A stretch of DNA of 64,000 nt from IMG/VR virus record IMGVR_UViG_3300037264_004923, positions 37,764-101,763 of that record; one strand, given 5' to 3'. The position numbers and the translations under genes were made by a program. Below are positions 1 to 64,000 of this stretch, in pieces (positions within the stretch are counted from its first letter, which is position 1; the number at the start of each line of letters is the position of its first letter). The notes under the pieces are model-generated. The model was not told the origin of the DNA. It saw only the letters and a program-made list of their open reading frames with translations, and did not search any database. The stretch comes from a virus.

Positions 1-106
1 TAGCGTTGAAGCGATGACTGATGTGGCTGAAACAAGAGACAAAGCTGCCGTTAGCCGAAATCTAGCGACGCGGAATAAAACCCGCGTATTGGGGAACCTT
101 GAGTAA
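1..106 (+). CDS. 3' end of a gene running in from the window edge (partial, unknown product)
   Basis: Open frame from nt 2 (SVEAMTDVAE...VLGNLE) ending at TAA 104-106; same strand as the next genes. Confidence 0.5.
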   Translation, partial: SVEAMTDVAETRDKAAVSRNLATRNKTRVLGNLE

Positions 107-265
107 GGGGCTCGTGATAAAGACACCGGTTGTCCACCCCCGCTGCGAACGCTATGTAAAGTAAACGTTTGGGAAAGAGACTTCGCTTTCCCTTGTTAAT
201 CACCAGAAATTTACCAGAGTAGTAGAGGCTCTGGGGATTTGATATAGTATTCAAGGAGATATGAA

Positions 266-1129
266 ATGTTGTATGTGTTGTACAAGAACTCGGGAGTTCA
301 CTCTGGAAGAGCCCTCCGCCGGATGCTGGAAGGTTTGTACGAAGAAAAGGTTCTCGGGGGCTATCCCAAGAAATTTTCCCTGATGCAGAAACAGGGTGTC
401 AAACCCAAGGTCGTTGTGAATCTCGGGGTAACTGACGACGATCTGAAGTTCACCGGAAGAGTTCTGAACACACAGAACATGGTACGCTTGGCCTCGAACA
501 AGAGGAAGGCGCGACAGATCTTCGAGGAAGCAAACGTTCCCGCACCCAAGCTCTTCACCTCCGTGAACGCCATCACGGAGGCAGATCTACCCTTGGTGGG
601 GAGAACTTCCTATCACCAGAAGGGTGAAGGTTTTTGGTTCTGCAAGACCATGAAGGATGTACGAGCGGCTGTGTCCGCAGGCGCTACGCACTTCCTAGAG
701 TTCGTTCCCAGCACGCGTGAGTATCGTGTGCATACCTTTATCAGCGGCAAGCATCTGGATACTCCCGCCGATAAGAGAACAGCCGACAGCTACGTTTCCA
801 CCAAGATCTCCGAGAAGGTCTGGCAGGGAGAAGGTTCTCCGAATCCGGAAGAGCCGCAGAAAAACCATGAGTTCGGCTGGTCTTTCCTCGGGCCCCAGGA
901 TCGCAGGGCAGACGAGTTGGATGTGGTACGATATGCTGCAAAGCAAGCCATTGCTGCTCTGGGAATAGACTTCGGGGCAGTCGACGTGATGTACCGCATC
1001 AGGACGAAATGCCCGTATGTTCTGGAAGTAAATTCCACCCCAAGTATGTCGGATGACGCCGCAAATACCTGCGAGGTGTACGCGAAGCGAATCCTGAAGA
1101 CCATCGGCGGAAAAGGAGAAGAGGACTAA
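266..1129 (+). CDS. ATP-grasp ligase (RimK-like / phage phiEco32-type peptide ligase)
   Basis: ASNKRKARQIFEEANVPAP, EYRVH, GIDFGAVDVM and YVLEVNSTP motifs; AAGGAG RBS. Confidence 0.85.
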   Translation: MLYVLYKNSGVHSGRALRRMLEGLYEEKVLGGYPKKFSLMQKQGVKPKVVVNLGVTDDDLKFTGRVLNTQNMVRLASNKRKARQIFEEANVPAPKLFTSVNAITEADLPLVGRTSYHQKGEGFWFCKTMKDVRAAVSAGATHFLEFVPSTREYRVHTFISGKHLDTPADKRTADSYVSTKISEKVWQGEGSPNPEEPQKNHEFGWSFLGPQDRRADELDVVRYAAKQAIAALGIDFGAVDVMYRIRTKCPYVLEVNSTPSMSDDAANTCEVYAKRILKTIGGKGEED

Positions 1130-2310
1130 TGCCAACCTATTCTTCCAGTACCAGCAACTTCTCCGTTAGTTATCTCACCACCAGTGAAAACAGTGGATGG
1201 GATAACAGCGCCACGATCGCGACGGGAGCGACGATCGCGACGGGAGCGAGTATCCACCTACGCGAGTACGGTACCGCCAGTCACCACGACTGGCTGGCGG
1301 CGACTCTTCCTCCATGTCATTCGCAGGCACCCAACAAGAAGAAACCCGCAGCGATACCGGCAGCCTTGGCCAAAGAAGGTATCCACTTGGGTTCTGAATT
1401 GCTGGTGTTCTATGAGAGAAAGCGCATCCTTGGAAACTACAAAGAGGGTCACCACCACCGGGGAGAAACTCACTATCAGAATGTCCAAGACTTGCTCGCT
1501 AGGTTCTTTATCAACATACATTACAGCGAGGACTCCGTTTCCAACTGGAGGGACTGGTGTATTGGAATATCGAGCATCGTCCGTAGGAACAACCTAGGAC
1601 AGAGCGCCGGCATGAATATGCACCTACCTATGTTTGATTACGACGGAAAGAACATCAAAAGCCTCCTTCGTAAGGAGGTGCGTCTTCTGCAGCAGCTATG
1701 GGGACTTGGCCCCGCCACCTTATTCCAGACCAAGAGGGGATTTCACATTTATTTCATGACAGATGTGGTTCCTTGGGATGTATACCGCGAGATGCTCGAC
1801 AAGGTAAATTGCTGTAAAGGATTCAAGCGTTGCTCGTTGGATGTCGGCTACGGAGTCCTGCGCGTAAGCGCCAAGTACTCCACCTTCGACATCAAGATGG
1901 ACAGCATCATACTGCCGGAAACTACGAAGCCTTTGCCTGCCAGAAAGATCCGCAAGGCGCATGTGATAGAGGCTTTGATCGCCCTAGGAGAAAAGAGTGG
2001 CACTCATTTCGCTTCGTTGTATCCGGAGTGGGCACATTATAAGGAAGACGAAACCCCGTGGAAGCCCTCCACCAAGAGCATGCGTACGGCAGGCAAGCCT
2101 AATAAGATAGAGGGCGCCCCGTATAAGATAGAGGGCGCCCTGCATCTGCCCCTTGAAGGCGAGGTCGGTGAGCAGCAGGGGGCCATCGAGAACGGACCAA
2201 GGCCTAAACTACTTTTGAAGCCCAAGACGGCGACGGCAGGACAGGCGCAGGCGCCCGCTCCGGCAAACGCAAGCCTCTTCTCCACTACTTCGGAAAATAT
2301 TGGACATTGA
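1129..2310 (+). CDS. Protein with an archaeo-eukaryotic primase (AEP)-like catalytic core and low-complexity ends
   Basis: hhhDhD (PMFDYD), TKRGFHIYF (SxH-type motif II) and downstream LRV; translationally coupled to the ATP-grasp gene. Confidence 0.5.
   Translation: MPTYSSSTSNFSVSYLTTSENSGWDNSATIATGATIATGASIHLREYGTASHHDWLAATLPPCHSQAPNKKKPAAIPAALAKEGIHLGSELLVFYERKRILGNYKEGHHHRGETHYQNVQDLLARFFINIHYSEDSVSNWRDWCIGISSIVRRNNLGQSAGMNMHLPMFDYDGKNIKSLLRKEVRLLQQLWGLGPATLFQTKRGFHIYFMTDVVPWDVYREMLDKVNCCKGFKRCSLDVGYGVLRVSAKYSTFDIKMDSIILPETTKPLPARKIRKAHVIEALIALGEKSGTHFASLYPEWAHYKEDETPWKPSTKSMRTAGKPNKIEGAPYKIEGALHLPLEGEVGEQQGAIENGPRPKLLLKPKTATAGQAQAPAPANASLFSTTSENIGH
1213..1248 (+). repeat. 18-bp in-frame tandem duplication (ACGATCGCGACGGGAGCG x2)
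   Basis: Directly visible; encodes TIATGA twice. Confidence 0.9.
2102..2140 (+). repeat. 21-bp period in-frame duplication (ATAAGATAGAGGGCGCCC x2)
   Basis: Directly visible; encodes KIEGA twice. Confidence 0.9.
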
Positions 2311-2378
2311 CACCAATAAAGGCGGAACTGCTTTGATACGGCGGTGTATTTTCGAGTCGGTGGTGGTCAAGAATGATA

Positions 2379-2407
2379 TTGACTTATAGGGTAAAATCCC
2401 TTATGAT
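2379..2407 (+). promoter_or_regulatory. sigma70-type promoter
   Basis: TTGACT-17bp-TATGAT upstream of AAGGAG RBS and ATG 2438. Confidence 0.75.
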
Positions 2408-2437
2408 TCCGTTGTAGCCAAAAAAGGAGAATGCTAT

Positions 2438-2758
2438 ATGTCCCGAAATTCCAAGTACGAGCAAGTGGTAGTAGATGTGCTAACCGACCTAGGCGGCGGG
2501 CCCGTGTCCTGCAAGGTTCTGATCGAGGCGATCGTCTCGAAAGGACTACTCGAGGATCGAAAGTACCTCTATCACAACGTTCTAAACAGAGTTCGACGCT
2601 CGACGACGTTTGACACCTCCGTTCGCGGTATGGTGTCTCTGTCCCCACAGCCTGTAATAGAAGCTCTCGCAGCAGCAGTTCCAGTGGTGCCGCCTGTTCT
2701 TCCCGCCGATGAAAATTGGGCGGCGGAACCAGCAGTCGCCAAAAACTCCGGGTGGTAA
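2438..2758 (+). CDS. Small winged-helix (HARE-HTH-like) DNA-binding protein
   Basis: VLTDLGGGPVSCKVLIEAIVSKGL...FDTSVRGMVSL pattern; promoter and RBS present. Confidence 0.55.
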   Translation: MSRNSKYEQVVVDVLTDLGGGPVSCKVLIEAIVSKGLLEDRKYLYHNVLNRVRRSTTFDTSVRGMVSLSPQPVIEALAAAVPVVPPVLPADENWAAEPAVAKNSGW

Positions 2759-2759
2759 G

Positions 2760-2906
2760 ATGGAAGAGCGCGTGTGCGAGAAATGTGGGGGGTTCATAGA
2801 TCCTCCCGAAGACATGTCGCTCGCGCTTTGGTGCGATTGCCCCGCCTTCCCAATAGAACCCTACCCAGATGAGGACATAGATCCTTCAGAGGAGACGCGG
2901 GAGTAG
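2760..2906 (+). CDS. Small Zn-ribbon hypothetical protein
   Basis: CEKC...WCDC; starts 1 nt after the previous stop. Confidence 0.5.
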   Translation: MEERVCEKCGGFIDPPEDMSLALWCDCPAFPIEPYPDEDIDPSEETRE

Positions 2907-2954
2907 GGGTTCTGATACACTTGCTTCCCTGATGCTCGGGACTCCGGAAAAAGA

Positions 2955-2988
2955 AAGCCCCCCTTCCGTATCTTCGGAAGGGGGGCTT
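2955..2988. terminator. Intrinsic terminator hairpin at the convergent strand switch
   Basis: AAGCCCCCCTTCCG-TATCTT-CGGAAGGGGGGCTT, A-rich upstream. Confidence 0.8.
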
Positions 2989-3018
2989 CGCGTTTTCTGC
3001 GTCTGAAATCCCACTTGT

Positions 3019-3052
3019 AGGTCCTCTTACTTGGAGGACCTTCTTTTTTTTT
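3019..3052 (+). terminator. Rho-independent terminator
   Basis: AGGTCCTC-loop-GAGGACCT followed by a T-run. Confidence 0.75.
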
Positions 3053-3065
3053 CAGGTCGGTGAAT

Positions 3066-3380
3066 TCATTGCTTGCCGCCCTTTGTGTGTGCCTCAATGA
3101 ATCGGAACAACTCTTGAACAACGGGGCATGTACTACATGATTTGTCTGGTTCTGCGAATGCTAACTCCCAATACTCTTTCCAAGCTTCTGCGTGATTTTT
3201 CTTTGGGAAATCTGGTACCACCACCATAGGACTATCATTGAACACAGACTTTTCTACATAAAAGAGGTTCGGGTAGGTTTGGATGAAGGCTTTTAGAACC
3301 GATTGTTCGGCAAAAATAAGAACATCCCAATGATCTTCATCAATGTTTACTATCATGAAGTTAGCTTTGATAGGATTCAT
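3066..3380 (-). CDS. Hypothetical protein
   Basis: 104-aa ORF with RBS; last gene of the minus-strand operon. Confidence 0.7.
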   Translation of the reverse strand: MNPIKANFMIVNIDEDHWDVLIFAEQSVLKAFIQTYPNLFYVEKSVFNDSPMVVVPDFPKKNHAEAWKEYWELAFAEPDKSCSTCPVVQELFRFIEAHTKGGKQ

Positions 3381-3388
3381 AATGCCTC

Positions 3389-3994
3389 TTAAAGTTGTAC
3401 CGTGCAGATACCATACCCAATAAGACTTCCACAGATCTCATCTGCGGCTGTCATTCCCAGATTCTGGAAAGCCAGATGTACGGGCCGGCAATCACCGTCT
3501 GGCGCGTATGTTCCTTGGTGGAACCAATCGTGAAACGCAATCAATCCTCCAGGTTTAACCAAAGGGAAGTACATTTCAATGTCCATCTGTACACCCCAAC
3601 GACGATGATCCCCATCGATAAACATAAAATCGAATGGTCCAAATTCTGCCACGCGGGCTTTGGTGGTTTCTAAGTGGCTATCGCAAATAAAAGTCCGCGC
3701 TCCATGATAAGAAGGATTTGTGTCGTAACCAAAGTACTCAACGAAGCCATCAAAGGGCTCAGACTCGTGCGGAATACCGGACTTTGCCCCAGAATAGTGT
3801 CCCAAAGTAAGGCTGGTAGTGGGCGCAAAGAAACCCCAGAAGAAGCTCGTAGCGCCTCCTCCGATCTCCAGAATATTCGTAGGCTGATGTTGGTTTAGTT
3901 TCTCGATCAGCCACCACAATTCTGCAGGATCCTGCGCGGGAGTAGCCTTGGCAAAAAGATCATCAAACTTTTCTTTGGTCATTATAGGCATCAC
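3389..3994 (-). CDS. Class I SAM methyltransferase (Methyltransf_24-like)
   Basis: ILEIGGG, FDFMFIDGDH and PGGLIAFHD motifs. Confidence 0.85.
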   Translation of the reverse strand: MMPIMTKEKFDDLFAKATPAQDPAELWWLIEKLNQHQPTNILEIGGGATSFFWGFFAPTTSLTLGHYSGAKSGIPHESEPFDGFVEYFGYDTNPSYHGARTFICDSHLETTKARVAEFGPFDFMFIDGDHRRWGVQMDIEMYFPLVKPGGLIAFHDWFHQGTYAPDGDCRPVHLAFQNLGMTAADEICGSLIGYGICTVQL

Positions 3995-4746
3995 GCATCT
4001 CCTTTATTGGGATCGGTGTCTTCTTGCTTCCTAAATCGCTTGTGCCAACCTATTTTCTTCCTGCTTTCTACCATTTTGGCTCGGGTTTCTTTGGAAATTA
4101 TAGTTTTGGGTTTTAGTTTGGCGGCTTCTTTCATTTTGTTTCTTGTTGCAAGAGAATGTGTCTTACCGAAGAACGCATTATTATTACCTTTATGAGCTTC
4201 GGCAATCTTTTGCTTATGCTCTTCCGTGAGAACCATACCCAGATGGGATTGCCTCATCTTATTTCTGCTTTCCTCCGAAAACTTCTTACCAAAAAGAGGA
4301 TGATTCTCGCCTGACATACGAAGGCTCATGTTTTCTTTCCACTCTTTATTATGCTCTTTCCCAAAAGCTGGATTTTTTGCCCCTAACTTACATTCTCTCA
4401 TTTTTTCTATAGACTCAGGAGAATGTTTCCTGCCCGGCACAGGACCAGCATGCCCGCCAAGTTCCCTATTGTACCCATTAGGAGTTAAAGAATTCAAGGT
4501 TCTTATCCAGTACATTTCTTTATCATCAAGTTCTTCTTTCGAATAGGCAGTATCTAAAAGAACAAAATCGAAGTTAGTACGTCCATGTTTTATCATTGCC
4601 TTGTTTATAACCAAACCGCCTTTACTTTGTGAAGTTTGAGAAAAGTGGGCAGATTTTCTCTTGTATGGATCAATGGTTTGACCGACATACAGCTTACTAT
4701 TTATGGTGTTCTCTATTATGTAAATGTATCCAACAAAACTCTGCAT
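3991..4746 (-). mobile_element. Free-standing GIY-YIG homing endonuclease with NUMOD3 repeats
   Basis: GYIYIIENTINSKLYVGQT, GYN and repeated HSPESIEKM/FSEESRNKM/HSLATRNKM. Confidence 0.9.
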
Positions 4747-5348
4747 TACTCTCCTCGAACTCTGTACACAATAAATTCTACTTTTCCCGCTTTGATAAGA
4801 TCTCTTATTTGTCTTTGTTTAGAAGAAAGCTGAGACTCGCCCGATTTTACCTCTACAAAAACTATCTTATCCTCTAAAAAATGGCAGAAGTCGACAGGAT
4901 CTCCTATGAACTTACCTGTTGAAGGCTCCATAGGATAGTCCTTTAGAAACGGCGCCATCTGTTCTGCTATCTTTCCTGTTCTAACTTCTGAAGATTTCTT
5001 CTGCCCAAACAACTTTTCATACTGGGACTTCTCGAACTTAATAGAAAGCTCAAGCGCCTCATTATTTTCGTTCAGATTGTTTAACACGGACATGAACTGC
5101 TTCTCACGAGCAAAAGCGTTCTCGAGAGCCTGAGAGCCTCTCTCCATGAGCGTGTTCTTGTTGGCAAGGTCTTCTAACAGGCTTTGAATTCGTAGTTGAT
5201 CCGTCTTGTATTGACCATCGGCCATCTCAAAGAGGGTTTTGAACTCTTCTTGGCGCCTGAGCTCACTTGCCTTACTCTGGCGGTAGAAATAAAACACACC
5301 GCCAGCGAGCAAGGCACAAATCACACCCAGGGATATGAAAAGCAGCAT
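4746..5348 (-). CDS. Membrane-anchored Holliday-junction-resolvase-like PD-(D/E)XK endonuclease
   Basis: N-terminal TM helix, coiled coil, GKIAEQMAPFL...FIGDPVDF...FVEVKSG..LSSKQRQIRD. Confidence 0.8.
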   Translation of the reverse strand: MLLFISLGVICALLAGGVFYFYRQSKASELRRQEEFKTLFEMADGQYKTDQLRIQSLLEDLANKNTLMERGSQALENAFAREKQFMSVLNNLNENNEALELSIKFEKSQYEKLFGQKKSSEVRTGKIAEQMAPFLKDYPMEPSTGKFIGDPVDFCHFLEDKIVFVEVKSGESQLSSKQRQIRDLIKAGKVEFIVYRVRGE

Positions 5349-5596
5349 TACTCCCCCCGAAGTCTATTTCGTCCGTAGTAAGCCTTGCGTCGTGTATCTT
5401 CATCTCTAATACTGATCTTGCCTTCTTCGCGTAGTCTTTCAACTCTGCGCGCTAGGCTCTTTAAAGAGCGTTCCGCCCACACCTTCTCAACGCGCAATTC
5501 ATTATGAGCATCAAGAAGTTCCTTCGCTGTTTTATTCTCCGCGTGCTCAATGAGGAAGGCGTCCTCTAAAGAGGTAAATGCTATACCGCGTCCCAT
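5348..5596 (-). CDS. Small HTH/Myb-like protein
   Basis: FTSLEDAFL...RSLKSLARRVERL. Confidence 0.5.
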   Translation of the reverse strand: MGRGIAFTSLEDAFLIEHAENKTAKELLDAHNELRVEKVWAERSLKSLARRVERLREEGKISIRDEDTRRKAYYGRNRLRGE

Positions 5597-5604
5597 AGTT
5601 CCTC

Positions 5605-5856
5605 CTAACTTCGGAACCGCTGCAGGGAGGGAGAAGAAACCTTGACCCCCTCCACTACGGTTCCGTCTTCGAGTCTTACATCCAAGGTAGAGGCTGTGGG
5701 GTCTTGTGATCCGCGAATCAATTTCGTGACCACTCCAAATTTCTCGTTGTAAAGAACTTTAGTGCCCACATCATAAATCCTACCCTGAGCGAACTCTTTC
5801 AGCTTGTTTTCTGCTGCTTCTAATCTGTTTAGAACCTTATCGATGTTATCTGTCAA
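5605..5856 (-). CDS. Hypothetical protein (SH3/KOW-like beta barrel)
   Basis: VGTKVLY..FGVVTK...DVRLEDG; GGAGG RBS. Confidence 0.55.
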   Translation of the reverse strand: MTDNIDKVLNRLEAAENKLKEFAQGRIYDVGTKVLYNEKFGVVTKLIRGSQDPTASTLDVRLEDGTVVEGVKVSSPSLQRFRS

Positions 5857-5869
5857 TGGATTGCCTCCG

Positions 5870-6463
5870 TTATTTCATCAGCCACAGCCTGTGAAGCTGG
5901 TCTTTTTCTTCGTCGGACGCATTTTCATCCACCCAAAAAATCATACGACCCCCCTCTTTAAGAAGAGGAGCCAAGTTCTGAGCTAATTCCTTTAAATCTC
6001 CCTGCGTCTCTTCATAGGCAGTATAGTGGTCTACAAAGATGAGATCGAACATAGGGAACTGCTTGGGGACTTCACGTGCCCAAGCATAAACATCAGTCAA
6101 AAGCAGATGGTGGCGAGGTAGTAATCTACCATACGCCTCGACTATCTGCTCATTGTTCTCCAGGGTTAGTAGGTGCTTGACCTTGGGGTTCGCCAAGATG
6201 ACCTTGGACGCACACCCAAGCCCTAACCCTATCTCCAAGACCCTGCCTTTGGCATATCCCATGACGTTCTTGATATACCAGTCCTGTTCTGTGGTGCTGG
6301 CATACATGATTTGCCCAACAAAAAGGTATTGCTCCCCATCTACCTCGTAGATACGAACATCGCCCTTGTTAAAAGACAACCAACCGACTTCATCCCAGAA
6401 CTTGAACGGATTTTTAGGGTCTTTTACTGGCATAAGTATAAACCTATTTCCCTTCTTTGGCAA
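5870..6463 (-). CDS. SAM-dependent methyltransferase (spermidine-synthase-like fold)
   Basis: GRVLEIGLGLG, FDLIFVD, LLKEGG. Confidence 0.75.
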   Translation of the reverse strand: MPKKGNRFILMPVKDPKNPFKFWDEVGWLSFNKGDVRIYEVDGEQYLFVGQIMYASTTEQDWYIKNVMGYAKGRVLEIGLGLGCASKVILANPKVKHLLTLENNEQIVEAYGRLLPRHHLLLTDVYAWAREVPKQFPMFDLIFVDHYTAYEETQGDLKELAQNLAPLLKEGGRMIFWVDENASDEEKDQLHRLWLMK

Positions 6464-6974
6464 CTCGAACTATGTTGACACGTTTGGCATCCTGAACCTC
6501 GTGTCCAAAGGACAGCGTGATGTCCGGCGAGGGGTGATATTCCATTACTGCTCCCCATGCCAAAAGCAGCCTCTCTACGATTTCTTTTCTACTCCCGTTC
6601 CGGTATAGGGCCCCGCAAACAACTCGCTTTACACCGTAGTGTAGAAGAGTTGACAAGCAGTTTTCGCAGGGTGTCGCATTTATGTAAGCAGTCACACCCA
6701 GCAGGTTTGGTACTCTTTTGCGAATTTGAAGGATCGCTGAGCCTTCAGCATGGACTGTTCGTAAACAGTGCTCCCTACCGTCATCCCCCATAACCAATAG
6801 ATGCCCGACTTCGTCGCACTCATCCATCTGGGAGGGAGCCCCGTTGTATCCGGTAGCCAAAATCTCCCCATCCTTAACCAAAACGCATCCGGCCCATAGC
6901 CTGTCGCAGGTGGCACGGGTAGCTACCAAATGGGCAAGGGATAGGAAGTATTCATCTTTGGTTAATCGTCGCAT
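6444..6974 (-). CDS. dCMP deaminase (ComEB family)
   Basis: ATRATC, TGYNG, HAE and PCENC. Confidence 0.9.
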   Translation of the reverse strand: MRRLTKDEYFLSLAHLVATRATCDRLWAGCVLVKDGEILATGYNGAPSQMDECDEVGHLLVMGDDGREHCLRTVHAEGSAILQIRKRVPNLLGVTAYINATPCENCLSTLLHYGVKRVVCGALYRNGSRKEIVERLLLAWGAVMEYHPSPDITLSFGHEVQDAKRVNIVRVAKEGK

Positions 6975-6975
6975 C

Positions 6976-7719
6976 TTATTCCCCTATGCTGGTTCCCGAG
7001 AAGGTCGTTCCGTGTCGTCCGTAATAAGATCGGTCTATTAGGGTTCCTTGGTAAAGAACTCCGCTTGGGACGGTGTCCCCAGCCTCATCCCCCATTCTAT
7101 ACCAGAGGTGGAGGTTTTCGAACTGTCCTATTGTGGATAGATCGGCCCCCCTTACGCCATTGTTATAGGATCCGGTTATCGTTGGGATCGTTATTGCGGC
7201 CCGATACACAGCAAACTCATCCAAATCTCCAGGAAAGAGGTCCACTACTCCCCCAGTTCTAGCTGGACGAGCACCTATTATTACATCCTGCTCCCCAGGC
7301 GTACTGATACCTGCTATTCCATTCTCGAACACCCGTCCGTTGTCCAGAGACCCGTCCACATACACGACCGCATTGGCAAAGTTGCGAAGCCGGGAATAAG
7401 GATCGCTCGTATTGTACACAAAAGCCACATGATGCCAAGTCCCGTCATTCAACAGGGAGTCTGTACGTCTGCCAGAAGTCCTGCTAAACAGCTCCAGATG
7501 ACCCTGGATCAATCTTATTCGGTTTTCCTCACCATCGCCCAGATTCTCATTTAGATAAGCACCCCAGTAGCAAATGGTGGCGTCGTTGCCGCTATGGGTA
7601 GTCCTTATCCAGAAGGTGGTGGAGCGATCTACACTCTGATCGAAAGGATAGGCAATGCCCTTATAGCCGGAAGCCACCACATAACCTTGTATTCCATCAA
7701 AAGATAGGAACTTATTCAT
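6976..7719 (-). CDS. LamG/concanavalin A-like lectin domain protein
   Basis: LNDGTWHHVAFVY, YVDG, FPGDLDEFAVY, LWYRMGD. Confidence 0.85.
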   Translation of the reverse strand: MNKFLSFDGIQGYVVASGYKGIAYPFDQSVDRSTTFWIRTTHSGNDATICYWGAYLNENLGDGEENRIRLIQGHLELFSRTSGRRTDSLLNDGTWHHVAFVYNTSDPYSRLRNFANAVVYVDGSLDNGRVFENGIAGISTPGEQDVIIGARPARTGGVVDLFPGDLDEFAVYRAAITIPTITGSYNNGVRGADLSTIGQFENLHLWYRMGDEAGDTVPSGVLYQGTLIDRSYYGRHGTTFSGTSIGE

Positions 7720-7931
7720 GTAAGTCCTAGGCGGGTCCAGGTATACCAGAAATCGTCGATGAACACTTGTGCTTTTTCCGCCGATGAAAAAAGCGTTCGA
7801 CTTACAATCCGATCCTCGTCCAGTTCATTCCATGTATCCAGACAGCGAAAGAGAGGCGCTAATACCCCGTCCTCTCGTTTATAGACTACCCAGTATCCCT
7901 TTTCAAGGTCTTTGTATTCTCCGAGGATCAT
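7716..7931 (-). CDS. Hypothetical protein
   Basis: 71-aa ORF filling an operon gap with overlapping start/stop. Confidence 0.65.
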   Translation of the reverse strand: MILGEYKDLEKGYWVVYKREDGVLAPLFRCLDTWNELDEDRIVSRTLFSSAEKAQVFIDDFWYTWTRLGLT

Positions 7932-7934
7932 GTC

Positions 7935-8864
7935 TTACTTCCAGTTTTTTTCGAGCCAATCTATGACCGGGGCGATGTCTGTGTTCTGCGCGATCACCAT
8001 AAGATCAAGGATGTTCTTCCAATCATCCAGAGGATAATCGTGAGCCAGCTGAGGATTTAGACGATAGTACTTATCCCGCAGGATTTGCTTACATTCGAAG
8101 TCTACTACATCCACAGAACCATCCATTAGAATGCCTAAAAGATGCTTTGCCCATTTAGCCAAACCCCAGTTCAGGTTGTCGCCCTCGATATGCTGTCTGA
8201 AACGCCCCGCACCCAAGGAAAGCAAGTTGATGTTCCTCAAATCTTTGTTTAGATTGCGTGGATTCAAGGCTTGCGCGAGTCCCACCATACCTGGATTATT
8301 TGCAAAGACTCCCCCATCAATGTAGCCGTCCGAGGTTGGAAAGTAAGTTGGAGCTGCTAAAGTTCGAAGTGCCAAATCTACAACCCGTACATCCAAATCG
8401 GCATCCGACCCGCGACAATTGTGGAAGATCTTTGCTTTCCAAGCCCGGGCAGAGCCCTCAGCTTCGTTATCCAGATCGAAGGTCGTGATAGCCACGCTCT
8501 TTTCGAGATCACCCAACAAGAGATCGCCAAACTGGATCTCTAACATTTTGCGCAGATTATCCGATTTGTAATCGGCACCCAAAAGCTTCCAAAAATCCTT
8601 GAATTTACCGAAAAAAGTCTCTGAAAAGATCTCCTTCGAGGCAGTTTGATACATCTCTCGTAAAGCAGCAGGGCTCTTTCCAGTTGCTAAGCCCAAGGCA
8701 ATAATGCCACCCGTAGAAGTCCCCACCAGAAGGTCTGCATCTCTGAGAATGTTGGGGTGTTTACTCTCAATCCGCTCCAAAAGACAGGCCTCAAGGATAC
8801 CACGTACCCCGCCCCCATCAAAGGAAAGAATGTTGAAAGGCTTCTTGGTAACTTGATTCCCCAT
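7935..8864 (-). CDS. Patatin-like phospholipase
   Basis: DGGGVRG, GTSTG, AAPTYF and DGG. Confidence 0.92.
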   Translation of the reverse strand: MGNQVTKKPFNILSFDGGGVRGILEACLLERIESKHPNILRDADLLVGTSTGGIIALGLATGKSPAALREMYQTASKEIFSETFFGKFKDFWKLLGADYKSDNLRKMLEIQFGDLLLGDLEKSVAITTFDLDNEAEGSARAWKAKIFHNCRGSDADLDVRVVDLALRTLAAPTYFPTSDGYIDGGVFANNPGMVGLAQALNPRNLNKDLRNINLLSLGAGRFRQHIEGDNLNWGLAKWAKHLLGILMDGSVDVVDFECKQILRDKYYRLNPQLAHDYPLDDWKNILDLMVIAQNTDIAPVIDWLEKNWK

Positions 8865-9124
8865 TATTCGAACACCCTATTCTGAGCGTCCAATTCTCTC
8901 GCCCAGTCCTCAGCAACATAAAGGGTGTGTCCTGGTTTATTGGTAGTTTGGGACACTCTAACAGGGCCTTCCACCACCATTCCGCGATCAATCAGTTCTT
9001 TGATGGCGGGACCAGAAATGTTATTCTGAAGCTTCAGTTTGTCCCGAACCTCCGTGCGAAGGATTCCAGGGTTTTCCTTGATTATAAAGAAGATCTGATC
9101 GCGAATAGAACTTGTGTAGTTCAT
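8864..9124 (-). CDS. Small winged-helix protein
   Basis: IIKENPGILRTEVRDKL...IKELIDRGMV; start placed at ATG 9124, coupled to the upstream stop. Confidence 0.7.
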   Translation of the reverse strand: MNYTSSIRDQIFFIIKENPGILRTEVRDKLKLQNNISGPAIKELIDRGMVVEGPVRVSQTTNKPGHTLYVAEDWARELDAQNRVFE

Positions 9125-10605
9125 GTTTGCTCTCTCTTCAGAATGAAACTGGGAAGCCCCTGTCCCATTGAATGTTCGTATCGCAGCGCGGCTCTCGCAG
9201 AGTTGAAGGGAATACCAAGCTTCTCTCGGACATCCGCTTCCAACCAGTCTCGCATCTCTACTAACTTCTCGGCTGCCAAGTGGTCGGTGTAGACGAAGGA
9301 TTTGTATCCGCCGCCAGGAATACCCTTGTAGTAGCTGGCGGTAGCAGAATAATCTACTTCCCAAGCGTAGAGTTTATCCCCGGTCTTAGGTTGAGTGTAA
9401 ACATACAGACCTGGCTTATCTCCTGGACGTGCTTCATCATAATACGGAGAGCCGGGGTAAGGGGTAATGATGGTACAATCAAAATCCTCGGGACGAACCT
9501 GAAGGAGCCAGTTCCTAACCGCGATAACAGACTCCTCGCTCTCACCAGGATGTCCAATAGACATGAGAGCCTTTACTTTCAAGCCGGCTGCTTTTGCAGT
9601 CTCCACGCACCGCGTGTTGTCTTCGAGAGTAGCACGTTTATTGATGTTCGTTAACATTCGAGGGGTCGCAGTTTCATACCCACATAGAAGCCATCTAAAC
9701 CCGGAACGATACAGGGCCTTTGCTTGTTCTTCATTGAATAGTTCAGATTTTACGAAGCCACGCAATCGAAACTCTACACCTAATCTATCTTGTAAATCTG
9801 TTATCTTGTTCAGCATCGGAACGAGACCTGGATTTACATTCAACTCATCATCATAGAACATGAAACCCGTGTATCCGTAAGTAGTGTAGAGAGATTCCAA
9901 CTCTTGGATGATAGAATCTGTCGTTCTCGTACGGATCATGCGAAGGCTTTTGCTATTGCGGCCGCCACAAAAACCACAACCAAAAGGACATCCCAGCTGA
10001 GAAATCAAACTGGTCGCATTCTGCCCGTCAATAGAGTAATGGTAGGAGGGCATGTCGATAAGATGTCGGGCGGGATACGAACTGTCGTTGTACTGCTTAT
10101 CCGACAGGAAAAGACCGCCTTTCGGATCGTCGGCATCAATAACTTTCGGAGCATCAGCAGTGATGGCTTGGAAGATGGCAAGTTCTCCGTCTCCCGCAAC
10201 CAATACATCCGCCAGTACTTCTAACTTTTGGCGAGCACGGAACGCTCTTCCATCCATAGCCCCCCGCTTCTGCTCCAACTTATGTGCAGCAAGGGTAAGG
10301 GTAATGTGAGGCCCGCCCAGAATGATACGAATGTGAGGACAAATGTGTCGGATGGTCTTTACGATTTCCGATACAGCAGGAAACTGAGGAGTGGTAGTAG
10401 TAATACCTATCACATCGTCCGGAGCGGTGCGGAGATAATCCTTCAGAACTTCAAGATAGTTTTCCACCCCAGAGAAGTCCAAGAGATTTACCGAATACCC
10501 ATTGGCTTCTAGGGAACCAGCAACCTTAAGTATGCCCAGGCTTACAAAGACCCGCTCGTCCAAAAGGAAAGCAGAAGGCGGGGTAATGAGACATACAGAG
10601 GTCAT
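9121..10605 (-). CDS. Cobalamin-binding radical SAM protein
   Basis: N-terminal B12-binding domain (ILGGPH) and GCPFGCGFC. Confidence 0.9.
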   Translation of the reverse strand: MTSVCLITPPSAFLLDERVFVSLGILKVAGSLEANGYSVNLLDFSGVENYLEVLKDYLRTAPDDVIGITTTTPQFPAVSEIVKTIRHICPHIRIILGGPHITLTLAAHKLEQKRGAMDGRAFRARQKLEVLADVLVAGDGELAIFQAITADAPKVIDADDPKGGLFLSDKQYNDSSYPARHLIDMPSYHYSIDGQNATSLISQLGCPFGCGFCGGRNSKSLRMIRTRTTDSIIQELESLYTTYGYTGFMFYDDELNVNPGLVPMLNKITDLQDRLGVEFRLRGFVKSELFNEEQAKALYRSGFRWLLCGYETATPRMLTNINKRATLEDNTRCVETAKAAGLKVKALMSIGHPGESEESVIAVRNWLLQVRPEDFDCTIITPYPGSPYYDEARPGDKPGLYVYTQPKTGDKLYAWEVDYSATASYYKGIPGGGYKSFVYTDHLAAEKLVEMRDWLEADVREKLGIPFNSARAALRYEHSMGQGLPSFILKREQT

Positions 10606-10608
10606 AGG

Positions 10609-11301
10609 TTACAGAGGGCGGGAGATGTCTTGGACGTCAATCTCGCCCATCTCTCCCCGATTGATTTTATCAAAGATCTCATCGTTCTGAATCTGGGCAA
10701 CAGCAGTCTTATAGTGGTTGATGTTGAAGCGTGCGGGTTCTTCTCGGGTCTTTCTCTTATAGTCAATCTCAGTTCGCTTGGTAAAGCCGACTACCTCGAC
10801 GTGGACCCTATCCTTGGGATCTTCGCTGTAATTGCAGGTTCTCTTCCATAGCCTGTACTGATAGTCGGGATAGATGTCAGTCTGCTCTCCGTCCAAAATG
10901 TTTCGGCGGGGAACACCAAAACAATCAAAGAGTTCAGTACTTTCAGGAATGACGTCAGTAAGCATGAGCAAACGTTGCCCCTTCTCGGTGATTAGAAGAG
11001 GAATAATCTCCAAGAGAGGGGGATCCAATCTTTCATCCGGATCGTGAATGTATACCCAATCAGTATTCAACTTACGCATGCCCAGGTTCTTCTGAAAGGC
11101 ATGATTATGAACCCAGGGTTGATAAAATACCCGCGCCCCCATTCTCTTTGCCCATTCCACAGAGTTATCCTGTGAACCACCATCGATAACCACAATATCG
11201 TCCGCAATGTTGTAGAACTGGGCAATCGTGGCTGCCATATGCGACTGCTCATTCTGGCAGTTGATTGCGATACCAAGGGTTGGTTTCTTATTTTCAGGCA
11301 T
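10609..11301 (-). CDS. Glycosyltransferase family 2
   Basis: VIDGGSQD, HDPDER, YPDYQYRL. Confidence 0.85.
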   Translation of the reverse strand: MPENKKPTLGIAINCQNEQSHMAATIAQFYNIADDIVVIDGGSQDNSVEWAKRMGARVFYQPWVHNHAFQKNLGMRKLNTDWVYIHDPDERLDPPLLEIIPLLITEKGQRLLMLTDVIPESTELFDCFGVPRRNILDGEQTDIYPDYQYRLWKRTCNYSEDPKDRVHVEVVGFTKRTEIDYKRKTREEPARFNINHYKTAVAQIQNDEIFDKINRGEMGEIDVQDISRPL

Positions 11302-11311
11302 ATTTCTCCCT

Positions 11312-11860
11312 CTATTTAACCTTAACCATTCCGATGCCAAACTCTACAAAAAACTCGGTGGTTTCGTGCTCCTGACCATTCACTATCTCTTCGAATACTA
11401 CACCACAATAAATCTCGCTATCCATATCCTTATAGCGACGGAACCCAATGTCATGGAATCCAATAACCCCAGGAGAGGAGATCAGAGTTTTAGCAAGTTC
11501 CCAATCTTTCTTTGTGCCATCATATGAATGATCTCCATCAATAAAGATAAGATCATAGGGTCCATTTTGTTGGATCTCCGCTATAACCTCTGGACTACTG
11601 GAATCCCCAACTATGAAATGGACCTTGGGAAACCAAGCATCAGGAATTCCGACTTCGCGACCTCTGATGTCGATGGATATACATCCCTCAGAAGCGATAT
11701 GCTGGAACATCAAAGCAGTTCCGCCTTTATTGGTGCCAATGTCCAAGATTTTCCGAGGACGCTGTCCCAAGTATTCTTCAACGGCGGCTATAAAACTGGT
11801 GAACTCTTCGCGTTGCTGTTGGATAAACGGGTTCCACCATTGATTTATTACATCATTCAT
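11312..11860 (-). CDS. Methyltransferase (Methyltransf_24-like)
   Basis: ILDIGTNKGG, YDLIFIDGDHSY, GFHD. Confidence 0.88.
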   Translation of the reverse strand: MNDVINQWWNPFIQQQREEFTSFIAAVEEYLGQRPRKILDIGTNKGGTALMFQHIASEGCISIDIRGREVGIPDAWFPKVHFIVGDSSSPEVIAEIQQNGPYDLIFIDGDHSYDGTKKDWELAKTLISSPGVIGFHDIGFRRYKDMDSEIYCGVVFEEIVNGQEHETTEFFVEFGIGMVKVK

Positions 11861-12378
11861 GGGATATAGACCAGCCCAATTCCGTATCCGTCATCCCATA
11901 CGCCCTTCTGCAGGGGGATGCTGGAGAAGAAACGGCGGATACCCTCGATGCGTAGGTCATGGAAACCTACTAATCCTCCAGAACGAACCAGAGGAGAATA
12001 CATCTGGAAGTCAGAAGAAACTCCCTCGTAAGAATGATCCCCATCGATGAATAGGAAATCGATAACAGGAACGGCCGTCTTAACCTTGTCGAATGTATCA
12101 GGGGATTTGCTATCACCCACAATAATAGGAGGGCGCTTGTCAAAGTACTGCTCGGCAGTAGCATCTCCAATATCTACACCCACTACATTACCCTCGACCC
12201 CCGCTATAATCTCCCAAACTCGAAGGCTTTTACCAGACTGGACACCAATTTCTACGATGTTGGTGTGCGGTTCCAGAGCCTGAACACGAGAGGCAACCTC
12301 CCAAAGTTCATCATCGCTGGAAGCCCACCCCTGCCCGCGAGTAGCATTACATAGTTCTACAAACTGCTGCTTATCCAT
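11857..12378 (-). CDS. Methyltransferase (Methyltransf_24-like)
   Basis: IVEIGVQSG, DFLFIDGDHSYEG, GFHD. Confidence 0.88.
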   Translation of the reverse strand: MDKQQFVELCNATRGQGWASSDDELWEVASRVQALEPHTNIVEIGVQSGKSLRVWEIIAGVEGNVVGVDIGDATAEQYFDKRPPIIVGDSKSPDTFDKVKTAVPVIDFLFIDGDHSYEGVSSDFQMYSPLVRSGGLVGFHDLRIEGIRRFFSSIPLQKGVWDDGYGIGLVYIP

Positions 12379-13315
12379 GCTCTATTGCTCCTCCAATGGC
12401 TAAATCCCGTTCTATTAGGGGTCTAAACTTTTCCTGTCCGTACAAGAAATCCTTTTCCCAGATAATCTTGCCTTGGTCATGATGCTCTTGGAACCAATAG
12501 TGCCAGTATTCTATGTTGTTGATTCCGCCAACAGACTTGTCGTCCTGCGTACTGCGATGGTGTATGCGTTGTCGGCGCTCCAGAGAAGCCTGTGTCCATT
12601 GATCAATATTGGTACCAAACAACATAGGATAACCATTAGCAAACGGAGAGGTTCCCTCTGTTGGGTTAGCGTAGCTCTCTTCTTGATCTCTATTACGAAG
12701 CATCTTAGGAGTATCTGCAATGAACCCATTGAAATAGCCGTTCTTTAGCATCGAATAAAAGAATCCAATATCAGCAGCGGAGTGATGTCTCTCAGGAAAT
12801 CCTCCGAGTTTAGACCAAACTTCCTTCCTAAAAGCAAAGGCACCGCTACCTCGCGGGTTAGAATTAAGCTCGATATTTAGATTGCCGCGTCTAACAACAG
12901 GCCCTCCAGAAAATCCGGCATCTCCCATAACACCGAGACACCCGACATAAGGAAGCTCCAAGGCACTGGCTACATTTGGAAGTCCAGGCCCCACCATCTC
13001 GATATCATTGTTCAGCAGCAGCACGTAGTCTGAGTTGCACAAGGCAGTCGCCTGATTGGCTGCGTTTGTAAACCCACGATTGCCGCCGCTATTCAAAATC
13101 ACGGTGGAGGTGGCAGGAAGATTCTGATATAGCATCTGTTGTACTTGTTTATCAGAAGACGCATCATCTACTACGATGATCTCCATAGGCATATCGGACG
13201 TATTATGAAGAGATTGTAGCAAGTTAAAGGTGTATTCCGCCCGTTGAAAGCTCAAAACGATAATGGAAATGAAATCCTTACCAGAGTACGGGGAATCCAA
13301 CTTGTGCATTGTCAT
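12371..13315 (-). CDS. Glycosyltransferase family 2
   Basis: ISIIVLSF, IIVVDDASSD, NRGF, LLLNND. Confidence 0.88.
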   Translation of the reverse strand: MTMHKLDSPYSGKDFISIIVLSFQRAEYTFNLLQSLHNTSDMPMEIIVVDDASSDKQVQQMLYQNLPATSTVILNSGGNRGFTNAANQATALCNSDYVLLLNNDIEMVGPGLPNVASALELPYVGCLGVMGDAGFSGGPVVRRGNLNIELNSNPRGSGAFAFRKEVWSKLGGFPERHHSAADIGFFYSMLKNGYFNGFIADTPKMLRNRDQEESYANPTEGTSPFANGYPMLFGTNIDQWTQASLERRQRIHHRSTQDDKSVGGINNIEYWHYWFQEHHDQGKIIWEKDFLYGQEKFRPLIERDLAIGGAIEHG

Positions 13316-13328
13316 AGTTAATCCTCTA

Positions 13329-14294
13329 TTACTTTGTGTTCAGAATGTATTCTTCAATCTTGTTCCACGCCTCCGCAGGACGCCTGTGGGGCTCGAATCC
13401 CTGCTGAAAGATGTCGTGAATCTTGTAATAATACTCTCTATCGGAAAGAAGTCTTCGGAAAGTTTCTTCAAGTTTCTCTTCGGAAACAGCTACAGCTGAG
13501 GGAAGAAGATCGGCTTCTCTGGCTTCCTCCCCAAAGAAACCAAAGTCGTTGCAAAGAACTGGAATGGACTTGGCGTAGATCGCCTCGAATACGCAACCTG
13601 TAATACCACCTGGATTGATGCTCAACTTGGCCTGACACATGAGATTTACCAGTTCTGTCCAAGGAATTCTATCCAGTCCTCGATGAGGAATCTTGGTCAA
13701 AAGCTCTCTAACTTCAGGCTCGAACTCGCCGACGTCAACAAAAGCTGCCCCGCCAAACACTATTTCGAAGTCAAAGTCTGTTGCCAATCTGGCAAGAACA
13801 CGAAGGTGCGCCATACTGGACTGACGGCGATGCTCTCCGAAACCCGGAGTGAAACTACCTTTGTTTGCCCACATCAATAGTCTACGATTGAAGGGTTCAG
13901 GCATATCTGTAGGAAGAAAGCTGTCCAGATAAGGGATGGGAGCAAAGAATCTCTGAAGATTCTGGTGCTGGAAGTTCTCGATCGCCTGTCGATAAGAAGA
14001 CCGGGTAGGATGAAGCATGGGATGCCCGCAATGAAGGTAGCTCGGAGCCTCGGGGCTGAAGTAGTTATGGAAATGAGAGCGATCGGGGCATCGGTAGGCG
14101 TCAGAAGTTGCGGCGTCAAAAGTAAAATCCACCTGAGAGGATGCTCCAAAGATCTCGGCAGGATGAGCAAAAACAGGGGTGTGTCCGATAGTTGCCAAGT
14201 AATGCGCCCAGTTCACGGAGTATCGTATTTCCAAGCCACCATACGTGTTAATATCCGAGATATGGCAGCTGTGAGATTGGAACAAAAGTTTCAT
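13329..14294 (-). CDS. Divergent GT-B fold glycosyltransferase
   Basis: GGLE near the N-terminus; C-terminal GCVFEAIYAKSIPV resembles the GT4 E-x7-E region. Confidence 0.55.
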   Translation of the reverse strand: MKLLFQSHSCHISDINTYGGLEIRYSVNWAHYLATIGHTPVFAHPAEIFGASSQVDFTFDAATSDAYRCPDRSHFHNYFSPEAPSYLHCGHPMLHPTRSSYRQAIENFQHQNLQRFFAPIPYLDSFLPTDMPEPFNRRLLMWANKGSFTPGFGEHRRQSSMAHLRVLARLATDFDFEIVFGGAAFVDVGEFEPEVRELLTKIPHRGLDRIPWTELVNLMCQAKLSINPGGITGCVFEAIYAKSIPVLCNDFGFFGEEAREADLLPSAVAVSEEKLEETFRRLLSDREYYYKIHDIFQQGFEPHRRPAEAWNKIEEYILNTK

Positions 14295-14302
14295 GATAAT
14301 CC

Positions 14303-14983
14303 TTATGCGGGTTTGCGCCACAAGGCAAAACCGGCGCGGTCGGGCTCGATCACTTGAACAGGTCCAAGGGTGGCGAGATGTTCTCGCAACGCATCTACCC
14401 CGTCCGTGCGGAAATCTGCGAGGACAAACAACCCGCCGGGTCGAAGAAAGGGCAGGACAATGTTCTCAAAATCTCTACGAGGAACATCGCCGAAGTGTCC
14501 TCCATCATGGAAGATCATGTCAGCTTGTTTGTCCCCTAAAATATAAGCTATTTGCTCGTGAACCTCAAGAGAATTCGAATCTCCTATTACAAATCGAATG
14601 CTTCTCTCGCTGGCTTCCGGATCCAGGGGGTTTTCGGTGCAGTTTTCGGGGCTCACAAAATTACTGGGACATGTTTCCCACTCCCAAGTAGGGCCTGGGC
14701 GAGCTGCCAAATAGGGAGGTATTGTGGAATGTCCTGAACATCCAAGAAGTTGATCTTTGGGAGCCATATCGACCTCAATGAGCAGACCTTCCTCCCGAGG
14801 AAGCATCCTCTCCCAAACCCTCAAAGTCCCACAACATTTAACGCCTACCTCAATGATGGTCTTGAGGGGGTTAACTTTCTGGATCTCTTGGATAAGGGCG
14901 AAGAATTCATGCGGATAGTTCTCCACATATCGACCTTTCCAAAGAGATTTGAGCTCCTCCGAAGTAATCATTAGATTGCGCAA
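14303..14983 (-). CDS. Methyltransferase (Methyltransf_24-like)
   Basis: IIEVGV, DMIFHDGGH, LRPGG. Confidence 0.8.
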   Translation of the reverse strand: MRNLMITSEELKSLWKGRYVENYPHEFFALIQEIQKVNPLKTIIEVGVKCCGTLRVWERMLPREEGLLIEVDMAPKDQLLGCSGHSTIPPYLAARPGPTWEWETCPSNFVSPENCTENPLDPEASERSIRFVIGDSNSLEVHEQIAYILGDKQADMIFHDGGHFGDVPRRDFENIVLPFLRPGGLFVLADFRTDGVDALREHLATLGPVQVIEPDRAGFALWRKPA

Positions 14984-15693
14984 TAATCACGCAAAAGGTT
15001 CGCGTGCGCAGCATCGTAATAGTTATGCAAAGGGCCATCAGAAGGATAATTCACAAGGTCTTCGTAGGACATCTTTTCACAGAACAAGGTCTGGACACAG
15101 GTGTCGGGAATGTCCTGATGCAGAATCTTGAACCCAGCTGTCCTAATCATAAATCGCATTTGATGGGCATGCAAACAGGAAACATGCTGTAGATTCGCCA
15201 TGGCGTTATCAGGAATGTCTACATTTACATCCTTACCATGCCATTGCGGCACATTCAGCACCATACGCCCTCCAATGCGTAGTACTCTGTACATTTCCAG
15301 GATGGCTTTCCAAGGATACCAGACGTGTTCCAATGCCTGAACAGAAATTATTCCATCTACACTCTCATTTTCGATGTCTAACATTTCGCACATGTCGTTC
15401 ATTAGGCACTTGAAACCTTCTGCGATGAGAAGATCCTTTACTTGAGGAGACATGACAAGATTGGTACAATCGTATCCCAATTCCTGATATACCTTTGCCT
15501 CATACCAATTCGCACCCAAATTCAAAATCTTGGGATGGGTATCAAGGGGAATATACTTCTTGATTTCGTGCCTACCATCAGGACCACCCATAAAGGGTTG
15601 CCAAACATGCTCGTTATGATCTTGATCTCCAGCATAGATGTTTGTTGATGGAAATCTGTAGCGAGCTAAAGATCGTGCATCTCTTTCGTTCAT
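14971..15693 (-). CDS. Class I SAM methyltransferase (Methyltransf_11-like)
   Basis: ILNLGA, ALEHV, EMYRVLRIGG; start placed at ATG 15693. Confidence 0.82.
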   Translation of the reverse strand: MNERDARSLARYRFPSTNIYAGDQDHNEHVWQPFMGGPDGRHEIKKYIPLDTHPKILNLGANWYEAKVYQELGYDCTNLVMSPQVKDLLIAEGFKCLMNDMCEMLDIENESVDGIISVQALEHVWYPWKAILEMYRVLRIGGRMVLNVPQWHGKDVNVDIPDNAMANLQHVSCLHAHQMRFMIRTAGFKILHQDIPDTCVQTLFCEKMSYEDLVNYPSDGPLHNYYDAAHANLLRDYCAI

Positions 15694-16394
15694 AAAATGT
15701 CTCCTAAAATTACCGCGGATAAACCACCGGTAACTTGTTGTTGAATTACATGTGTTGCGCAAGCATGGGAAGCGCAGCCGTAATACTTGATCTCGACGCC
15801 TAAACAATTCTCGATGTGCTTGGCGTATATCACATCTTTCTTACTTCCCTTGCCCACATGAAGGAAGTATTTCGTGTGCCCATTGGATTCGGACAGAAGT
15901 GCTCTTAAATCCGGGACGTAATAATCTACCAATGGAGGTTCGGATAGTAGCTGATGTATTTGAGGAAAGGTATCGTACGCTTCCATACCCTCTTCATAAT
16001 AGCGTTGCTCCAATTCCGGGGTTAGAAAAGTCTGAGGACCAAAAGCATGAACTGTGTCCGCCTTCAAAAGGTACCCAAACATTATCGCGGCAAACCCACC
16101 GGCACTCACACCCACTAAGCGTAAATGCGTAGGCTGCGCCTCTTCTATTAACTCTTGTAACTTTGTTGCCGTTTTCGAAATGGAGTCAAGATCCTCGTTA
16201 AGTCCTTGTTGATACCAGACATACTTGTTATCCAAGCAGTATATCTTGGAACAATCTGCATGTCGTGTAGTTCGAACAAATTCAAAGTGCTCCAACTCTA
16301 TTAGACGAGATGCCATGCCGGCGAAGGTAATGATTAAGGCTTTCCCTGGGTTTAGTTCCCATTTAATCCCCTTTTCATTGGATAGGGTATCCAT
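15690..16394 (-). CDS. Alpha/beta-hydrolase fold protein (esterase/acyltransferase-like)
   Basis: GVSAGG nucleophile elbow, AFGPQT, C-terminal His. Confidence 0.75.
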   Translation of the reverse strand: MDTLSNEKGIKWELNPGKALIITFAGMASRLIELEHFEFVRTTRHADCSKIYCLDNKYVWYQQGLNEDLDSISKTATKLQELIEEAQPTHLRLVGVSAGGFAAIMFGYLLKADTVHAFGPQTFLTPELEQRYYEEGMEAYDTFPQIHQLLSEPPLVDYYVPDLRALLSESNGHTKYFLHVGKGSKKDVIYAKHIENCLGVEIKYYGCASHACATHVIQQQVTGGLSAVILGDIL

Positions 16395-16406
16395 CCTACC
16401 TCCGGA

Positions 16407-17345
16407 CTATACTTGTTTCTCCTTTGCGCAAAGCTTTAGGTATTGATCAAACTTATGAATCTCGTGAAGGTGCGGCCGCTTATCATTATCTTCGCTATGT
16501 TGTTCTGCCCAGTCTTTGAACTCTTGGCATACTTGGCCACTCTTTAGGAGTGGATCCAAATCGTGGTACTTTTTCACTTCTGGATGATTCCTTTGAAGGA
16601 TGTCCAGCATTTCGTGCCAGGAATCAATCTTGAAACCATCCTTGAGAGGATAGAAGGTCAAATTCAAAGGTCCGCCTGGGTGCCAACGTGGGTCCTGACC
16701 GGTCTCCTTGAACCAATACTCAAAACTTTCCTTATGATCAGCCCAAACCCCGCCCGCGAAGAAGTTGCGGCAAGATCCTCGCAAGGAACCTGATTGGGTT
16801 TTATGGTGATAGTAAACAGCATTACATCGAACGCCGCCACGTTTCCCGACCATTGCCTGATGTAGATCAATCTCGAAACGTAGCTGATTATTCCAGGCGG
16901 TCAGCATTTCTCGATAGTAGTCGCTCGGCTGTCCCGTGTTTCCATCCCAACAATCAACGCAGCGGAAAGCTACGGTATCAAACTTGGAAGCATACTCGCT
17001 TTGCTGAATGATGGGGCGTAAAGACTGCAGCATCTCCTCGCTAGGAACTTCATCGTCGTCCAGCCAAAGCATCCAGCCGCCAGTGATTGCATCCAACCCG
17101 GCTTGATACTGAGCACGGAAAGAGTCATCCCACGGCCGATAAACGATTTCTAGATTAGGAATGGTCTGGAGATAGGCCTCGGCTTCTTCGTCTCGAAAAC
17201 CAATAACGATTAGAGCCCGATCTACATAGGGCATAATCAAAGGTAGGTTGCGCTTCAGCTTATCTAGGTGTGGGGTTGAAACGCACACATAGGTGAGGTA
17301 GTCCTGTTGCAATCTTTGGTTGACGACAGTGGTTCCGTAGTCCAT
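16407..17345 (-). CDS. Glycosyltransferase family 2-like
   Basis: WDDSF, WMLWLDDDE; paralogous to 17345-18229. Confidence 0.7.
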   Translation of the reverse strand: MDYGTTVVNQRLQQDYLTYVCVSTPHLDKLKRNLPLIMPYVDRALIVIGFRDEEAEAYLQTIPNLEIVYRPWDDSFRAQYQAGLDAITGGWMLWLDDDEVPSEEMLQSLRPIIQQSEYASKFDTVAFRCVDCWDGNTGQPSDYYREMLTAWNNQLRFEIDLHQAMVGKRGGVRCNAVYYHHKTQSGSLRGSCRNFFAGGVWADHKESFEYWFKETGQDPRWHPGGPLNLTFYPLKDGFKIDSWHEMLDILQRNHPEVKKYHDLDPLLKSGQVCQEFKDWAEQHSEDNDKRPHLHEIHKFDQYLKLCAKEKQV

Positions 17346-18229
17346 TAGAAACTCATCTCCCCTGGGTAAGGCTTTCGATCAGGATCGTAGGTAGGAAATT
17401 CCTGATTCGTAAGACTTGGATTCAATTCTGGATGAAGCAAAACAAAATAGACCACAAAGAAAGATCTAAACTCGCTATTGACAGAGTTTCTCTGTTCAAC
17501 AAACCATTCAGTAAGAGGGGCAGGAACATTGCCCTCTCGCATCAGCTTTTCCAGCTGGTAGAAAGCGGTAATCCCTTCTTGCGAGCAGCGGGCACGTAGA
17601 TCCCGCCAAGCTGTCTCGTCTCCTGGTCCACCCGCGGGCTGAGAAATAGCAAATCCGTTCCTCGTACCTCGTAAGTGTACAGAGGCTTCAGAACGGACAT
17701 GGTAGTACTTGAAATCGACACGGGCGTGTCGGTGAGGAACTCCCAAGTTAATGCCTTCGTGATGAAGACCCTGATAAGTTATCTGCGGGGTCAGCTTAAA
17801 TAGGTTCGGGCACCAGAAATCGGGATTAGCTATCCGGGTAGAGCCGTCAAGCTGAGCTACAATATCGCAAGCTTTGAATTCTACAACGTTAATTCCGGCG
17901 ACCTCGGCCTGTCTAATGAGTTCTCGAAGATTGGAACCCCCCTCCAGAGAAATGAACTCGTCGACATCCAGGCGCATCATCCAGCCTGTTTTTTCCGCCG
18001 CGGCTAAATAACGATTGCGAAGGCGGATCGTCTGATAGCCCTCAAAGTCCAGAATAGCCGTGATCTTCAGGCGCTTTGCCTCGTCAGATACGAGCCAGTC
18101 ATTCATCTCAGGCTCAGAAGAATCAGAGACTACAATAACACGATCAAAGAACTGAGAGTTGTGATAGAGATTTCTCTTTAGTTCGCTAAAACGATTCTTT
18201 ACGATCATACCCATCACTACTTGATGCAT
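17345..18229 (-). CDS. Glycosyltransferase family 2-like
   Basis: MIVKN, RNRYL, WMMRLDVDE, HHE. Confidence 0.75.
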   Translation of the reverse strand: MHQVVMGMIVKNRFSELKRNLYHNSQFFDRVIVVSDSSEPEMNDWLVSDEAKRLKITAILDFEGYQTIRLRNRYLAAAEKTGWMMRLDVDEFISLEGGSNLRELIRQAEVAGINVVEFKACDIVAQLDGSTRIANPDFWCPNLFKLTPQITYQGLHHEGINLGVPHRHARVDFKYYHVRSEASVHLRGTRNGFAISQPAGGPGDETAWRDLRARCSQEGITAFYQLEKLMREGNVPAPLTEWFVEQRNSVNSEFRSFFVVYFVLLHPELNPSLTNQEFPTYDPDRKPYPGEMSF

Positions 18230-19017
18230 TGGTTTCTCCAATCTAGGAAAGCCCGGGGGTGGGTTCCTGTATAATCCAAAAACTCGGGTTCTATTTCTCT
18301 AACCTCGGGATTATCTACCGTGGTATCGATGTTCTTGGGCTTAAAATCATAAGGTTTAAGTTCGTGATCCTTGGGGATTTTATCCGCCGGATGAAACAAA
18401 CTATCCAAAACTTGGATCCTCTTACTGATTGTGAGAGGATTGCCGAAACGCTGGTAATGATAGATCCAGATCTCGGGAATAAGCGGGCGATACCCTGGGG
18501 TTGTTGGAACACAGTTGTGTCCGTCCAAAGTGGCATAGGTGTGAGTTCTCTTACGCGTGAGGCGTACCGCTTTGATCGTCCAATCCCTTCGAATACGCGA
18601 CATGTCTCCATAGAAACACACACGCTGAAACTCAAACCCTGTAATGTCCGGAGTAGCCCGATCAATAAGCAGGTGAAGATTATTCCTATCCTGCTCATGA
18701 AAGGCCTCGTCAAGCTGACAATGTAATTGCCAGTCAAAATAACATTCAGACATGGCTATGTCGGTCTGCCTTCCAATTTCTGTTCCGGCGTTTCTATTTT
18801 CCATGTTCCAAGCGGAAACAACCAGCTTCACATCAAAATCTTCCCGCAGCTTCTGGCAGACCTCAAAGGTCCCATCGTCTATCGTGGGATCGTAGCAAAG
18901 TATTACCTCGTCTGTTACGTTCGCAAGGGCTTCAACACATTGGCGAATAGGGTAGCCAAGCTCAACTACATTACGAGCAATGGTAAATCCACTAATCTTG
19001 TTTGTAGGCGATGACAT
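18217..19017 (-). CDS. Glycosyltransferase family 2
   Basis: ISGFTIARN..LGYP, DDGT, QLDE, IYHY. Confidence 0.82.
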   Translation of the reverse strand: MSSPTNKISGFTIARNVVELGYPIRQCVEALANVTDEVILCYDPTIDDGTFEVCQKLREDFDVKLVVSAWNMENRNAGTEIGRQTDIAMSECYFDWQLHCQLDEAFHEQDRNNLHLLIDRATPDITGFEFQRVCFYGDMSRIRRDWTIKAVRLTRKRTHTYATLDGHNCVPTTPGYRPLIPEIWIYHYQRFGNPLTISKRIQVLDSLFHPADKIPKDHELKPYDFKPKNIDTTVDNPEVREIEPEFLDYTGTHPRAFLDWRNQCIK

Positions 19018-19603
19018 GCAATTCCCAATCGTTTTCTACTATGCGTCTTACATCCTTGAATCCAGCTTTCTCCAGTCGGATCCTAAAACTATCGAAGGTA
19101 TATAGAGCCTTGTGAGAGCTCCACTCCGTATAGACTCCAGGATGTGGGACTTCTCCGTCTTTCAAGGTATTGCGCTTCCAGTTAGGATCCCCTGAGATCT
19201 TCTCCCAACCATCGGGGCCTCCGGGAATATCAGAGAAACCTCCGTATAAACAGATCATAGTCTCTTCTGTGGAGTGGATACCCTCAATGTGGGCTCGGCA
19301 CATAAAGTCCAAGTCGGGCATCTTGATAGTCATTTTTCCGCCCGGCTTCAAAATTCTGTTCCATTCCAATAATACCCAGGCAATCTCGGTATAGGAAATG
19401 TGTTCTACAGCGTGGGCGGAATAAAGCTCATCCACAGATTCGCTCTTTAGCCACTCAAGGTTTCGAATGTCGGAAACCTTATTGACATTCCCACCCCCGA
19501 CCACATCTACATGATAGAACCCCTCGATGCCATGAGGACCAGAGCCAAGTTCTATCCTTACAGGTGCGCTCTCTCTTTTAGAGAGCAAGTCTTCAATCCG
19601 CAT
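18992..19603 (-). CDS. Methyltransferase (Methyltransf_11-like)
   Basis: ELGSG, HAVEH, EWNRILKPGG..PD. Confidence 0.85.
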   Translation of the reverse strand: MRIEDLLSKRESAPVRIELGSGPHGIEGFYHVDVVGGGNVNKVSDIRNLEWLKSESVDELYSAHAVEHISYTEIAWVLLEWNRILKPGGKMTIKMPDLDFMCRAHIEGIHSTEETMICLYGGFSDIPGGPDGWEKISGDPNWKRNTLKDGEVPHPGVYTEWSSHKALYTFDSFRIRLEKAGFKDVRRIVENDWELHVIAYKQD

Positions 19604-21548
19604 CTTCTTCCTTCTTTCCCTTCTTTGAGGATTTGAAGGTAAGCGCGGTCTTCTCAGGATTCAGCCCAACAGCGGCCTTGCTATTCTCTTCTATCTCATT
19701 AGAGAGAATGGCGCGAGCCAGTGGAGTATTCAAGTGTCGCTTGATTGCTCTGCGCAAAGGTCGGGCTCCGTACTTCTTATCGATACCACTATCGAGCAAG
19801 AAATTTTTAGCGGCGACACTAAAATTCAAACCCACGCCCTTGCCCTTCTGAATCTGATCTTTCACTTCATCCAACAAGATGTCCAGAATGCTTAGATAGT
19901 CATTCTTTTCGAGCTTGCGGAAATGAACGATCTCGTCCACGCGATTCAGGAACTCGGGCTTAAATCTCTGCTTCAAAGCTTCGTCTCGTGCCTTGGAAGA
20001 CTTTAGGTCCGTCTGGACAGATACATCTCCAAAACCAAGGGTCCTACTAATCTCCGAGACTTCTGCTACCCCAATGTTAGAGGTCATGATAATCACACAC
20101 TCATTAAATGGAACCTTTTTGCCCTTGTTATCGGTTAGTTCTCCGTCGTCGATGATTTGAAGGATACGATCATGAAAGTTAGAATGGGCTTTCTCGATCT
20201 CGTCAAAGAGAATGACAGAGAAAGGGCTCTTGGAAACTTCTTTGGTGAGATGCCCACCATCATCATAGCCAACATACCCCGGCGGGCTTCCCGCAAGTTT
20301 AGCGGACTCGTGCGGTTGCTGATAATCTTGGCAATCAATCCTCACTAGGGGGGCTTCCAAGCAATCTGCTAGAACCTTGGCGGTTTCAGTTTTGCCAACA
20401 CCTGTATTACCGGTGAAAAGAAGTACACCAAGAGGTTCGTGTGGTCTTTTGAGCCCCACAGACGCACGTTGGACAGCATCTGCAATGTGGTGGATTGCTT
20501 CATCCTGCCCAACAACCTTCTGTTTCATCTTATCCGCCAAAGAAATCAAAGTTTCCTTGGACAGATCAGCGAACCTCTTGCGCTTACGAGAAGATACAAT
20601 CTTATCTTCAGAGCCAGACTGGGCGATGCGTCGATTGTTTCTAATCTTGGATCTCTCCCGGGTCTTATACTGGGTGCGGACAGACTTCAAATCTACGCTC
20701 TCGAGCTTCAAAAAAGGATTGTGTTCGATGACAATCGCATAGAGTTCTTCCATTAGAATTTCGGGCTTAATCTTTTCAGAAATACCCAACTGATCCAACA
20801 GCTGGAAGACATCAGAGAAGTCTTCCACGCAACGTTCCACTACAAGAATGTGATAGCCACGGGTAGATTCAAAGGGGCTTCCGCCCAACAAGGATACCAA
20901 CGCGGCATCGCTCTCTTCGTACTTGCGTACATTAACATAGAGCCCGAGGCGATCCCATTTGTGTCCAACTAATTCATATGGAACGTCCACATTGCCTCCA
21001 CCGGCAGAATTAGAGAATGGATTATCAGGAACGTCTTCCGCGGGAGGTGCATCCAAGAGGGGCGCATCCTCATCATCTTCGCGGAATGGATTATCATCTG
21101 TCTTGTAAGGGGTAGAAGTAATAATGGCTGGACCAAAATTAGACAGCGGCGGATCTTGATCCCACAAATCGTTAGAAGTAAGCGCACGGCCCTTTTCTCC
21201 TGCACGCACCGAAGACTTCGTCTTCAGAATGTTATTCTGATTGATGACGATGTTTTCTGGTTTGAATCCTGGGCTGTGCCTAAAGATAAGATCGAGGGCC
21301 TCTTTACGGATCTCTGCCAGTTTTACGATTAACTCGGCTCTCTTGCGAATGTGATAGAAGAAGGGGCCTGCGTTCGCCATGCAAGTCCCGATAACAAAGT
21401 CTTCATAGAGATGGCGATAGATCAAACCCTTCTCAGAAGCCAGAACGGAGAGCTTATCATTTACGTCCGTCTCTGGAAACTCCAGGATCAGGACATAGAA
21501 ATCAGCTGACTCCAATAGCACATTGTGAGTAATGTACTTCTCCACCAT
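19593..21548 (-). CDS. Clp/Hsp100 ATPase with a single D2-type AAA+ module, novel N-terminal half and LGF ClpP-docking loop
   Basis: VVGQDEA, GNTGVGKTE, GSPPGYVGY, LFDEIEKAH, IMTSN, TLGFG, FKPEFLNRVD, YGARPLRR; only one Walker A. Confidence 0.88.
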   Translation of the reverse strand: MVEKYITHNVLLESADFYVLILEFPETDVNDKLSVLASEKGLIYRHLYEDFVIGTCMANAGPFFYHIRKRAELIVKLAEIRKEALDLIFRHSPGFKPENIVINQNNILKTKSSVRAGEKGRALTSNDLWDQDPPLSNFGPAIITSTPYKTDDNPFREDDEDAPLLDAPPAEDVPDNPFSNSAGGGNVDVPYELVGHKWDRLGLYVNVRKYEESDAALVSLLGGSPFESTRGYHILVVERCVEDFSDVFQLLDQLGISEKIKPEILMEELYAIVIEHNPFLKLESVDLKSVRTQYKTRERSKIRNNRRIAQSGSEDKIVSSRKRKRFADLSKETLISLADKMKQKVVGQDEAIHHIADAVQRASVGLKRPHEPLGVLLFTGNTGVGKTETAKVLADCLEAPLVRIDCQDYQQPHESAKLAGSPPGYVGYDDGGHLTKEVSKSPFSVILFDEIEKAHSNFHDRILQIIDDGELTDNKGKKVPFNECVIIMTSNIGVAEVSEISRTLGFGDVSVQTDLKSSKARDEALKQRFKPEFLNRVDEIVHFRKLEKNDYLSILDILLDEVKDQIQKGKGVGLNFSVAAKNFLLDSGIDKKYGARPLRRAIKRHLNTPLARAILSNEIEENSKAAVGLNPEKTALTFKSSKKGKKEEDAD

Positions 21549-21561
21549 TAGGATCTCCCTA

Positions 21562-22434
21562 TTAGAGTTGCGCTGCCTTGATTACCTGAATAGCCTGTTC
21601 CCGGGTAAGTTCTTCGAAAGAACTCACGGGCTGCCCATGTCCATCCACAATTGCTGCGAGAGCAATCAGAGCGGACGGAGTCAAACCCTTTCTGTTTGCC
21701 AGGTTGGTCATGGCATTCAACTGTGTAGAGTTGGGACCAGACGCTTCGGCATTGCTGGTGAAAGGATTTGCTCGAGGCGCCGCGGGGGCCGGCACAGAAA
21801 CTGGACGAGCAGGCGGAGGGGTCGGCTTCGCAAGAGGAGCCGGATTAGCTGCTCCCGCTCCTGAGAACGGATTGCCCGCAAGCTTTGGTGCTGGAGGAGC
21901 CACGGGCTTTGGGGGCGCCGGAGGAGCAACTGGTCGTGCCGGAGGAGCTCCGACAGGCGGGCGAGGGGCGGCAGGAGCTGGAGAGGAAGGGCGGGGGGCG
22001 GGGGCCGGAGGAGTTCTAAACTGCGGCGGAGTAGGAGGAGGAGCCGCGGGCTCTTCATCCTTGTAAAGCTCCAGACCAAGCCCAAGCAGGGTTGCGCATT
22101 TCTTCAAAGCGTCACTTGCGGCGCCCTTGAAAGCGGATCCAACATCAAGACCGCGGGTGATTTCGCAAGAACCAAACTGCTGCTTGGCGACATACTTACC
22201 GTCGGTGGTAGGAACAGAAAGCTCCAGACCAACCACAGCAACGTTGTCAGCAAATACATCATGGGAAACGATACGAGTGTTCCATTCACCACCAAAAGCT
22301 TCGTTCAAAGTATCGATAACGAAGTCCGGAGTAATGTAGGAAAACTCCAAACCGCCCTTGCCTGGGCGAGTCTGAATTTTATCCTTGGGAAGAGCACGAG
22401 TTAAAACGGCAAAAGCATTAGAATCAAGGGACAT
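21562..22434 (-). CDS. Rad52/Rad22-family (Sak-like) single-strand annealing protein with Pro-rich linker
   Basis: RPGKGG..FSYI, LNEAFGGEW, KGAASDALKKCA..LGLGLELY. Confidence 0.9.
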   Translation of the reverse strand: MSLDSNAFAVLTRALPKDKIQTRPGKGGLEFSYITPDFVIDTLNEAFGGEWNTRIVSHDVFADNVAVVGLELSVPTTDGKYVAKQQFGSCEITRGLDVGSAFKGAASDALKKCATLLGLGLELYKDEEPAAPPPTPPQFRTPPAPAPRPSSPAPAAPRPPVGAPPARPVAPPAPPKPVAPPAPKLAGNPFSGAGAANPAPLAKPTPPPARPVSVPAPAAPRANPFTSNAEASGPNSTQLNAMTNLANRKGLTPSALIALAAIVDGHGQPVSSFEELTREQAIQVIKAAQL

Positions 22435-22727
22435 TATTGGTTCTCCACTAAAGAGGCGGTATTATTTTCCGCCGAAACATAAACATTCCCGGCAGGTAAA
22501 GACATACCTTCGCGAGGAAAAATAGCTGTCTTGGTCAAACGATCAGACAACCGCAGCTTACAATCCAGCAAGTATTCATTTACCTGCGGATCATTTAGCA
22601 TACATAGGGCGGTCAGCATCACACGGGTAACATCGCTACCCCCGGTGACCAGCTCGCCAAAGCTAGGATAGGATTTCACGACGGGGATGCCTTCTTCCGC
22701 CGCGCTTCTTCCATCAAAAGAACTCAT
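22434..22727 (-). CDS. Hypothetical protein
   Basis: 97-aa ORF with AAGGAG RBS and upstream promoter. Confidence 0.75.
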   Translation of the reverse strand: MSSFDGRSAAEEGIPVVKSYPSFGELVTGGSDVTRVMLTALCMLNDPQVNEYLLDCKLRLSDRLTKTAIFPREGMSLPAGNVYVSAENNTASLVENQ

Positions 22728-22748
22728 TGTAAATCTCCTTACAACTCA

Positions 22749-22781
22749 ATAATACGACAGGGGACGATAGATGTCAAGAAT
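22749..22781 (-). promoter_or_regulatory. sigma70-type promoter (ATTC-TTGACA-17bp-TATTAT)
   Basis: -35 at 22777-22772, -10 at 22754-22749. Confidence 0.8.
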
Positions 22782-22789
22782 ACTTCCAG

Positions 22790-23299
22790 CTACGGCATGA
22801 ACATACGTAGTCGTCGGTTGTACCAACCCTCCAAAATGTTGGAACTGCTATTTTCTTTCGGATCTCCCACACCAGTAATAACCTCGATACCGCACTCCTG
22901 GCAGGTTTCCCATTCCGGAATGGTGGCCGCGTCTACCCGGTCTCCGCCTTTGGTAAAGACATCGGGTTGAATCGCTTTCAGGGCTTGTATCACGGTAGTG
23001 TCATTTTCTATTTCAAAGGACACCACATAATCTACGCCACGAATAGCAGAAACTACCCCACAACGGTTGCGCAAATCCATAAAGGGAGCCCCCTTCTTAT
23101 GTGCCAGGAACCAATCTCCGTTTACGATTACAACCAAGATGTCTCCATAATTCTTGGAATCTGTCATACAAGAGATGTGTCCCAAATGAATAGGATCGTA
23201 TCCCCCGGACGTCAATACTAACGTACCTTCAATAGAGTCCCGAATGTCCACAAATTCTTGTAGGGACATTATCGGAGCAAAACTAATCCTTTCGCCCAT
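22790..23299 (-). CDS. Cytidylyl/adenylyltransferase (RfaE/TagD-like)
   Basis: SGGYDPIHLGH, GVDYV, KGGDR, SSS. Confidence 0.88.
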   Translation of the reverse strand: MGERISFAPIMSLQEFVDIRDSIEGTLVLTSGGYDPIHLGHISCMTDSKNYGDILVVIVNGDWFLAHKKGAPFMDLRNRCGVVSAIRGVDYVVSFEIENDTTVIQALKAIQPDVFTKGGDRVDAATIPEWETCQECGIEVITGVGDPKENSSSNILEGWYNRRLRMFMP

Positions 23300-24032
23300 G
23301 TGTTTCCTCATACTTTTCAAAAGCCTCTACCAGGTCGGCAACTATTCGACTTCGAACAATGTCGTTTCTGGTAAATTCCACTACGGCAATACTCGGCACG
23401 TCTCTCACGATCTCTATTAACTTACCGAGCCCATTCTGAGTGTGCCGCGGAAGATCGGTCTGGTGGGGATCTCCGTTGATAACCATCTTACAATTCTCAC
23501 CCATGCGAGTTACGGCCATCTTCAGTTGTTCAAAGGTAGCGTTCTGGGCCTCGTCCAAGATTATGAAGCAGTTCGAGAGCGTCCTGCCTCGCATGTAAGC
23601 GAGTGGTGCGATTTCGATGTATTCCCGCTCGATTTTTTCCTTGGTGAGAGAGATCCCAATGATGTCATAAAGAGCATCGTAGATCGGGCGCATGTACGGG
23701 TCGAGTTTCTCTTCTAATCCGCCAGGCAAAAATCCAAGTTTCTCTCCTGCTTCTACTGCCGGGCGCGTAATAATGATACGCTTCATACCCGTCTTGGCCC
23801 AATGATGTTTCAGGGCTTCATAAACAGCAAGGTAGGTCTTGCCTACGCCCGCGTGCCCGGAACTTATAGTAATCGTGTTGTTCTCAATAGCATCCAGATA
23901 AAGTCTTTGACTTTCATTTCGTGGATAAACCTCACGAAGAGTCTTTATGCGGGGTGCCTTCTCTTGAGGAACTTGTTCTTGGTTTTCATAATCGGTCTTT
24001 GGTTGTTTAGTGCGTCGATTTTTGTTGGCCAT
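23283..24032 (-). CDS. phoH: PhoH family ATPase
   Basis: GHAGVGKT, RPAVEAGEKLGFLPG, YMRGRT, DEAQN. Confidence 0.95.
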   Translation of the reverse strand: MANKNRRTKQPKTDYENQEQVPQEKAPRIKTLREVYPRNESQRLYLDAIENNTITISSGHAGVGKTYLAVYEALKHHWAKTGMKRIIITRPAVEAGEKLGFLPGGLEEKLDPYMRPIYDALYDIIGISLTKEKIEREYIEIAPLAYMRGRTLSNCFIILDEAQNATFEQLKMAVTRMGENCKMVINGDPHQTDLPRHTQNGLGKLIEIVRDVPSIAVVEFTRNDIVRSRIVADLVEAFEKYEETHGRKD

Positions 24033-24070
24033 TTAGGAATTTACCCTCCTTATGCGAAGAGACTATTCAA

Positions 24071-24295
24071 CTAAAAAGCTCGAGAGTTAGTAAAGTCTAT
24101 CTTGAAAAACAAACGCGCAAGACCGAGCCAGAGGCGAAGAGTTGCCCCTCGCTCGTATTGATTCTGCCAGAACGTTAATGAAGGCCAGGCAGGTGTCCGA
24201 ATGTAAGAAGGGTGCGCCGTCAGGTCAAAAGAAATGTCCATCTCTTTCTTGCGCCAATAAGGAATTCTGAGTTGAAGGTTTAATACTCCAAACAT
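24071..24295 (-). CDS. Hypothetical protein
   Basis: Start placed at ATG 24295 behind a TAAGGAGG RBS. Confidence 0.6.
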   Translation of the reverse strand: MFGVLNLQLRIPYWRKKEMDISFDLTAHPSYIRTPAWPSLTFWQNQYERGATLRLWLGLARLFFKIDFTNSRAF

Positions 24296-24305
24296 AGTGT
24301 CCTCC

Positions 24306-24542
24306 TTATGCCTTACTTGTGCGAACCACCTCGTCAAAAATGAGTTGAAACAGATACCGAAACATAGGCCCGTCGTGCGTATCTGTGGTCCCACAATGGC
24401 ACTTGACATCTGTATTGACTCGGACTTTCTTCTTATGCTTGTCGCATAATTCGTCATAGCCCTTTTTCCAGATGTCGTATAGTTGTGCGAACGCCACTTC
24501 CGCGGCGTCCCCACATTTACTACAACGTAGCATCACGTACAT
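24306..24542 (-). CDS. Zn-ribbon hypothetical protein
   Basis: CSKC...CHC. Confidence 0.65.
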   Translation of the reverse strand: MYVMLRCSKCGDAAEVAFAQLYDIWKKGYDELCDKHKKKVRVNTDVKCHCGTTDTHDGPMFRYLFQLIFDEVVRTSKA

Positions 24543-24702
24543 TCAGTGCTCCTTCTGGTGCTACCAGAGGTGTCCGGTCCTCTGGTAGCGGGGGCGCGGT
24601 TTGCACCGCTTCCACCAGGAGAGGTTTAAGGTCTCTCTCCACGACTGGGCTCCCCGTTCTCGGAAGTTTTATCTCCCGAGATTGCCCTTGTTCTTCAACC
24701 AT
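24520..24702 (-). CDS. Hypothetical protein
   Basis: 60-aa ORF bridging the neighbouring genes. Confidence 0.45.
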   Translation of the reverse strand: MVEEQGQSREIKLPRTGSPVVERDLKPLLVEAVQTAPPLPEDRTPLVAPEGALNVRDATL

Positions 24703-25127
24703 TCCTGGCGTCGCCTTTCTACACGGGCAACGTTGGGATCTTCAAACTTGTAGGGGCAATTCTTACCCTCGCGTTCATAAACGAGAGTGTTATCTGCGCC
24801 GTAGATACAGGCGGTAAGGTTCTGTGGTTCGCGGGCGGTAGGATCTGGGTTCCTGATTGCTTCTGACATCTGACTTTCACAAGCAAAAGGGAAGCAGGGG
24901 TCCGTATCTTCGTCGTCATCCTCTAACGAGTAGAATTCTATGTTTGGACCAGTGTCATAGATGGGATAGAAGAAGTTGTTGCTGTTCCAACCAGACCATC
25001 CTCGATTCCAACTCCTAACTTCTCGCGATCTAACCGAATCAATACGCGTAGCGGCTCGTTGCGCCCAAGAAAAATCGGCGGGAATAACAAACAAAGCTAA
25101 AAGTAAAACCCACTTAAGCGTAGACAC
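24669..25127 (-). CDS. Secreted hypothetical protein
   Basis: N-terminal signal peptide (KWVLLLALFVIPADFSWA), four Cys. Confidence 0.65.
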   Translation of the reverse strand: MSTLKWVLLLALFVIPADFSWAQRAATRIDSVRSREVRSWNRGWSGWNSNNFFYPIYDTGPNIEFYSLEDDDEDTDPCFPFACESQMSEAIRNPDPTAREPQNLTACIYGADNTLVYEREGKNCPYKFEDPNVARVERRRQEWLKNKGNLGR

Positions 25128-25602
25128 CGAGGATGGCCTTTACTACATTCAGTCCTTCATCCAAAGTCTGAACGCGAAATCCAACACACTCTCTAATCAT
25201 AGCGTGCTCGTGAACGTTTCCTTTAGAAGGAACGAGGCCTGTATTCTCTTCAGCCGAAGGTTCCATAACAAGAACGACGGGAACTCTAACAGCATCTGCC
25301 CAAGCAATTTCCATAACCGTCCCGATAGATACTCGTTCAGCGCCCAGAAGATTTACCAGCAATACATCAGCCCGCATACAATCAAAGCGATCTCGGGTAG
25401 TGATAGCACGAGCAGTGCTCAGCGCAATATCCTCATACGAATCCCCAATAGCCTGTTCGTTTCGTAGATACTCTTTCGCGCGAAGAGGAGATACACCTAC
25501 AACACCAGCAGTGGATAGCTTTTCGCAAGCATACTTACGCCAGTCTGTACATCCTCCGTAGGATAGTCCAGTTATGGGACCTGCGAGATAAACATACGCC
25601 AT
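25114..25602 (-). CDS. Nucleoside 2-deoxyribosyltransferase / NDT-family N-glycosidase
   Basis: VYLAGPI, SP, ADVLLVNL, SIGTVMEIAWA. Confidence 0.85.
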   Translation of the reverse strand: MAYVYLAGPITGLSYGGCTDWRKYACEKLSTAGVVGVSPLRAKEYLRNEQAIGDSYEDIALSTARAITTRDRFDCMRADVLLVNLLGAERVSIGTVMEIAWADAVRVPVVLVMEPSAEENTGLVPSKGNVHEHAMIRECVGFRVQTLDEGLNVVKAILGVYA

Positions 25603-25695
25603 ACTAAAATCCTTTCACTACAATCATAAGACATTTTCTTGTGGCAAGAAAGGACAGGATCCTTCTTTGCCTATCGGCGGGAAACCAATCCCGCC

Positions 25696-26313
25696 CTACA
25701 GCAAGTAGGGCATATGCTTTTCGAAAAGAGCCTCCATTTCAGGAGTGATCGTTTCGTGATCATCATTTAGATGATCAGGCATAGTCGCTACCAAAGCTGG
25801 AATACTATAAGGCTCTTTACCAATCTGATACCACTTACCATGCTTTACCAGTAGGTGGTAGAAATAAACATAGGCGTTAGCCATCTTCGTATAGAGATCC
25901 CAGTCTCCAGGCAAATCCATCTCTCGTGCCATCGCAATAGTTCTACGCTCACAATCTAATTCACAACGCAGGCTGTTCATAGCATGATAACGGGCTCGCT
26001 CTTGGGTCAAAGTTCTCTCTCCTGCCAGCCAAGGCCACAGAGTTACATCAGATTCGCCGGCAGGACCCCAAAGAGGAGACTCCTCGGCCCACTGCAGCAT
26101 GTGATTGTACTCATGTACTGCCACGGGAAACCAAATCTGAAAGTCCCTGCCCGTACAATAAGCAAGCTTGGGGCCTCCGTTCCTCTCGTCATTGAAGAAG
26201 CCGTTGCTTTTGGTAGATTCAAACTGAACAAAGGTTCCAGGGTAAACTTCCAGCTCTACGCCGAGAAGAGCGCATTCCTTTTTGATGAAGTCTTGAAAGT
26301 CTTCAGCGTTCAT
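25696..26313 (-). CDS. Zincin-like (HExxH) hypothetical protein
   Basis: VHEYNH plus downstream ELDCERR. Confidence 0.65.
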   Translation of the reverse strand: MNAEDFQDFIKKECALLGVELEVYPGTFVQFESTKSNGFFNDERNGGPKLAYCTGRDFQIWFPVAVHEYNHMLQWAEESPLWGPAGESDVTLWPWLAGERTLTQERARYHAMNSLRCELDCERRTIAMAREMDLPGDWDLYTKMANAYVYFYHLLVKHGKWYQIGKEPYSIPALVATMPDHLNDDHETITPEMEALFEKHMPYLL

Positions 26314-26347
26314 TTCTTTTCCTCTTCAACTTTTTGGGCGGCGGAAT

Positions 26348-26385
26348 AAAAAGGTGCCCAGCTTCTGTTGCTGGCGGCTGGGCGC
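26348..26385 (-). terminator. Terminator / 3' end of the tmRNA coding piece
   Basis: GCGCCCAGC...GCTGGGCACC followed by TTTTT on the minus strand. Confidence 0.7.
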
Positions 26386-26676
26386 GCCCCTTACTTTATG
26401 ATCGGGTTAGGATCTTAAGCAGTGAGTGTCTTAGCAGGCGCGAGGGTTTCTTTAATAGCAAGTTCACCCTTGTGCATTGCCGCGACATAGTCAGTTAGAG
26501 TCTGATTTAGACTTTGTAGCGCTTTTTTTTATCGCCTCGCTAACGATAGGTCGCGTAATCTCCCTCGCGTCGTCAGTCGATTCCAGTTCATCCCCAGGAT
26601 AAATAAACCTTGCTGGAGATGAGGGGATTCGAACCCCTGTGTTGTCCGACCTTAAGAGACACCGAATTACGACCAT
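26350..26676 (-). ncRNA. ssrA: Circularly permuted (two-piece) tmRNA
   Basis: In transcription order: T-arm AGGGG-TTCGAAT-CCCCT and CATCTCC-A (26621-26614); an 18-nt spacer; GGGGATG (from 26595) with D-loop AACTGGAATCGAC; G3:U70 pair; pk1 at 26517-26548; then a tag frame. Confidence 0.88.
26415..26492 (-). other. Predicted tmRNA tag reading frame (A)DYVAAMHKGELAIKETLAPAKTLTA*
   Basis: TAACT-GAC resume context after pk1; 25 codons ending GCT TAA. Confidence 0.6.
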
Positions 26677-26721
26677 CTTTTTCCCACCCGAAGGTGGGAA
26701 AAGTTCAAAATGGTTTCATCC

Positions 26722-26851
26722 CTACTTCACCCTACGTCCCTTCAAACGTAGGCAGGACTTACAGGTAACCTTTGACCAATCTTTTGATCTTGGCATAAAT
26801 CCATCGTTGTTTAGATTACAGCGCAGGGCGTCGTAAAAATAACCTCTCCAA
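26722..26851 (-). pseudogene. C-terminal part of a small phage Cys-rich gene split by the high-GC insert
   Basis: WRGYFYDALRC...WSKVTCKSCLRLKGRRVK*; joins in frame to MGEKHGG at 28982-28962. Confidence 0.7.
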
Positions 26852-26966
26852 GGTCCTCGTGTCGCGCGTCCTCTTGAACCAGCAGGAGCCGAACGTCCTC
26901 GCCAGCGCGCAGTGCGGCGTCGATGGCTACGGGGCCGGCGAGCTGGCGCACGCGAGAGTTCTTCAT
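26852..26966 (-). pseudogene. 5' fragment of a SpoU/TrmH-family RNA methyltransferase (within the insert)
   Basis: MKNSRVRQLAGPVAIDAALRAGEDVRLLLVQED resembles the RlmB/TrmH N-terminal domain; cut off at the junction. Confidence 0.5.
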
Positions 26967-26978
26967 CTGCCGTTCAGC

Positions 26979-28751
26979 TTACGGAAGAAATGCCGTGCAG
27001 ACATGAGAGATGCCCGGGGCGAGGCTCGCGAGCGCGCGGCGCAGGCGGACGGAGTCTTCGAGATCACAGGCCGCGCTGCCGCCGACGTCACACTTTTCGG
27101 GCGCGGCAGGCGCGCTCTCCGAGCCGGCCAGGAACGAACGCAACGCGCTCACATCCGCGGCATCGATCCGGCCGTCGTCGCTCGTGTCGCCACACTGACA
27201 GAGATCGCCAATCCCGTCGGGTGACGCCGTCGCGAGCCCGCCCGAGTCGGTCTGCTCCGCGTTCGCCTCGACCGGGCAGTCGTCGAGCGCATCCTGGATG
27301 CCGTCGCCGTCGAAGTCGCCGCTCGCCGCCGCGACCGTCCCACCGAGATGCCCGCGAACCAGTATGCCGTTCGGGCTGGCGGTCGCGAAGAGCACGTCCG
27401 CGCCGGCGAGTCCGCCAACGCTGTTCGCGTGCAGGATCATCGGACCCGGGCAGCACTCCTGGCCGATTGCGCCGGCGGGACTGGTGGCGGCGATCGTCTG
27501 GGCTACACCGAAGCGCGACGCGAGCAGTGGGTGCGGCGATGCGAGGTTGCGCTTGTCGAACGCGAGCAGCGCGAGACCGCCGTCGTTGTACGACGTCGCG
27601 GCCAGAAAGTCGCCCGAAGCGCCGAAGCTCACCTGCGAGACGTAGGAGTACACGCCGCTCGCGCCCGGCGGCGGAGAAAGCACGATCGGGTTCAGGCCGC
27701 CGCGGATCACCCGCTTGCGCAGACAGGGGACACCCCCGGCGCTCGCGTAGCTACCGTCGTTGCAGGAGGGCCGTTGCAGGCGCGCATCGACCGCCGCTGC
27801 GGGCAGCGCGGCGATTCCGCGCACGTCGACCGCGACGAGCTGGCGCAGCGTCGCGGAGCCGGCGACCGCGACCGAGCTCGTCGGGTCGAGCGCGAGTCCG
27901 CGACCCGACGGATTGCCCGGTCCGAGCGGAATGGAGCCGACGAGCCGGCCGGTCGACACCTCGAGCACGTCGATGCTGCCCTGACCCGTGACCAGCGGCG
28001 GAAAACCGGCGTCGTAGATCCCCGCGTTGGTCACCGCGACGCGTCCGCCGGGAAGCGGGGTGAGGGCGACCGGGTTCGGATCCGAGGTGATCGCGAAGAA
28101 CGGGCTCGCCGGTGTCAGCGTCGTCGTCGCTCCGGAATCGTCGAGCGCGAAGAAAAGCACCGTGCCGGGATTCCAGATCGGATTCGATCCGGCCTGGTGG
28201 ATGTTCGAGGTCGCGACGACCAGACGATTCCCGACGCGCAGCGCGGAGCTGGTGAAGCTCGTCTTGAACGACGTGATCGCGGCGCCGGCGCCGGAATTCT
28301 GGTAGCGCGTGAACGCACCCGTGATCGTGTGCTTGGTCGGCACCGACGTGCGACTCTGACCCGAGTACAGAATCGTGTACCCGGCGCCACTCGCGTAGTT
28401 GAACGGCACGACGAGCTCGCAGTTCGACGTCGTGATCCATCCCCGAGTGACTCCGGTTCCGCGCTCGAGCGCCACGTTCCCGATCGTCGGCTCGTTGAAG
28501 GGCGCCGACTCGGTGCAGTTCACATTCCCCGGCAGCGAATACGACGCGCCGACATAGGCGAGCGCTTGCGTCGGCGCGATTCGCACCTCGAAGACGCCCG
28601 GGCCGTTACTCGATGCGGCGATGAAGGCGCGGTCGGGGTTGGTCGGGTGCGTCTCGAGCGCGGGCGGCGCAAACGTGTCGACGAGCAACGTGTCGGTTGC
28701 GGCCGAGCCGACGGAGAGGGTTGCAGCGAGCAGGGCGGCCGCCACGCTCAT
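26979..28751 (-). CDS. Secreted beta-propeller-like protein with C-terminal TSP3-type and dockerin-like Ca-binding motifs
   Basis: Signal-like MSVAAALLAATL; DFDGDGIQDALDDCP and DGIGDLCQCGDTSDDGRIDAADV. Confidence 0.75.
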   Translation of the reverse strand: MSVAAALLAATLSVGSAATDTLLVDTFAPPALETHPTNPDRAFIAASSNGPGVFEVRIAPTQALAYVGASYSLPGNVNCTESAPFNEPTIGNVALERGTGVTRGWITTSNCELVVPFNYASGAGYTILYSGQSRTSVPTKHTITGAFTRYQNSGAGAAITSFKTSFTSSALRVGNRLVVATSNIHQAGSNPIWNPGTVLFFALDDSGATTTLTPASPFFAITSDPNPVALTPLPGGRVAVTNAGIYDAGFPPLVTGQGSIDVLEVSTGRLVGSIPLGPGNPSGRGLALDPTSSVAVAGSATLRQLVAVDVRGIAALPAAAVDARLQRPSCNDGSYASAGGVPCLRKRVIRGGLNPIVLSPPPGASGVYSYVSQVSFGASGDFLAATSYNDGGLALLAFDKRNLASPHPLLASRFGVAQTIAATSPAGAIGQECCPGPMILHANSVGGLAGADVLFATASPNGILVRGHLGGTVAAASGDFDGDGIQDALDDCPVEANAEQTDSGGLATASPDGIGDLCQCGDTSDDGRIDAADVSALRSFLAGSESAPAAPEKCDVGGSAACDLEDSVRLRRALASLAPGISHVCTAFLP

Positions 28752-28962
28752 GGCGTCCTCCCGCGCACGCGCAGCAGCCAGAGCGTCTGATTCGGCAGCG
28801 GCTGACCGAGCGAATCCGAGCGCTGCTCGTGAGTCAGGTTCGCGGCCTCGATCGATAGCGTCAGATCCGCGGGAAACAGCGCAAGCCCTGGCACGCGGCG
28901 CGGCCGGAGGATCACGCCCGCGTCGACCTGGAGCGCGGCGTCCGAGAGCGTCGCACGGCCAA
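28748..28962 (-). pseudogene. 3' fragment of a TonB-dependent receptor (within the insert)
   Basis: LTLSIEAANLTHEQRSDSLGQPLPNQTLWLLRVRG resembles the TBDR C-terminal NL..G.P.P motif; stop overlaps the next ATG. Confidence 0.55.
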
Positions 28963-28985
28963 CCTCCATGTTTTTCTCCCATGTC

Positions 28986-29165
28986 TCAAATGTATTCTTC
29001 TCTATCGAACTCGTCTGCCTCGCAAGGACATTGCTCTTGTGCCTGTTCTGGAAAGGGGCAGCCCATACTACAGGTTCCATCGCAGTCGGGATGATGAACT
29101 GGAACGATTACAACATACCAACCCTCTCCTCTACAACGAGGGCATCTTGGATTTGGTCGAGACAT
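28986..29165 (-). CDS. Small Cys-rich hypothetical protein (59 aa, below the ORF-track cutoff)
   Basis: MSRPNPRCPRCRGEGW...CDGTCSMGCP...QCPC; ATG overlaps the upstream TAA. Confidence 0.65.
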   Translation of the reverse strand: MSRPNPRCPRCRGEGWYVVIVPVHHPDCDGTCSMGCPFPEQAQEQCPCEADEFDREEYI

Positions 29166-29434
29166 TACTTCTTCAAACCTCTGGCGCCCTTCTTTCCTTG
29201 GGAAAGATCATAAGGGCTTGGTCCTGGGTAGCGGCGGGTGTTTGGATAAGTGCGTGGTTTATATAGCGCCGAAATAATTTCTTCCTTGGTGGGAACATGA
29301 TTGATCTTCTTCAGTGCTTCCTTGGCTATGCGGTGGCAAGGTCCGGGCGGGGATAGATCTGCGCCCTGCCCATCTTCTCGCATGATGTCTTCCAAGGCTT
29401 TCAGTGCTACTTTTAACTTCTCTACGTCCGTCAT
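29165..29434 (-). CDS. Hypothetical protein
   Basis: 89-aa ORF, coupled operon position. Confidence 0.65.
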   Translation of the reverse strand: MTDVEKLKVALKALEDIMREDGQGADLSPPGPCHRIAKEALKKINHVPTKEEIISALYKPRTYPNTRRYPGPSPYDLSQGKKGARGLKK

Positions 29435-29435
29435 T

Positions 29436-29639
29436 TTACCACCTTTTAGCGGACTCTTTTATCTTCAGTCTATAGGAAATTGCGGGCTGGTTGATTTCTT
29501 CCACCGGCGCAAAAATTGCTCCGTCGGCATGAACAAGAGTTCCATCGAACCTCTTTACGAAACCAGAGCACATGGAGCAGTCTTGCCTGTAGCCCATACC
29601 ATCACAGGGCCCTTCGTGTCGGGTTTGTTCTGTATTCAT
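29436..29639 (-). CDS. Hypothetical protein (possibly leaderless)
   Basis: ATG 6 nt after the -10 box; CDG...CSMC. Confidence 0.55.
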   Translation of the reverse strand: MNTEQTRHEGPCDGMGYRQDCSMCSGFVKRFDGTLVHADGAIFAPVEEINQPAISYRLKIKESAKRW

Positions 29640-29645
29640 AACGTA

Positions 29646-29678
29646 ATAATACCTCATTCTCCCCTAATAGTCAAGAAT
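29646..29678 (-). promoter_or_regulatory. sigma70-type promoter (ATTC-TTGACT-17bp-TATTAT)
   Basis: -35 at 29674-29669, -10 at 29651-29646. Confidence 0.75.
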
Positions 29679-29687
29679 CAATCCCAG

Positions 29688-29891
29688 CTAATCCCGCCAG
29701 CATTCCAGTGCGCGTTGCTCGTCGATCGCTCGCTCGTATCCTGCCTCATAGCCCTGTCGATAAGCAGCCTCTTGCCGGGTCTCAAGGCGAGGGCTAAAGG
29801 AATGATCGGCAGGGAATCGATGGTTGTATGGGTTCTCGGTCTGAAAACACTTGGAGCAAATAGTCTGCGGCTTAACCTTTGGCGTTCTCAT
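29688..29891 (-). CDS. Hypothetical protein
   Basis: CSKC..H, AYRQGYEAGYE. Confidence 0.55.
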   Translation of the reverse strand: MRTPKVKPQTICSKCFQTENPYNHRFPADHSFSPRLETRQEAAYRQGYEAGYERAIDEQRALECWRD

Positions 29892-30186
29892 TACGCGCTT
29901 TCCTTCTTTCCTGAATACGAGATCTGACGGCAGCAATAGCACTTCGCATTTCTGCTTCTAACTGATCAGCCTCACCCTCGGCAGCAGAAAGTTCTTCCGC
30001 ACTGACTCGAAAAGATAATCGAGTCGGAGCACTTCTGTTTTCTTTGCATCGATCAAGTTGAATAGTTTCCTTCCAAAGCTGCTTAATTTCCTCGACCAAA
30101 GGTGCGCGGAAGGGCGGTTTGATCTCATAACCCGCGGGAAGAACTGATTTTGCAAGCCAAATTCTAAACTCATTGAACATTTTCAT
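29872..30186 (-). CDS. Hypothetical protein
   Basis: GGAGG RBS; helical C-terminus. Confidence 0.6.
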   Translation of the reverse strand: MKMFNEFRIWLAKSVLPAGYEIKPPFRAPLVEEIKQLWKETIQLDRCKENRSAPTRLSFRVSAEELSAAEGEADQLEAEMRSAIAAVRSRIQERRKARNENAKG

Positions 30187-30725
30187 ACCCTCCATTTGTA
30201 TCTAACGGCGTGAACGACATCGAAGCAGTCATCCAGCGCGTCGTGAGACACGGGTTTGCGCCCGATTAACTCGTTGATCTCTCCCTGAGTGGGAATGTGA
30301 TCAAACTCTTCAGTATACATGGAACCTGGATCTAATACCCGCCGCAAAAATCGGCGGAAAAAGAACCCATTTACAGAGTTGGTGAGAATAGGAAGATCGA
30401 AACCAGCTGCGTTCTTACCAGCCACGGTAATCTTGCCGTCCTTCTGTACGTCCCACAGGAACCGATCGAAGTCAAGCTTGGCCTTGACAATGGTAACCAC
30501 GTTATCTTTCTTGGCGGCCCGCTCTAACAACTTCTTGTTTAGATTCATAGCGTACTCTTCACCATAGGTGATTCTCGGCCACGCAATAACCGCATTGAAG
30601 GTAGATAGATCAGCAATAGGACTGCCGTCATCATAGACTGCGGAAAGCTGAAGCACGTGTACCTTTTCAATGTTTACACCAGTAGTCTCTACATCCAGAG
30701 CTAAATACGGGAATCGAAAAGACAT
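30183..30725 (-). CDS. DEDDh 3'-5' exonuclease
   Basis: LDVETTG, GKNAAGFDLP, HDALDD. Confidence 0.9.
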   Translation of the reverse strand: MSFRFPYLALDVETTGVNIEKVHVLQLSAVYDDGSPIADLSTFNAVIAWPRITYGEEYAMNLNKKLLERAAKKDNVVTIVKAKLDFDRFLWDVQKDGKITVAGKNAAGFDLPILTNSVNGFFFRRFLRRVLDPGSMYTEEFDHIPTQGEINELIGRKPVSHDALDDCFDVVHAVRYKWRV

Positions 30726-30726
30726 A

Positions 30727-31383
30727 CTACAATCCTTCTATTTGAGCTAAAGTCATAGACGCAGCAGCAAATGGGCCACCGCAATCTGTCCGCCTCATGG
30801 TCACCAACTCGGTACCAGAATTTACGGGGCGGTAAGAAACAGAAAACTTTGAACCTAACATAGGAATGTCTGCTATCTTCGTCTGGAAAGTTCCAGGAAG
30901 ATGCGTAGTGTGATTGCTTGATTGTGTTACGCACAGGTCAAAAAGAGCACCGCTGTGAGTGACCGTAAAAGGTTGAGAGATCAGGAAGTCATCGTTCAGC
31001 TGCGGATTAGTTGCCAATCCTCCCAGTCCCCGAGTCAAAGTTCCGGTAACGCCCTGAAGGCACACGGAGTATCCATTAGAAGTACCGACAGGAGCATCAA
31101 AGTTTACCGTGATGGTTCCCGAAAGAGCCGTGGGTTCGTATAGACCAAAGATGAAACCATAAGGGAATGAATCGCCCCCCGCTCCTACCGTCTGGGAGAT
31201 CAACTGAAGGGGTTGTCCCGCGTAGTCTCCCCCAGAGATGTTGGGCCGCTCATCGTCTATGGCCCCCACGAACACCAGCATGGTTTCGTAGTCCAAGCCC
31301 TGAACTCCTGTATGATACCATTGAATAGCGGAAGAGTTAAAGACGGGGACACCGCTGGCGGCAAGATGAAGGCTAACGATCAT
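30727..31383 (-). CDS. Beta-rich putative virion/structural protein
   Basis: G/T/S-rich beta-sandwich-like sequence with 5 SG dipeptides. Confidence 0.55.
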   Translation of the reverse strand: MIVSLHLAASGVPVFNSSAIQWYHTGVQGLDYETMLVFVGAIDDERPNISGGDYAGQPLQLISQTVGAGGDSFPYGFIFGLYEPTALSGTITVNFDAPVGTSNGYSVCLQGVTGTLTRGLGGLATNPQLNDDFLISQPFTVTHSGALFDLCVTQSSNHTTHLPGTFQTKIADIPMLGSKFSVSYRPVNSGTELVTMRRTDCGGPFAAASMTLAQIEGL

Positions 31384-31385
31384 TG

Positions 31386-31637
31386 CTATCTGCGAGAATT
31401 ATACTGGTTCTGGCGCTGTTGATTTACCTTCTTCAGGTAGCGCTTACCTCGGGGAGCCAGGACGAAGTGCGACCACCCCGCCCCCTTAGTACTATCCACC
31501 CGGCTAATGCCGCCACGGCGCATGAGAGCGAGAAGATCCCACCAATCGAAATCGCGGCAGCTAATGCGTCGCTTCTTCTTGGCTAGGCGCAATATCTGCA
31601 TGTCGTAGCCAGTGAAGTTTGAATGAACTCCAGACAT
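31386..31637 (-). CDS. Small winged-helix-like basic protein
   Basis: LLALMRRGGI...FVLAPRGKRYL. Confidence 0.55.
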   Translation of the reverse strand: MSGVHSNFTGYDMQILRLAKKKRRISCRDFDWWDLLALMRRGGISRVDSTKGAGWSHFVLAPRGKRYLKKVNQQRQNQYNSRR

Positions 31638-31822
31638 TATTTCTCTTCCTTTGGTTCGATCACCAACAATCTGGGATCGCAAAAACAGTCCTCGCCACCA
31701 ACATGGTCCCCGGGTATGTCCCGGCAGATCACAATGACGGCGCTTCCCCCGCTCTCTATTACCATTTGTATGGCTTTTTGTATGGCTTCTTTACGAAATC
31801 CTTCTTTGAATCCTGTGTCCAT
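31637..31822 (-). CDS. Hypothetical protein
   Basis: H..GEDCFCDP; coupled starts and stops. Confidence 0.6.
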   Translation of the reverse strand: MDTGFKEGFRKEAIQKAIQMVIESGGSAVIVICRDIPGDHVGGEDCFCDPRLLVIEPKEEK

Positions 31823-32637
31823 TAGTAAATCTTATTCTGCTTGAACTTTTCTTCGGGGATAAACTCTCGCTCCAAAGAGTTCGCCACCTTCTCCAGATTC
31901 TTGCGAGCAAGGTCGTGGAAGCGAGGGTCTCTTTCGATACCCGCATACTCCCTTCGATTCTGGTAGGCTACTACGGCAGTCGTACCGCTTCCCATGAAAG
32001 GATCGAATACCAAGTCGCCTGGAACAGAATAAAGACGAACCAAGTTTCGCACCAGTTCCTCAGGGAACTTCGCAGGATGATCATCGTTAGCCTGGACAGA
32101 GCGGATCTTCCATACGGCGCTTACAAGCTTTCGCCATTCCGCCTTGGAAAGATAGTTCGTGATGGGACCAAGCCCTTCACGAGCAGGTGTGGTCTTATAG
32201 TACGTCCAGATGTATTCAAACGACGGCAGCTGTCTTACATAGGTGGCTGGAATTTTATCGTGATAGCTGACATGCTGGGAATTTACCCAGGGTTCATCTT
32301 TAGCCCAAATAGTTCGAGCCAGCAAAAAGCAATCTTCTTCGCGCATCCAATCTTGAATGTCGCGGGAGATACCAATGTATTCCTCCACTTTACCAGACAC
32401 TTTGGAAAAGGCGGCGATGTCTGCTATGTTGATACAGATTTTCCCGCCGGGTAAAGTTTTAGACGCCACATTCCGTAGAACGATACGAAGAAGATCTTTG
32501 TAATCCTGAAAAGAATAGTCTGACTCGTAGTCCTTCTCGCAATAATACGGCGGAGAGGTTATGGTCAGAGCTATACCTTCGGGATAATTCTTGATGTCTC
32601 GGGAATCCCCTAATACGATCCGATTTGTTTCGGACAC
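31822..32637 (-). CDS. Site-specific DNA methyltransferase (N4-C/N6-A, beta group)
   Basis: TSPPY, HPAKFP, DPFMGSGTT. Confidence 0.92.
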   Translation of the reverse strand: MSETNRIVLGDSRDIKNYPEGIALTITSPPYYCEKDYESDYSFQDYKDLLRIVLRNVASKTLPGGKICINIADIAAFSKVSGKVEEYIGISRDIQDWMREEDCFLLARTIWAKDEPWVNSQHVSYHDKIPATYVRQLPSFEYIWTYYKTTPAREGLGPITNYLSKAEWRKLVSAVWKIRSVQANDDHPAKFPEELVRNLVRLYSVPGDLVFDPFMGSGTTAVVAYQNRREYAGIERDPRFHDLARKNLEKVANSLEREFIPEEKFKQNKIY

Positions 32638-32657
32638 GATTTAGACCTCAAGGTTGG

Positions 32658-32936
32658 CTATTCGTTGCGATCGCAAGAAGTGGCGGTCGCCTCTTCTACC
32701 TGCTTACTCAGAGTGGAAGTCTGGCGGGAAAGCAAATCCACAGCCCACTGAAAGCGGCAAGCCAAGAAGAGAAGAGCGACGCGCTCTTGGGAAAAATCAT
32801 CATTCACAAACCACCCGTTGTGGGTAGCAACTTCTTTTGCGAAGTCTGGGTTAGCAAGAATATTGCCAACCACATCTAAAGTTCGCTCAATAGAGACACC
32901 ATTTGGCTGGGTCTCCACTTCAATTACATTATTCAT
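32658..32936 (-). CDS. Hypothetical protein
   Basis: GGAGG RBS before ATG 32936. Confidence 0.6.
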   Translation of the reverse strand: MNNVIEVETQPNGVSIERTLDVVGNILANPDFAKEVATHNGWFVNDDFSQERVALLFLACRFQWAVDLLSRQTSTLSKQVEEATATSCDRNE

Positions 32937-33028
32937 TTCTTCCTCCAAAACTCCGGCGTCGGGGATGACCTTCATCACCATACCGGTTGTTTCTTGGGAC
33001 GGGCTCCGCACGAGGCGGAGCACGTCGG

Positions 33029-33529
33029 TTAAACCAGTCCGAGTCGCGCTGCTACCCGTCGAGTCTGAGTGTATCGAGTGTATCGCTCACCAGTCTCGTC
33101 TTCCCAACTCTGGAGAGGCTGCTCAGTGGCGTAGCGTCTCTGGAAACGAAGGGCTTCTGGAGTGCGGCCAAGAGCGCCTGCCAAGATGAGATTAGTATCC
33201 GGAGTTGCCGGGGTGACCAGCACAGCGGCGATGTCAACATCCGACCAAGCGTTTCTGGAATTGCCAGGAACAACCTCAATCAGATTGGCATTGCCGAAGG
33301 CTTGCTTCTTTACTTCCTTGCGAAGTACCTCTGTATTGTAAGCATAGAACTCAGCTACGCTTCGAACTAGGCGGGTGGTCTTAGGGTTGCGGGAAGCAGA
33401 CACGCTGCGGAACTCCCGCAATGCGTTATCGAACTCAGCCACCTGAAGGAAAGCAATTCCCTTGCGGATGGTGCGAACACCCCGGGCTACCGTAGCCTGA
33501 GAAGTCCTGTTAAAACTAAAAATACTCAT
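33029..33529 (-). CDS. Hypothetical protein with C-terminal HTH/Myb-like motif
   Basis: NAWSDVD...LAGALGRTPEAL. Confidence 0.6.
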   Translation of the reverse strand: MSIFSFNRTSQATVARGVRTIRKGIAFLQVAEFDNALREFRSVSASRNPKTTRLVRSVAEFYAYNTEVLRKEVKKQAFGNANLIEVVPGNSRNAWSDVDIAAVLVTPATPDTNLILAGALGRTPEALRFQRRYATEQPLQSWEDETGERYTRYTQTRRVAARLGLV

Positions 33530-34191
33530 TTCTCTTTCTCCTTTTTGACCCTAAAGTTGGGTCTTCCTTTTGTGAACTTTTCGGTCGTCCTCTTCATCTG
33601 CATCAAAGATTGTAGATAGCCTTCAACTACAGCTGGAAGATCTTTTATCTCACAGAAGCACATGGCCGGGTGCTCTGGATTGAAAACACGATAGAAGGTG
33701 TTGCATCCTGTTTCGTTCTGAAACTTGTTTCTTTCCGGCTCCTTGTCCAAATCGCCGGAGAAAATGTAGGACATGGGAATAACGACGGCGCGTGTAGTGT
33801 TATAGTTTACCTTGACAAACAGAGACATGGGGTGGGACACAAAGAACTTCTTTTTGCGGGACAGAACCGAGAAGCCCTTGACCCAGTTAGGCGGAAAGGG
33901 AAGATCAGATGTCCATTTTGCTTCCTCTGTATTCTCAATCTCAATCCCAAAATCCGAGTACCCCTTAGCGGTGGCGACGATGTCTATTCCATTTGGACCT
34001 TCTGGATGTAATAGCAACTTGTACTTCTGAAGGGCAGAGGCTCCGGCAAGAACCCGGAACACATCCTTCTCTGTTTTTGATGCCTCAGTATTATCTACCA
34101 TTACGCCTCCTTCGGCTGGCAAGAGGGGCAGAAATGAGTCGATCTTCCGGATACTTTTACCCGTTCTATAGAACTTTCGCACTCGACGCAT
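33526..34191 (-). CDS. Putative PD-(D/E)XK-like nuclease
   Basis: GIDIV...GIEIE. Confidence 0.45.
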   Translation of the reverse strand: MRRVRKFYRTGKSIRKIDSFLPLLPAEGGVMVDNTEASKTEKDVFRVLAGASALQKYKLLLHPEGPNGIDIVATAKGYSDFGIEIENTEEAKWTSDLPFPPNWVKGFSVLSRKKKFFVSHPMSLFVKVNYNTTRAVVIPMSYIFSGDLDKEPERNKFQNETGCNTFYRVFNPEHPAMCFCEIKDLPAVVEGYLQSLMQMKRTTEKFTKGRPNFRVKKEKEK

Positions 34192-34997
34192 TTCTTTCCA
34201 AACTTTCCATAAACCCGATGGTGCTCTTGATAAGAACCTTTGCTACCATCGGTAGCGGTGTAATCTGATACAGAAGATCCGCGATAATGAATACCCTCTT
34301 TGAGGACACTCTTTACAGCGAACCATAGTTTGGTCTGTTGCTCTTCGGTTAGAGAGGTTCCCAGAACACCTGGATGAACCTTGGCGACGAAGCAGGCTTC
34401 ATCTGTGTAGATGTTTCCTACCCCCGCCAAATTTGCTTGGTCAAGCAGTATTGCTTTTACACTTCTCTTGCGGCGAATGATTTTTTGGAACTCCGCCAAT
34501 GAAACTCCCAAGGCGTCGGGACCCAAGCCCCGTAGTCCAGGGATGTCTAACTCTTCGATGCTCTGAACATTCTCTGCTAACCAGATCTCGCCGAACAAGC
34601 GCACATCGTTGAAAGCCAGCTCCAAATCTTCTTCGCGGCCGCCTTCGTACAGATCGGAAAGCTCCAGCATGAAGTGCGTATGCTTATGGATGTTGTCGTC
34701 GCCGCTAAAGCGATCATCGAAACTTATCTGAGGAATAGGACGAAGAAGAAGACGACCAGTCATCCCCAAGTGAAAAACTATTACATTGCCATTGATCAGG
34801 GGAAGCAGAATGTACTTACCTTTTCGCAATACGGTGCTAATCTCTTGTCCAATCACACCTTCATAAAAGGCAAAGGGATCGTTGTTTAGGAGGTGCTTCT
34901 CTGCCTTCTGCCGAATAACCAAAGCGGTAATGGTTCGCCCAGAAATAGCCGGGCGTAGATCCCTAACAATTGTTTCGCACTCAGGAAGCTCAGGCAT
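34101..34997 (-). CDS. mutM: Formamidopyrimidine-DNA glycosylase
   Basis: MPELPE, RKGKY, HLGMTG, GVGNIY, C-terminal zinc finger. Confidence 0.95.
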   Translation of the reverse strand: MPELPECETIVRDLRPAISGRTITALVIRQKAEKHLLNNDPFAFYEGVIGQEISTVLRKGKYILLPLINGNVIVFHLGMTGRLLLRPIPQISFDDRFSGDDNIHKHTHFMLELSDLYEGGREEDLELAFNDVRLFGEIWLAENVQSIEELDIPGLRGLGPDALGVSLAEFQKIIRRKRSVKAILLDQANLAGVGNIYTDEACFVAKVHPGVLGTSLTEEQQTKLWFAVKSVLKEGIHYRGSSVSDYTATDGSKGSYQEHHRVYGKFGKKCVECESSIERVKVSGRSTHFCPSCQPKEA

Positions 34998-35464
34998 TAT
35001 TCCTCCTGTTCTTTTCGTGACAAGTAAAAGGCCGGGAGGTTCTTATTCGCGGAGATGTCCGCGTAGGAACCCCGAAAAATGTAAGCCGCAATACCAAGAC
35101 ATGTATTACCAGGCAGCGCCTTGATAACAGAACGAGCAGCACCAAACGAGGTAATAACGTCATCAACGATCAGATAGTTTCCAGATTGAAACTCTGGACC
35201 TCGTACCTTACCAGACTTATCCACTATAACCAAAGGCCTCTTGGAGGCAAATGCTGCAAGGAACCCCGGGATAATTCCACCAATAGCAGGGCTCGCAATG
35301 AAATTTACTCGTCGCATAATGTCATTAGGAACTTGCTGGAGAAGCTGCTCTATATACACAGCAGCCTCGGCAGGTTTAAGCAGATCAAAATCATAGAAAA
35401 TCTTGGACTGACGTTCGGAAGAAAGAACGAAATCGCCCTCGACACGACACTCTTCAAACATCAT
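34997..35464 (-). CDS. Type I phosphoribosyltransferase (orotate PRT-like)
   Basis: GDFVLSSERQS..YD, IVDDVITS. Confidence 0.82.
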   Translation of the reverse strand: MMFEECRVEGDFVLSSERQSKIFYDFDLLKPAEAAVYIEQLLQQVPNDIMRRVNFIASPAIGGIIPGFLAAFASKRPLVIVDKSGKVRGPEFQSGNYLIVDDVITSFGAARSVIKALPGNTCLGIAAYIFRGSYADISANKNLPAFYLSRKEQEE

Positions 35465-35470
35465 ATCCCC

Positions 35471-36433
35471 TCAGTAGTCCGTGGTCATCGTGTAATGATG
35501 ATTCAACCACTCGTGTGTGAAAAGTCCCGCGGGCATCTCCGCGCCGCGCGTAGCTGCACTCCAGAGAAGGAAGTCAGTGTTCAGGGAATTTACACTTTCG
35601 TCCACCAAAGATTTCAAGTTTTTGGTAATCATGTCCGCCCCGATTATAGAAGCGGCGCGAAGTTCTAATTCTTTCTGACTACCAGACGCCAAGAACTCCT
35701 TGCGATGAAGACGAGTCATAAGCTGAGAACGGGGCTCGATAACACCCAGCGCAATCAAAGTCTGAGGCACTCTATAGTCCGAAAAGATCGTTAGATCTGA
35801 TAGGCTTTCATCGTCAATAGGGCATTCTGTCCAGTCCTGGAAGCGCCCATAAGTCATACCTACAAACAGCTGGGAACGCTTGAAGAAAGGATCCCTCCAA
35901 CTTGGAAGCATAACCGGAAGGTATTGCGAAACAAAGTAAGCATTCCGCTTGTACTTCTGAAATAGTTTAGCAAAGGTAAAGTCCTGGTTCTTGTTTAGGA
36001 ACGCTCCAATCTCTCGCAGCGCGTTGGTGCGCTGCCTCACCATGGAGATGGGGCGTTCAGCGCGAAACAACTCACACAGCAGGTAATTCTCATCGACCTG
36101 GGAAAGAAAATAAGGGTCCTTGATCTCTTCCCAATGCTCCGTCAGACGAGCGCATATCAAGGAACAACCAGAAAGATCTCCATCCTGAAACTTCTTACCA
36201 TCCTCATCAAAATAACAGTAGTTAACCGCATTCAAGAAGAGATTGAAAAGACATACATTTTCGAAGTCATCCACCTGTGGATGAAAACGAGGATCGAAAT
36301 CCCAACGAGGAATGGAGATGTCATACTCCTTCAAAGCTTCGGCTACTTCTCGGGCACGCCCGGGGTTTAGACGGACGTACTGCGGGTTTGCCAGGATAAT
36401 GTCAGATAAGGCTCTCACTCTTGACATACTCAT
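35471..36433 (-). CDS. Queuosine salvage protein (QNG1/DUF2419-like N-glycosylase)
   Basis: NAVNYCY, FFKRSQL, LTIFSDYRVPQ, ELELRA, DFLLW, HH.T.TTDY; start placed at 36433. Confidence 0.85.
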   Translation of the reverse strand: MSMSRVRALSDIILANPQYVRLNPGRAREVAEALKEYDISIPRWDFDPRFHPQVDDFENVCLFNLFLNAVNYCYFDEDGKKFQDGDLSGCSLICARLTEHWEEIKDPYFLSQVDENYLLCELFRAERPISMVRQRTNALREIGAFLNKNQDFTFAKLFQKYKRNAYFVSQYLPVMLPSWRDPFFKRSQLFVGMTYGRFQDWTECPIDDESLSDLTIFSDYRVPQTLIALGVIEPRSQLMTRLHRKEFLASGSQKELELRAASIIGADMITKNLKSLVDESVNSLNTDFLLWSAATRGAEMPAGLFTHEWLNHHYTMTTDY

Positions 36434-37019
36434 AAACTCCCCGAAAAGTTTTGCGATGAATGTCAGAAGGACCATAAACCATGATCGCTTCTCTATGTTC
36501 TTCTGTGCCATAACCTTTGTGTCTCGCGAACCCATACATGGGCAAGATGTCGTCCAAGCTGACCATGTACTGATCTCTATGAACCTTCGCAACAATGGAG
36601 GCGGCAGCAATACATTTGTGGATGTTATCCCCGCCCACGACAGCTTGTTGCTTTACCCCTGGCAAATCCAGGTTGGGAATAGTTTGATTTCCATCTACCA
36701 GCACCAAAATCTCCTGCCCATCTACCATAAATTCCAAGCATAAACGACGGGCAGCTTCCCGCATGCACATCAGAGTTGCCTGAAAGATGTTCATCTCATC
36801 AATCTGATACGGATCCGCGCTTGCTAAAGTCCAAAAGCAGTTCTCACGAATAAGAGCGGATAGCTGTTCTCGCTTCTTGGCAGAGAGCTTCTTGCTATCC
36901 CGGATCTCAGCAACCCAAGGATAGTCTACGTCAGGAAGCATCACAGCGGCAACAACAACCGGTCCCGCTAAAGAACCTCTTCCGACTTCATCAACTCCGA
37001 TTGTAATCCGGTGCTTCAA
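36402..37019 (-). CDS. rnhB: Ribonuclease HII
   Basis: GVDEVGRG, DSKKL, DGN, AASIVAKV.RD, HKGYGT. Confidence 0.95.
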   Translation of the reverse strand: MKHRITIGVDEVGRGSLAGPVVVAAVMLPDVDYPWVAEIRDSKKLSAKKREQLSALIRENCFWTLASADPYQIDEMNIFQATLMCMREAARRLCLEFMVDGQEILVLVDGNQTIPNLDLPGVKQQAVVGGDNIHKCIAAASIVAKVHRDQYMVSLDDILPMYGFARHKGYGTEEHREAIMVYGPSDIHRKTFRGVYEYVKSESLI

Positions 37020-37428
37020 CGTTAGATCCTTGCTGTAAGTTGTTATCTACGGACACCTCAGGTCCACCACCAGTAAGGCCCTCACGCTCGTCGCCTCTCT
37101 GACTAAGAGAGGCGGCGTTCGCGGTAGTGCGAGGCATCTCGATAGTCTGTCTCTGCAACGGAGTTCCATCCTCATGAACCTTGATGATGCCAAGTTCAAC
37201 CATCTTGCGGATCAAACGCTGTGTACTCTTATCGATCTGTGGAATGTACCTCCCCTCAACAGGTTCTCGGTTTTTGTACTCACCCTTGAACTGGTAGATG
37301 GTACAAGTGCGATGCTTTTTGGGAGACACGCCAATGGTCTTGGAAGTACACATGTTCCCGGACAGAAGCGCACAATCAACGCAACGAACCTTGTTTTTTC
37401 CGCCGTTAAACTGGCTCATTTTCGTCAT
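36991..37428 (-). CDS. Cys-containing hypothetical protein
   Basis: CVDC...C...C; operon position. Confidence 0.6.
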   Translation of the reverse strand: MTKMSQFNGGKNKVRCVDCALLSGNMCTSKTIGVSPKKHRTCTIYQFKGEYKNREPVEGRYIPQIDKSTQRLIRKMVELGIIKVHEDGTPLQRQTIEMPRTTANAASLSQRGDEREGLTGGGPEVSVDNNLQQGSNVEAPDYNRS

Positions 37429-37828
37429 CCTCTATAGAAATCACAGCGTTACTTGGCCCTGATTTCCTCGGACCTCCAAGAACTTCATCCTTTGTTCCTA
37501 CTCTTATGCCTGGACCGTACCCTTTAGACGGCTCACGGGTGCGGTGGACGGAGCGAACGGCAAGCCTCGCAGCAAGTTCAGGGTCTGTGCCTTCCATCTG
37601 ACTGGCTTCGGATAAAACTGCGGGGTCCATTGGGAAGGAAGTCTTACCCTTTTCCTGAATAGCGGCCTTCGGCGGCCGGCCGCGCTTTTTAGGAGCAGAT
37701 GTGTCGCCAGTAAGTTCCTTTATCAGGCTAATCTTGGCATCGATTTGAGAGATCTCAAAAAGCAAGGCTTCCTTATCAGCTTCCAGTTCCAAAATCTTTT
37801 CATTTAGCGCTTTTACAAAATCACTCAT
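37406..37828 (-). CDS. Coiled-coil protein with AT-hook-like motif
   Basis: KKRGRPPK; start placed at 37828. Confidence 0.6.
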   Translation of the reverse strand: MSDFVKALNEKILELEADKEALLFEISQIDAKISLIKELTGDTSAPKKRGRPPKAAIQEKGKTSFPMDPAVLSEASQMEGTDPELAARLAVRSVHRTREPSKGYGPGIRVGTKDEVLGGPRKSGPSNAVISIEDDENEPV

Positions 37829-38429
37829 TGCTTTCCCTCGTACTGACTTCGTGAATGTCGTCGATAATACCAAACGACTTGGCTTCAACAGGCCCCATGT
37901 ACTTATCCCGCTCAAAGATGTCTTTAACTTCTGTCAGAGACTTGCCTGTATTCTTCGCCAGAAGAGACATCATAGTATCGTTCAGGAAGACCATCTCCTC
38001 ATACTGGATTGCCACATCAGGAGCGGATCCGTGGGCGCCGCCTTGTACCTGATGCATCATAATGCGAGCATGCGGGAGCGCAAATCGCTTACCTTTGGTT
38101 CCCGCCGCCAATAAAAAGCAACCCATACTTGCTGCTTGCCCGATACAAATCGTTGCGATGTCGGGCTTAACATAACGCATAGTGTCGTAGATCCCCATGC
38201 CCGCATTCACTTCTCCTCCAGGAGAGTTTATGTACATGTAGATCTCTTTGTTAGGATCAGAACTTTCCAGAAACAGCAACTGCGCAATCACTGCGTTCGC
38301 CACCTGTGAATTGATCTGCGTTCCTAAAAAGATGATGCGGTCTTTTAGAAGGCGGGAGTAAAGATCGTAAGCCTTCTCGCTGCTTCCATCTTTTTCAATG
38401 ACAATAGGAAGAGGATAATAGGTAGTCAA
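37821..38429 (-). CDS. clpP: ATP-dependent Clp protease proteolytic subunit
   Basis: DLYSRLLKDRIIFL, YINSPGG, AASMG, MHQ, ERD. Confidence 0.96.
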   Translation of the reverse strand: MTTYYPLPIVIEKDGSSEKAYDLYSRLLKDRIIFLGTQINSQVANAVIAQLLFLESSDPNKEIYMYINSPGGEVNAGMGIYDTMRYVKPDIATICIGQAASMGCFLLAAGTKGKRFALPHARIMMHQVQGGAHGSAPDVAIQYEEMVFLNDTMMSLLAKNTGKSLTEVKDIFERDKYMGPVEAKSFGIIDDIHEVSTRESNE

Positions 38430-38444
38430 ATCAGAGTTCCTTTA

Positions 38445-38627
38445 TTAGCAAAAGGCAACTGCATTGCCGATAACGAGAAGCCCGCGCCCGACGCAAATCT
38501 CACAGATTTGCTTCTCTCCTTGGAGAGGATCTGCGCTATACGCATTATGAACGAAGATTTCTCCGTTCTTACATGCAGGATCGGGGCACTGGATAATGCT
38601 AGTGATCTGTGAAACTTCAGCAGCCAA
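38445..38627 (-). CDS. Small Zn-finger protein
   Basis: CPDPAC..G, CEICVGRG; downstream of promoter and RBS. Confidence 0.6.
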   Translation of the reverse strand: MAAEVSQITSIIQCPDPACKNGEIFVHNAYSADPLQGEKQICEICVGRGLLVIGNAVAFC

Positions 38628-38654
38628 TACAGAACTCCTTCTTTGGACACTCCA

Positions 38655-38687
38655 ATAATAAGCAATGAACCCTTAAATGTCAAGAAT
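38655..38687 (-). promoter_or_regulatory. sigma70-type promoter (ATTC-TTGACA-17bp-TATTAT) driving the clpP operon
   Basis: -35 at 38683-38678, -10 at 38660-38655. Confidence 0.8.
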
Positions 38688-38695
38688 GCCAAATA

Positions 38696-39502
38696 TCAAT
38701 CGCTGTAAGTTCGGATATCCCCCACGTAGTTCTTCTTCATGTGTTCGGTGTGGGCTTTGACTGCCAACTTTCGTGCTTCCTCAGCTTCTTCAGGAGTAGC
38801 GCCTCCCAATCTTCCGTCCGCCAACATGTGGTGGCGGCGGCATAGAGGCAACCAGTTCATTCCATCAAGGGGGTTGTTCTCATGATCCCCGTCAATGTGA
38901 TGGCAATCTACGAAACGAGCATTTTCCCCCTCAACCAAATCACAGCCAGGAAAAAAGCACTTTAGGGGCGCTCCAAAGATCCTCTTTAGGCGGTACTTAC
39001 CCTTGCTCTGATAGAGATGGCGAGAACGCCCGCCCTTCCAAGAATTTCCTTTTTCCGCAGACTGCGACTCGGATCTCCGTCGCCGCCCTTCCTCAGAAAC
39101 CACAACAGCCCTAAGCTTCAGGCGGGTTTCGTGGCTCACCGAATGCCCCATAAGAGCAGCACTAATAGCGAGCTTATGCTCTTCGGAAAGAGCCTTTCCT
39201 AAACGAGACTGCCTGATCTTTTCCTTGGTTGCTTCGGAATGAGGACGGCCTATAAGACGTAGGTCGGTCGGCTTAAGACCTGAGGAAGTTTTAGTATTTA
39301 GCTTCCCCGTCTTCCTCAGGATGTATTTCAAGCGAGCCAGCTGCTGTTTTCGTTTCGTCAAAGGCGAAACGACTTCCGCACCTGGGTAGGCTAATTTGTA
39401 TTGCTTTATAGTCAGTCCGTGTCTTCGCGTATGGCGGGACAGGGCCTTGAAACGCTCGAAACAAACTTCACACTTAACTGTCGGAGCGAGATGGCGACCC
39501 AA
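38696..39502 (-). mobile_element. HNH homing endonuclease with Zn-finger and NUMOD3 repeats
   Basis: CEVC..H..H, HSEATKEKI, HHIDGDHENN..NWLPLCRRHH; adjacent to nrdJ. Confidence 0.82.
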
Positions 39503-39552
39503 GGGTCACCTCCTTTTACTCCCCGTCTATCTGTAAAGTATTTCTCCCCGCG

Positions 39553-42108
39553 TTAGGAGCAGGCGCTTGATCCACAATCTGCGCACTTAGAACAACCTTC
39601 CTGCATAGTCAGGTTAGATCCACCGCACGCAGAACACTTGGAAACAGCGAGTATCTCCTCTTCAGAAATGTACTTTCGAAGTACTCGGAGCATTGCTTTA
39701 CTAAAGGTCGTGATGTCCCCGTCGCACTTGGAAAGTTGATCTACCAGAGCATTTAGTGGTGCTCCGTGGCGAAGCGAAGTAGAAAGCAAGCGAGTAATCA
39801 TGCGATGTTCATCCGACATCAAATGCTTAGCAATGTCCTTGATTACCCATGTATCTTCACCGGCACCGATAACCAAATCATATCGTCCGTTTCCGCCTCG
39901 ACGTAGATCACCTTTGCTCTTGGAGGAAGGGATTTGAATCTGTTCCTCCGGAAAGCAGAAGATCTCGTAGGGTTTCCCATGCAGCAGTCCTACCAGAACC
40001 TTCCACTTATCTCCCTTTACACTTACGGCATGAATGTCGCAAATCAAGTCTTCTGGTCTCTTTGGTGCGCCGATGGTAATAATGGTCGGCGGGCGAGCAG
40101 AAGAAGATTTAGCAGTGCTCTTCAGGGTCTCCAAGATCTGGGACTTGGACCCATCACGATAGACCGCGGTGGATTTGATACCCAGGTCATAAGCCCCAAC
40201 ATAAGCTTGCATAATGTCTTCTACGGTTGCCGAGTTTGGTAAGTTGATGGTCTTGGATACAGACGAATCAACCTGCTCGGCAAAGACAGCCTGCATCTTC
40301 AGATGGTTTTCCCATGAAATCTCCTGAGCTTCTTCAAATACTTTGGGAACTCGCTTATGCTTGCGTAGTTCCTTTAGGTTGAATTTGTAATCCCCGTAAT
40401 TGATATCCTTGGACTTTAGCCAGTCTGTGAAAGACGGGCAGCCGTCCATAATAGTGCCAATGTTAGAATTACGCATGTACGCCATCGCGAAGTAAGGCTC
40501 GCAACCAGCAGAGTAGCCAGTTATTGTGCCCGTAGTTCCCGTGGGCGGCTGGGTAAGAACGGTTACATTGGCTATTCCCTGATTCTTTAGCTTTTCATCC
40601 AAATCCGGTCGTTCTTTTATTAGCTGCTGAACAAACTTACTCTGGATAAATCCCTCGTAGTTGAAGGCAGGGAAGGGGCCGATTTCTTTTGCGAGATCTA
40701 TAGATGCTTCATAAGCAGCGTGCTTGATAAACTTCAGGATCTTCTTGGCCAAGGCTCTGCCGCTATCTTCGCTATAGAGATAATCATCTCCAGAGCGGGT
40801 AGATGCGCGAATGAGTAATTCGTGCATACCTATAGTGCCAAGACCAATGCGTCTTTCCAATAGAGTATTTTCATCAATTTGGGTAATGTGTGTTTTATTC
40901 AAAAGAGTGATGTTGTTTAATGCGCGCACCAAAATTGACACGGACTCTTTCAGCCCATCCCAGTCTATGGACCCATCGTCCTTTACAAACTCAGGAAGAA
41001 CTACATTGGAGAGACAGCACACAGACCAACGTGGCAAAATTTCCTCGGCGCATGGATTTGTTGCCTCCAAAGGATTGAAATATTCCCCGTTGTGATAAGC
41101 CCTTGCGCGATCAATAAAGAAGATACCAGGACAGCCATCTTCCCACGCATTACTACAAATCTTATGGAACCACTCGTAAGCTGTTAGCCCATAAGGGCCC
41201 CTCATCAACTCCAGTGCTTTGTTATTTCTGAAGGGGAGCTCATTAGACGCCTGATGAAGAGCAATCTCCAAATTGGGAGCGCAGACCGTGATGGTGGTCG
41301 GAGTCTCCAGGACATCTCCGCCGGCCAGGCAATCCTTCAATACTGCCTTGAAGTCCCACAGGTGCCAGTCTTCATCTTTCCAGTGAAGCCGCCAGGGTTT
41401 CTTTACTTCTCTTTTTACTTGACGCATAAATTCGTCAGACAGTCCTACAGAGACATTGAAGGTTTGCCATTGATGAGGATTTAGCCATTGCCATTGCTTA
41501 AACTTGTTCTCGTCGGCAATCACTGCGAACTTGCGGATGTTCTCCCAGTTACTACGAGATTTCTTGGTAATGAATTTTAGAAGGCCGGGATGCCAATCTT
41601 CCAAGATACCCATATTGGCGCCGGAACGATTTCCACCTTGCTGAACGTTAGACGACAGGTACCCCATCGCAGTAATGAAACCTTCTGGGCCAGAAGCTCG
41701 CGCGTTCGCACCTTTACACCAGGCGCCGCTGGGACGCAGGCTGGAGAAGTTAATCCCAGTTCCTCCGCCGTGGGCTTGAATGTGAAAATGAATGCGCTGA
41801 CATTCAGAGATTTCCTCACGGCTATCTCCAATTCCCAATACGAAGCAATTCAGCATGTTGCTGATTGAGGTTCCAGCTTGTGCAAGCGGGCGGCCTGCGT
41901 ACATGATTTTCTTATCTTCACAAAGGCGCTGCGCGATTTCTTTATGAGCAGGGTCGTTCTGGAAGATGTAGTTATTGACGCGCTGAAAGGACTGGAAAAT
42001 GTTCGTCTCAAGGGCGTTTCCAGCGAGGTCCTTCAGATAATACCTAGCTTTCGCAATCTCCTCGTGAGCAGGATTGATAAAGTAAGTCTCAGGAATGTAT
42101 TTAGGCAT
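39553..42108 (-). CDS. nrdJ: Adenosylcobalamin-dependent (class II) ribonucleotide reductase
   Basis: NCFV, TNPCAE, RRIGLG, PPTGT, SKTINLP, YRDGS, C-terminal TSCPD/Zn ribbon; no beta subunit nearby. Confidence 0.9.
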   Translation of the reverse strand: MPKYIPETYFINPAHEEIAKARYYLKDLAGNALETNIFQSFQRVNNYIFQNDPAHKEIAQRLCEDKKIMYAGRPLAQAGTSISNMLNCFVLGIGDSREEISECQRIHFHIQAHGGGTGINFSSLRPSGAWCKGANARASGPEGFITAMGYLSSNVQQGGNRSGANMGILEDWHPGLLKFITKKSRSNWENIRKFAVIADENKFKQWQWLNPHQWQTFNVSVGLSDEFMRQVKREVKKPWRLHWKDEDWHLWDFKAVLKDCLAGGDVLETPTTITVCAPNLEIALHQASNELPFRNNKALELMRGPYGLTAYEWFHKICSNAWEDGCPGIFFIDRARAYHNGEYFNPLEATNPCAEEILPRWSVCCLSNVVLPEFVKDDGSIDWDGLKESVSILVRALNNITLLNKTHITQIDENTLLERRIGLGTIGMHELLIRASTRSGDDYLYSEDSGRALAKKILKFIKHAAYEASIDLAKEIGPFPAFNYEGFIQSKFVQQLIKERPDLDEKLKNQGIANVTVLTQPPTGTTGTITGYSAGCEPYFAMAYMRNSNIGTIMDGCPSFTDWLKSKDINYGDYKFNLKELRKHKRVPKVFEEAQEISWENHLKMQAVFAEQVDSSVSKTINLPNSATVEDIMQAYVGAYDLGIKSTAVYRDGSKSQILETLKSTAKSSSARPPTIITIGAPKRPEDLICDIHAVSVKGDKWKVLVGLLHGKPYEIFCFPEEQIQIPSSKSKGDLRRGGNGRYDLVIGAGEDTWVIKDIAKHLMSDEHRMITRLLSTSLRHGAPLNALVDQLSKCDGDITTFSKAMLRVLRKYISEEEILAVSKCSACGGSNLTMQEGCSKCADCGSSACS

Positions 42109-42141
42109 CTGGCTTTCGAGCCTCCTAATATAGAGAATGGT

Positions 42142-42501
42142 CTAAAGTATCGTAGTACCTACGGAAAGTCCGTGCTGTTCAAAAAATCCAACTGGAACTT
42201 CAAGCGCATAGCGCACAAGCTCATAAGATTGCTGAATGGAACCGAACATAGGGTCAAGAGTTTCAATCTGCTTGATCTCACCCCATTCGGAAATGAATGC
42301 CACCTGTACAGGGAACTTTAACCCGCGCGGTGTCATGGCAACTGACATTTCGTATCCAAAATCAAAAAGCATTCCGTCGTATGGCTCTAAACTGGCGACT
42401 CCGGAAAGCCCACGAACCAGATCCAAGGTTCGAACGGCCACTGAAAAGTTAAATACTTTACCATTAATGGTATAGGCTTTACCTTCTGGAAATGCGGTCA
42501 T
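42142..42501 (-). CDS. DUF192 family protein
   Basis: RGLSG...GMLF...YALEVPVG. Confidence 0.8.
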   Translation of the reverse strand: MTAFPEGKAYTINGKVFNFSVAVRTLDLVRGLSGVASLEPYDGMLFDFGYEMSVAMTPRGLKFPVQVAFISEWGEIKQIETLDPMFGSIQQSYELVRYALEVPVGFFEQHGLSVGTTIL

Positions 42502-42982
42502 CGATTATTCTCCTTCTTCGGACGTAGCGCTCTACATCATACGATAGTAGGTCTATCTCGCGGCTAACATCGTTCAATACTTCAACAACCTGAGGAAACT
42601 TGGCGGAAAGCTCATTGAAAACACCACTCTGGATGTTAGCGTACGCTGTCCTTCCCATGTCTATGTAATCTCCAAGGGTGAAAAGATTCCTTCGGTTTTC
42701 TAAGCTGTCAGGAAAGATACCAGAAACAAATAGAGACACATCCCCCGCAACCTGCAAGTATTCTCTTCTAACATAACCTTCGGAATTCAAACCTTGTCGC
42801 AATAAATCAATCACATATAAACTCTTCGGAGCAAGGCTATGTGCCGTAGCCGAAAGATCGCTTACAACAGATACGATGTATTCTTTGGCTCCAGGACTCA
42901 AAACCAAACGCTGCGTTTGAACGGAAGCAGTGATAAGCACTGAAAAAAACTCTGGTATATCCTCTTCAGAGTATCTCTCCAA
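42479..42982 (-). CDS. Conserved bacterial-type hypothetical protein
   Basis: GDVSLFVSGIFPDSL...YIDMGRTAY...VFNELSAKF. Confidence 0.7.
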   Translation of the reverse strand: MERYSEEDIPEFFSVLITASVQTQRLVLSPGAKEYIVSVVSDLSATAHSLAPKSLYVIDLLRQGLNSEGYVRREYLQVAGDVSLFVSGIFPDSLENRRNLFTLGDYIDMGRTAYANIQSGVFNELSAKFPQVVEVLNDVSREIDLLSYDVERYVRRRRIIDDRISRR

Positions 42983-43001
42983 GGCGAGTCACCTCCTGGT
43001 T

Positions 43002-45014
43002 TTACTTTGACCAGTGCTTGGCGATAGTGACGGAAACCTTATCCTTATTGCCTACTGGCACGGTTTTGATAAAGCGTCTAAATGCCTCTCTCATAACTTC
43101 TGCCTTAACTTGGGACACATACTTTGCTATAGAAACAGGGCATTCTGAAACAATTTCGTCATGCACAGTGAATAGAATCTTCGCGCCGGGAATTTCATCG
43201 TAGGCCTCCTGGAGTCGATTGATTGCCTCTTTGATGATGTCGGCGTTGGTTCCCTGAATGACGTGGTTGTTTCCCATACGACGGGTAGCCCCACGAGAAC
43301 GCTTGAACATTTCCTCATCCGAAGGATCGGCAAGTTGGAAATACTTCTTGCGTCCCAAAATAGTCTTGGCGTATCTGTTCGCAACCGTCTCATGGGCGTT
43401 GCGATCAAGCCACCGCTTGATACCATGATAGGTCTTGAAGTAGTTGTTCAAGATTTCTTCTGCTTCTTCCATAGGGATCTTGAAGCGTTCCGACAAAGAC
43501 CAAGCACTCAGACCATAAATAATACCGAAGTTTATGGTCTTCGTCTTGCTGCGGTAATCATAGACCGCTTTATGCATTGCGATCTGTTCCTTGGAAAAGA
43601 AAGCCTCAAGTCTAACTTCGGGACCATCCTTTTCCTTGACGGCGGAAAAAGTAGCAAGATCAGCATCGGTATAACCGAAAACCTGCTGCGAGGTAATAAT
43701 ATGGAGATCCTGATCCTTTCGGAAGATCTCCAAGAACCTTGAATCCTGGCTTACTTCAGCAAGGATGCGCAATTCGCACTGGGAGTAATCAGCGGTCAGC
43801 ATAACGTTGCCTTCCGCAGGGACGTATGCTTCGGCTTCCTGCTCGGCGATGCTGGGAAGGACGGCCGGCGCAGCTTCGAAGCAATCTCGGAATGAAAGGC
43901 TGACCTCCGCGTCCGGATCATCCTTATCATTCGGAATGTTCTGAATGTTAGGGTTCTCGGAACTGAGGCGCCCCGTATCTGCTCCCAGCTGGTGAAGAGT
44001 AAAGTGAAGACGCCCGGTAGTTCTGTTGATCTTCTTGAGGATCGCCTCTCCATAGGTGGAGATCATCTTGTTGTAAGCTCGATACCCCATGATGAGCTTG
44101 GCAAGAGGATGAGGAATCTTCTTCAGGGCCTTCTGATCGACATTTTCCAGTTCAAAGCCCAGTTTCTTAAAGGCATCCATTAGCTGAGGCTGGCTATCTA
44201 TGTTGAAGATTACCTCTCCGAACAGAGTGTTCTGGTCGCACAAAGGCTCTATATGTACGGCTATTTCTTTCTTAAAGCCTTGGGCTTTGCGCTCTGCTTC
44301 GGCAATGATGCCGCGCCATTTCTCCTGATTGATGTAGATTCCATTCATTTCCATTTCAGCAACGGGGCGAATGAACTCAAACTCAAGCAACGCGGTTTCA
44401 ATCAAACCATCGTCCATAAGAAGCTGAGAAAGAATGTCGCAAAGAGGATGAAGAACTGCAACGTCAGAAGCGGCGTACTGAAGCTGGGCAGAAGTGAATT
44501 CCTTTTGATAGGAATGATCAGCAAAGGTCTGTCGAACGGACTTATCGAGGGAAATACCAAGATACTTCTGAGTTAAGAAGTTCAAACCCTTGTAAGGGAA
44601 ACGCTTCATGTTCTTATCACGGAAACCAGCAGGAACCCACCCACCCTTACCATCCTCGATACGACCAGAGGTTAGCAGCCTATAGGCGAGCATGGTATCG
44701 AACAGGTTCCGAATAACGATTCCAGTATTCTTCTTGGTCGCTTGATAGTCGAACTTCGCGTTATGGAGAACCTTCAGGATCTCTTTAGACTCAAGTACTG
44801 GCTTGATGATTTCCGTATTTACTTTGCGCGCATCAAAAAGATAAGTCGTATCTTCCGTACCCAGCTGCATAAGTAGCAATTTAGCCTTACCGCTTACCAC
44901 ATCAAGTCCGGTGGTCTCGGTGTCATACCCTAAGCGCTTATGAGTAGCCAGAAATTCTACGGCTCGTTCAGCTTCTGGGTTGTTATCTATGTAGATGTAT
45001 TCGGTAGAACTCAC
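43002..45014 (-). CDS. polA: Family A DNA polymerase with 3'-5' exonuclease and no 5'-3' exonuclease
   Basis: DTETTG, HNAKFD, TGRLSS.NPNIQNIP, ADYSQCELR, KTINFGIIYG, VHDE. Confidence 0.95.
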   Translation of the reverse strand: MSSTEYIYIDNNPEAERAVEFLATHKRLGYDTETTGLDVVSGKAKLLLMQLGTEDTTYLFDARKVNTEIIKPVLESKEILKVLHNAKFDYQATKKNTGIVIRNLFDTMLAYRLLTSGRIEDGKGGWVPAGFRDKNMKRFPYKGLNFLTQKYLGISLDKSVRQTFADHSYQKEFTSAQLQYAASDVAVLHPLCDILSQLLMDDGLIETALLEFEFIRPVAEMEMNGIYINQEKWRGIIAEAERKAQGFKKEIAVHIEPLCDQNTLFGEVIFNIDSQPQLMDAFKKLGFELENVDQKALKKIPHPLAKLIMGYRAYNKMISTYGEAILKKINRTTGRLHFTLHQLGADTGRLSSENPNIQNIPNDKDDPDAEVSLSFRDCFEAAPAVLPSIAEQEAEAYVPAEGNVMLTADYSQCELRILAEVSQDSRFLEIFRKDQDLHIITSQQVFGYTDADLATFSAVKEKDGPEVRLEAFFSKEQIAMHKAVYDYRSKTKTINFGIIYGLSAWSLSERFKIPMEEAEEILNNYFKTYHGIKRWLDRNAHETVANRYAKTILGRKKYFQLADPSDEEMFKRSRGATRRMGNNHVIQGTNADIIKEAINRLQEAYDEIPGAKILFTVHDEIVSECPVSIAKYVSQVKAEVMREAFRRFIKTVPVGNKDKVSVTIAKHWSK

Positions 45015-45925
45015 TTTAAAGCCTTTCGTCTTGCCTTAATAAGCACTATGATCTCTTCGTCAAAGTTAGCTTGTGCCTCGAAACCCAAAATCTCCTTGGC
45101 TGGTTTAGGATTTGCTATTAGGGTTTGAAAGGGAATGGCATTATTCGTCGGGTAAAATTTGATCTGCCCGGTGTAACCGGATGCCTCTTTCAACTTATGA
45201 ACCAAGTCTTGAACTACAATACCCTTGCCTGTTCCGATGTCTAATCGAACAGAGTTCTTTTCTATCTTAACCGTCGTTGCTAACTCACATGCTCGCACAG
45301 CGTCGGAAATGTGAAGGCAATCAATCTTTTCTTTCACACCAAACACACCCAAGGTTTGGTTTTGAACCATCCCGTTAGCCAAGAAATTCAGCAGGCTCGT
45401 GGATGTGTAAGGAACGTTATGCCCGTAGATCTCCGAGAACCGCAGCGTGATTAGCTGGCGACTGCCCTCAGGAAAGCGCAGGAAAACACTTTCCAAAAGA
45501 TCTTCTGCGGCCCGTTTGGATACTCCATAGTGAGATACAGGTTCTTCCGCGGCCAAAGTGGAAGCAAAGATTACCCGCTGTACGACGCTGCGCAGAGCCA
45601 GGCAGGCTTGCAAAACGTTAGCTGTCCCTACATAGTTGATTTCCGCACAGGTTTTGAAATCTCCAATAGTCTCTGGGCGGCTATTGAATGCCGCCAAATG
45701 AATGATCGCTTCAGGTTTGAAACGTTCCATTCCACGAAGTACGTCGTAGTAATTGCGAATGCTACCGCTAATGGGAGGAAGAACATTCTTACTCTTATGG
45801 GGCTTCTTCGGGAATCCATGAGAAAACGTATCCAGAACCTGAATAGTATTGGAGCGAGTTTTAGCCAGCGAGTTTACCAGCGCGCTCCCGAGGAAGCCTG
45901 CTCCTCCCAATACCATTATGCGCAT
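45011..45925 (-). CDS. NAD-dependent epimerase/dehydratase
   Basis: GGAGFLG, YGVSK. Confidence 0.9.
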   Translation of the reverse strand: MRIMVLGGAGFLGSALVNSLAKTRSNTIQVLDTFSHGFPKKPHKSKNVLPPISGSIRNYYDVLRGMERFKPEAIIHLAAFNSRPETIGDFKTCAEINYVGTANVLQACLALRSVVQRVIFASTLAAEEPVSHYGVSKRAAEDLLESVFLRFPEGSRQLITLRFSEIYGHNVPYTSTSLLNFLANGMVQNQTLGVFGVKEKIDCLHISDAVRACELATTVKIEKNSVRLDIGTGKGIVVQDLVHKLKEASGYTGQIKFYPTNNAIPFQTLIANPKPAKEILGFEAQANFDEEIIVLIKARRKALK

Positions 45926-45940
45926 GCCTGTCCTTTTTCC

Positions 45941-46897
45941 TTATACCGCGCAGTAAAACTTCTTCGGGTCCTTTTGGTATTCCTCATACCAGGGGATGCA
46001 GGCTCGAATACCTTCGCGGATACCAAACTTACACTTCCAACCAAGTTCTTCCAGCTTCGTGGAATCCAAGTATTGCTCCTTGATCTCAATGAAGTCCTTT
46101 TCCAAGATCTCCGGTTCGATGTCGGTTCCCATTTCCTCAAGTACCATACTCACGGTATCGAAGATGTTCTGGAAACCAGAACCACCAATATTGTAAGCAT
46201 GTCCAGGAAGACCACGATCCTGAACCGTGAGATAAGCATCAACCACGTCGTCGATGTACATAAACTCGCGCTTATAGTTGCCGACGCCCTTATAGATAAT
46301 GGGGCGTTCCCCCGCCAGAACACGCAGAATGCTACCAGGAATGATACGAGATTTGTTCAAATCACCAGGACCAAAAATGTTTCCAGAACGAATAATAGAA
46401 GTGTCCAGCCCATAGGTGTAGTGATAACTCTGGGTAAGAAGGTCCGTACAGGATTTGGAGGTGCTGTAGGGATCACTTGCCAAAAGAGCATAGTCTTCCT
46501 TGTACGGAAGAATATCGTGGTTTCCGTATGCCTTATCAGAGGAGGCAACAACCACCTTGGACACATGCTTACATTCCCGAGCGGCTTCCAGCACATTGAT
46601 CGTACCCATAATGTTGGTCTGAAAGCAAGTCTTCGGATCGTAGGTCGCCATCTTAAGGATGGTGATGGCTCCTATGTGAAAAATGGTATCGATTTCGTAC
46701 TTGGAAACCGCGTAGCGCACGGTATCGTAATCACGAAGATCTCCATGAACTACTGAAATGTTCTCCAGAATGTCCCGCCGAGACTTGTAGTTCTTGTCTC
46801 GAATAAGACCAACCACCGTCTTGTTCATACGCAGTAGTCGATCAACAACAGCAGCCCCCACGAAGCCATTGGCACCAGTTACGAGTACATTTTTCAA
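45941..46897 (-). CDS. NDP-sugar 4,6-dehydratase (CDP-glucose/GDP-mannose type)
   Basis: TGANGFVG, ASSDKAY, PYSTSK, GNIFGPGD. Confidence 0.9.
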   Translation of the reverse strand: MKNVLVTGANGFVGAAVVDRLLRMNKTVVGLIRDKNYKSRRDILENISVVHGDLRDYDTVRYAVSKYEIDTIFHIGAITILKMATYDPKTCFQTNIMGTINVLEAARECKHVSKVVVASSDKAYGNHDILPYKEDYALLASDPYSTSKSCTDLLTQSYHYTYGLDTSIIRSGNIFGPGDLNKSRIIPGSILRVLAGERPIIYKGVGNYKREFMYIDDVVDAYLTVQDRGLPGHAYNIGGSGFQNIFDTVSMVLEEMGTDIEPEILEKDFIEIKEQYLDSTKLEELGWKCKFGIREGIRACIPWYEEYQKDPKKFYCAV

Positions 46898-46911
46898 GGT
46901 AAATCTCCTAT

Positions 46912-49089
46912 TTAAGATCTGCTCTTATCGAGCTCTGACAAGCGGGCAACAACCATCTTACCTATACGATCCCAAGTAAAGTTCTCTGATATGTAATCTC
47001 GCGCCTTGGCACCCTTCGCACGGGACTCATCTCTGTTATTGTAGACGTGGCGCATTATGTTTATGGCGTTCTCCAAATCTGGTTCGCACCAATACTGGTC
47101 GCCTCGGTAGTACGGGGAAAATTTATTCATCCCGCATACGGGCGTCAAAGTGTAATTCGTCAAATAGCTATTATCTGGCTTCAAAAATTCCGTCTGTCCT
47201 CCATATCCTGGAGTGATGACGGGCTTGCCACAGGCTGCCGCTTCAAAGTGTGGAAGTCCCCAACCCTCGGATCGCTGTAGAAGTATAAAACAATCTGAGC
47301 GTTTGTGAAGAGCAAGAATGTTCTCCCGGCTCATATTCTCTACAACCAGAAACATTTTCGGAAAGTGTGGCAAGTTGATGAAGTTCTTGTATTCCATAAT
47401 CAGCTTACGAATCTGTTCTTTATCGCCACTATGATCGAAGAGGTAGGTCTTCAATACCAAAATTACATCCTCTACCCCACTGAAAGCAGCGCAGTAAGCG
47501 GAGAGAAGAGCGTAAGGATTCTTTCGCTCCTGCCATTGGAAAATGGAAGTGAAGACGAAAGGATTTCCGTCCAGCCCATTAAGATCGAAGGTAGGAAGAG
47601 AACCCATGTTCGGAACCTCTATGGCGTGAGGAACTTTGTGTAGAGGTACCGTAACGCCAGACTCTTTGAATACCTTCATGTTCCAGTCGCAGGGCAACCA
47701 AACCTCATTCGCTTTATTACAGGCTGTTACCCAAGTAGGATGAATCTTGCTAGACTCCCACACAGTATATCCGATGATGTACTTGTTCTTTTCGAAGCGC
47801 GTAAAGTTTTCCCAGAGGTCTGGGGTGGAGTGGACGATTACCTTATCGTAATCTATTCGGGCATTGATTAGCTCCCGAAGGGTATCTCCGTCCTTTCCCA
47901 GATCAGGGCGAGTACGCTCAAAGCTAATAGGCGCTAAGGTAACCGGATAGCCCTGACGATGGATAGACAGAACATAATTCCTGGCTGCCTCGGCATAGCC
48001 AGAGTTTCCGCACCACACCGCTTTGCCGTTCCTTCGAACAAAGAGAGTGTGATTAGGAACTGACGCGCAATACACCTTGCCCTTATATGTGATGCTCGTA
48101 TTTTTGGTAGCATCTCCGTTTCCCCAATTGGCGCCGTCTATAGCACAGAGTTGTTGTTTCCAGCGGACAGAAATGTTCCAGTTATCTTCTCTACAAACAC
48201 AATCTCTACCATAAATTTGTATCTTGTCTCCTTTTTCCTGAACCTTGGTATAAGAACCACTCAGCCCAGTTTTCAAAAGAAGCTCCATAAAATCATCTCG
48301 TAATCTAATGGAAGCAGTAGTGTAAGAAGAGCCTCCGTCTTTAGGCGCATGTCCATCTCCTAACATTAGAGCACTAAATAGTACCAGGAGTTGATTGCTG
48401 GAACACTGGTTCAGTATTTCACGAGGAATATACTTGTGATACTTATCTCCAAATGTAGATTTCAAATAAATAGCCAAGTTTTTGTCATTTACTATAGCAC
48501 GTTCTTCCTTCCTTACATTCACCTTATTGGTGGTTATTCTCTGTAAGGCGGCCGCCATTTTATCAAGGTGAATACCCGTCTGCCTTATTTGAACAATGTA
48601 GTGCTTGTTAGGAGTTACGGTAGAGGAACCTTCAGAAAGATAATAGCCCAAAAACTCCAACCACTCTTCTGTTTTTATTTGGCGACCACAAATTTCCACG
48701 AAAGGTAAATCAGGAACGGCGTTAAGGCAATCTTTTTTGAATAGTCTATACTTGCCTAAAACTTGCGCAGCCTTTTCAAAACGGAACCCAGAGCATTTTC
48801 GATTGTTTCTTCTAAAGATTTCAGGTGCAACGTACATGTTATGGTCAGGCGTAACCAAAAGATCTATACCGGCCCTGTGGTTATAGAAATGGCACATTTC
48901 CCCTTCCCAATCTTTGGCTATAAGTTGCTCAGGTTTATGATACTCCAAGTAACCAGAAGGATTCAAAGTGGCAAGGGGGTCTCCGAAGGATAGTTCTGAA
49001 AAGAATTTCCAACCGTCGGCAGTCAAGACTTCAGTCTCACTATCGTAACATCCATCAAAAACGGGACCGATATACTTTACGCCTGCCAT
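46912..49089 (-). CDS. GT4 glycosyltransferase interrupted by an intein
   Basis: FDG|SGYAEAAR after splicing, ERKN, RSEGWGLPHFEA. Confidence 0.9.
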   Translation of the reverse strand: MAGVKYIGPVFDGCYDSETEVLTADGWKFFSELSFGDPLATLNPSGYLEYHKPEQLIAKDWEGEMCHFYNHRAGIDLLVTPDHNMYVAPEIFRRNNRKCSGFRFEKAAQVLGKYRLFKKDCLNAVPDLPFVEICGRQIKTEEWLEFLGYYLSEGSSTVTPNKHYIVQIRQTGIHLDKMAAALQRITTNKVNVRKEERAIVNDKNLAIYLKSTFGDKYHKYIPREILNQCSSNQLLVLFSALMLGDGHAPKDGGSSYTTASIRLRDDFMELLLKTGLSGSYTKVQEKGDKIQIYGRDCVCREDNWNISVRWKQQLCAIDGANWGNGDATKNTSITYKGKVYCASVPNHTLFVRRNGKAVWCGNSGYAEAARNYVLSIHRQGYPVTLAPISFERTRPDLGKDGDTLRELINARIDYDKVIVHSTPDLWENFTRFEKNKYIIGYTVWESSKIHPTWVTACNKANEVWLPCDWNMKVFKESGVTVPLHKVPHAIEVPNMGSLPTFDLNGLDGNPFVFTSIFQWQERKNPYALLSAYCAAFSGVEDVILVLKTYLFDHSGDKEQIRKLIMEYKNFINLPHFPKMFLVVENMSRENILALHKRSDCFILLQRSEGWGLPHFEAAACGKPVITPGYGGQTEFLKPDNSYLTNYTLTPVCGMNKFSPYYRGDQYWCEPDLENAINIMRHVYNNRDESRAKGAKARDYISENFTWDRIGKMVVARLSELDKSRS
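48004..49050 (-). mobile_element. Intein with LAGLIDADG homing endonuclease (349 aa)
   Basis: CYDSETEVLT (block A), VTPDH (block B), FLGYYLSEG and LMLGDG, VYC, WCGN|S. Confidence 0.93.
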
Positions 49090-50420
49090 TAGAGTAGATC
49101 TCCCTTCAGCACAGGACGGGACAGGTTGGGACCCTGCGTAGCGGGGGGGCGAGTAGCTTCCGCGATAATTTGATCAAACATATTCAGCCATCGAGGATTC
49201 ACTTGCTTATCCCACACCAGATTGTTCATCACCATGTTGTAGGCAGTTTCTGCCCTTTTCTTTGACTCGTCTCGGTTATCATGAACCTCAAGCAGTCGTT
49301 GAACAACTTCGTTGATGTGCGCGGTGGGGCGAGGAACCTCGTTATCGTTCGGAAGAACCGTGATGTGGTCGGCATCCTGTCCGCTTGCGTAGGGATAACC
49401 AGTCTCCTCGGTGATGTATTCGCCCAGGCAGGTGTTGTTCGGGAAGATAACGGGAACCTTACAAGCCATGGCTTCTGTCCAACTTAAGCCCCATCCTTCA
49501 CCCACAGTGGTGCTAATAACTGCGTCGCTCGCGTTATATATCAAGTTCAAAATGTTCAACGGGAAACCAGTAGATGGGGAGAAGTTCTGAGGCAGAATAA
49601 CATCCTTGGTGATATCCAGATCAAACGCCTTGATAACCTCTGGAAGGTTCCAGCCCTGGTCTTGGGCCGCCATGTGCAGATAGAGAAGGCTCTCAGGTCG
49701 CTGTTTCTGGAATTCCTTGAAGGCACGAATGGTGGCAGGAATGTCCTTACGCTGCTGGTTTCGATTGACGTTGGTAATGATGAAGCGGTTCGACATAGTC
49801 CCAAAGAACTGCTCTCGAAACTGCTTAATCTCTGCAGCGGGGACAGGGAAGAATACCTTAGGATTTACCCCGTGCGGCATGATCTGCAAGCGCTCACCAA
49901 TCTCTGGAACTACCATAGAGGACATGTTGTGCGCAAACTGAGAATAGGTTACCGGGTAATCTACGCAATTCGCAGCATCAATCCAGGCCTTCTTGGGGAT
50001 ACCATCCACAGGGAAGTAGAATACGCTCTTAAATTGCTTCCCAGCCTGCTTCAAAGAAGCGATAAGATTGGGTAGGAAATCAAGAATGAAAGTATCCTGA
50101 AGGAAGAATAAGATGTCGTATTCCAACCGAGGGTCATGGAGGTGCTGCTGAAGGCGTTGACGTCCATAGGGGTCCCGCTGGTTATTGATCGCCATCGGCC
50201 AGATCTTGAAAGGATATTCGTGTGGGTCCCCCCAGTAGTTAATACCAAGGATGTCTACATCAAAGCGTCCTGAAGCATGAAGAGCAGGAAGAATGTTTCT
50301 GGAGACCTGACCAAAGCCTGTTGCGCAGGTTGGAGAGTCTCCGTAGAAAATAATCTTGCTCTTTTTCTTTTCACCAGCGACATTGATTCGCTTTAGAAAC
50401 TCGGGTTGCTGATTGCTCAT
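49089..50420 (-). CDS. GT4 glycosyltransferase
   Basis: DSPTCATGFGQV, PHGV, NRNQQRK, GEGWGLSWTEAMAC. Confidence 0.9.
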   Translation of the reverse strand: MSNQQPEFLKRINVAGEKKKSKIIFYGDSPTCATGFGQVSRNILPALHASGRFDVDILGINYWGDPHEYPFKIWPMAINNQRDPYGRQRLQQHLHDPRLEYDILFFLQDTFILDFLPNLIASLKQAGKQFKSVFYFPVDGIPKKAWIDAANCVDYPVTYSQFAHNMSSMVVPEIGERLQIMPHGVNPKVFFPVPAAEIKQFREQFFGTMSNRFIITNVNRNQQRKDIPATIRAFKEFQKQRPESLLYLHMAAQDQGWNLPEVIKAFDLDITKDVILPQNFSPSTGFPLNILNLIYNASDAVISTTVGEGWGLSWTEAMACKVPVIFPNNTCLGEYITEETGYPYASGQDADHITVLPNDNEVPRPTAHINEVVQRLLEVHDNRDESKKRAETAYNMVMNNLVWDKQVNPRWLNMFDQIIAEATRPPATQGPNLSRPVLKGDLL

Positions 50421-50647
50421 TTCCCTTTTCCTCCGTTAATCAAGAGTAATGCCCTCTTAATGATCCTACGGGGTACATCCAATATGTCCCCGTATTTGTT
50501 CTTTACGTAGATGGTATAATTGGTGAACTTATCTACCTCGCCAAACATCTTTCCGCCATCTTTCAATTCAATCGCGATGCGCGGATTGCCTAATTCCTCA
50601 AGCTGCGCTTTCGTCTTCATCAATGATTGTGTCTTGTTCGTATCCAT
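50417..50647 (-). CDS. Sm/Hfq-like small protein
   Basis: IAIELKDG..MFGEVDKFTNYTIYV resembles the Sm1 motif; start placed at 50647. Confidence 0.5.
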   Translation of the reverse strand: MDTNKTQSLMKTKAQLEELGNPRIAIELKDGGKMFGEVDKFTNYTIYVKNKYGDILDVPRRIIKRALLLINGGKGK

Positions 50648-51803
50648 CGAATTGTGATACCGCCTTCTCATCAATCTTTGCAGCCCTTGTCTTATAGACA
50701 GGCGCATTATAGGACACCTGGGCGATACGAGCAAGCTTGTTCTTAAGCTGCGGATCTTCCTTAGCATAGCGATCCAGACGAGCCTTATTTACGTTAAGCA
50801 CTGAAAGTAGATCTTCCTTAGGAATAAGATCCACTACCTGCTCCACATCGTAGTTAGTTCGAGATTGCTGAGAAGAGTAGAGCTCCTTACCGCCTCCCTG
50901 AATAGTCTCACCTCGCATAAACTTCTCGTGGGCAGTCATTTTCAAGTCCCGCTGTCGGGATTCAAGAATGGCTTTTTGATCGGCAGTCTCTTCCCAATGC
51001 GCAACGAATTCATCATCACTGATGTCAGTAAGGGGGCGAAGCTTCAGTTGCTTGGAGTTAATGAAGTTCGCATAGGCCGGACAACGATCTTTGTAATCAC
51101 ACCATCCGCAAAGGCGGTTAATGTTCCCTACTACCTCTTCCTCTTCCAGTTTGTTGATCTGCATCCAAATACTCTGGAGAAATTCCCCAAAAAGTTGGTA
51201 TTGTTCCTCTGTGCGAAAGGTAAAAACCTTCTTGTTAATACGAACGAAGTCCAAGTACAAAAGCCTGTTCTTGTACTGCGGCCAAATTAAGCTAGCAGCG
51301 TAGTCGTACATAGATAACTGAACATCATCCTGTAATTCGTAGGGAGTTAGGGCGTTCCGAGCAGTCTTATAGTCGATGATGGCGATAGTGTCCTCATCGA
51401 TCTTCACAACCTTATCGATCGCGCCCGTAATGGGAATACCAGCAGGTGTGATAATCTTGAACTTATGTTCCACATCTATAATCTCTTCAGATGGATCAAA
51501 GCGGTCTATGAACTCGGTCACAATTCGTCTTCCATCGGTATAGAAGCTCATGTTCTCCAAGCCTTCCTGCGTCGCATTATTCATGAAAGTAGCAATAGCA
51601 AACTCGTAATCGGAAGGATCTGGAAAACTCTTCTTGCTAAGCATTCTTAAGGTGAATTGTTCGAGGGCTTCATGGACTGCAGTACCAATCTTGGCGTGAT
51701 CGTTTCGGATAGAAGGAATTTCGCGATCGTAGCGAAGAACGACCTTCAATTTACACTGCAGAAAATCCTTAATTCCAGTTGCAGATAGGGCCTTAATGTA
51801 CAT
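50598..51803 (-). CDS. PD-(D/E)XK exonuclease (RecB/Cas4-like)
   Basis: LSAT..C, GTAVH, GAIDK, IIDYKT, QLSMY, CGWCDYKDRC. Confidence 0.88.
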   Translation of the reverse strand: MYIKALSATGIKDFLQCKLKVVLRYDREIPSIRNDHAKIGTAVHEALEQFTLRMLSKKSFPDPSDYEFAIATFMNNATQEGLENMSFYTDGRRIVTEFIDRFDPSEEIIDVEHKFKIITPAGIPITGAIDKVVKIDEDTIAIIDYKTARNALTPYELQDDVQLSMYDYAASLIWPQYKNRLLYLDFVRINKKVFTFRTEEQYQLFGEFLQSIWMQINKLEEEEVVGNINRLCGWCDYKDRCPAYANFINSKQLKLRPLTDISDDEFVAHWEETADQKAILESRQRDLKMTAHEKFMRGETIQGGGKELYSSQQSRTNYDVEQVVDLIPKEDLLSVLNVNKARLDRYAKEDPQLKNKLARIAQVSYNAPVYKTRAAKIDEKAVSQFDGYEQDTIIDEDESAA

Positions 51804-52119
51804 TATTTGATAACCTCGTCTTTTTTCCCCACTCCTGAATAAGATTTCTCAAGGTGGTTGAATGTTCGTCGCCTTGGAATAAAGAGCAACGCTTGCAGTG
51901 TCGCTATTCTTGTACAAACTTCATGAGAGCGCACTCGTTAAGGGGCTGAACCTGTGAATTGAACCGGCATAGAGACGGTTGGCCAGGCATCTGTTTGCTT
52001 ATTCCGGCTACAGAATGTCCCCAGAGATACTTGTAATCTCGGGTTGTTCCATAGGAACGAACATGCTGATAACAGTTGTCATTTTTAATCCTTTTGTGTT
52101 TAAACGAGAGTACGACTAT

Positions 52120-52581
52120 CTAAAAATCATCCTGCTTTGTCATCGCCAGATGGAGAGCCCAAGCATCAGTGATGTCGTTATATTCTTTGAAATTCCAGCC
52201 CAAAGAGAAAGTGGAGTTGAAATAGTTAAACACATCCTCTTTGGTTATCTTGCCTTCCAGACCAAGAGCTTTGCGAGCCGAAGTAGCAGTAAGGAGCACC
52301 ACCTTTGCCTTCTTTGAAGCAGCAACTTCCGAGGCGACGCCCCCAAATTTAGCAAGGGCTTTTACCGTATGTATGCTGCTAAAACCCAATCTATAATGCA
52401 CATCTTCTATTACTACAACTTTTGGTTTGTGCTTTATCAGCAAGACGGAAAGTTCCTTCCGGAACAGAACGAGTTTAGCTGGGAATTCCAAGTCTTCTTT
52501 GATCTTTATCATTCCACAATTTTCTTGATCTACGAACCAACCTGTAGATTTTGTAGAGATGTCCAGAGCCAGGATCTTCAT
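52120..52581 (-). CDS. ruvC: RuvC-like Holliday junction resolvase
   Basis: ILALDISTKSTG, VVIED, DITDA. Confidence 0.85.
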   Translation of the reverse strand: MKILALDISTKSTGWFVDQENCGMIKIKEDLEFPAKLVLFRKELSVLLIKHKPKVVVIEDVHYRLGFSSIHTVKALAKFGGVASEVAASKKAKVVLLTATSARKALGLEGKITKEDVFNYFNSTFSLGWNFKEYNDITDAWALHLAMTKQDDF

Positions 52582-52626
52582 CGGTCCTCCTGAGAGCGGT
52601 AAGCCCCCGGAAAGAATAATAAAACC

Positions 52627-53433
52627 CTATCCTTTCGAAAGCAATCCGTGAAGCGCGGTCTTCTCCTCTTCGTTCAATTGATCAAGGCTTGGGTACTTAA
52701 CGGAGATCTGAAGCATCACATCGCCCGGCGCTCCTCCGTTGAACCCACGTCCTCCTGCCGCGGCGATGCGCAGGATGGATCCGTTATGTAGCCCGGGAGG
52801 AATTTGAACATTGATCTGTCTTTCTTCGGAAACAATACCCCGCCCCTGGCACGGCTCGCAAGTCTTACTAATCCTTTGTCCTTGCCCTCGACAAGCAGGA
52901 CAGGTGCTTTGAAGGATCATGTTGGGTTCTTGCCGAACAATACTACCCGCGCCCTTACATTCGGGGCAAGTTTGGAATTCTGTTCCGCCTTTAGTTCCAC
53001 AGACATCACACGGAGAGTTTGTTGAATACTGGAAGTTTTTCTCCGCCCCAAATAAAGCTTCGGCAAGTCCCAGTTCTAATCCCAGCTGTACTCCCTGTCC
53101 TCGTGCTGACTGAGGCTGTCTTGGTTCCCTTCTAAAAGAGAAGTTCCCAAAATTGCGCATGAACTCCATCGGATCCCCATAAGTTCTAAATCCATGATGA
53201 GGACCAGAAGGGTCGCCCGAAAGATCATAGTTAGCTTTCTTCTCTGGATCGGAGAGAACAGAGTAGGCTTCGGAGATCTCTTTGAATTTCTCCTCCGCAA
53301 CCTTTCTCTGTTCTTCTCCATCTACTTGGTGTTTATCAGGGTGCCATTCATTGGCAAGCACACGATAGGCTTTCTTGATTGCCTTTTCGTCAGCATCCCT
53401 TTCTACGCCGAGCAAGTTGTAATAATCCTTCAA
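52627..53433 (-). CDS. dnaJ: DnaJ chaperone (J domain, Zn finger, shortened C-terminus)
   Basis: HPD and four CxxCxGxG-like repeats. Confidence 0.93.
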   Translation of the reverse strand: MKDYYNLLGVERDADEKAIKKAYRVLANEWHPDKHQVDGEEQRKVAEEKFKEISEAYSVLSDPEKKANYDLSGDPSGPHHGFRTYGDPMEFMRNFGNFSFRREPRQPQSARGQGVQLGLELGLAEALFGAEKNFQYSTNSPCDVCGTKGGTEFQTCPECKGAGSIVRQEPNMILQSTCPACRGQGQRISKTCEPCQGRGIVSEERQINVQIPPGLHNGSILRIAAAGGRGFNGGAPGDVMLQISVKYPSLDQLNEEEKTALHGLLSKG

Positions 53434-53444
53434 AATCGTGCCTT

Positions 53445-53627
53445 TCAGAGTTTTCGCAAACTACCGTTTTCATCCTCTTCAAAGTAGAGAGTGAAGTTAC
53501 TATAGCAGTATCCGCAGTAGTATGTGGCGCTGAGTGAATAGTGCTCCCTTGTCTTGGTCAGCAAGGGCATACCATCAATGGGCTGCCCACAATACACGCA
53601 ATCTTGGATATCAAACTCAGCGGTCAT
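53445..53627 (-). CDS. Small Zn-ribbon protein
   Basis: CVYC...CGYC. Confidence 0.6.
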   Translation of the reverse strand: MTAEFDIQDCVYCGQPIDGMPLLTKTREHYSLSATYYCGYCYSNFTLYFEEDENGSLRKL

Positions 53628-53965
53628 ACATTCCTAATGACTTCACCGTGAAGTACGATGTCGTTCTCATTGATCTCTACCCCGAACACATTGAAGCACT
53701 CATCGTCCTTCAGGTCGGGGTAGCGAACATTGGCAAACATCACTCGAATAACTTCCCAGAGGGACAGAACACCATCATCAAATACGGTGAAGCTATCCTC
53801 ACCGGCAAACTTTAGTTGTTCGTTAGCGCTGTTGGCCTTGACCAGAGTACTCAGCTGGCCTTTGTTAGGGATAGAGATCTCAAGCTTTCGCACCAACTCC
53901 CATTCGTATTCACGGGCGGGAAGGAGTAGGAAGCCTGGAGCTACGCCTTTTACCTGATTAGGCAT
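53624..53965 (-). CDS. Hypothetical protein
   Basis: 113-aa ORF coupled on both sides. Confidence 0.7.
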   Translation of the reverse strand: MPNQVKGVAPGFLLLPAREYEWELVRKLEISIPNKGQLSTLVKANSANEQLKFAGEDSFTVFDDGVLSLWEVIRVMFANVRYPDLKDDECFNVFGVEINENDIVLHGEVIRNV

Positions 53966-54596
53966 GGATCGCCTCGGGGGTAGTGAAGTTGGTCACCACA
54001 GCGTCGGTGAATACGCGCTTCTGTCCGTTATCACCGGTGAAGCTTCTATCCTGGATGTGCCCAGATACCTTAACAACTCCACCTTCGCCTACGGAATTCA
54101 GACCCTCAGCAATGTCATCCCAAGCGGTAATGCGAATGTAGGAGGAACCAAGAGTTCCGTCCTGCTTCACAAATGGGATCTTGACCTTGGACTTGAATAG
54201 GGAAGTACCGCGCTCTCCCACGGTCTTCAGTTCCGGCCAAACTATCTCGCCCTGAAGGATGAACTGGTTCTCGCCGGTGGTTGCCTCTACCGCTTCCACG
54301 CCATCAACGACGATGTCGGTAACGGACTGGCGCTTACCTTCCTTATTCGTGAAGGAACGCTCCTGAATGCGACCAGACACACGAATGTTGGTCCTTGGTG
54401 GTAGAGTATTTAGATACTCCGCGAACTCGTCCCACGCAGTGATGCGAAGGTATGCTTTCTGGATTTCGCCGGTGAATTGGTTCGCGGTAGGAATGCAAAC
54501 CTTGGCCTTGAACAAAGGTTTACCGGCGCCAGTGTATTTCAGTTCTGGCCAGCAAAGCTCGCCCTGAAGTAAAACAGAATTGATCCCGTCAGTCAT
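53958..54596 (-). CDS. ssb: Single-stranded DNA-binding protein with two tandem OB folds
   Basis: Duplicated LQGE..WPELK / RITAWD / VSG.IQ.RSFT modules. Confidence 0.88.
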   Translation of the reverse strand: MTDGINSVLLQGELCWPELKYTGAGKPLFKAKVCIPTANQFTGEIQKAYLRITAWDEFAEYLNTLPPRTNIRVSGRIQERSFTNKEGKRQSVTDIVVDGVEAVEATTGENQFILQGEIVWPELKTVGERGTSLFKSKVKIPFVKQDGTLGSSYIRITAWDDIAEGLNSVGEGGVVKVSGHIQDRSFTGDNGQKRVFTDAVVTNFTTPEAIHA

Positions 54597-55602
54597 GATG
54601 TATGTATCCTCCAAAATAGTGCTGAATATCAGCATGTGTGAAATTCTTAGGGTCCTTGTCCGGAGGCAACCTTAGTGGCTTCACCGATACATAGAAGCTT
54701 AATAGCTTCTCCGCCCTATCCATTGCTTGTTGCCCGGCTTCATCCGGATCCAACATTAGAACAACTTCATCTGAATAAATCGAAAGTAATTGCGCTTGCC
54801 TTGACGTCAGACCTGTGCCCATTGCGGCTACGGTGTTCCATACCCCGTGAAGAGCCAAAGTCCAAACATCTACGAAACCTTCAACCAAGATAAGAGTACG
54901 AGGTAATCCCACATACTCTTTAGCAACATCCAAGTTGTATAGGGTAATTCCTTTAGGCACATTCTTTACCAGAATGTACTTAGGGTCTTCATCACTATCT
55001 GTCCGTCTGGCGCTGATCGTTAGAACGTTGCCTTCTGGATCTCGAATAGGAATGGTTTCCCTATGAACACCTTTACCATCTGTCATTCCACCCACTTGAA
55101 AAAAGTCAAGCAGGTCTTTAGGAAAGCCTCTATTGATGAAGTAATCACTTCTCTTCTTCATCATTTCTTCGACGACTTCTTCTGAATAGGAACCAGTATC
55201 GATCTCTTTTGCCTTGGCGGCTTGCTGGATTTCCTTATCGATTTCCCGCTGTTGCTTTAACTTCAGATACTCTGCGGAAAAGTCATCCTGGTTGTTCAGA
55301 TTTACACCAGCAATGTCGGCTAAAAGCTGAACACTTTGAGTGAAGGATTGCCCGGTTACCCGTTGCACCAATCCTACAAGATCTCTATCATTTTCGCCTT
55401 CGCAATGACGAGTATAGCAGCACCATGTTCGGGTTTCCAAGTTGAACCTAAAACCAGTTGGGTTATCTCCACCATGAACCTTACAAGGACCTCGGAGTTC
55501 TTTTGCCCCTCGACGAACTACATGGAAACCAAGGTGGAGAAGAACAGCCTCTGCATCGACGCCCTGCTTAACTCTGTGAATCATCTCCGGCTGGATTTTC
55601 AC
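54589..55602 (-). CDS. dnaG: DnaG-type primase
   Basis: CKVH...CYTRHC zinc domain, LVEGFVD, DPDEAG, KDP. Confidence 0.9.
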   Translation of the reverse strand: MKIQPEMIHRVKQGVDAEAVLLHLGFHVVRRGAKELRGPCKVHGGDNPTGFRFNLETRTWCCYTRHCEGENDRDLVGLVQRVTGQSFTQSVQLLADIAGVNLNNQDDFSAEYLKLKQQREIDKEIQQAAKAKEIDTGSYSEEVVEEMMKKRSDYFINRGFPKDLLDFFQVGGMTDGKGVHRETIPIRDPEGNVLTISARRTDSDEDPKYILVKNVPKGITLYNLDVAKEYVGLPRTLILVEGFVDVWTLALHGVWNTVAAMGTGLTSRQAQLLSIYSDEVVLMLDPDEAGQQAMDRAEKLLSFYVSVKPLRLPPDKDPKNFTHADIQHYFGGYIHHD

Positions 55603-56020
55603 TTGTTACCCTCTTGATAGCTTCGAACACGAGCTTAACTTGCTGTCTTACGGTCGCATCGGATACGTTGGGAACATTCTTAACTCCAGCCTCTCGGTAG
55701 CGCTTCAGTTCCTCGGACACGATCGCGAACACTTCGTCCTGTACATCGTCAAATTCCAAGTTGGAAACATCGTTAAAGGTTGCACGTAATCTCTCACTCA
55801 CCCTGCCCATGAGTGTTACGAAATCGTGAAGGTCAAATACGCCCTTTTCATCTTTGATTCGCCCAGCAAAAAATCCCAGGACCATAGGCAGAAACGGAAG
55901 AATCTTCTTTACTATATTGCGGACTTTCTCGTTCGTGTAATAAACATAAGACAAACCACCAAAAGATGCAACTATGCCAACTATAATGGACACATCACGT
56001 AGCTGGGTAAAATCAATCAT
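55568..56020 (-). CDS. Membrane-associated hypothetical protein
   Basis: N-terminal hydrophobic segments. Confidence 0.6.
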   Translation of the reverse strand: MIDFTQLRDVSIIVGIVASFGGLSYVYYTNEKVRNIVKKILPFLPMVLGFFAGRIKDEKGVFDLHDFVTLMGRVSERLRATFNDVSNLEFDDVQDEVFAIVSEELKRYREAGVKNVPNVSDATVRQQVKLVFEAIKRVTSENPAGDDSQS

Positions 56021-57443
56021 TTTCAGAAGCCTCCTCGCTCTTCATCAAATCTGTGAGCTGCTGCTGTGCTTCAGACAGCGTAATTATTTCCTTACGGAAG
56101 TACAGGTCGATGCCTGTGAAGTTAGTTCCGCCGGCGCGAGCATCAAGAATTTGGAGACGATGGGTGCCCATGTTCCGGGCGGTATCTCGTCCATACTTCT
56201 CTTCCAGTTTAATAAACTCATCCTTGGTCTTGGCGGAAAGACCAAGAAGAGTGTTTGCGTAGCGTAGAATACGATCGCTGTCTGCGAACTCAGAGGAATT
56301 GACATGCCCCTTGTTTGCTCCGCCTCGACCAATTTGCGCTGCGGTAATGACGGGTATTTGTAGTTGTCCCGCCAAGTTTTTCAAAGCCACACACAGAAAC
56401 CCCAATGCCTGATGTTCCTTCACGTTGTTCATCATCTGCAGATCGGCATCGGGAAGTTTGATATAATCGAAAATTAGGCAACGAACACCGTGCTGATAGT
56501 AGTACTTCCTCGTCAGCGCGGCAATCCCCTCGGGAGTAAAGTCAGGATAGTACTTGTGAAGAATGAGACCACTATCGAGAATAACCCTAGCTTGCTCTAC
56601 CGCATGGCGCTGTTCGTCATTCTGATAAAAGGTTCCATTCTTGATTTCTCTTTCGGGAACGCTGGACAAGACGGAGAGTAGGCGGAACTGCTGCTCACGC
56701 TTACTCATTTCCGTATCGATGATGAGGATAGGAGCGTGCGCAGTATACGCGATGTGTTTTGCCCAGTTCAAAAGGATCGCAGACTTGCCGGTCTTGGGTC
56801 GCGCACCTAATACCGTGAGCGTTCCGGGTTCCAAACCATTGACGGCCTTGTCCAGTATCTGAAAGCCGGTAGGAAGACCTCGCACATCCGTTGGGGCAGC
56901 GGTAACCTCCGCGAGAAGTTCGTCAATACCAGTAGCGATGTTTACTGCGTCTTCGCTCTTCTGGGCTTCGATAGAGATCTGTAGGAACTTCTGTTGGGCG
57001 TGCTCCACAAGATCCGAAGCTGTAAGGGTCTCTCCCGTAAGGGATTTGTTCTGCTCTGTTAGTTCAGCAATCTCGGTCGTCGCACGGAGCACCTTCAACT
57101 TGGTGCTGGCATCCGAAACCCGTTGAATGTAGAAGTCGATGTTGGAAGGATCAATGTTCTTATCAAAGAGAGCAGTGATGTAATCATACCCACCAATCTC
57201 TTTCTCTAACGACAGGATCCCCGCTTGGTTCAGAATAGCAGCAGTGTCAATGCTGGTGATGCCTTCTCGTACCAACGTTCGAACAATGGTCCAAAGGGCA
57301 CGATGATGTTCCCGCAGGAAATCATTTTCCGCCAGCTTAGCCTCTACTTCAAAGTAGTTGGTAGGATCTTTGAATACGCAAGCCAGAACCGCAGCCTCCA
57401 TGCCGGTTTGCGCAAAGAGTTCCTTGGCTTTTGACAGGTCCAT
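56013..57443 (-). CDS. dnaB: Replicative helicase
   Basis: GARPKTGKS, DTEM, FDYI, AAQIGR. Confidence 0.93.
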   Translation of the reverse strand: MDLSKAKELFAQTGMEAAVLACVFKDPTNYFEVEAKLAENDFLREHHRALWTIVRTLVREGITSIDTAAILNQAGILSLEKEIGGYDYITALFDKNIDPSNIDFYIQRVSDASTKLKVLRATTEIAELTEQNKSLTGETLTASDLVEHAQQKFLQISIEAQKSEDAVNIATGIDELLAEVTAAPTDVRGLPTGFQILDKAVNGLEPGTLTVLGARPKTGKSAILLNWAKHIAYTAHAPILIIDTEMSKREQQFRLLSVLSSVPEREIKNGTFYQNDEQRHAVEQARVILDSGLILHKYYPDFTPEGIAALTRKYYYQHGVRCLIFDYIKLPDADLQMMNNVKEHQALGFLCVALKNLAGQLQIPVITAAQIGRGGANKGHVNSSEFADSDRILRYANTLLGLSAKTKDEFIKLEEKYGRDTARNMGTHRLQILDARAGGTNFTGIDLYFRKEIITLSEAQQQLTDLMKSEEASEND

Positions 57444-57926
57444 TTAAACTCTTTCTCGGCTGTACTGGCGTTCCTCTGCGCGTCTGCGCACCTCTGACTT
57501 CAAGGCATTGATAAGTTCTGTAATGGGACTATCCAAACCTTCCAAAAGATCTCTCTCCGCGGAAGCCTCGTCATAATCCAGTTCCAACCCTTGAAGCTCC
57601 GGAGAGGAGGAGATAGCGTTGGCTTCCCTTTCCTTCAGGGTCTTACCTTCCACAGCGTCGGTCTTTAGCAGGTCGTAGACCTTGCGATCCAGAACCTTCT
57701 TCTTTTGACCAGCAATAACTCGAGCGGTATTGTATCGCACCTGGAGGGTAATAAGATACTGAGCAAGAATAATGGTATAGCGGGAAAGGACTTGCGAGTT
57801 CGTCGCATCCATGTCCACCGCTGGTTTGAAATTGAAGATGTCCTCTACTTCAGATGGAGAAGTAGCAGAGTATAGAGATAGAGCGGTTGATGTTTCTAAT
57901 AGTCTATTGCGGATACGATCATCCAT
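57444..57926 (-). CDS. UvsY-like coiled-coil recombination mediator
   Basis: KTLKEREANA...ERDLLEGL...INALK; lies between recA and dnaB. Confidence 0.5.
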   Translation of the reverse strand: MDDRIRNRLLETSTALSLYSATSPSEVEDIFNFKPAVDMDATNSQVLSRYTIILAQYLITLQVRYNTARVIAGQKKKVLDRKVYDLLKTDAVEGKTLKEREANAISSSPELQGLELDYDEASAERDLLEGLDSPITELINALKSEVRRRAEERQYSRERV

Positions 57927-58269
57927 TCTGTTGAGCCTCCGAAACTTTACGCAAGAGATCTGCTACAGAAATAGGGATCTCATCGTAGTTGATACATACG
58001 AGGGTGACGTCGTTCAGACTGCACCACTCTTTCTTTAGTAGGTCTCTCTTTTTAGCGGCGCGAAAAGCAGCAGCGTCGCCATGAAAATGGGAGTTGAACT
58101 CCGTGTGCTGGATACCCTGAACCTCTACATAAATGTGGAGGGTGGGTAAATAAAAGTCAAAGAAGAGTTTCTGCCCTTTATAGGGAATGTATTCCTCTTC
58201 CTTGACGAGCGTATTCGGGAACGCGCTATTTAGCGTCTCTCGTACGCTTTTGGCTAGCAGGCTTATCAT
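57919..58269 (-). CDS. Small PD-(D/E)XK-like endonuclease
   Basis: LFFDFYLP...VEVQGIQH..F..HFH...RD..KKEWC; start placed at 58269. Confidence 0.75.
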   Translation of the reverse strand: MISLLAKSVRETLNSAFPNTLVKEEEYIPYKGQKLFFDFYLPTLHIYVEVQGIQHTEFNSHFHGDAAAFRAAKKRDLLKKEWCSLNDVTLVCINYDEIPISVADLLRKVSEAQQNG

Positions 58270-59317
58270 CAGGTGTATCTTCCTTTGGAGCAACAGGTAC
58301 TTCTACAACCTCACCAGAAATCACAGAACGAATGCTCTTTTCGATAGCATCACGAAGCTCTGTGTTTCCCATGAGAGCAAGTTTGGCAGCACCTCTACCC
58401 TGCCACTTATGCTCTTTGTAGTTCAACCAAGCGCCGCCCTTTTCGATGATGCCCGTGTCGGCGCCGAGATCGATAATCTCTCCGACGTTATCATACCCTA
58501 TTCCGTAGATGAGATCTACCTCAGCTTCTCGGTAGGGAGCGTTTCGTTTGTTCTTGACTACACGAAAGGTAGTTCGGTGCCCATAAACCTCACCAGTTCC
58601 TTCGTCTTGAAGGCGACGGGATTTGCTCTGAGGGCTACCCATCACCTCGACCCGATAAGAAGCATAGAAACCCAGGGCCTCCCCGCCAGTTGTAGTTTGG
58701 GGATTTCCATAGGCTCCAATCTTGTTTCGGATCTGATTGATGAAAAGCAAAAGGGTATTGGTCTTCTTGGCGACGGGCACGATCTTCTGGAGGCCGGCGC
58801 TCATCAGTCTCGCGTGGAGACCCATAGTCTGTTGATCATAGTCATTCTCGACCCGGCTTTCTGGGATGAGAGCAGCGACGCTGTCAATCATAACGACCGC
58901 GAAGTCTCCAGTAGCCATCAGATTATCAGCGATCTGGAGGTTAGCTTCTCCCGTAGGGGCACCATCGACCACCAAAACCATGTCCGCTGGAAGACCCACA
59001 TTGATAAGAAGATTGGGATCCAAGGAGTTCTCGGCATCGATGATAGCACACTTATGTCCTTGGAGAGTTGCTTGCTTTATGATGCTATAACCGAGGAAAC
59101 TCTTTCCGGCTCCGCCTACTCCGAAAAACTCAGCGGTCAATCCCCTTTCAAATCCCCCTTTTCCAATAGCATTATCAAGTCCAATACAGCCGGTCGGTAT
59201 TACTTCTCTCGTTATTGCCGCTGCCTCTCCCAGCCATTTGATTACGTGCCCATACTCTTTCTCTATTGATTTGGTCACTACCCCGAGACGGGCTTCATTC
59301 TCTTTCTTTGTACTCAT
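58226..59317 (-). CDS. recA: RecA recombinase
   Basis: IPTG..LD.A.G.GG, GKS, IDAE, DSVAAL, INQIR, TTGGEAL.FYAS. Confidence 0.95.
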   Translation of the reverse strand: MSTKKENEARLGVVTKSIEKEYGHVIKWLGEAAAITREVIPTGCIGLDNAIGKGGFERGLTAEFFGVGGAGKSFLGYSIIKQATLQGHKCAIIDAENSLDPNLLINVGLPADMVLVVDGAPTGEANLQIADNLMATGDFAVVMIDSVAALIPESRVENDYDQQTMGLHARLMSAGLQKIVPVAKKTNTLLLFINQIRNKIGAYGNPQTTTGGEALGFYASYRVEVMGSPQSKSRRLQDEGTGEVYGHRTTFRVVKNKRNAPYREAEVDLIYGIGYDNVGEIIDLGADTGIIEKGGAWLNYKEHKWQGRGAAKLALMGNTELRDAIEKSIRSVISGEVVEVPVAPKEDTPDDKPASQKRTRDAK

Positions 59318-59837
59318 TCAGTTTCTCCAGTATTTTCTTCCGCTCATTGGCTGCTCTTTCAAAGTCCTTGGCGGCATTCTTCTTGTTGTAATACTCATTT
59401 ACCTCATTGAGATAGAGCTCTGTATCATATTCTCCCGCTTCCGCCACTTCTCCATTCATAAAGGAGCATACCTTGTCCATTGCCCACGCTTGGGATAGAA
59501 GAGTAGGACTGATTATAGGCTCTCGCAGCTTCATTTGCTTTTCAAAGCGGAACATAGCATCTACAAGGATTGCTGCTTCCCGAACAGCGTCTTTTCTACC
59601 CAGCCCCAATTTTTGACGGGATCTGATAAAAGTGCTCAGAGTCTTCACATCCTCAGTATAGTCAATGCTATAGGGAAACTTACGATCAGGGTTGTAAAAT
59701 CTGCGGCGACTATAGAAGTAATCCACCAGTTCCCGCAGAGTATTTATTGATCCGGCATCGGGATAGTCTTCTTTGACCACCCTGTAACCTCTACTCTGGA
59801 GTTCTTTGATGGCTTCTTGCTCATCAAAGAAGAGCAT
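59295..59837 (-). CDS. Hypothetical protein
   Basis: 180-aa ORF in the replication operon. Confidence 0.7.
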   Translation of the reverse strand: MLFFDEQEAIKELQSRGYRVVKEDYPDAGSINTLRELVDYFYSRRRFYNPDRKFPYSIDYTEDVKTLSTFIRSRQKLGLGRKDAVREAAILVDAMFRFEKQMKLREPIISPTLLSQAWAMDKVCSFMNGEVAEAGEYDTELYLNEVNEYYNKKNAAKDFERAANERKKILEKLNEYKERE

Positions 59838-59839
59838 TC

Positions 59840-61012
59840 TTAATCTACTTTCTTCAGGGTACAGACGAAGGCTTTGAAGTCGTCGTCCTTCTGAGACTTG
59901 AGCACTACCCCTTTGGCATCATTTGTGAAGTAGAACTCAAAGTGGCCCCCCTTCAGCTGCCGAATAGCGTTATGAAGCAGGGTGCTATCAAAGTGAAGGG
60001 TGAAGTCTTCTGGGGTCTCTACGACGAGCCCAGAACTCTCTGCTTCACCTGTAATGCTGGAGGTGGATACGATGGCGTTTCCAGCCTTCTCAGCTGCCAA
60101 AACCATTCTGTGGCTCTTGGCATCTACCGACGGCAGAATTCCCTGTAGGATGGACAGGAAGTCCTCCGTGGGGAAAGTGGCTCGCAAAAGCGCCTTAGTT
60201 TCCATGTAAGGTTCGTACTTCGGGAACGCGGTGTTTAGCAGAGTGCCCACCAGAACCGTACCGCCGCTCTTCAGGAAGAACTTCTCGTCCTCCACATAGA
60301 TGTCCACGGTATCAAACTTACCCGGATTGACCAATTTGGCAGCAACGGTGGCAAACTTTAGCCCTAAAATAAAAGAGCCGCGAAGTCCTTTGACTTCAGC
60401 GGCTTTCTTGAACTCAGCAATTTGGATACCATCAGTTGCGGCGAATACCACTTCCGCGTCTCCTAGGGAGAGGCTGATACAATTGAAGTGGAGCTTGGAG
60501 TTGTCTTTGGAGGCGGCGTGGCTCACCTTTGCCAAACCATCCATGAACTGGAAGGCTGGGAAGTGAGTTGCCTTGGCGCTATTAAAAACGGGGGTCTCTA
60601 CGAAGAAACCTGCGTTCAATAGGGCAAGGTTTCTCTTGGTGGGAAGGTTGGTGCCTGCTCGCACACGATTGGTTCCTACCAAATGAAGGGTTCCCTTCGA
60701 AGTAGTCTCCACCTTAATTTGGTTGGGCTCCCCGTCAAATCCTACATCCGTATAGGACGCATTGACTTGCGTAGTGATTGCCACACAGCGCACCAGCGCC
60801 TCACCTGGGTCTTGAACTTCGGCAGGAACTTCCACGCGAACATAAGAGGTGTCATCAAACGCCATAAATACCACGGAATTTCCGTTAGTTCGCAGCAGAA
60901 CACCAGTCTTTTCTTCAGCGATCGCTGAACTTACGGGCGCAATTTCATTACAGGTGTTCAACGCCCGCTTCAAATCTTGAGCAGTGATGGTAAACTTCAT
61001 CTGTTTCTCCAA
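59840..61012 (-). CDS. dnaN: DNA polymerase sliding clamp (beta clamp)
   Basis: About 390 aa; VSHAASKD, FAATDG, FPKYE, terminal beta strand. Confidence 0.85.
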   Translation of the reverse strand: MEKQMKFTITAQDLKRALNTCNEIAPVSSAIAEEKTGVLLRTNGNSVVFMAFDDTSYVRVEVPAEVQDPGEALVRCVAITTQVNASYTDVGFDGEPNQIKVETTSKGTLHLVGTNRVRAGTNLPTKRNLALLNAGFFVETPVFNSAKATHFPAFQFMDGLAKVSHAASKDNSKLHFNCISLSLGDAEVVFAATDGIQIAEFKKAAEVKGLRGSFILGLKFATVAAKLVNPGKFDTVDIYVEDEKFFLKSGGTVLVGTLLNTAFPKYEPYMETKALLRATFPTEDFLSILQGILPSVDAKSHRMVLAAEKAGNAIVSTSSITGEAESSGLVVETPEDFTLHFDSTLLHNAIRQLKGGHFEFYFTNDAKGVVLKSQKDDDFKAFVCTLKKVD

Positions 61013-61060
61013 TACCCGATAATTGGGCGGGGGAAATACCCTGCCTCTGGGTTCAGAGTA

Positions 61061-61089
61061 ATGATAAGTTAGAATACCAAAAATGTCAA
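61061..61089 (-). promoter_or_regulatory. sigma70-type promoter for the replication operon
   Basis: TTGACA-17bp-TATCAT. Confidence 0.75.
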
Positions 61090-61095
61090 GTTGCT

Positions 61096-63216
61096 TTATA
61101 CGCCGGTAATACTGGCAGCTAGGCTGCCATTGGATTCCTGGTAAATTGAAGCGGACAGGTCTGACGCATCCGCCCCCACCCCTGCTACCGTTGCGATGAG
61201 ATCATTGATGTCTCCAGTTCCATTGACCATCGCACCAAAGTCAGAGGGGAAAACTCTTCCGGCGATGGCATGGAGATCATCATAAGTATCACTTACCCCC
61301 ACTAGCGCTCGCAGACCTTTGTAGCCTCCCGCTGCGGTAATACTGGCACCAAGTTCTAACTGCCCTTCAAGTCCAAGAACCATGCCGATACAAGCCCTTA
61401 CGGCTGCGTCAATAGTGGCAAAGGATTGAATGTCTCCCCGCCGACAAATTCTGGCTACGGCAAAGTCTCCAAACAAGTTAGCCGCAATGGGCTGGAAAGA
61501 ACGTACATTGATGCGCCACTGCTCTTCTGAATCGCGGATAAAGGCATCATCTGTACCATTCACATAGATGAACTCTACCAGACGACCTTCCAGTTGTAGT
61601 CTGATCTCTTGAATGTTTAGGTTTTCTCCGCCGTTTCTCAAATCTGCGGCGGTCAAACGGGAGAGGGTAGGAACAACACGTGGAAGAGGGAAGCCTGCGG
61701 CTACTCGAGCATTCAGATCCTTGTATGTCAATGTTCCCGTGATCGCAGCGCCCAAGTTCTTTCCACGGAAAGGGGAGTATCTAATAGCAATTGAATCAGT
61801 GCTACGAAGAACCTTGGTCTTCTTATCTCTTCGAGGAGAGTATCGTACATTGATCACATCCATAGCGTGGATGATGTTGGGGGTATTTACACTGGCGCCC
61901 AGTTCGTGTTGGGCAAAGGAAATAATAACAGCAAGGAGGTTCTTTGCGTTCTTGGCTATAGCGGTGGCGGATAGTTCTTTGATAGCACTTCCGCCGTCGC
62001 ATTCGGGTCTTCCAATAACCGCCCGCAAATTTCTAGCAGACATGGTGCTTACGGTAAAGATGGCGGTGATGAAAGTTTCTGCCGCCCGAATAAAAGCACC
62101 AAGATCCTTGGTATCGCTGAGAGCTTCGATAAATGCACCCAAGAATGCCGTATTACGGTTGATAGTCATAACAGCGCCCAGATCTGCCGGATGAACACTC
62201 TGCGCAAAGGCAGGAAGTTCTCTGTTGCGGACACCAAAAGGAATAGTTCCTATGGTAGCAGTAATGTTCAATGCGCCCAGAAAATCTATGATCGCCGGAA
62301 GATCAACTTCTCCGCCTGTCTTGATAAGAGCCCCGAGATTATCCACGCCTTGAAAGGCACTGAGGATAACCGCAGACATGTTATCGTGATGTCCGATCGC
62401 AGTTATGTCAGCAAGGAAATCGTTCGGTCCCGGGTAAGTTGAATTGATGCTGGCAGGAAGATCCGGGCTTTCACTTAACAGATGGATCGCAGAGGGTAGG
62501 TTAGCAACTGCGCTGGCAGAGCCTCGAATGAATGCGCGGAAAGAAGGGCCTGGAATACCCAACATTCTGGCAGGAAGGTTCTTGAATGACATACCCAAAA
62601 CGGAGGCTGTGAGGTTATCACCAAAGGTAATAGCGATACTTGCCGAGAGATCCTTGGGAGACCAAATAATAGCACCAAGATTTCCACCAGTCTGACCAGT
62701 AATACGCCCACGAAGATCATAAGGGTAGACTAGGTTGATGCACGCGGGAAGATCATCAGTAAAGATAGGACGCGCGAGGATAGACGCCAAGAGGTCTTTG
62801 TACATGAACGTACCAAAGATGTCAGCACCAAGATCTGTCTGAAGCAAAGCAAAAATCGAGGCGGGAAGATCAGGAATACGATTCGTTAGATAGATAGCGG
62901 CAGGAAGATCTCGAGCAGCCTGACCAAAAATGATCGCTAGGAGTAAATCACTATTCGTCTTGACCGCGTTAATTCGCGCTTGAAGATCAGGAAAGTTGAA
63001 ACTGGTAGGTGGCTTCTTTATCGTGCCTTCGGTGATGTCGAAGTCAGAGATAAAAGAAATGCCATCTTGTGTGGCGTTGGGACGGGGATCAGCACCAACA
63101 ACTGCTCGAATGTGAGGACCTGTGTGGGCTTGTATAATTGAACGTATAACACTGCCGGCTTCGTCTCTTCCGGAATTGAAAAGCGCTGAATTATAGGTAA
63201 ACCTATTGTATACCAC
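61096..63216 (-). CDS. Repeat protein with about 30 (D/N/E)LxAxI repeats; putative virion fibre
   Basis: DLPAAI, DLPASI, DLGADI, DLSASI, NLGAII etc. at roughly 12-13 aa spacing. Confidence 0.7.
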   Translation of the reverse strand: MVYNRFTYNSALFNSGRDEAGSVIRSIIQAHTGPHIRAVVGADPRPNATQDGISFISDFDITEGTIKKPPTSFNFPDLQARINAVKTNSDLLLAIIFGQAARDLPAAIYLTNRIPDLPASIFALLQTDLGADIFGTFMYKDLLASILARPIFTDDLPACINLVYPYDLRGRITGQTGGNLGAIIWSPKDLSASIAITFGDNLTASVLGMSFKNLPARMLGIPGPSFRAFIRGSASAVANLPSAIHLLSESPDLPASINSTYPGPNDFLADITAIGHHDNMSAVILSAFQGVDNLGALIKTGGEVDLPAIIDFLGALNITATIGTIPFGVRNRELPAFAQSVHPADLGAVMTINRNTAFLGAFIEALSDTKDLGAFIRAAETFITAIFTVSTMSARNLRAVIGRPECDGGSAIKELSATAIAKNAKNLLAVIISFAQHELGASVNTPNIIHAMDVINVRYSPRRDKKTKVLRSTDSIAIRYSPFRGKNLGAAITGTLTYKDLNARVAAGFPLPRVVPTLSRLTAADLRNGGENLNIQEIRLQLEGRLVEFIYVNGTDDAFIRDSEEQWRINVRSFQPIAANLFGDFAVARICRRGDIQSFATIDAAVRACIGMVLGLEGQLELGASITAAGGYKGLRALVGVSDTYDDLHAIAGRVFPSDFGAMVNGTGDINDLIATVAGVGADASDLSASIYQESNGSLAASITGV

Positions 63217-63332
63217 GGTTTATCCTCCTCAGCGGTTGGCTGTTAGTTTCTCCTAGGGTGTGTTCAGATTTTTCCCTTGTAAATCTGGGTAAGAAGGTAA
63301 GAAAGGAGGGGAGGGTTTTCCCCTCCGAGAGA

Positions 63333-64000
63333 TTAGACTACTTCTATTCTACTGTAAAGTCTTTCTACCCAAATAGTAGGGGCGGCAACAACGTGCTCCA
63401 TCTCAACCAAAAGGATTTGGTCCACCTCTGTATTGATTATACCACTTGCGATAATCGGATTATTTACTACGGCCTGCGCGCCCAAATCACCAAGCCCCGT
63501 GGTAGTGCCGGTTGTGCCTGTTGAGTGGAAATACGTACCTCCCAGTCTTTGTTCAGATGTGCTAACGTTATTGATTTCAAAATCCAGCACCATCGCTCTT
63601 TCTATGGTGGTGCTGGTGACCAAATTTATGGTATTATCTTGGTAAAACGTTACCCCGCCGAACTTTATTCTCAAAGTAAGGGCGCGAGAGGAACCGGAAT
63701 TATTGAAATGGGATGCTAGTACTCTGCCTTTTATAGTACCGTTTGGTCCTAAACTATTGGCGGGTATAGTCCCGCTCATAACGGGAAATGGGTCTGCAGT
63801 GTCCACAAATCTCTGCCTAGTCCCGTTTATCTGGAAAAATCTTCTAGGAACCACAGGCATACCGGAGACGGTAAGGGAGTGGGAGAAGGTTCCAGTGTGT
63901 GCGGAGACTGTTCCGCCCGTTCTGTATTCGGTGCCGGACACTACTGCTCCGGATATAGTTACCGTACCGCTAGCCAAGACCTGAATCGCCCCAGCGTCAC
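63333..64000 (-). CDS. Putative tail/virion protein (5' partial)
   Basis: Frame open to the window edge; S/G/T-rich with 7 SG dipeptides. Confidence 0.65.
   Translation of the reverse strand, partial: DAGAIQVLASGTVTISGAVVSGTEYRTGGTVSAHTGTFSHSLTVSGMPVVPRRFFQINGTRQRFVDTADPFPVMSGTIPANSLGPNGTIKGRVLASHFNNSGSSRALTLRIKFGGVTFYQDNTINLVTSTTIERAMVLDFEINNVSTSEQRLGGTYFHSTGTTGTTTGLGDLGAQAVVNNPIIASGIINTEVDQILLVEMEHVVAAPTIWVERLYSRIEVV

Follow-up and report, generated by a model that had tools for sequence, protein, structure and literature searches.

Phage genes for tmRNA, including two-piece forms, and for ClpP are already part of the published record; both have been catalogued, but to our knowledge neither has been put to a functional test. 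Two-piece ssrA genes were reported from the methylophage Melnitz and from pelagimyophages (PMC9004378), and further phage tmRNAs from Bacillus phage G and cluster-C mycobacteriophages (PMC4131195) and from huge phages (PMC7162821). Jumbo phages also carry Clp sets, as seen in the ClpP-ClpX pair that occurs with a tmRNA in phage G (PMC12484599), in Sinorhizobium phage AP-J-162 (PMC11242549), and in the survey of Iyer et al. (PMC7824862). That phage tmRNAs rescue ribosomes which host RNases have stalled, the alternative raised by the initial annotation, has likewise been published as a general hypothesis (PMC7824862), and the present results speak neither for nor against it.

We analyzed a 64,000-nucleotide stretch of viral DNA (hereafter, the window), which comes from the part of an uncultured jumbo phage genome that holds replication and auxiliary genes. 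Its source contig measures 101,763 bp, with a completeness of ~34% (CheckV), and the contigs of relatives span 190-320 kb. The initial annotation had described a tmRNA with a non-canonical tag, an intact clpP, and an atypical LGF Clp ATPase in this one phage, at non-adjacent positions. All three parts proved to be real (Table 1), and they do lie apart, with 4.8 kb from the tmRNA to the ATPase and 11 kb from ClpP to the tmRNA. The genes separating tmRNA from ATPase have nucleotide-metabolism and recombination functions, within a conserved block that runs tmRNA, PhoH, cytidylyltransferase, Rad52-like gene, ATPase, and methyltransferase; a gene for a CCA-adding enzyme was also found in the source contig. 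As in bacterial trans-translation with ClpXP/ClpAP, an alanine-identity acceptor stem, a pseudoknot PK1, a tag frame, ClpP, and a predicted ClpP-docking AAA+ unfoldase are present in one genome. The phage also resembles jumbo phages with ClpP and ClpX/ClpA in being large and encoding its own ClpP, Clp ATPase, and tmRNA, but its ATPase is of a different family and its genes are dispersed rather than adjacent.

Table 1. Features of the tmRNA, ClpP, and ATPase genes (positions are those of the window).
Feature	Position	Strand	Basis
Single-ring Clp/Hsp100 D2-type unfoldase, 651 aa, with phage-specific N-region	19593..21548	-	Pfam, AF2 model
N-region of the unfoldase: two homologous repeats of ~100 residues each (residues 1-125 and 188-305)	20634..21548	-	AF2, hhalign
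LGF tripeptide, predicted ClpP-docking loop (residues 504-506)	20031..20039	-	Alignment to ClpC
Two-piece (circularly permuted) tmRNA gene: acceptor piece, 18-nt spacer, coding piece	26345..26674	-	Rfam, ARAGORN, covariation
Acceptor piece: helix-2 5′ strand GGTCG, T-arm, acceptor 3′ strand CATCTCC and discriminator A	26614..26674	-	Sequence
Coding piece: acceptor 5′ strand GGGGATG (26595), helix-2 3′ strand, PK1, tag frame, terminator	26345..26595	-	Sequence
Pseudoknot PK1	26517-26548	-	Sequence and covariation
Tag frame (Q)TLTDYVAAMHKGELAIKETLAPAKTLTA + TAA	26415..26504	-	Frame and stop position match relatives
Terminator hairpin and T-run	26345-26382	-	Sequence
Cellular-type ClpP, 202 aa	37821..38429	-	PF00574, NF001368

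In the window tmRNA, the tRNA-like 3′ half is encoded ahead of the 5′ half, and the Rfam model RF04321 (tmRNA_permuted) matched positions 26475-26674 on the minus strand with 56.3 bits (gathering score 47, E = 2.8e-08). ARAGORN did not detect the gene at default settings; at -ps80, it called the tRNA-like domain 'Permuted' and identified no tag. No CCA is encoded, and GCA stands after the discriminator A. An alignment of the window sequence with five distinct relatives (A4) contained compensatory changes in 18 of 33 pairs, including 2 of 5 in helix 2 and 4 of 5 in each PK1 stem, a covariation reached by none of 500 shuffles and accompanied by low values in slid controls. The T-stem was 100% paired, and the third acceptor pair was an invariant G.U in all six sequences. 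This pair, G3:U70, is the alanine determinant of the tmRNA acceptor stem. Three relatives (L001, L117, and L118) also pass the Rfam alpha_tmRNA model, and one-piece and two-piece forms occupy the same genomic position in the lineage. Like the published phage tmRNAs, the gene is a complete phage-borne tmRNA, and it is of the alphaproteobacterial two-piece type; unlike them, it belongs to another phage lineage and has a fixed site, with a Rad52-like gene and the ATPase downstream, where both forms occur.

The tag ends at a TAA stop (26417-26415), and its translation would resume at either CAG (26504) or GAC (26492), which gives the window a tag of 25-29 residues. Tags across the lineage measure 25-35 residues, two to three times as long as a typical bacterial ssrA tag, and have an internal motif in common, [ML]-x-[DE]-Y-A, to which the close clade adds L-H-A-E-E-L-V-S-E-D; neither this length nor a lineage-wide motif is a feature of the published phage tmRNAs. 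The window frame is open and homologous to the tags of relatives, among which pN/pS is 0.34-0.60. Its C-terminus reads TLTA, and since LTA stands in place of LAA, the tag is indeed non-canonical. Most relatives have a tag with an Ala-Ala end (AIAA, AFAA, LMAA, or ALAA), and the others have AIAV, ALAV, or TASV; the canonical hydrophobic-Ala-Ala end is found in four of nine distinct tags, from 5 of the 10 tmRNA-bearing loci. An Ala-Ala end is normally needed by host ClpX; judging from their sequence, the tags that have it would suit the ordinary host ClpXP/ClpAP rule, while the internal motif could be a candidate binding site for a dedicated reader. Because the gene passes the Rfam model, covaries, and has an invariant G3:U70 pair, a conserved tag frame, and a terminator, we conclude that it is genuine and under selection. 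A decaying copy might be suspected from its Rfam score, the lowest of the clade (56 bits, versus 65-97 in relatives), from the relaxed threshold that ARAGORN needs, and from the missing CCA, the lost Ala-Ala end, and the diverged C-terminal half of the tag. However, every helix still pairs, including G3:U70, helix 2, and both PK1 stems, the tag stop is at the homologous position, the terminator is intact, and relatives L001, L114, and L116 likewise encode no CCA, which makes decay highly improbable.

The ATPase contains only AAA_2 (residues 372-540) and ClpB_D2-small (546-626) in a Pfam scan, from which Clp_N, D1, and lid_9 are absent, and it retains Walker A, Walker B, the GYVG pore loop, and the GARPLRR sensor. 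Its LGF aligns without gaps with the LGF of a ClpC named by JGI, [LVM]GF is kept in 19 of 20 family members, and ClpB has a 9-residue deletion at this loop position. In the AF2 model, the D2 module matches NBD2 of ClpB and D2 of ClpC and ClpA. The protein was rejected as a ClpA (308 bits, cut-off 993), as a ClpB (322 bits, cut-off 1232), and as a ClpX (35 and 26 bits for models with cut-offs of 359 and 371), and its N-region has no Cys4 motif. It is 40-47% identical to D2 of ClpC, ClpC1, and ClpA, has their motifs, and carries LGF where they have the [LIV]-G-[FL] loop, but it has a duplicated N-domain instead of a D1 ring, Clp_N, or middle domain. It resembles ClpX in combining one ring with a selector domain, although it is built from a D2 module. 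Its single D2 ring, LGF at the ClpC position, and duplicated N-domain bear out its earlier description as atypical.

Each repeat of the N-region is modeled by AF2 as a beta-hairpin plus helices, with a disordered, acidic and proline-rich linker at residues 134-186, and hhalign relates the two repeats with 93% probability (E = 2.9e-07). The N-region has no match in Pfam, PHROG, or PDB. A search with the N-domain profile reached 102 clusters, in which all scanned matches long enough for an ATPase module carry one after the N-domain; the short matches (57-325 aa) could be partial sequences or repeats that stand alone. Among GenBank phage records, none covers more than 65% of the 651-aa ATPase.

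ClpP scored 247 bits with Pfam PF00574 and 284 bits with NCBIfam NF001368 (cut-off 249). The Ser (AASMG), His (MMHQ), and Asp (ERD) motifs of the triad can be read in its translation, their positions being judged via the full-length profile match and not by residue-level structural alignment. With the cut-offs passed and the motifs present, clpP is intact, as annotated. PHROGs file ClpP-like proteins under 'head maturation protease', and ClpP and the ATPase might accordingly serve virion assembly or maturation, as prohead protease and chaperone, with no relation to the degradation of tagged proteins. We consider this very unlikely, since the window ClpP passes the cellular subfamily cut-off and fails the head-maturation model (Clp_rel_HeadMat; 69 bits, cut-off 120), and since its neighbors are replication and nucleotide-metabolism genes, not structural ones.

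The absence of smpB from the window, noted as a caveat in the initial annotation, extends to the rest of the source contig: neither the 102-kb contig nor any of five relatives, all of these contigs being fragments, matched PF01668 (SmpB), and no SspB or ClpS adaptor was found in the contigs searched. In this the phage differs from bacterial trans-translation with ClpXP/ClpAP, and also in that its unfoldase is neither ClpX nor ClpA and the coupling of tag and protease is only putative. As the source contig is only about one-third complete, a phage SmpB or adaptor could sit elsewhere in the genome. Because neither was found, we take the rescue step to rely on host factors, and the host would supply SmpB. 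The lack of a phage SmpB in six contigs would also fit a tmRNA that mainly manipulates the host, by titrating SmpB, sensing stalled ribosomes, or tagging host nascent chains for amino-acid recycling, with the Clp protease separately removing host defense or regulatory proteins. Such roles have been proposed for phage tmRNAs (PMC9004378, PMC7162821, PMC4131195) and phage ClpP (PMC7824862). A DS6A-type decoy, however, comprises little beyond the tRNA-like domain (PMC4131195), and a pure SmpB decoy would have no need of a complete mRNA-like domain, PK1, or a tag frame, all of which are conserved here; we therefore judge host manipulation to be improbable as the main role.

Of 12 informative loci, 10 (the window, L001, L114, L116, L117, L118, G004, G005, G006, and G007) have a long-tag tmRNA on the ATPase strand, at a distance of 1.7-6 kb upstream. 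The ATPase and ClpP share a contig in the window, in the IMG/VR relatives G002 and G003, and in at least seven long metagenome contigs. These seven, paired by identical length in both match lists (246311, 295848, 209107, 194028, 100700, 75892, and 35607), have ATPase and ClpP homologues whose identities to the window proteins track each other (87/86, 67/72, 60/68, 60/68, 59/67, 64/67, and 66/69%, in the same order). In G002 (86% complete) and G003, the ATPase, both N-repeats, and ClpP are retained while the tmRNA is absent, so that strict co-occurrence or co-loss of the tmRNA with the unfoldase and ClpP does not hold. Co-occurrence across related phages, which the initial annotation had proposed to examine, was thus found in a weak form: all three parts occur together in the lineage, contrary to the lack of co-occurrence that the annotation had named as a refutation, but as part of a larger conserved block and with two relatives devoid of tmRNA. 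It is the inheritance of a conserved genome block, not of a dedicated module. The tmRNA-ATPase neighborhood persists to 35-40% ATPase identity, and a second, unrelated unfoldase, a two-ring ClpC without an N-domain, has a long-tag tmRNA within 2-7 kb at six IMG/VR loci. This recurrence of tmRNA beside unfoldases hints at more than chance.

The initial annotation had further inferred an orthogonal circuit whose tag is read by the phage protease. In such a circuit, the internal motif of the tmRNA's private long tag would be bound by the duplicated N-domain and the tagged protein fed to phage ClpP independently of host ClpXP. The co-occurrence of all three parts supports this inference, as does the sharing of a record with the ATPase by each long-tag tmRNA locus found; yet the co-occurrence is block synteny within one lineage, and G002 and G003 retain ATPase, N-domain, and ClpP without the tmRNA. 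The tag is conserved at the peptide level, its motif could bind a dedicated reader, and Ala-Ala is lost from tags ending in LTA (the window), ASV, IAV, or LAV; the other distinct tags, however, keep the end that host proteases would recognize. An N-domain known, in the scanned matches, only ahead of the ATPase module, and with a fold lacking a known match, also speaks for a private pathway, as do the persistence of the neighborhood at low ATPase identity and the pairing of tmRNA with a ClpC-like unfoldase in a second phage lineage. Against these stand the distance between the three genes, the unrelated genes between them, and the failure to find a phage SmpB or adaptor. The inference is thus supported in part, and we regard the complete circuit as unlikely, while giving it a real minority chance.

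With somewhat better than even confidence, we favor a reading of the locus as two co-inherited modules, one a ribosome rescue that depends on the host and the other a Clp protease of the phage. The parts are present, intact, and co-inherited; each biochemical step we infer from the known behavior of tmRNA and of ClpA/C-ClpP. The tmRNA transcript would be cut into two RNAs, receive its CCA end from a phage or host CCA-adding enzyme, and be charged by host AlaRS through the G3:U70 pair. Host SmpB and EF-Tu would then bring it to ribosomes arrested on mRNAs that are broken or have no stop codon, where it would append the 25-29-residue tag. The phage Clp protease would consist of the cellular-type ClpP and the lineage-specific, hexameric one-ring unfoldase, which would dock on ClpP via its LGF loops and pick substrates with its duplicated N-domain. 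The two modules probably meet only generically, with tagged proteins degradable by any Clp or Lon proteases present.

The lineage offers a compact testable case, with a motif-bearing tag, a selector domain without known relative, and a co-inherited ClpP, and it holds natural controls in the tmRNA-less relatives and in tags with and without an Ala-Ala end. One-piece and two-piece tmRNAs at one locus bear on how tmRNA genes get permuted; as a corollary of the private-pathway reading, it is possible that the tmRNA switched from one piece to two, or the reverse, within the phage lineage at a fixed locus. If that reading is true, the phage could dispose of truncated proteins, or mark host proteins and recycle them, without recourse to host ClpXP. 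Should the N-domain prove to read the tag, the lineage would have the first orthogonal degron system encoded by a virus and a possible orthogonal degradation tag for synthetic biology; otherwise, the unfoldase would still represent a new route from a ClpA/C D2 module to a ClpX-like one-ring partner of ClpP.

Each of the three components named in the initial annotation was confirmed: the tmRNA gene matched the Rfam model tmRNA_permuted with 56.3 bits against a cut-off of 47, the ClpP is cellular in type, not a prohead protease, and the LGF loop of the ATPase aligns without gaps to the LGF of a ClpC. When the window's tmRNA was aligned to five relatives, of which four have distinct tags, 18 of the 33 proposed pairs had compensatory double changes and 88.8% of the cells paired. 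None of 500 shuffles reached these values, and sliding the partners lowered pairing to 36-51%. All six aligned tmRNAs carry a G.U third acceptor pair, which is an AlaRS determinant. ARAGORN found no tmRNA in the window at default settings, and surveys based on it would therefore overlook this gene; at relaxed thresholds, it found the tRNA-like domain but chose wrong tags. An exact 24-nt T-arm/acceptor pattern considered as a host indicator was dropped, as unrelated tmRNAs and tRNAs have it too. Directly upstream of the tmRNA lies a high-GC island that looks like a recent insertion; the 667-aa ORF in it matches no PHROG, and two syntenic relatives (L117 and L118) lack a counterpart.

Positions and contents of features in the window and in related loci (window coordinates unless a contig or locus is named)
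Feature	Position	Description
Window	37764-101763 of contig	101,763-bp IMG/VR viral contig
tmRNA, Rfam match	26475-26674(-)	RF04321
tmRNA, first half		helix-2 strand GGTCG, T-arm, acceptor 3' strand CATCTCC followed by A; GCA, not CCA
tmRNA, second half		18-nt spacer, acceptor 5' strand GGGGATG, helix-2 strand CGACC, PK1, tag frame, TAA
tmRNA, 3' end	ending near 26345	terminator hairpin and T-run
ATPase	19593-21548(-)	651 aa
ClpP	37821-38429(-)	202 aa
CCA-adding enzyme	G000:C1:34646-35059, just upstream of window	PolyA_pol domain, 506-aa ORF
High-GC island	26900-30000	GC 0.58-0.62 versus ~0.47 elsewhere
Island ORF	26979-28982(-)	667 aa, thrombospondin-type-3/dockerin Ca-binding repeats
NUMOD3 ORF	38696-39502(-)	268 aa
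Conserved block, in order		g31822, g30183, tmRNA, g24669, PhoH, cytidylyltransferase, g22434, Rad52-like gene, ATPase, methyltransferase, GT2
ATPase homologue with intein	L022:10001-12403	
ClpP match in G002	G002:C1:215669-216205	in-frame TAA
tRNAs with CUA anticodon	L016:6356-6432; L235:4550-4622	ARAGORN label 'tRNA-Pyl'
Two-ring ClpC loci, ATPase	near 9000-11000	
Two-ring ClpC loci, tmRNA	12500-17650	2-7 kb downstream
Two-piece tmRNA tag, L001 and L114		GTSLMEYATRLHAEELVSEDVEQVAIAA
Two-piece tmRNA tag, L116		GNSLVEYATRLHAKELVSKDVEQVAIAV
Two-piece tmRNA tag, L118		DNLMVDYAAKLHAEELVSEDEGLVAFAA
Two-piece tmRNA tag, L117		34 residues, AIAA end
One-piece tmRNA tags, more distant relatives		GKVKMVDYARGSLNDGISVVKSKSNYLMAA; GESMLDYALRQLEGVIELKGNTMTASV; GKSMITYMADMLNSCPVRHSEPLTALAA
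One-piece tmRNA tag, more distant relative		SNSMITHMADMLDSCPVRHVESLTALAV (by our reading)

The contig is about 34% complete (CheckV). Near the three components are genes for a Pol I-type DNA polymerase, DnaB helicase, primase, clamp, exonuclease, ribonucleotide reductase, PhoH, a Rad52-like protein, Fpg glycosylase, a queuosine-salvage protein and many glycosyl- and methyltransferases. A homing-endonuclease-like ORF with a NUMOD3 motif sits between ClpP and ribonucleotide reductase. Close homologues of the window's proteins occur on 190-320 kb metagenome contigs; the window thus covers replication and auxiliary genes of an uncultured jumbo phage. Megablast gave no match to the region among GenBank phages, and tblastn with the ATPase returned zero GenBank phage records covering at least 80% of it. 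Ten tRNAs lie immediately upstream of the window alongside a CCA-adding enzyme, which is relevant because the acceptor piece of the tmRNA has no encoded CCA.

The only AAA+ module of the ATPase, together with its small domain, is of the D2 type of ClpA/B/C. Of 20 family members, 19 keep an [LVM]GF motif; in ClpB, a protein that does not bind ClpP, this position is deleted. Residues 1-305 form two homologous repeats (hhalign of one against the other, 93% probability, E 2.9e-07), each a beta-hairpin plus helices, with a disordered acidic linker between them. No relative of the repeat was found in Pfam, PHROGs or PDB, and at the level of fold, Foldseek against PDB gave a best E value no lower than 0.5, VIA-align a top Z of 5.0 that is within noise (YqbN, 3klu; HK97 tail-assembly chaperone, 2ob9) and the ESM Atlas no usable match. 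A profile search of 1.84 billion representatives retrieved 102 clusters, mostly of 590-700 aa or longer with inteins. The D2 module follows the N-domain in seven of eight scanned hits of 325-860 aa, including single-repeat proteins of 430-490 aa; shorter hits matched nothing in Pfam and could be either fragments or repeats that stand alone. The ATPase is thus predicted to be a one-ring ClpP partner with ClpX-like logic, in which the D2 module is joined to a selector domain known from no other family. In several homologues (P0021, P0029, P0054, P0082, P0299 and one in locus L022), the AAA+ module contains inteins that have LAGLIDADG or Hint domains. No second Clp ATPase was found in the window's contig.

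The tag frame of the window was fixed by homology with relatives and not by ARAGORN, and reads (Q)TLTDYVAAMHKGELAIKETLAPAKTLTA followed by a stop. All tags of this lineage share [ML]-x-[DE]-Y-A near the N-terminus, which recalls the N-Y-A of canonical tmRNA tags. Four of nine distinct tags have a hydrophobic-Ala-Ala end, to which the LTA end of the window is an exception. Values of pN/pS among the 28-codon tags, a small sample, were 0.34-0.60, which indicates that the tag peptide is probably under purifying selection. The related loci L001 and L114 differ in the tag frame at just one of 84 bases, a synonymous change, whereas their tRNA-like domains and PK1 differ at many paired positions; recombination or a very strong constraint on the tag could account for this. 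The post-tag motif CAACAGAA was first taken as a lineage marker and then rejected, because the 16-nt scan (110 matches, about the number expected by chance) also matched permuted tmRNAs of the ordinary alpha type, whose tags are the canonical ANDN...LAA. A narrower 20-nt pattern recovered L001 again and nothing else.

ATPase and ClpP occur together in the window and in the IMG/VR relatives G002 (228 kb, 86% complete) and G003 (133 kb), at distances of 16 kb, about 130 kb and 3 kb (ClpP downstream), respectively. The closest homologues of the window's ClpP form one clade. Seven metagenome contigs (246311, 295848, 209107, 194028, 100700, 75892 and 35607 bp) hold homologues of both proteins, as judged by identical longest-contig sizes in the two lists, and four others (237064, 206360, 312051 and 320154 bp) were listed for the ATPase only; one shared pair bears the same MAG name, and identities to the window's two proteins run parallel across the shared contigs. 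The pair is co-inherited. The G002 ClpP match contains an in-frame stop, and the distant relatives L016 and L235 carry tRNAs with a CUA anticodon; a stop codon may be recoded in this clade.

The window, L001 and each of the four metagenome loci that extend far enough have a permuted tmRNA on the ATPase strand, 3.6-4.8 kb upstream of that gene. In a clade whose ATPase is only 36-40% identical (G004, G005, G006 and G007, the last recovered through a tmRNA motif scan rather than the ATPase), a one-piece tmRNA lies 1.7-6 kb upstream. The tmRNA is one-piece in L100-L102 and L235 and two-piece in the window, L001, L114 and L116-L118; the long tags are similar, and all these genes occupy one place ahead of the Rad52-like gene and ATPase, which suggests circular permutation inside the phage lineage or replacement in place.

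This co-occurrence upholds part of the initial proposal of an orthogonal circuit, in which the phage ATPase and ClpP would read the phage tag. However, the tmRNA-ATPase neighbourhood sits in a larger conserved block in which the ATPase has the Rad52-like gene, not the tmRNA, as its tightest neighbour, ClpP is distant from the ATPase in the window and G002, and co-occurrence in one lineage with shared gene order amounts to roughly one evolutionary observation. Moreover, neither Rfam model detected a tmRNA in G002 or G003, and none is present at the syntenic place, while both N-repeats are retained there. A private tag-reader circuit is thus rather unlikely. The most likely reading, which we favor with moderate confidence, is that of two co-inherited modules: a host-factor-dependent tmRNA rescue and a Clp protease of the phage whose selector domain is new. 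The earlier caveat that smpB is missing from the window extends to the whole contig and to all six contigs searched, this one included; SspB and ClpS were also not found in the window's contig.

What keeps the circuit idea alive is that, of 80 IMG/VR loci with a D2-type Clp ATPase at the centre, 9 have a tmRNA within 10 kb, compared with only 2.3% of surveyed phage genomes having one anywhere (PMC9004378). Six of these nine (L035, L057, L059, L060, L072 and L078) have a different unfoldase architecture, a two-ring ClpC of 671-682 aa without the N-domain, adjoining an M42 peptidase-like gene. In five of them the tag is 17-21 residues long with an EEV-x-[VA]A end (e.g., GETFAKLQAVGLLRTEEVAVA), and that of L057 has only 8 (GETLAIAA). 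They are a second phage lineage, unrelated to that of the window.

Two-piece phage tmRNAs are already in the literature (that of Melnitz; 53 of the 133 unique phage tmRNAs), as is the idea that phages might tag proteins for degradation (PMC9004378). Lists of ssrA-bearing phages (PMC4131195), tmRNA and SmpB in huge phages (PMC7162821), ClpP, ClpA and ClpX in jumbo phages (PMC7824862) and a tmRNA plus ClpP-ClpX pair in phage G (PMC12484599) are likewise on record. The open-access literature yielded no description of the unfoldase family or its N-domain, nor of the tmRNA lineage with long tags. The most original parts are the unfoldase family and this tmRNA lineage, in which one-piece and two-piece genes share one locus.

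Follow-up and report, generated by a model that had tools for sequence, protein, structure and literature searches.

A divergent two-piece tmRNA gene predicted in an uncultured jumbo phage

We analyzed a 64,000-nucleotide stretch of viral DNA, hereafter the window, which corresponds to bases 37764-101763 of the 101,763-bp IMG/VR viral contig IMGVR_UViG_3300037264_004923 (CheckV completeness of 34%). Gene products of the window include a family A DNA polymerase, a DnaB helicase, a ribonucleotide reductase, a PD-(D/E)XK exonuclease, PhoH, glycosyltransferases, ClpP and a Clp ATPase. Its DNA polymerase shares less than 30% identity with that of any isolate phage and 58-71% identity with those of five IMG/VR contigs. 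A polymerase-related contig with direct terminal repeats measures 295,848 bp, is rated complete and encodes a large terminase, and a tmRNA of the same clade as the one described here is found in a second record rated complete (297,725 bp). Since the complete records related through the polymerase or the tmRNA span 296-298 kb, the window is a piece of an uncultured jumbo phage of ~300 kb.

On the minus strand, at ~26702-26348, the window carries a gene that, judged by its sequence and predicted fold, is a circularly permuted two-piece tmRNA. The acceptor piece is transcribed first (26614-26674) and was delimited by Rfam alignment, RNAalifold and pair counts, with compensatory changes in every helix. 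It comprises the 5' strands of helix 2 (GGTCG at 26674-26670, CG at 26664-26663, then 26660-26654 and 26648-26643), a T-arm with 5 bp and the loop TTCGAAT (26638-26622) and the acceptor 3' strand CATCTCC (26621-26615), followed by the discriminator A at 26614. An 18-nt intervening segment starting with GCA (26613-26596), expected to be removed in maturation, leads into the coding piece. The first part of this piece (26549-26595), delimited by the same three approaches, begins with the acceptor 5' strand GGGGATG (26595-26589) and includes the D-loop analogue AACTGGAATCGA and the 3' strands of helix 2, which end in CGACC (26553-26549). A previous reading of the sequence alone had placed the 3' half of the tRNA-like domain ahead of the 5' half with an 18-nt spacer, as the minus-strand sequence indeed does. 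It had also proposed an acceptor stem paired at all seven positions with a G3:U70 pair, and this holds: G3 at 26593 pairs with the U at 26617, the U:G pair is invariant in 14/14 homologues, and the neighboring pairs covary.

The coding piece continues with an H-type pseudoknot 1 (26517-26548), in which stem 1 pairs 26548-26544 with 26534-26530 and stem 2 pairs 26542-26538 with 26521-26517. A tag reading frame of 29 codons follows (26415-26504), probably running from CAG at 26504-26502 to TAA at 26417-26415 and ending in -TLTA. Downstream of the tag lies an H-type pseudoknot 2 (26356-26388), formed by GGCG 26388-26385 with CGCC 26376-26373 and by 26383-26377 with 26362-26356, and holding the conserved loop AGCAACAGAA at 26372-26363. 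The gene is flanked on its 5' side by a hairpin (26679-26702) and on its 3' side by ACC and five T (26348-26355).

We then examined whether this architecture is conserved. A pattern built from the clade was run on viral and metagenome contigs and, together with the polymerase-related contigs, brought the set to 14 distinct sequences including the window (alignment A2). RNAalifold recovered the acceptor stem, the T-arm, all four segments of helix 2 and, from pseudoknot 1, stem 1. Pairs were counted over these helices after stem 2 of that pseudoknot had been entered manually, giving 40 pairs. Across the 14 homologues, 96.2% of cells were paired, compared with 39-49% when the partners were slid by 1-3 columns. 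Compensatory changes on both sides were found at 28/40 pairs, and none of 500 shuffles reached the observed pairing values. The tmRNA fold is real, far beyond chance.

Helix 2, which joins the two pieces, consists of 19 pairs in 4 helices, 14 of which show compensatory changes among the 14 homologues. The sequence-only reading had described this helix as GGTCG pairing with CGACC, extended by TAAT with ATTA. Covariation backs the GGTCG/CGACC part, but the TAAT/ATTA extension occurs in the window alone; as relatives do not keep it, we rejected it. The conserved continuation is instead a 2-bp CG/CG step followed by a 7-bp helix between 26660-26654 and 26566-26560. Pseudoknot 1, which the same reading had described as clean (TATCG/CGATA and TAGCG/CGCTA), was recovered as such at 26548-26517 and covaries in homologues. 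Its stem 1 is fully paired in 14/14 sequences and stem 2 in 11/14, with one mismatch in the other three, and each stem occurs in 7 different sequences. For pseudoknot 2, stem 2 is formed in 12/14 sequences and both stems in 10/14, again with differing sequences.

The gene was also recognized by a covariance model. With Rfam release 15, RF04321 (tmRNA_permuted, gathering score of 47 bits) matched 26674-26475 with 56.3 bits over the full model (1-213; E = 2.8e-08 for the window and 1e-11 when the whole contig was searched), and the tRNA domain alone scored 57.9 bits. RF04321 was the sole family above its gathering score in an Rfam scan of the window, which returned no glutamine riboswitch. Together with the covariation and the viral nature of the contig, this score bears out the earlier proposal of a permuted two-piece tmRNA in a phage. 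The window's score is the lowest in its clade (56 against 78-98 bits), and RF04321 was found in three of the five polymerase-related contigs with 83-98 bits.

Lineage-specific models gave lower support. The beta_tmRNA model RF01850 (gathering score of 84) reached 53.1 bits on the window, aligning over model positions 52-188 only, and 56-65 bits on the clade relatives, all below 84. The alpha_tmRNA model RF01849 scored below beta_tmRNA on the window and was dropped in clan competition. The clade thus reaches the threshold of the generic RF04321 and of no lineage-specific Rfam model, so that a check with Rfam models suggested alongside the original reading came out positive for the generic permuted family but not for the beta and alpha ones. 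Neither the window nor the complete relatives G001 and G006 gave a match at the gathering score of RF00023, the model for standard one-piece tmRNA. The other suggested check, an ARAGORN call, failed: at default and relaxed settings alike, the window gene was not called and spurious low-score calls appeared elsewhere. When run on the 14 clade members, ARAGORN called six relatives as permuted tmRNAs and missed 8/14; huge-phage surveys of translation-related genes therefore undercount this clade.

The CCA end is another divergent trait. As had been noted from the sequence, the window does not encode CCA, and GCA follows the discriminator A. GCA occupies this position in the window, L041 and L091 only, with CCA in all other relatives. 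Permuted tmRNAs usually encode CCA, although this is not obligatory, the literature describing them as 'not always encoding CCA' (PMC11915505). It is encoded by all the remaining IMG/VR permuted tmRNAs that we found, the three exceptions all belonging to the window's clade. The same picture was seen over the 60 viral contigs with a permuted tRNA-like domain (IMG/VR loci L024-L083), where an encoded CCA was absent only in that clade.

The two ends of the gene differ in their conservation. The hairpin directly 5' of the tmRNA has, by sequence and fold, a 10-bp stem and a UUCG loop; the TTCG hairpin reported earlier just upstream is indeed present, as an 8-bp core at 26700-26681. The closest relative, L088, has the same hairpin, five relatives have unrelated hairpins at that place and seven have none. 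DNA homology between the window and L088 spans 26698, where the hairpin has its foot, to 26355; the hairpin therefore travels with the tmRNA unit. It probably either forms the 5' end structure of the acceptor piece or serves in processing or stability. We rejected it as a canonical terminator, as no U-run follows the hairpin on either strand. At the other end, a terminator scan picked out the ACC and T-run directly after stem 2 of pseudoknot 2, which probably act as an intrinsic terminator and mark where the coding piece ends. This T-run is found in the window only, and most relatives run directly into the ribosome-binding site of the next gene. In L041, L084, L086, L088 and others, for instance, the distance from pseudoknot 2 to the next ribosome-binding site and ATG is ~10-15 nt, without a terminator. 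Because the tmRNA of these relatives meets the next gene in this way, their coding piece probably shares a transcript with an mRNA, from which processing would release it.

We further investigated the tag. The stop codon of the window aligns with the stops of all 14 sequences, and the inferred resume codon lies ~10-12 nt past pseudoknot 1 in 14/14, behind an A/T-rich motif. By homology, the resume codon of the window is probably CAG (Gln) at 26504-26502, 12 nt after pseudoknot 1 and behind a TAAAT motif, as in relatives. In-frame alternatives are AAT, one codon upstream, and GCG at 26483. A start at GCG 26483, behind TATGTC, was dropped, as it lies 33 nt past pseudoknot 1 compared with ~10-12 nt in 14/14; since this GCG is in the CAG frame, the end of the tag is unchanged by the choice of start. 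Tags of the clade are 28-38 residues long (14 sequences), while the commonest length in a curated tmRNA database is 10 (PMC11915505). They share a core NSLVEYA followed by a KEF/KEL segment, and end mostly in -AIAA or -ALAA, compared with -TLTA in the window. Resume codons in the clade encode Gly, Asp, Asn or Ala, and probably Gln in the window. In the six relatives called by ARAGORN, its tags agree with the frames derived here.

The pattern of substitutions in the tag is that of a coding sequence. Between the window and L088, differences at the first, second and third codon positions number 4/2/9, with 7 synonymous and 3 non-synonymous codons; between L093 and L089 they number 3/2/16, with 13 synonymous and 3 non-synonymous codons. 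This excess at third positions indicates that the frame is translated and that the tag peptide is under purifying selection. Given the unusual -TLTA end and CAG resume codon, the efficiency of tagging or the degradation of tagged proteins may differ from the usual in the window's phage.

Other searches for relatives of this gene gave little. A blastn search against isolate phages returned 31-nt T-arm matches and nothing more, and scanning viral contigs for an exact pattern with the acceptor sequence of the window gave no match. The clade pattern, applied to the genomes of 185,579 bacterial and archaeal species, hit four loci, all high-GC and without tmRNA features. One metagenome locus, L090, also matched the pattern and was likewise high-GC and devoid of tmRNA features. 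All five were judged by eye to be chance matches and dropped as relatives, and hence the searches point to no bacterial source or host.

Two-piece tmRNAs are known in phages. The sequence-only reading, which knew of no phage case, was mistaken on this point: Buchholz et al. (2022) counted 53 two-piece forms among 133 unique phage tmRNAs and described such genes in the Methylophilales phage Melnitz, in pelagimyophages and in other aquatic phages (PMC9004378), and tmRNAs are also listed by huge-phage surveys (PMC7162821). With one strict DNA pattern, we found permuted tRNA-like domains on 60 IMG/VR contigs, in ~31 sequence clusters. Among 20 representatives of IMG/VR permuted tmRNAs, 13 pass the beta_tmRNA threshold and 3 the alpha_tmRNA threshold. 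Like the tmRNAs of Melnitz and similar phages, the window gene is a permuted ssrA of a large lytic-type phage in which no SmpB was found, and its acceptor piece and short spacer likewise precede a coding piece containing pseudoknot 1, tag and pseudoknot 2. It differs from them in its lineage, which is distinct by the DNA polymerase criterion given above (less than 30% identity to any isolate phage), in a tag about three times longer, in the unencoded CCA and in the lack of a glutamine riboswitch in the window. It also differs from the genes surveyed by Buchholz et al. in that ARAGORN, the tool used there, does not call it. The window gene is therefore a divergent member of the known phage two-piece tmRNAs and not the first phage case.

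Among bacterial tmRNAs, the closest lineage model is the betaproteobacterial one. Sharkady and Williams reportedly described the betaproteobacterial two-piece tmRNA in 2004. RF01850, which represents it, is the best-matching lineage model, its tRNA-like domain and helix 2 aligning with the window at positions 52-188, and many IMG/VR phage tmRNAs carrying the window's pseudoknot-2 loop motif pass it. In contrast, the window has no match to the model's 5' leader, tag region or 3' hairpin, and the window tag is far longer than those of the beta-passing phage relatives examined. For the hallmarks of the beta lineage we relied on the Rfam model and on a review (PMC3985003). The window gene is also alike in design to the Caulobacter-type tmRNA, for which an experimentally proven system exists: one precursor is cut into two base-paired RNAs that are active in tagging. 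This alphaproteobacterial two-piece tmRNA is said to have been described by Keiler, Shapiro and Williams in 2000. It differs in that its model RF01849 scores below the beta model on the window, and in its tag family.

We next looked at the genes encoded around the tmRNA. The phage clpP (37821-38429, minus strand) has an intact Ser-His-Asp triad and scores 247 bits with Pfam and 284 with an NCBIfam ClpP subfamily model (cut-off of 249). A single-ring Clp-type AAA+ unfoldase (19593-21548, minus strand) was identified by Pfam AAA_2 and ClpB_D2-small and by NCBIfam. It resembles the D2 ring of ClpA/ClpB and carries an LGF tripeptide at residue 504, the site of the ClpP-docking loop in ClpA and ClpC. 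More widely, high-scoring ClpP proteins (~245-262 bits) occur both in phages with long tags and in another group, which has a beta-passing tmRNA; weaker ClpP-family matches in other IMG/VR phages are probably prohead proteases. A class II nucleotidyltransferase of 488 residues with an HD domain, whose best matches are CCA-adding enzymes, is encoded on the window's own contig (G000) outside the window, and a nucleotidyltransferase of the CCA-adding type is also present in G001. In the initial 12 kb of the G000 contig, also outside the window, ARAGORN called ten tRNA genes; the tRNA genes and the nucleotidyltransferase are placed at 668-11918 and 34646-35059 of that contig. SmpB was not found in the window's contig (~34% of the genome) or in the complete relative G001; a phage SmpB gene might sit on the part of the genome beyond this contig, although G001 argues otherwise. 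Downstream of the tmRNA, a 205-residue protein, a nucleoside deoxyribosyltransferase-like protein and PhoH are syntenic with relatives; the 205-residue protein had no match when used as a query against viral contigs.

Taken as a whole, and as read from its sequence, the locus is very probably a circularly permuted ssrA gene that functions in an uncultured jumbo phage of ~300 kb. Two-piece tmRNAs have the layout pseudoknot 1, tag, pseudoknot 2 and are processed by RNase P and tRNase Z (PMC3985003). By analogy with this family and with the Caulobacter-type two-piece tmRNA, from which we infer how the RNA is processed, charged and taken into ribosomes and what becomes of tagged proteins, a single minus-strand transcript would contain the acceptor piece, the 18-nt spacer and the coding piece. 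RNase P would cut 5' of GGGGATG, at 26595, and a tRNase Z-type cut or trimming after the discriminator A at 26614 would remove the spacer. Since GCA is encoded, CCA would be added after transcription, possibly by the phage's own CCA-adding-type enzyme. The two RNAs would be kept together by the acceptor stem and helix 2, and the host AlaRS would charge the molecule via G3:U70. It would enter stalled ribosomes with the host SmpB, both host factors being assumed to be compatible with the phage tmRNA. Translation would resume ~12 nt past pseudoknot 1, probably at CAG 26504, adding the 29-residue tag that ends in -TLTA and releasing the ribosome at TAA. The likely benefit to the phage is that ribosomes are kept free and truncated proteins are cleared during infection.

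Other readings of the locus bear on its history, and these find little room. The permuted order could have arisen independently in the lineage of the window's phage, as the first reading had suggested. The failure of the clade to reach any lineage-specific Rfam threshold (the best being beta, with 53-65 bits against 84) and the absence of a true match to the clade pattern in the 185,579 bacterial and archaeal species genomes would fit such an event. Nevertheless, the gene breaks at the same point as other permuted tmRNAs and has their succession of elements, with pseudoknot 1, tag and pseudoknot 2 laid out alike. The CAACAGAA-type loop of pseudoknot 2 recurs in 12/27 of the other IMG/VR phage permuted tmRNAs examined, among them ones passing the beta or alpha models. 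Because the gene shares both this usual layout and this loop motif with other phage permuted tmRNAs, we consider a separate permutation very unlikely. That the window copy is a decaying relic is exceedingly improbable. It does have the lowest RF04321 score of its clade (56 compared with 78-98 bits), it is missed by ARAGORN, GCA replaces CCA, and its resume codon and tag end are odd; but the acceptor stem, the T-arm and both pseudoknots are free of mismatches, every helix is intact, L088 has a tag of the same family with mostly synonymous changes, and GCA is also found in two otherwise canonical relatives.

A second set of alternatives concerns what the RNA does. It could act as a decoy that blocks host trans-translation by taking up SmpB or AlaRS, without any tagging. 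Such an action has been reported for the tag-less tRNA-like RNA of mycobacteriophage DS6A, and a phage tmRNA form that has no coding sequence and inhibits the endogenous tmRNA is cited in the literature (PMC11915505); the lack of a detected phage SmpB means that the host protein would be needed. Yet the clade retains an intact frame, resume context, pseudoknot 1 and stop codon, none of which a decoy needs, and the tag has a coding substitution pattern, making this reading highly improbable. The long conserved tag might also constitute a private degron or adaptor handle for the phage ClpP and Clp unfoldase, orthogonal to the host ClpXP, which we regard as a tentative possibility rather than a likely one. 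In its favor, the tags of 28-38 residues, compared with the usual 10, are under purifying selection, a true ClpP is encoded by the phage together with an unfoldase bearing an LGF loop, and ClpP is also present in complete relatives with a long tag. However, a true ClpP (~262 bits) occurs in another group, with a beta-passing tmRNA and a shorter tag of the ANE...ALAA type in its representative. The link to ClpP is therefore not specific to long tags, and the idea of such a specific association was weakened accordingly. In addition, most tags of the clade end in the canonical -AIAA or -ALAA, readable by host proteases. It is doubtful, for its part, that the 28-38-residue tag is a phage-specific handle leading to the phage ClpP and single-ring unfoldase or to another phage factor. 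If it were, the handle would route tagged host or phage nascent chains and would form a private protein-quality or host-shut-off circuit built on the host SmpB and AlaRS.

The preferred reading, a functional permuted tmRNA gene of a jumbo phage, leaves existing knowledge on the origin and working of permuted tmRNAs unchanged. What the clade adds is a divergent subfamily whose tags are long, whose resume codons vary and in which some members do not encode CCA. The combination of a long tag with a phage ClpP, an unfoldase and a CCA-adding enzyme makes it a testable case of ribosome rescue and proteolysis in large phages.

Three other genes of the window stand out. Directly upstream of the tmRNA, a 2-kb gene (26979-28982, minus strand) has 65-73% GC, compared with ~48% GC for the phage. 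Its product contains a thrombospondin type 3 repeat and ends in a dockerin-like C-terminus, and the Atlas proteins that resemble it are dockerin or beta-propeller proteins from sediment bacteria. None of the relatives was found to carry a homologue at this locus, and the homology with L088 breaks at the tmRNA hairpin, before this gene, which looks like a recent foreign insertion beside the tmRNA. A second GC peak (63% at 21600-22200) falls in a 290-residue ORF (21562-22434, minus strand). Relatives match residues 1-128 and 225-290 of this ORF and leave the middle unmatched, so the GC-rich middle is divergent or inserted. Finally, a 725-residue glycosyltransferase ORF (46912-49089, minus strand) contains a LAGLIDADG_3 domain at residues 238-295, and its flanks have PHROG matches to thymidylate synthase, ribonucleotide reductase and PhoH families, which suggests an intein or homing-endonuclease insertion.
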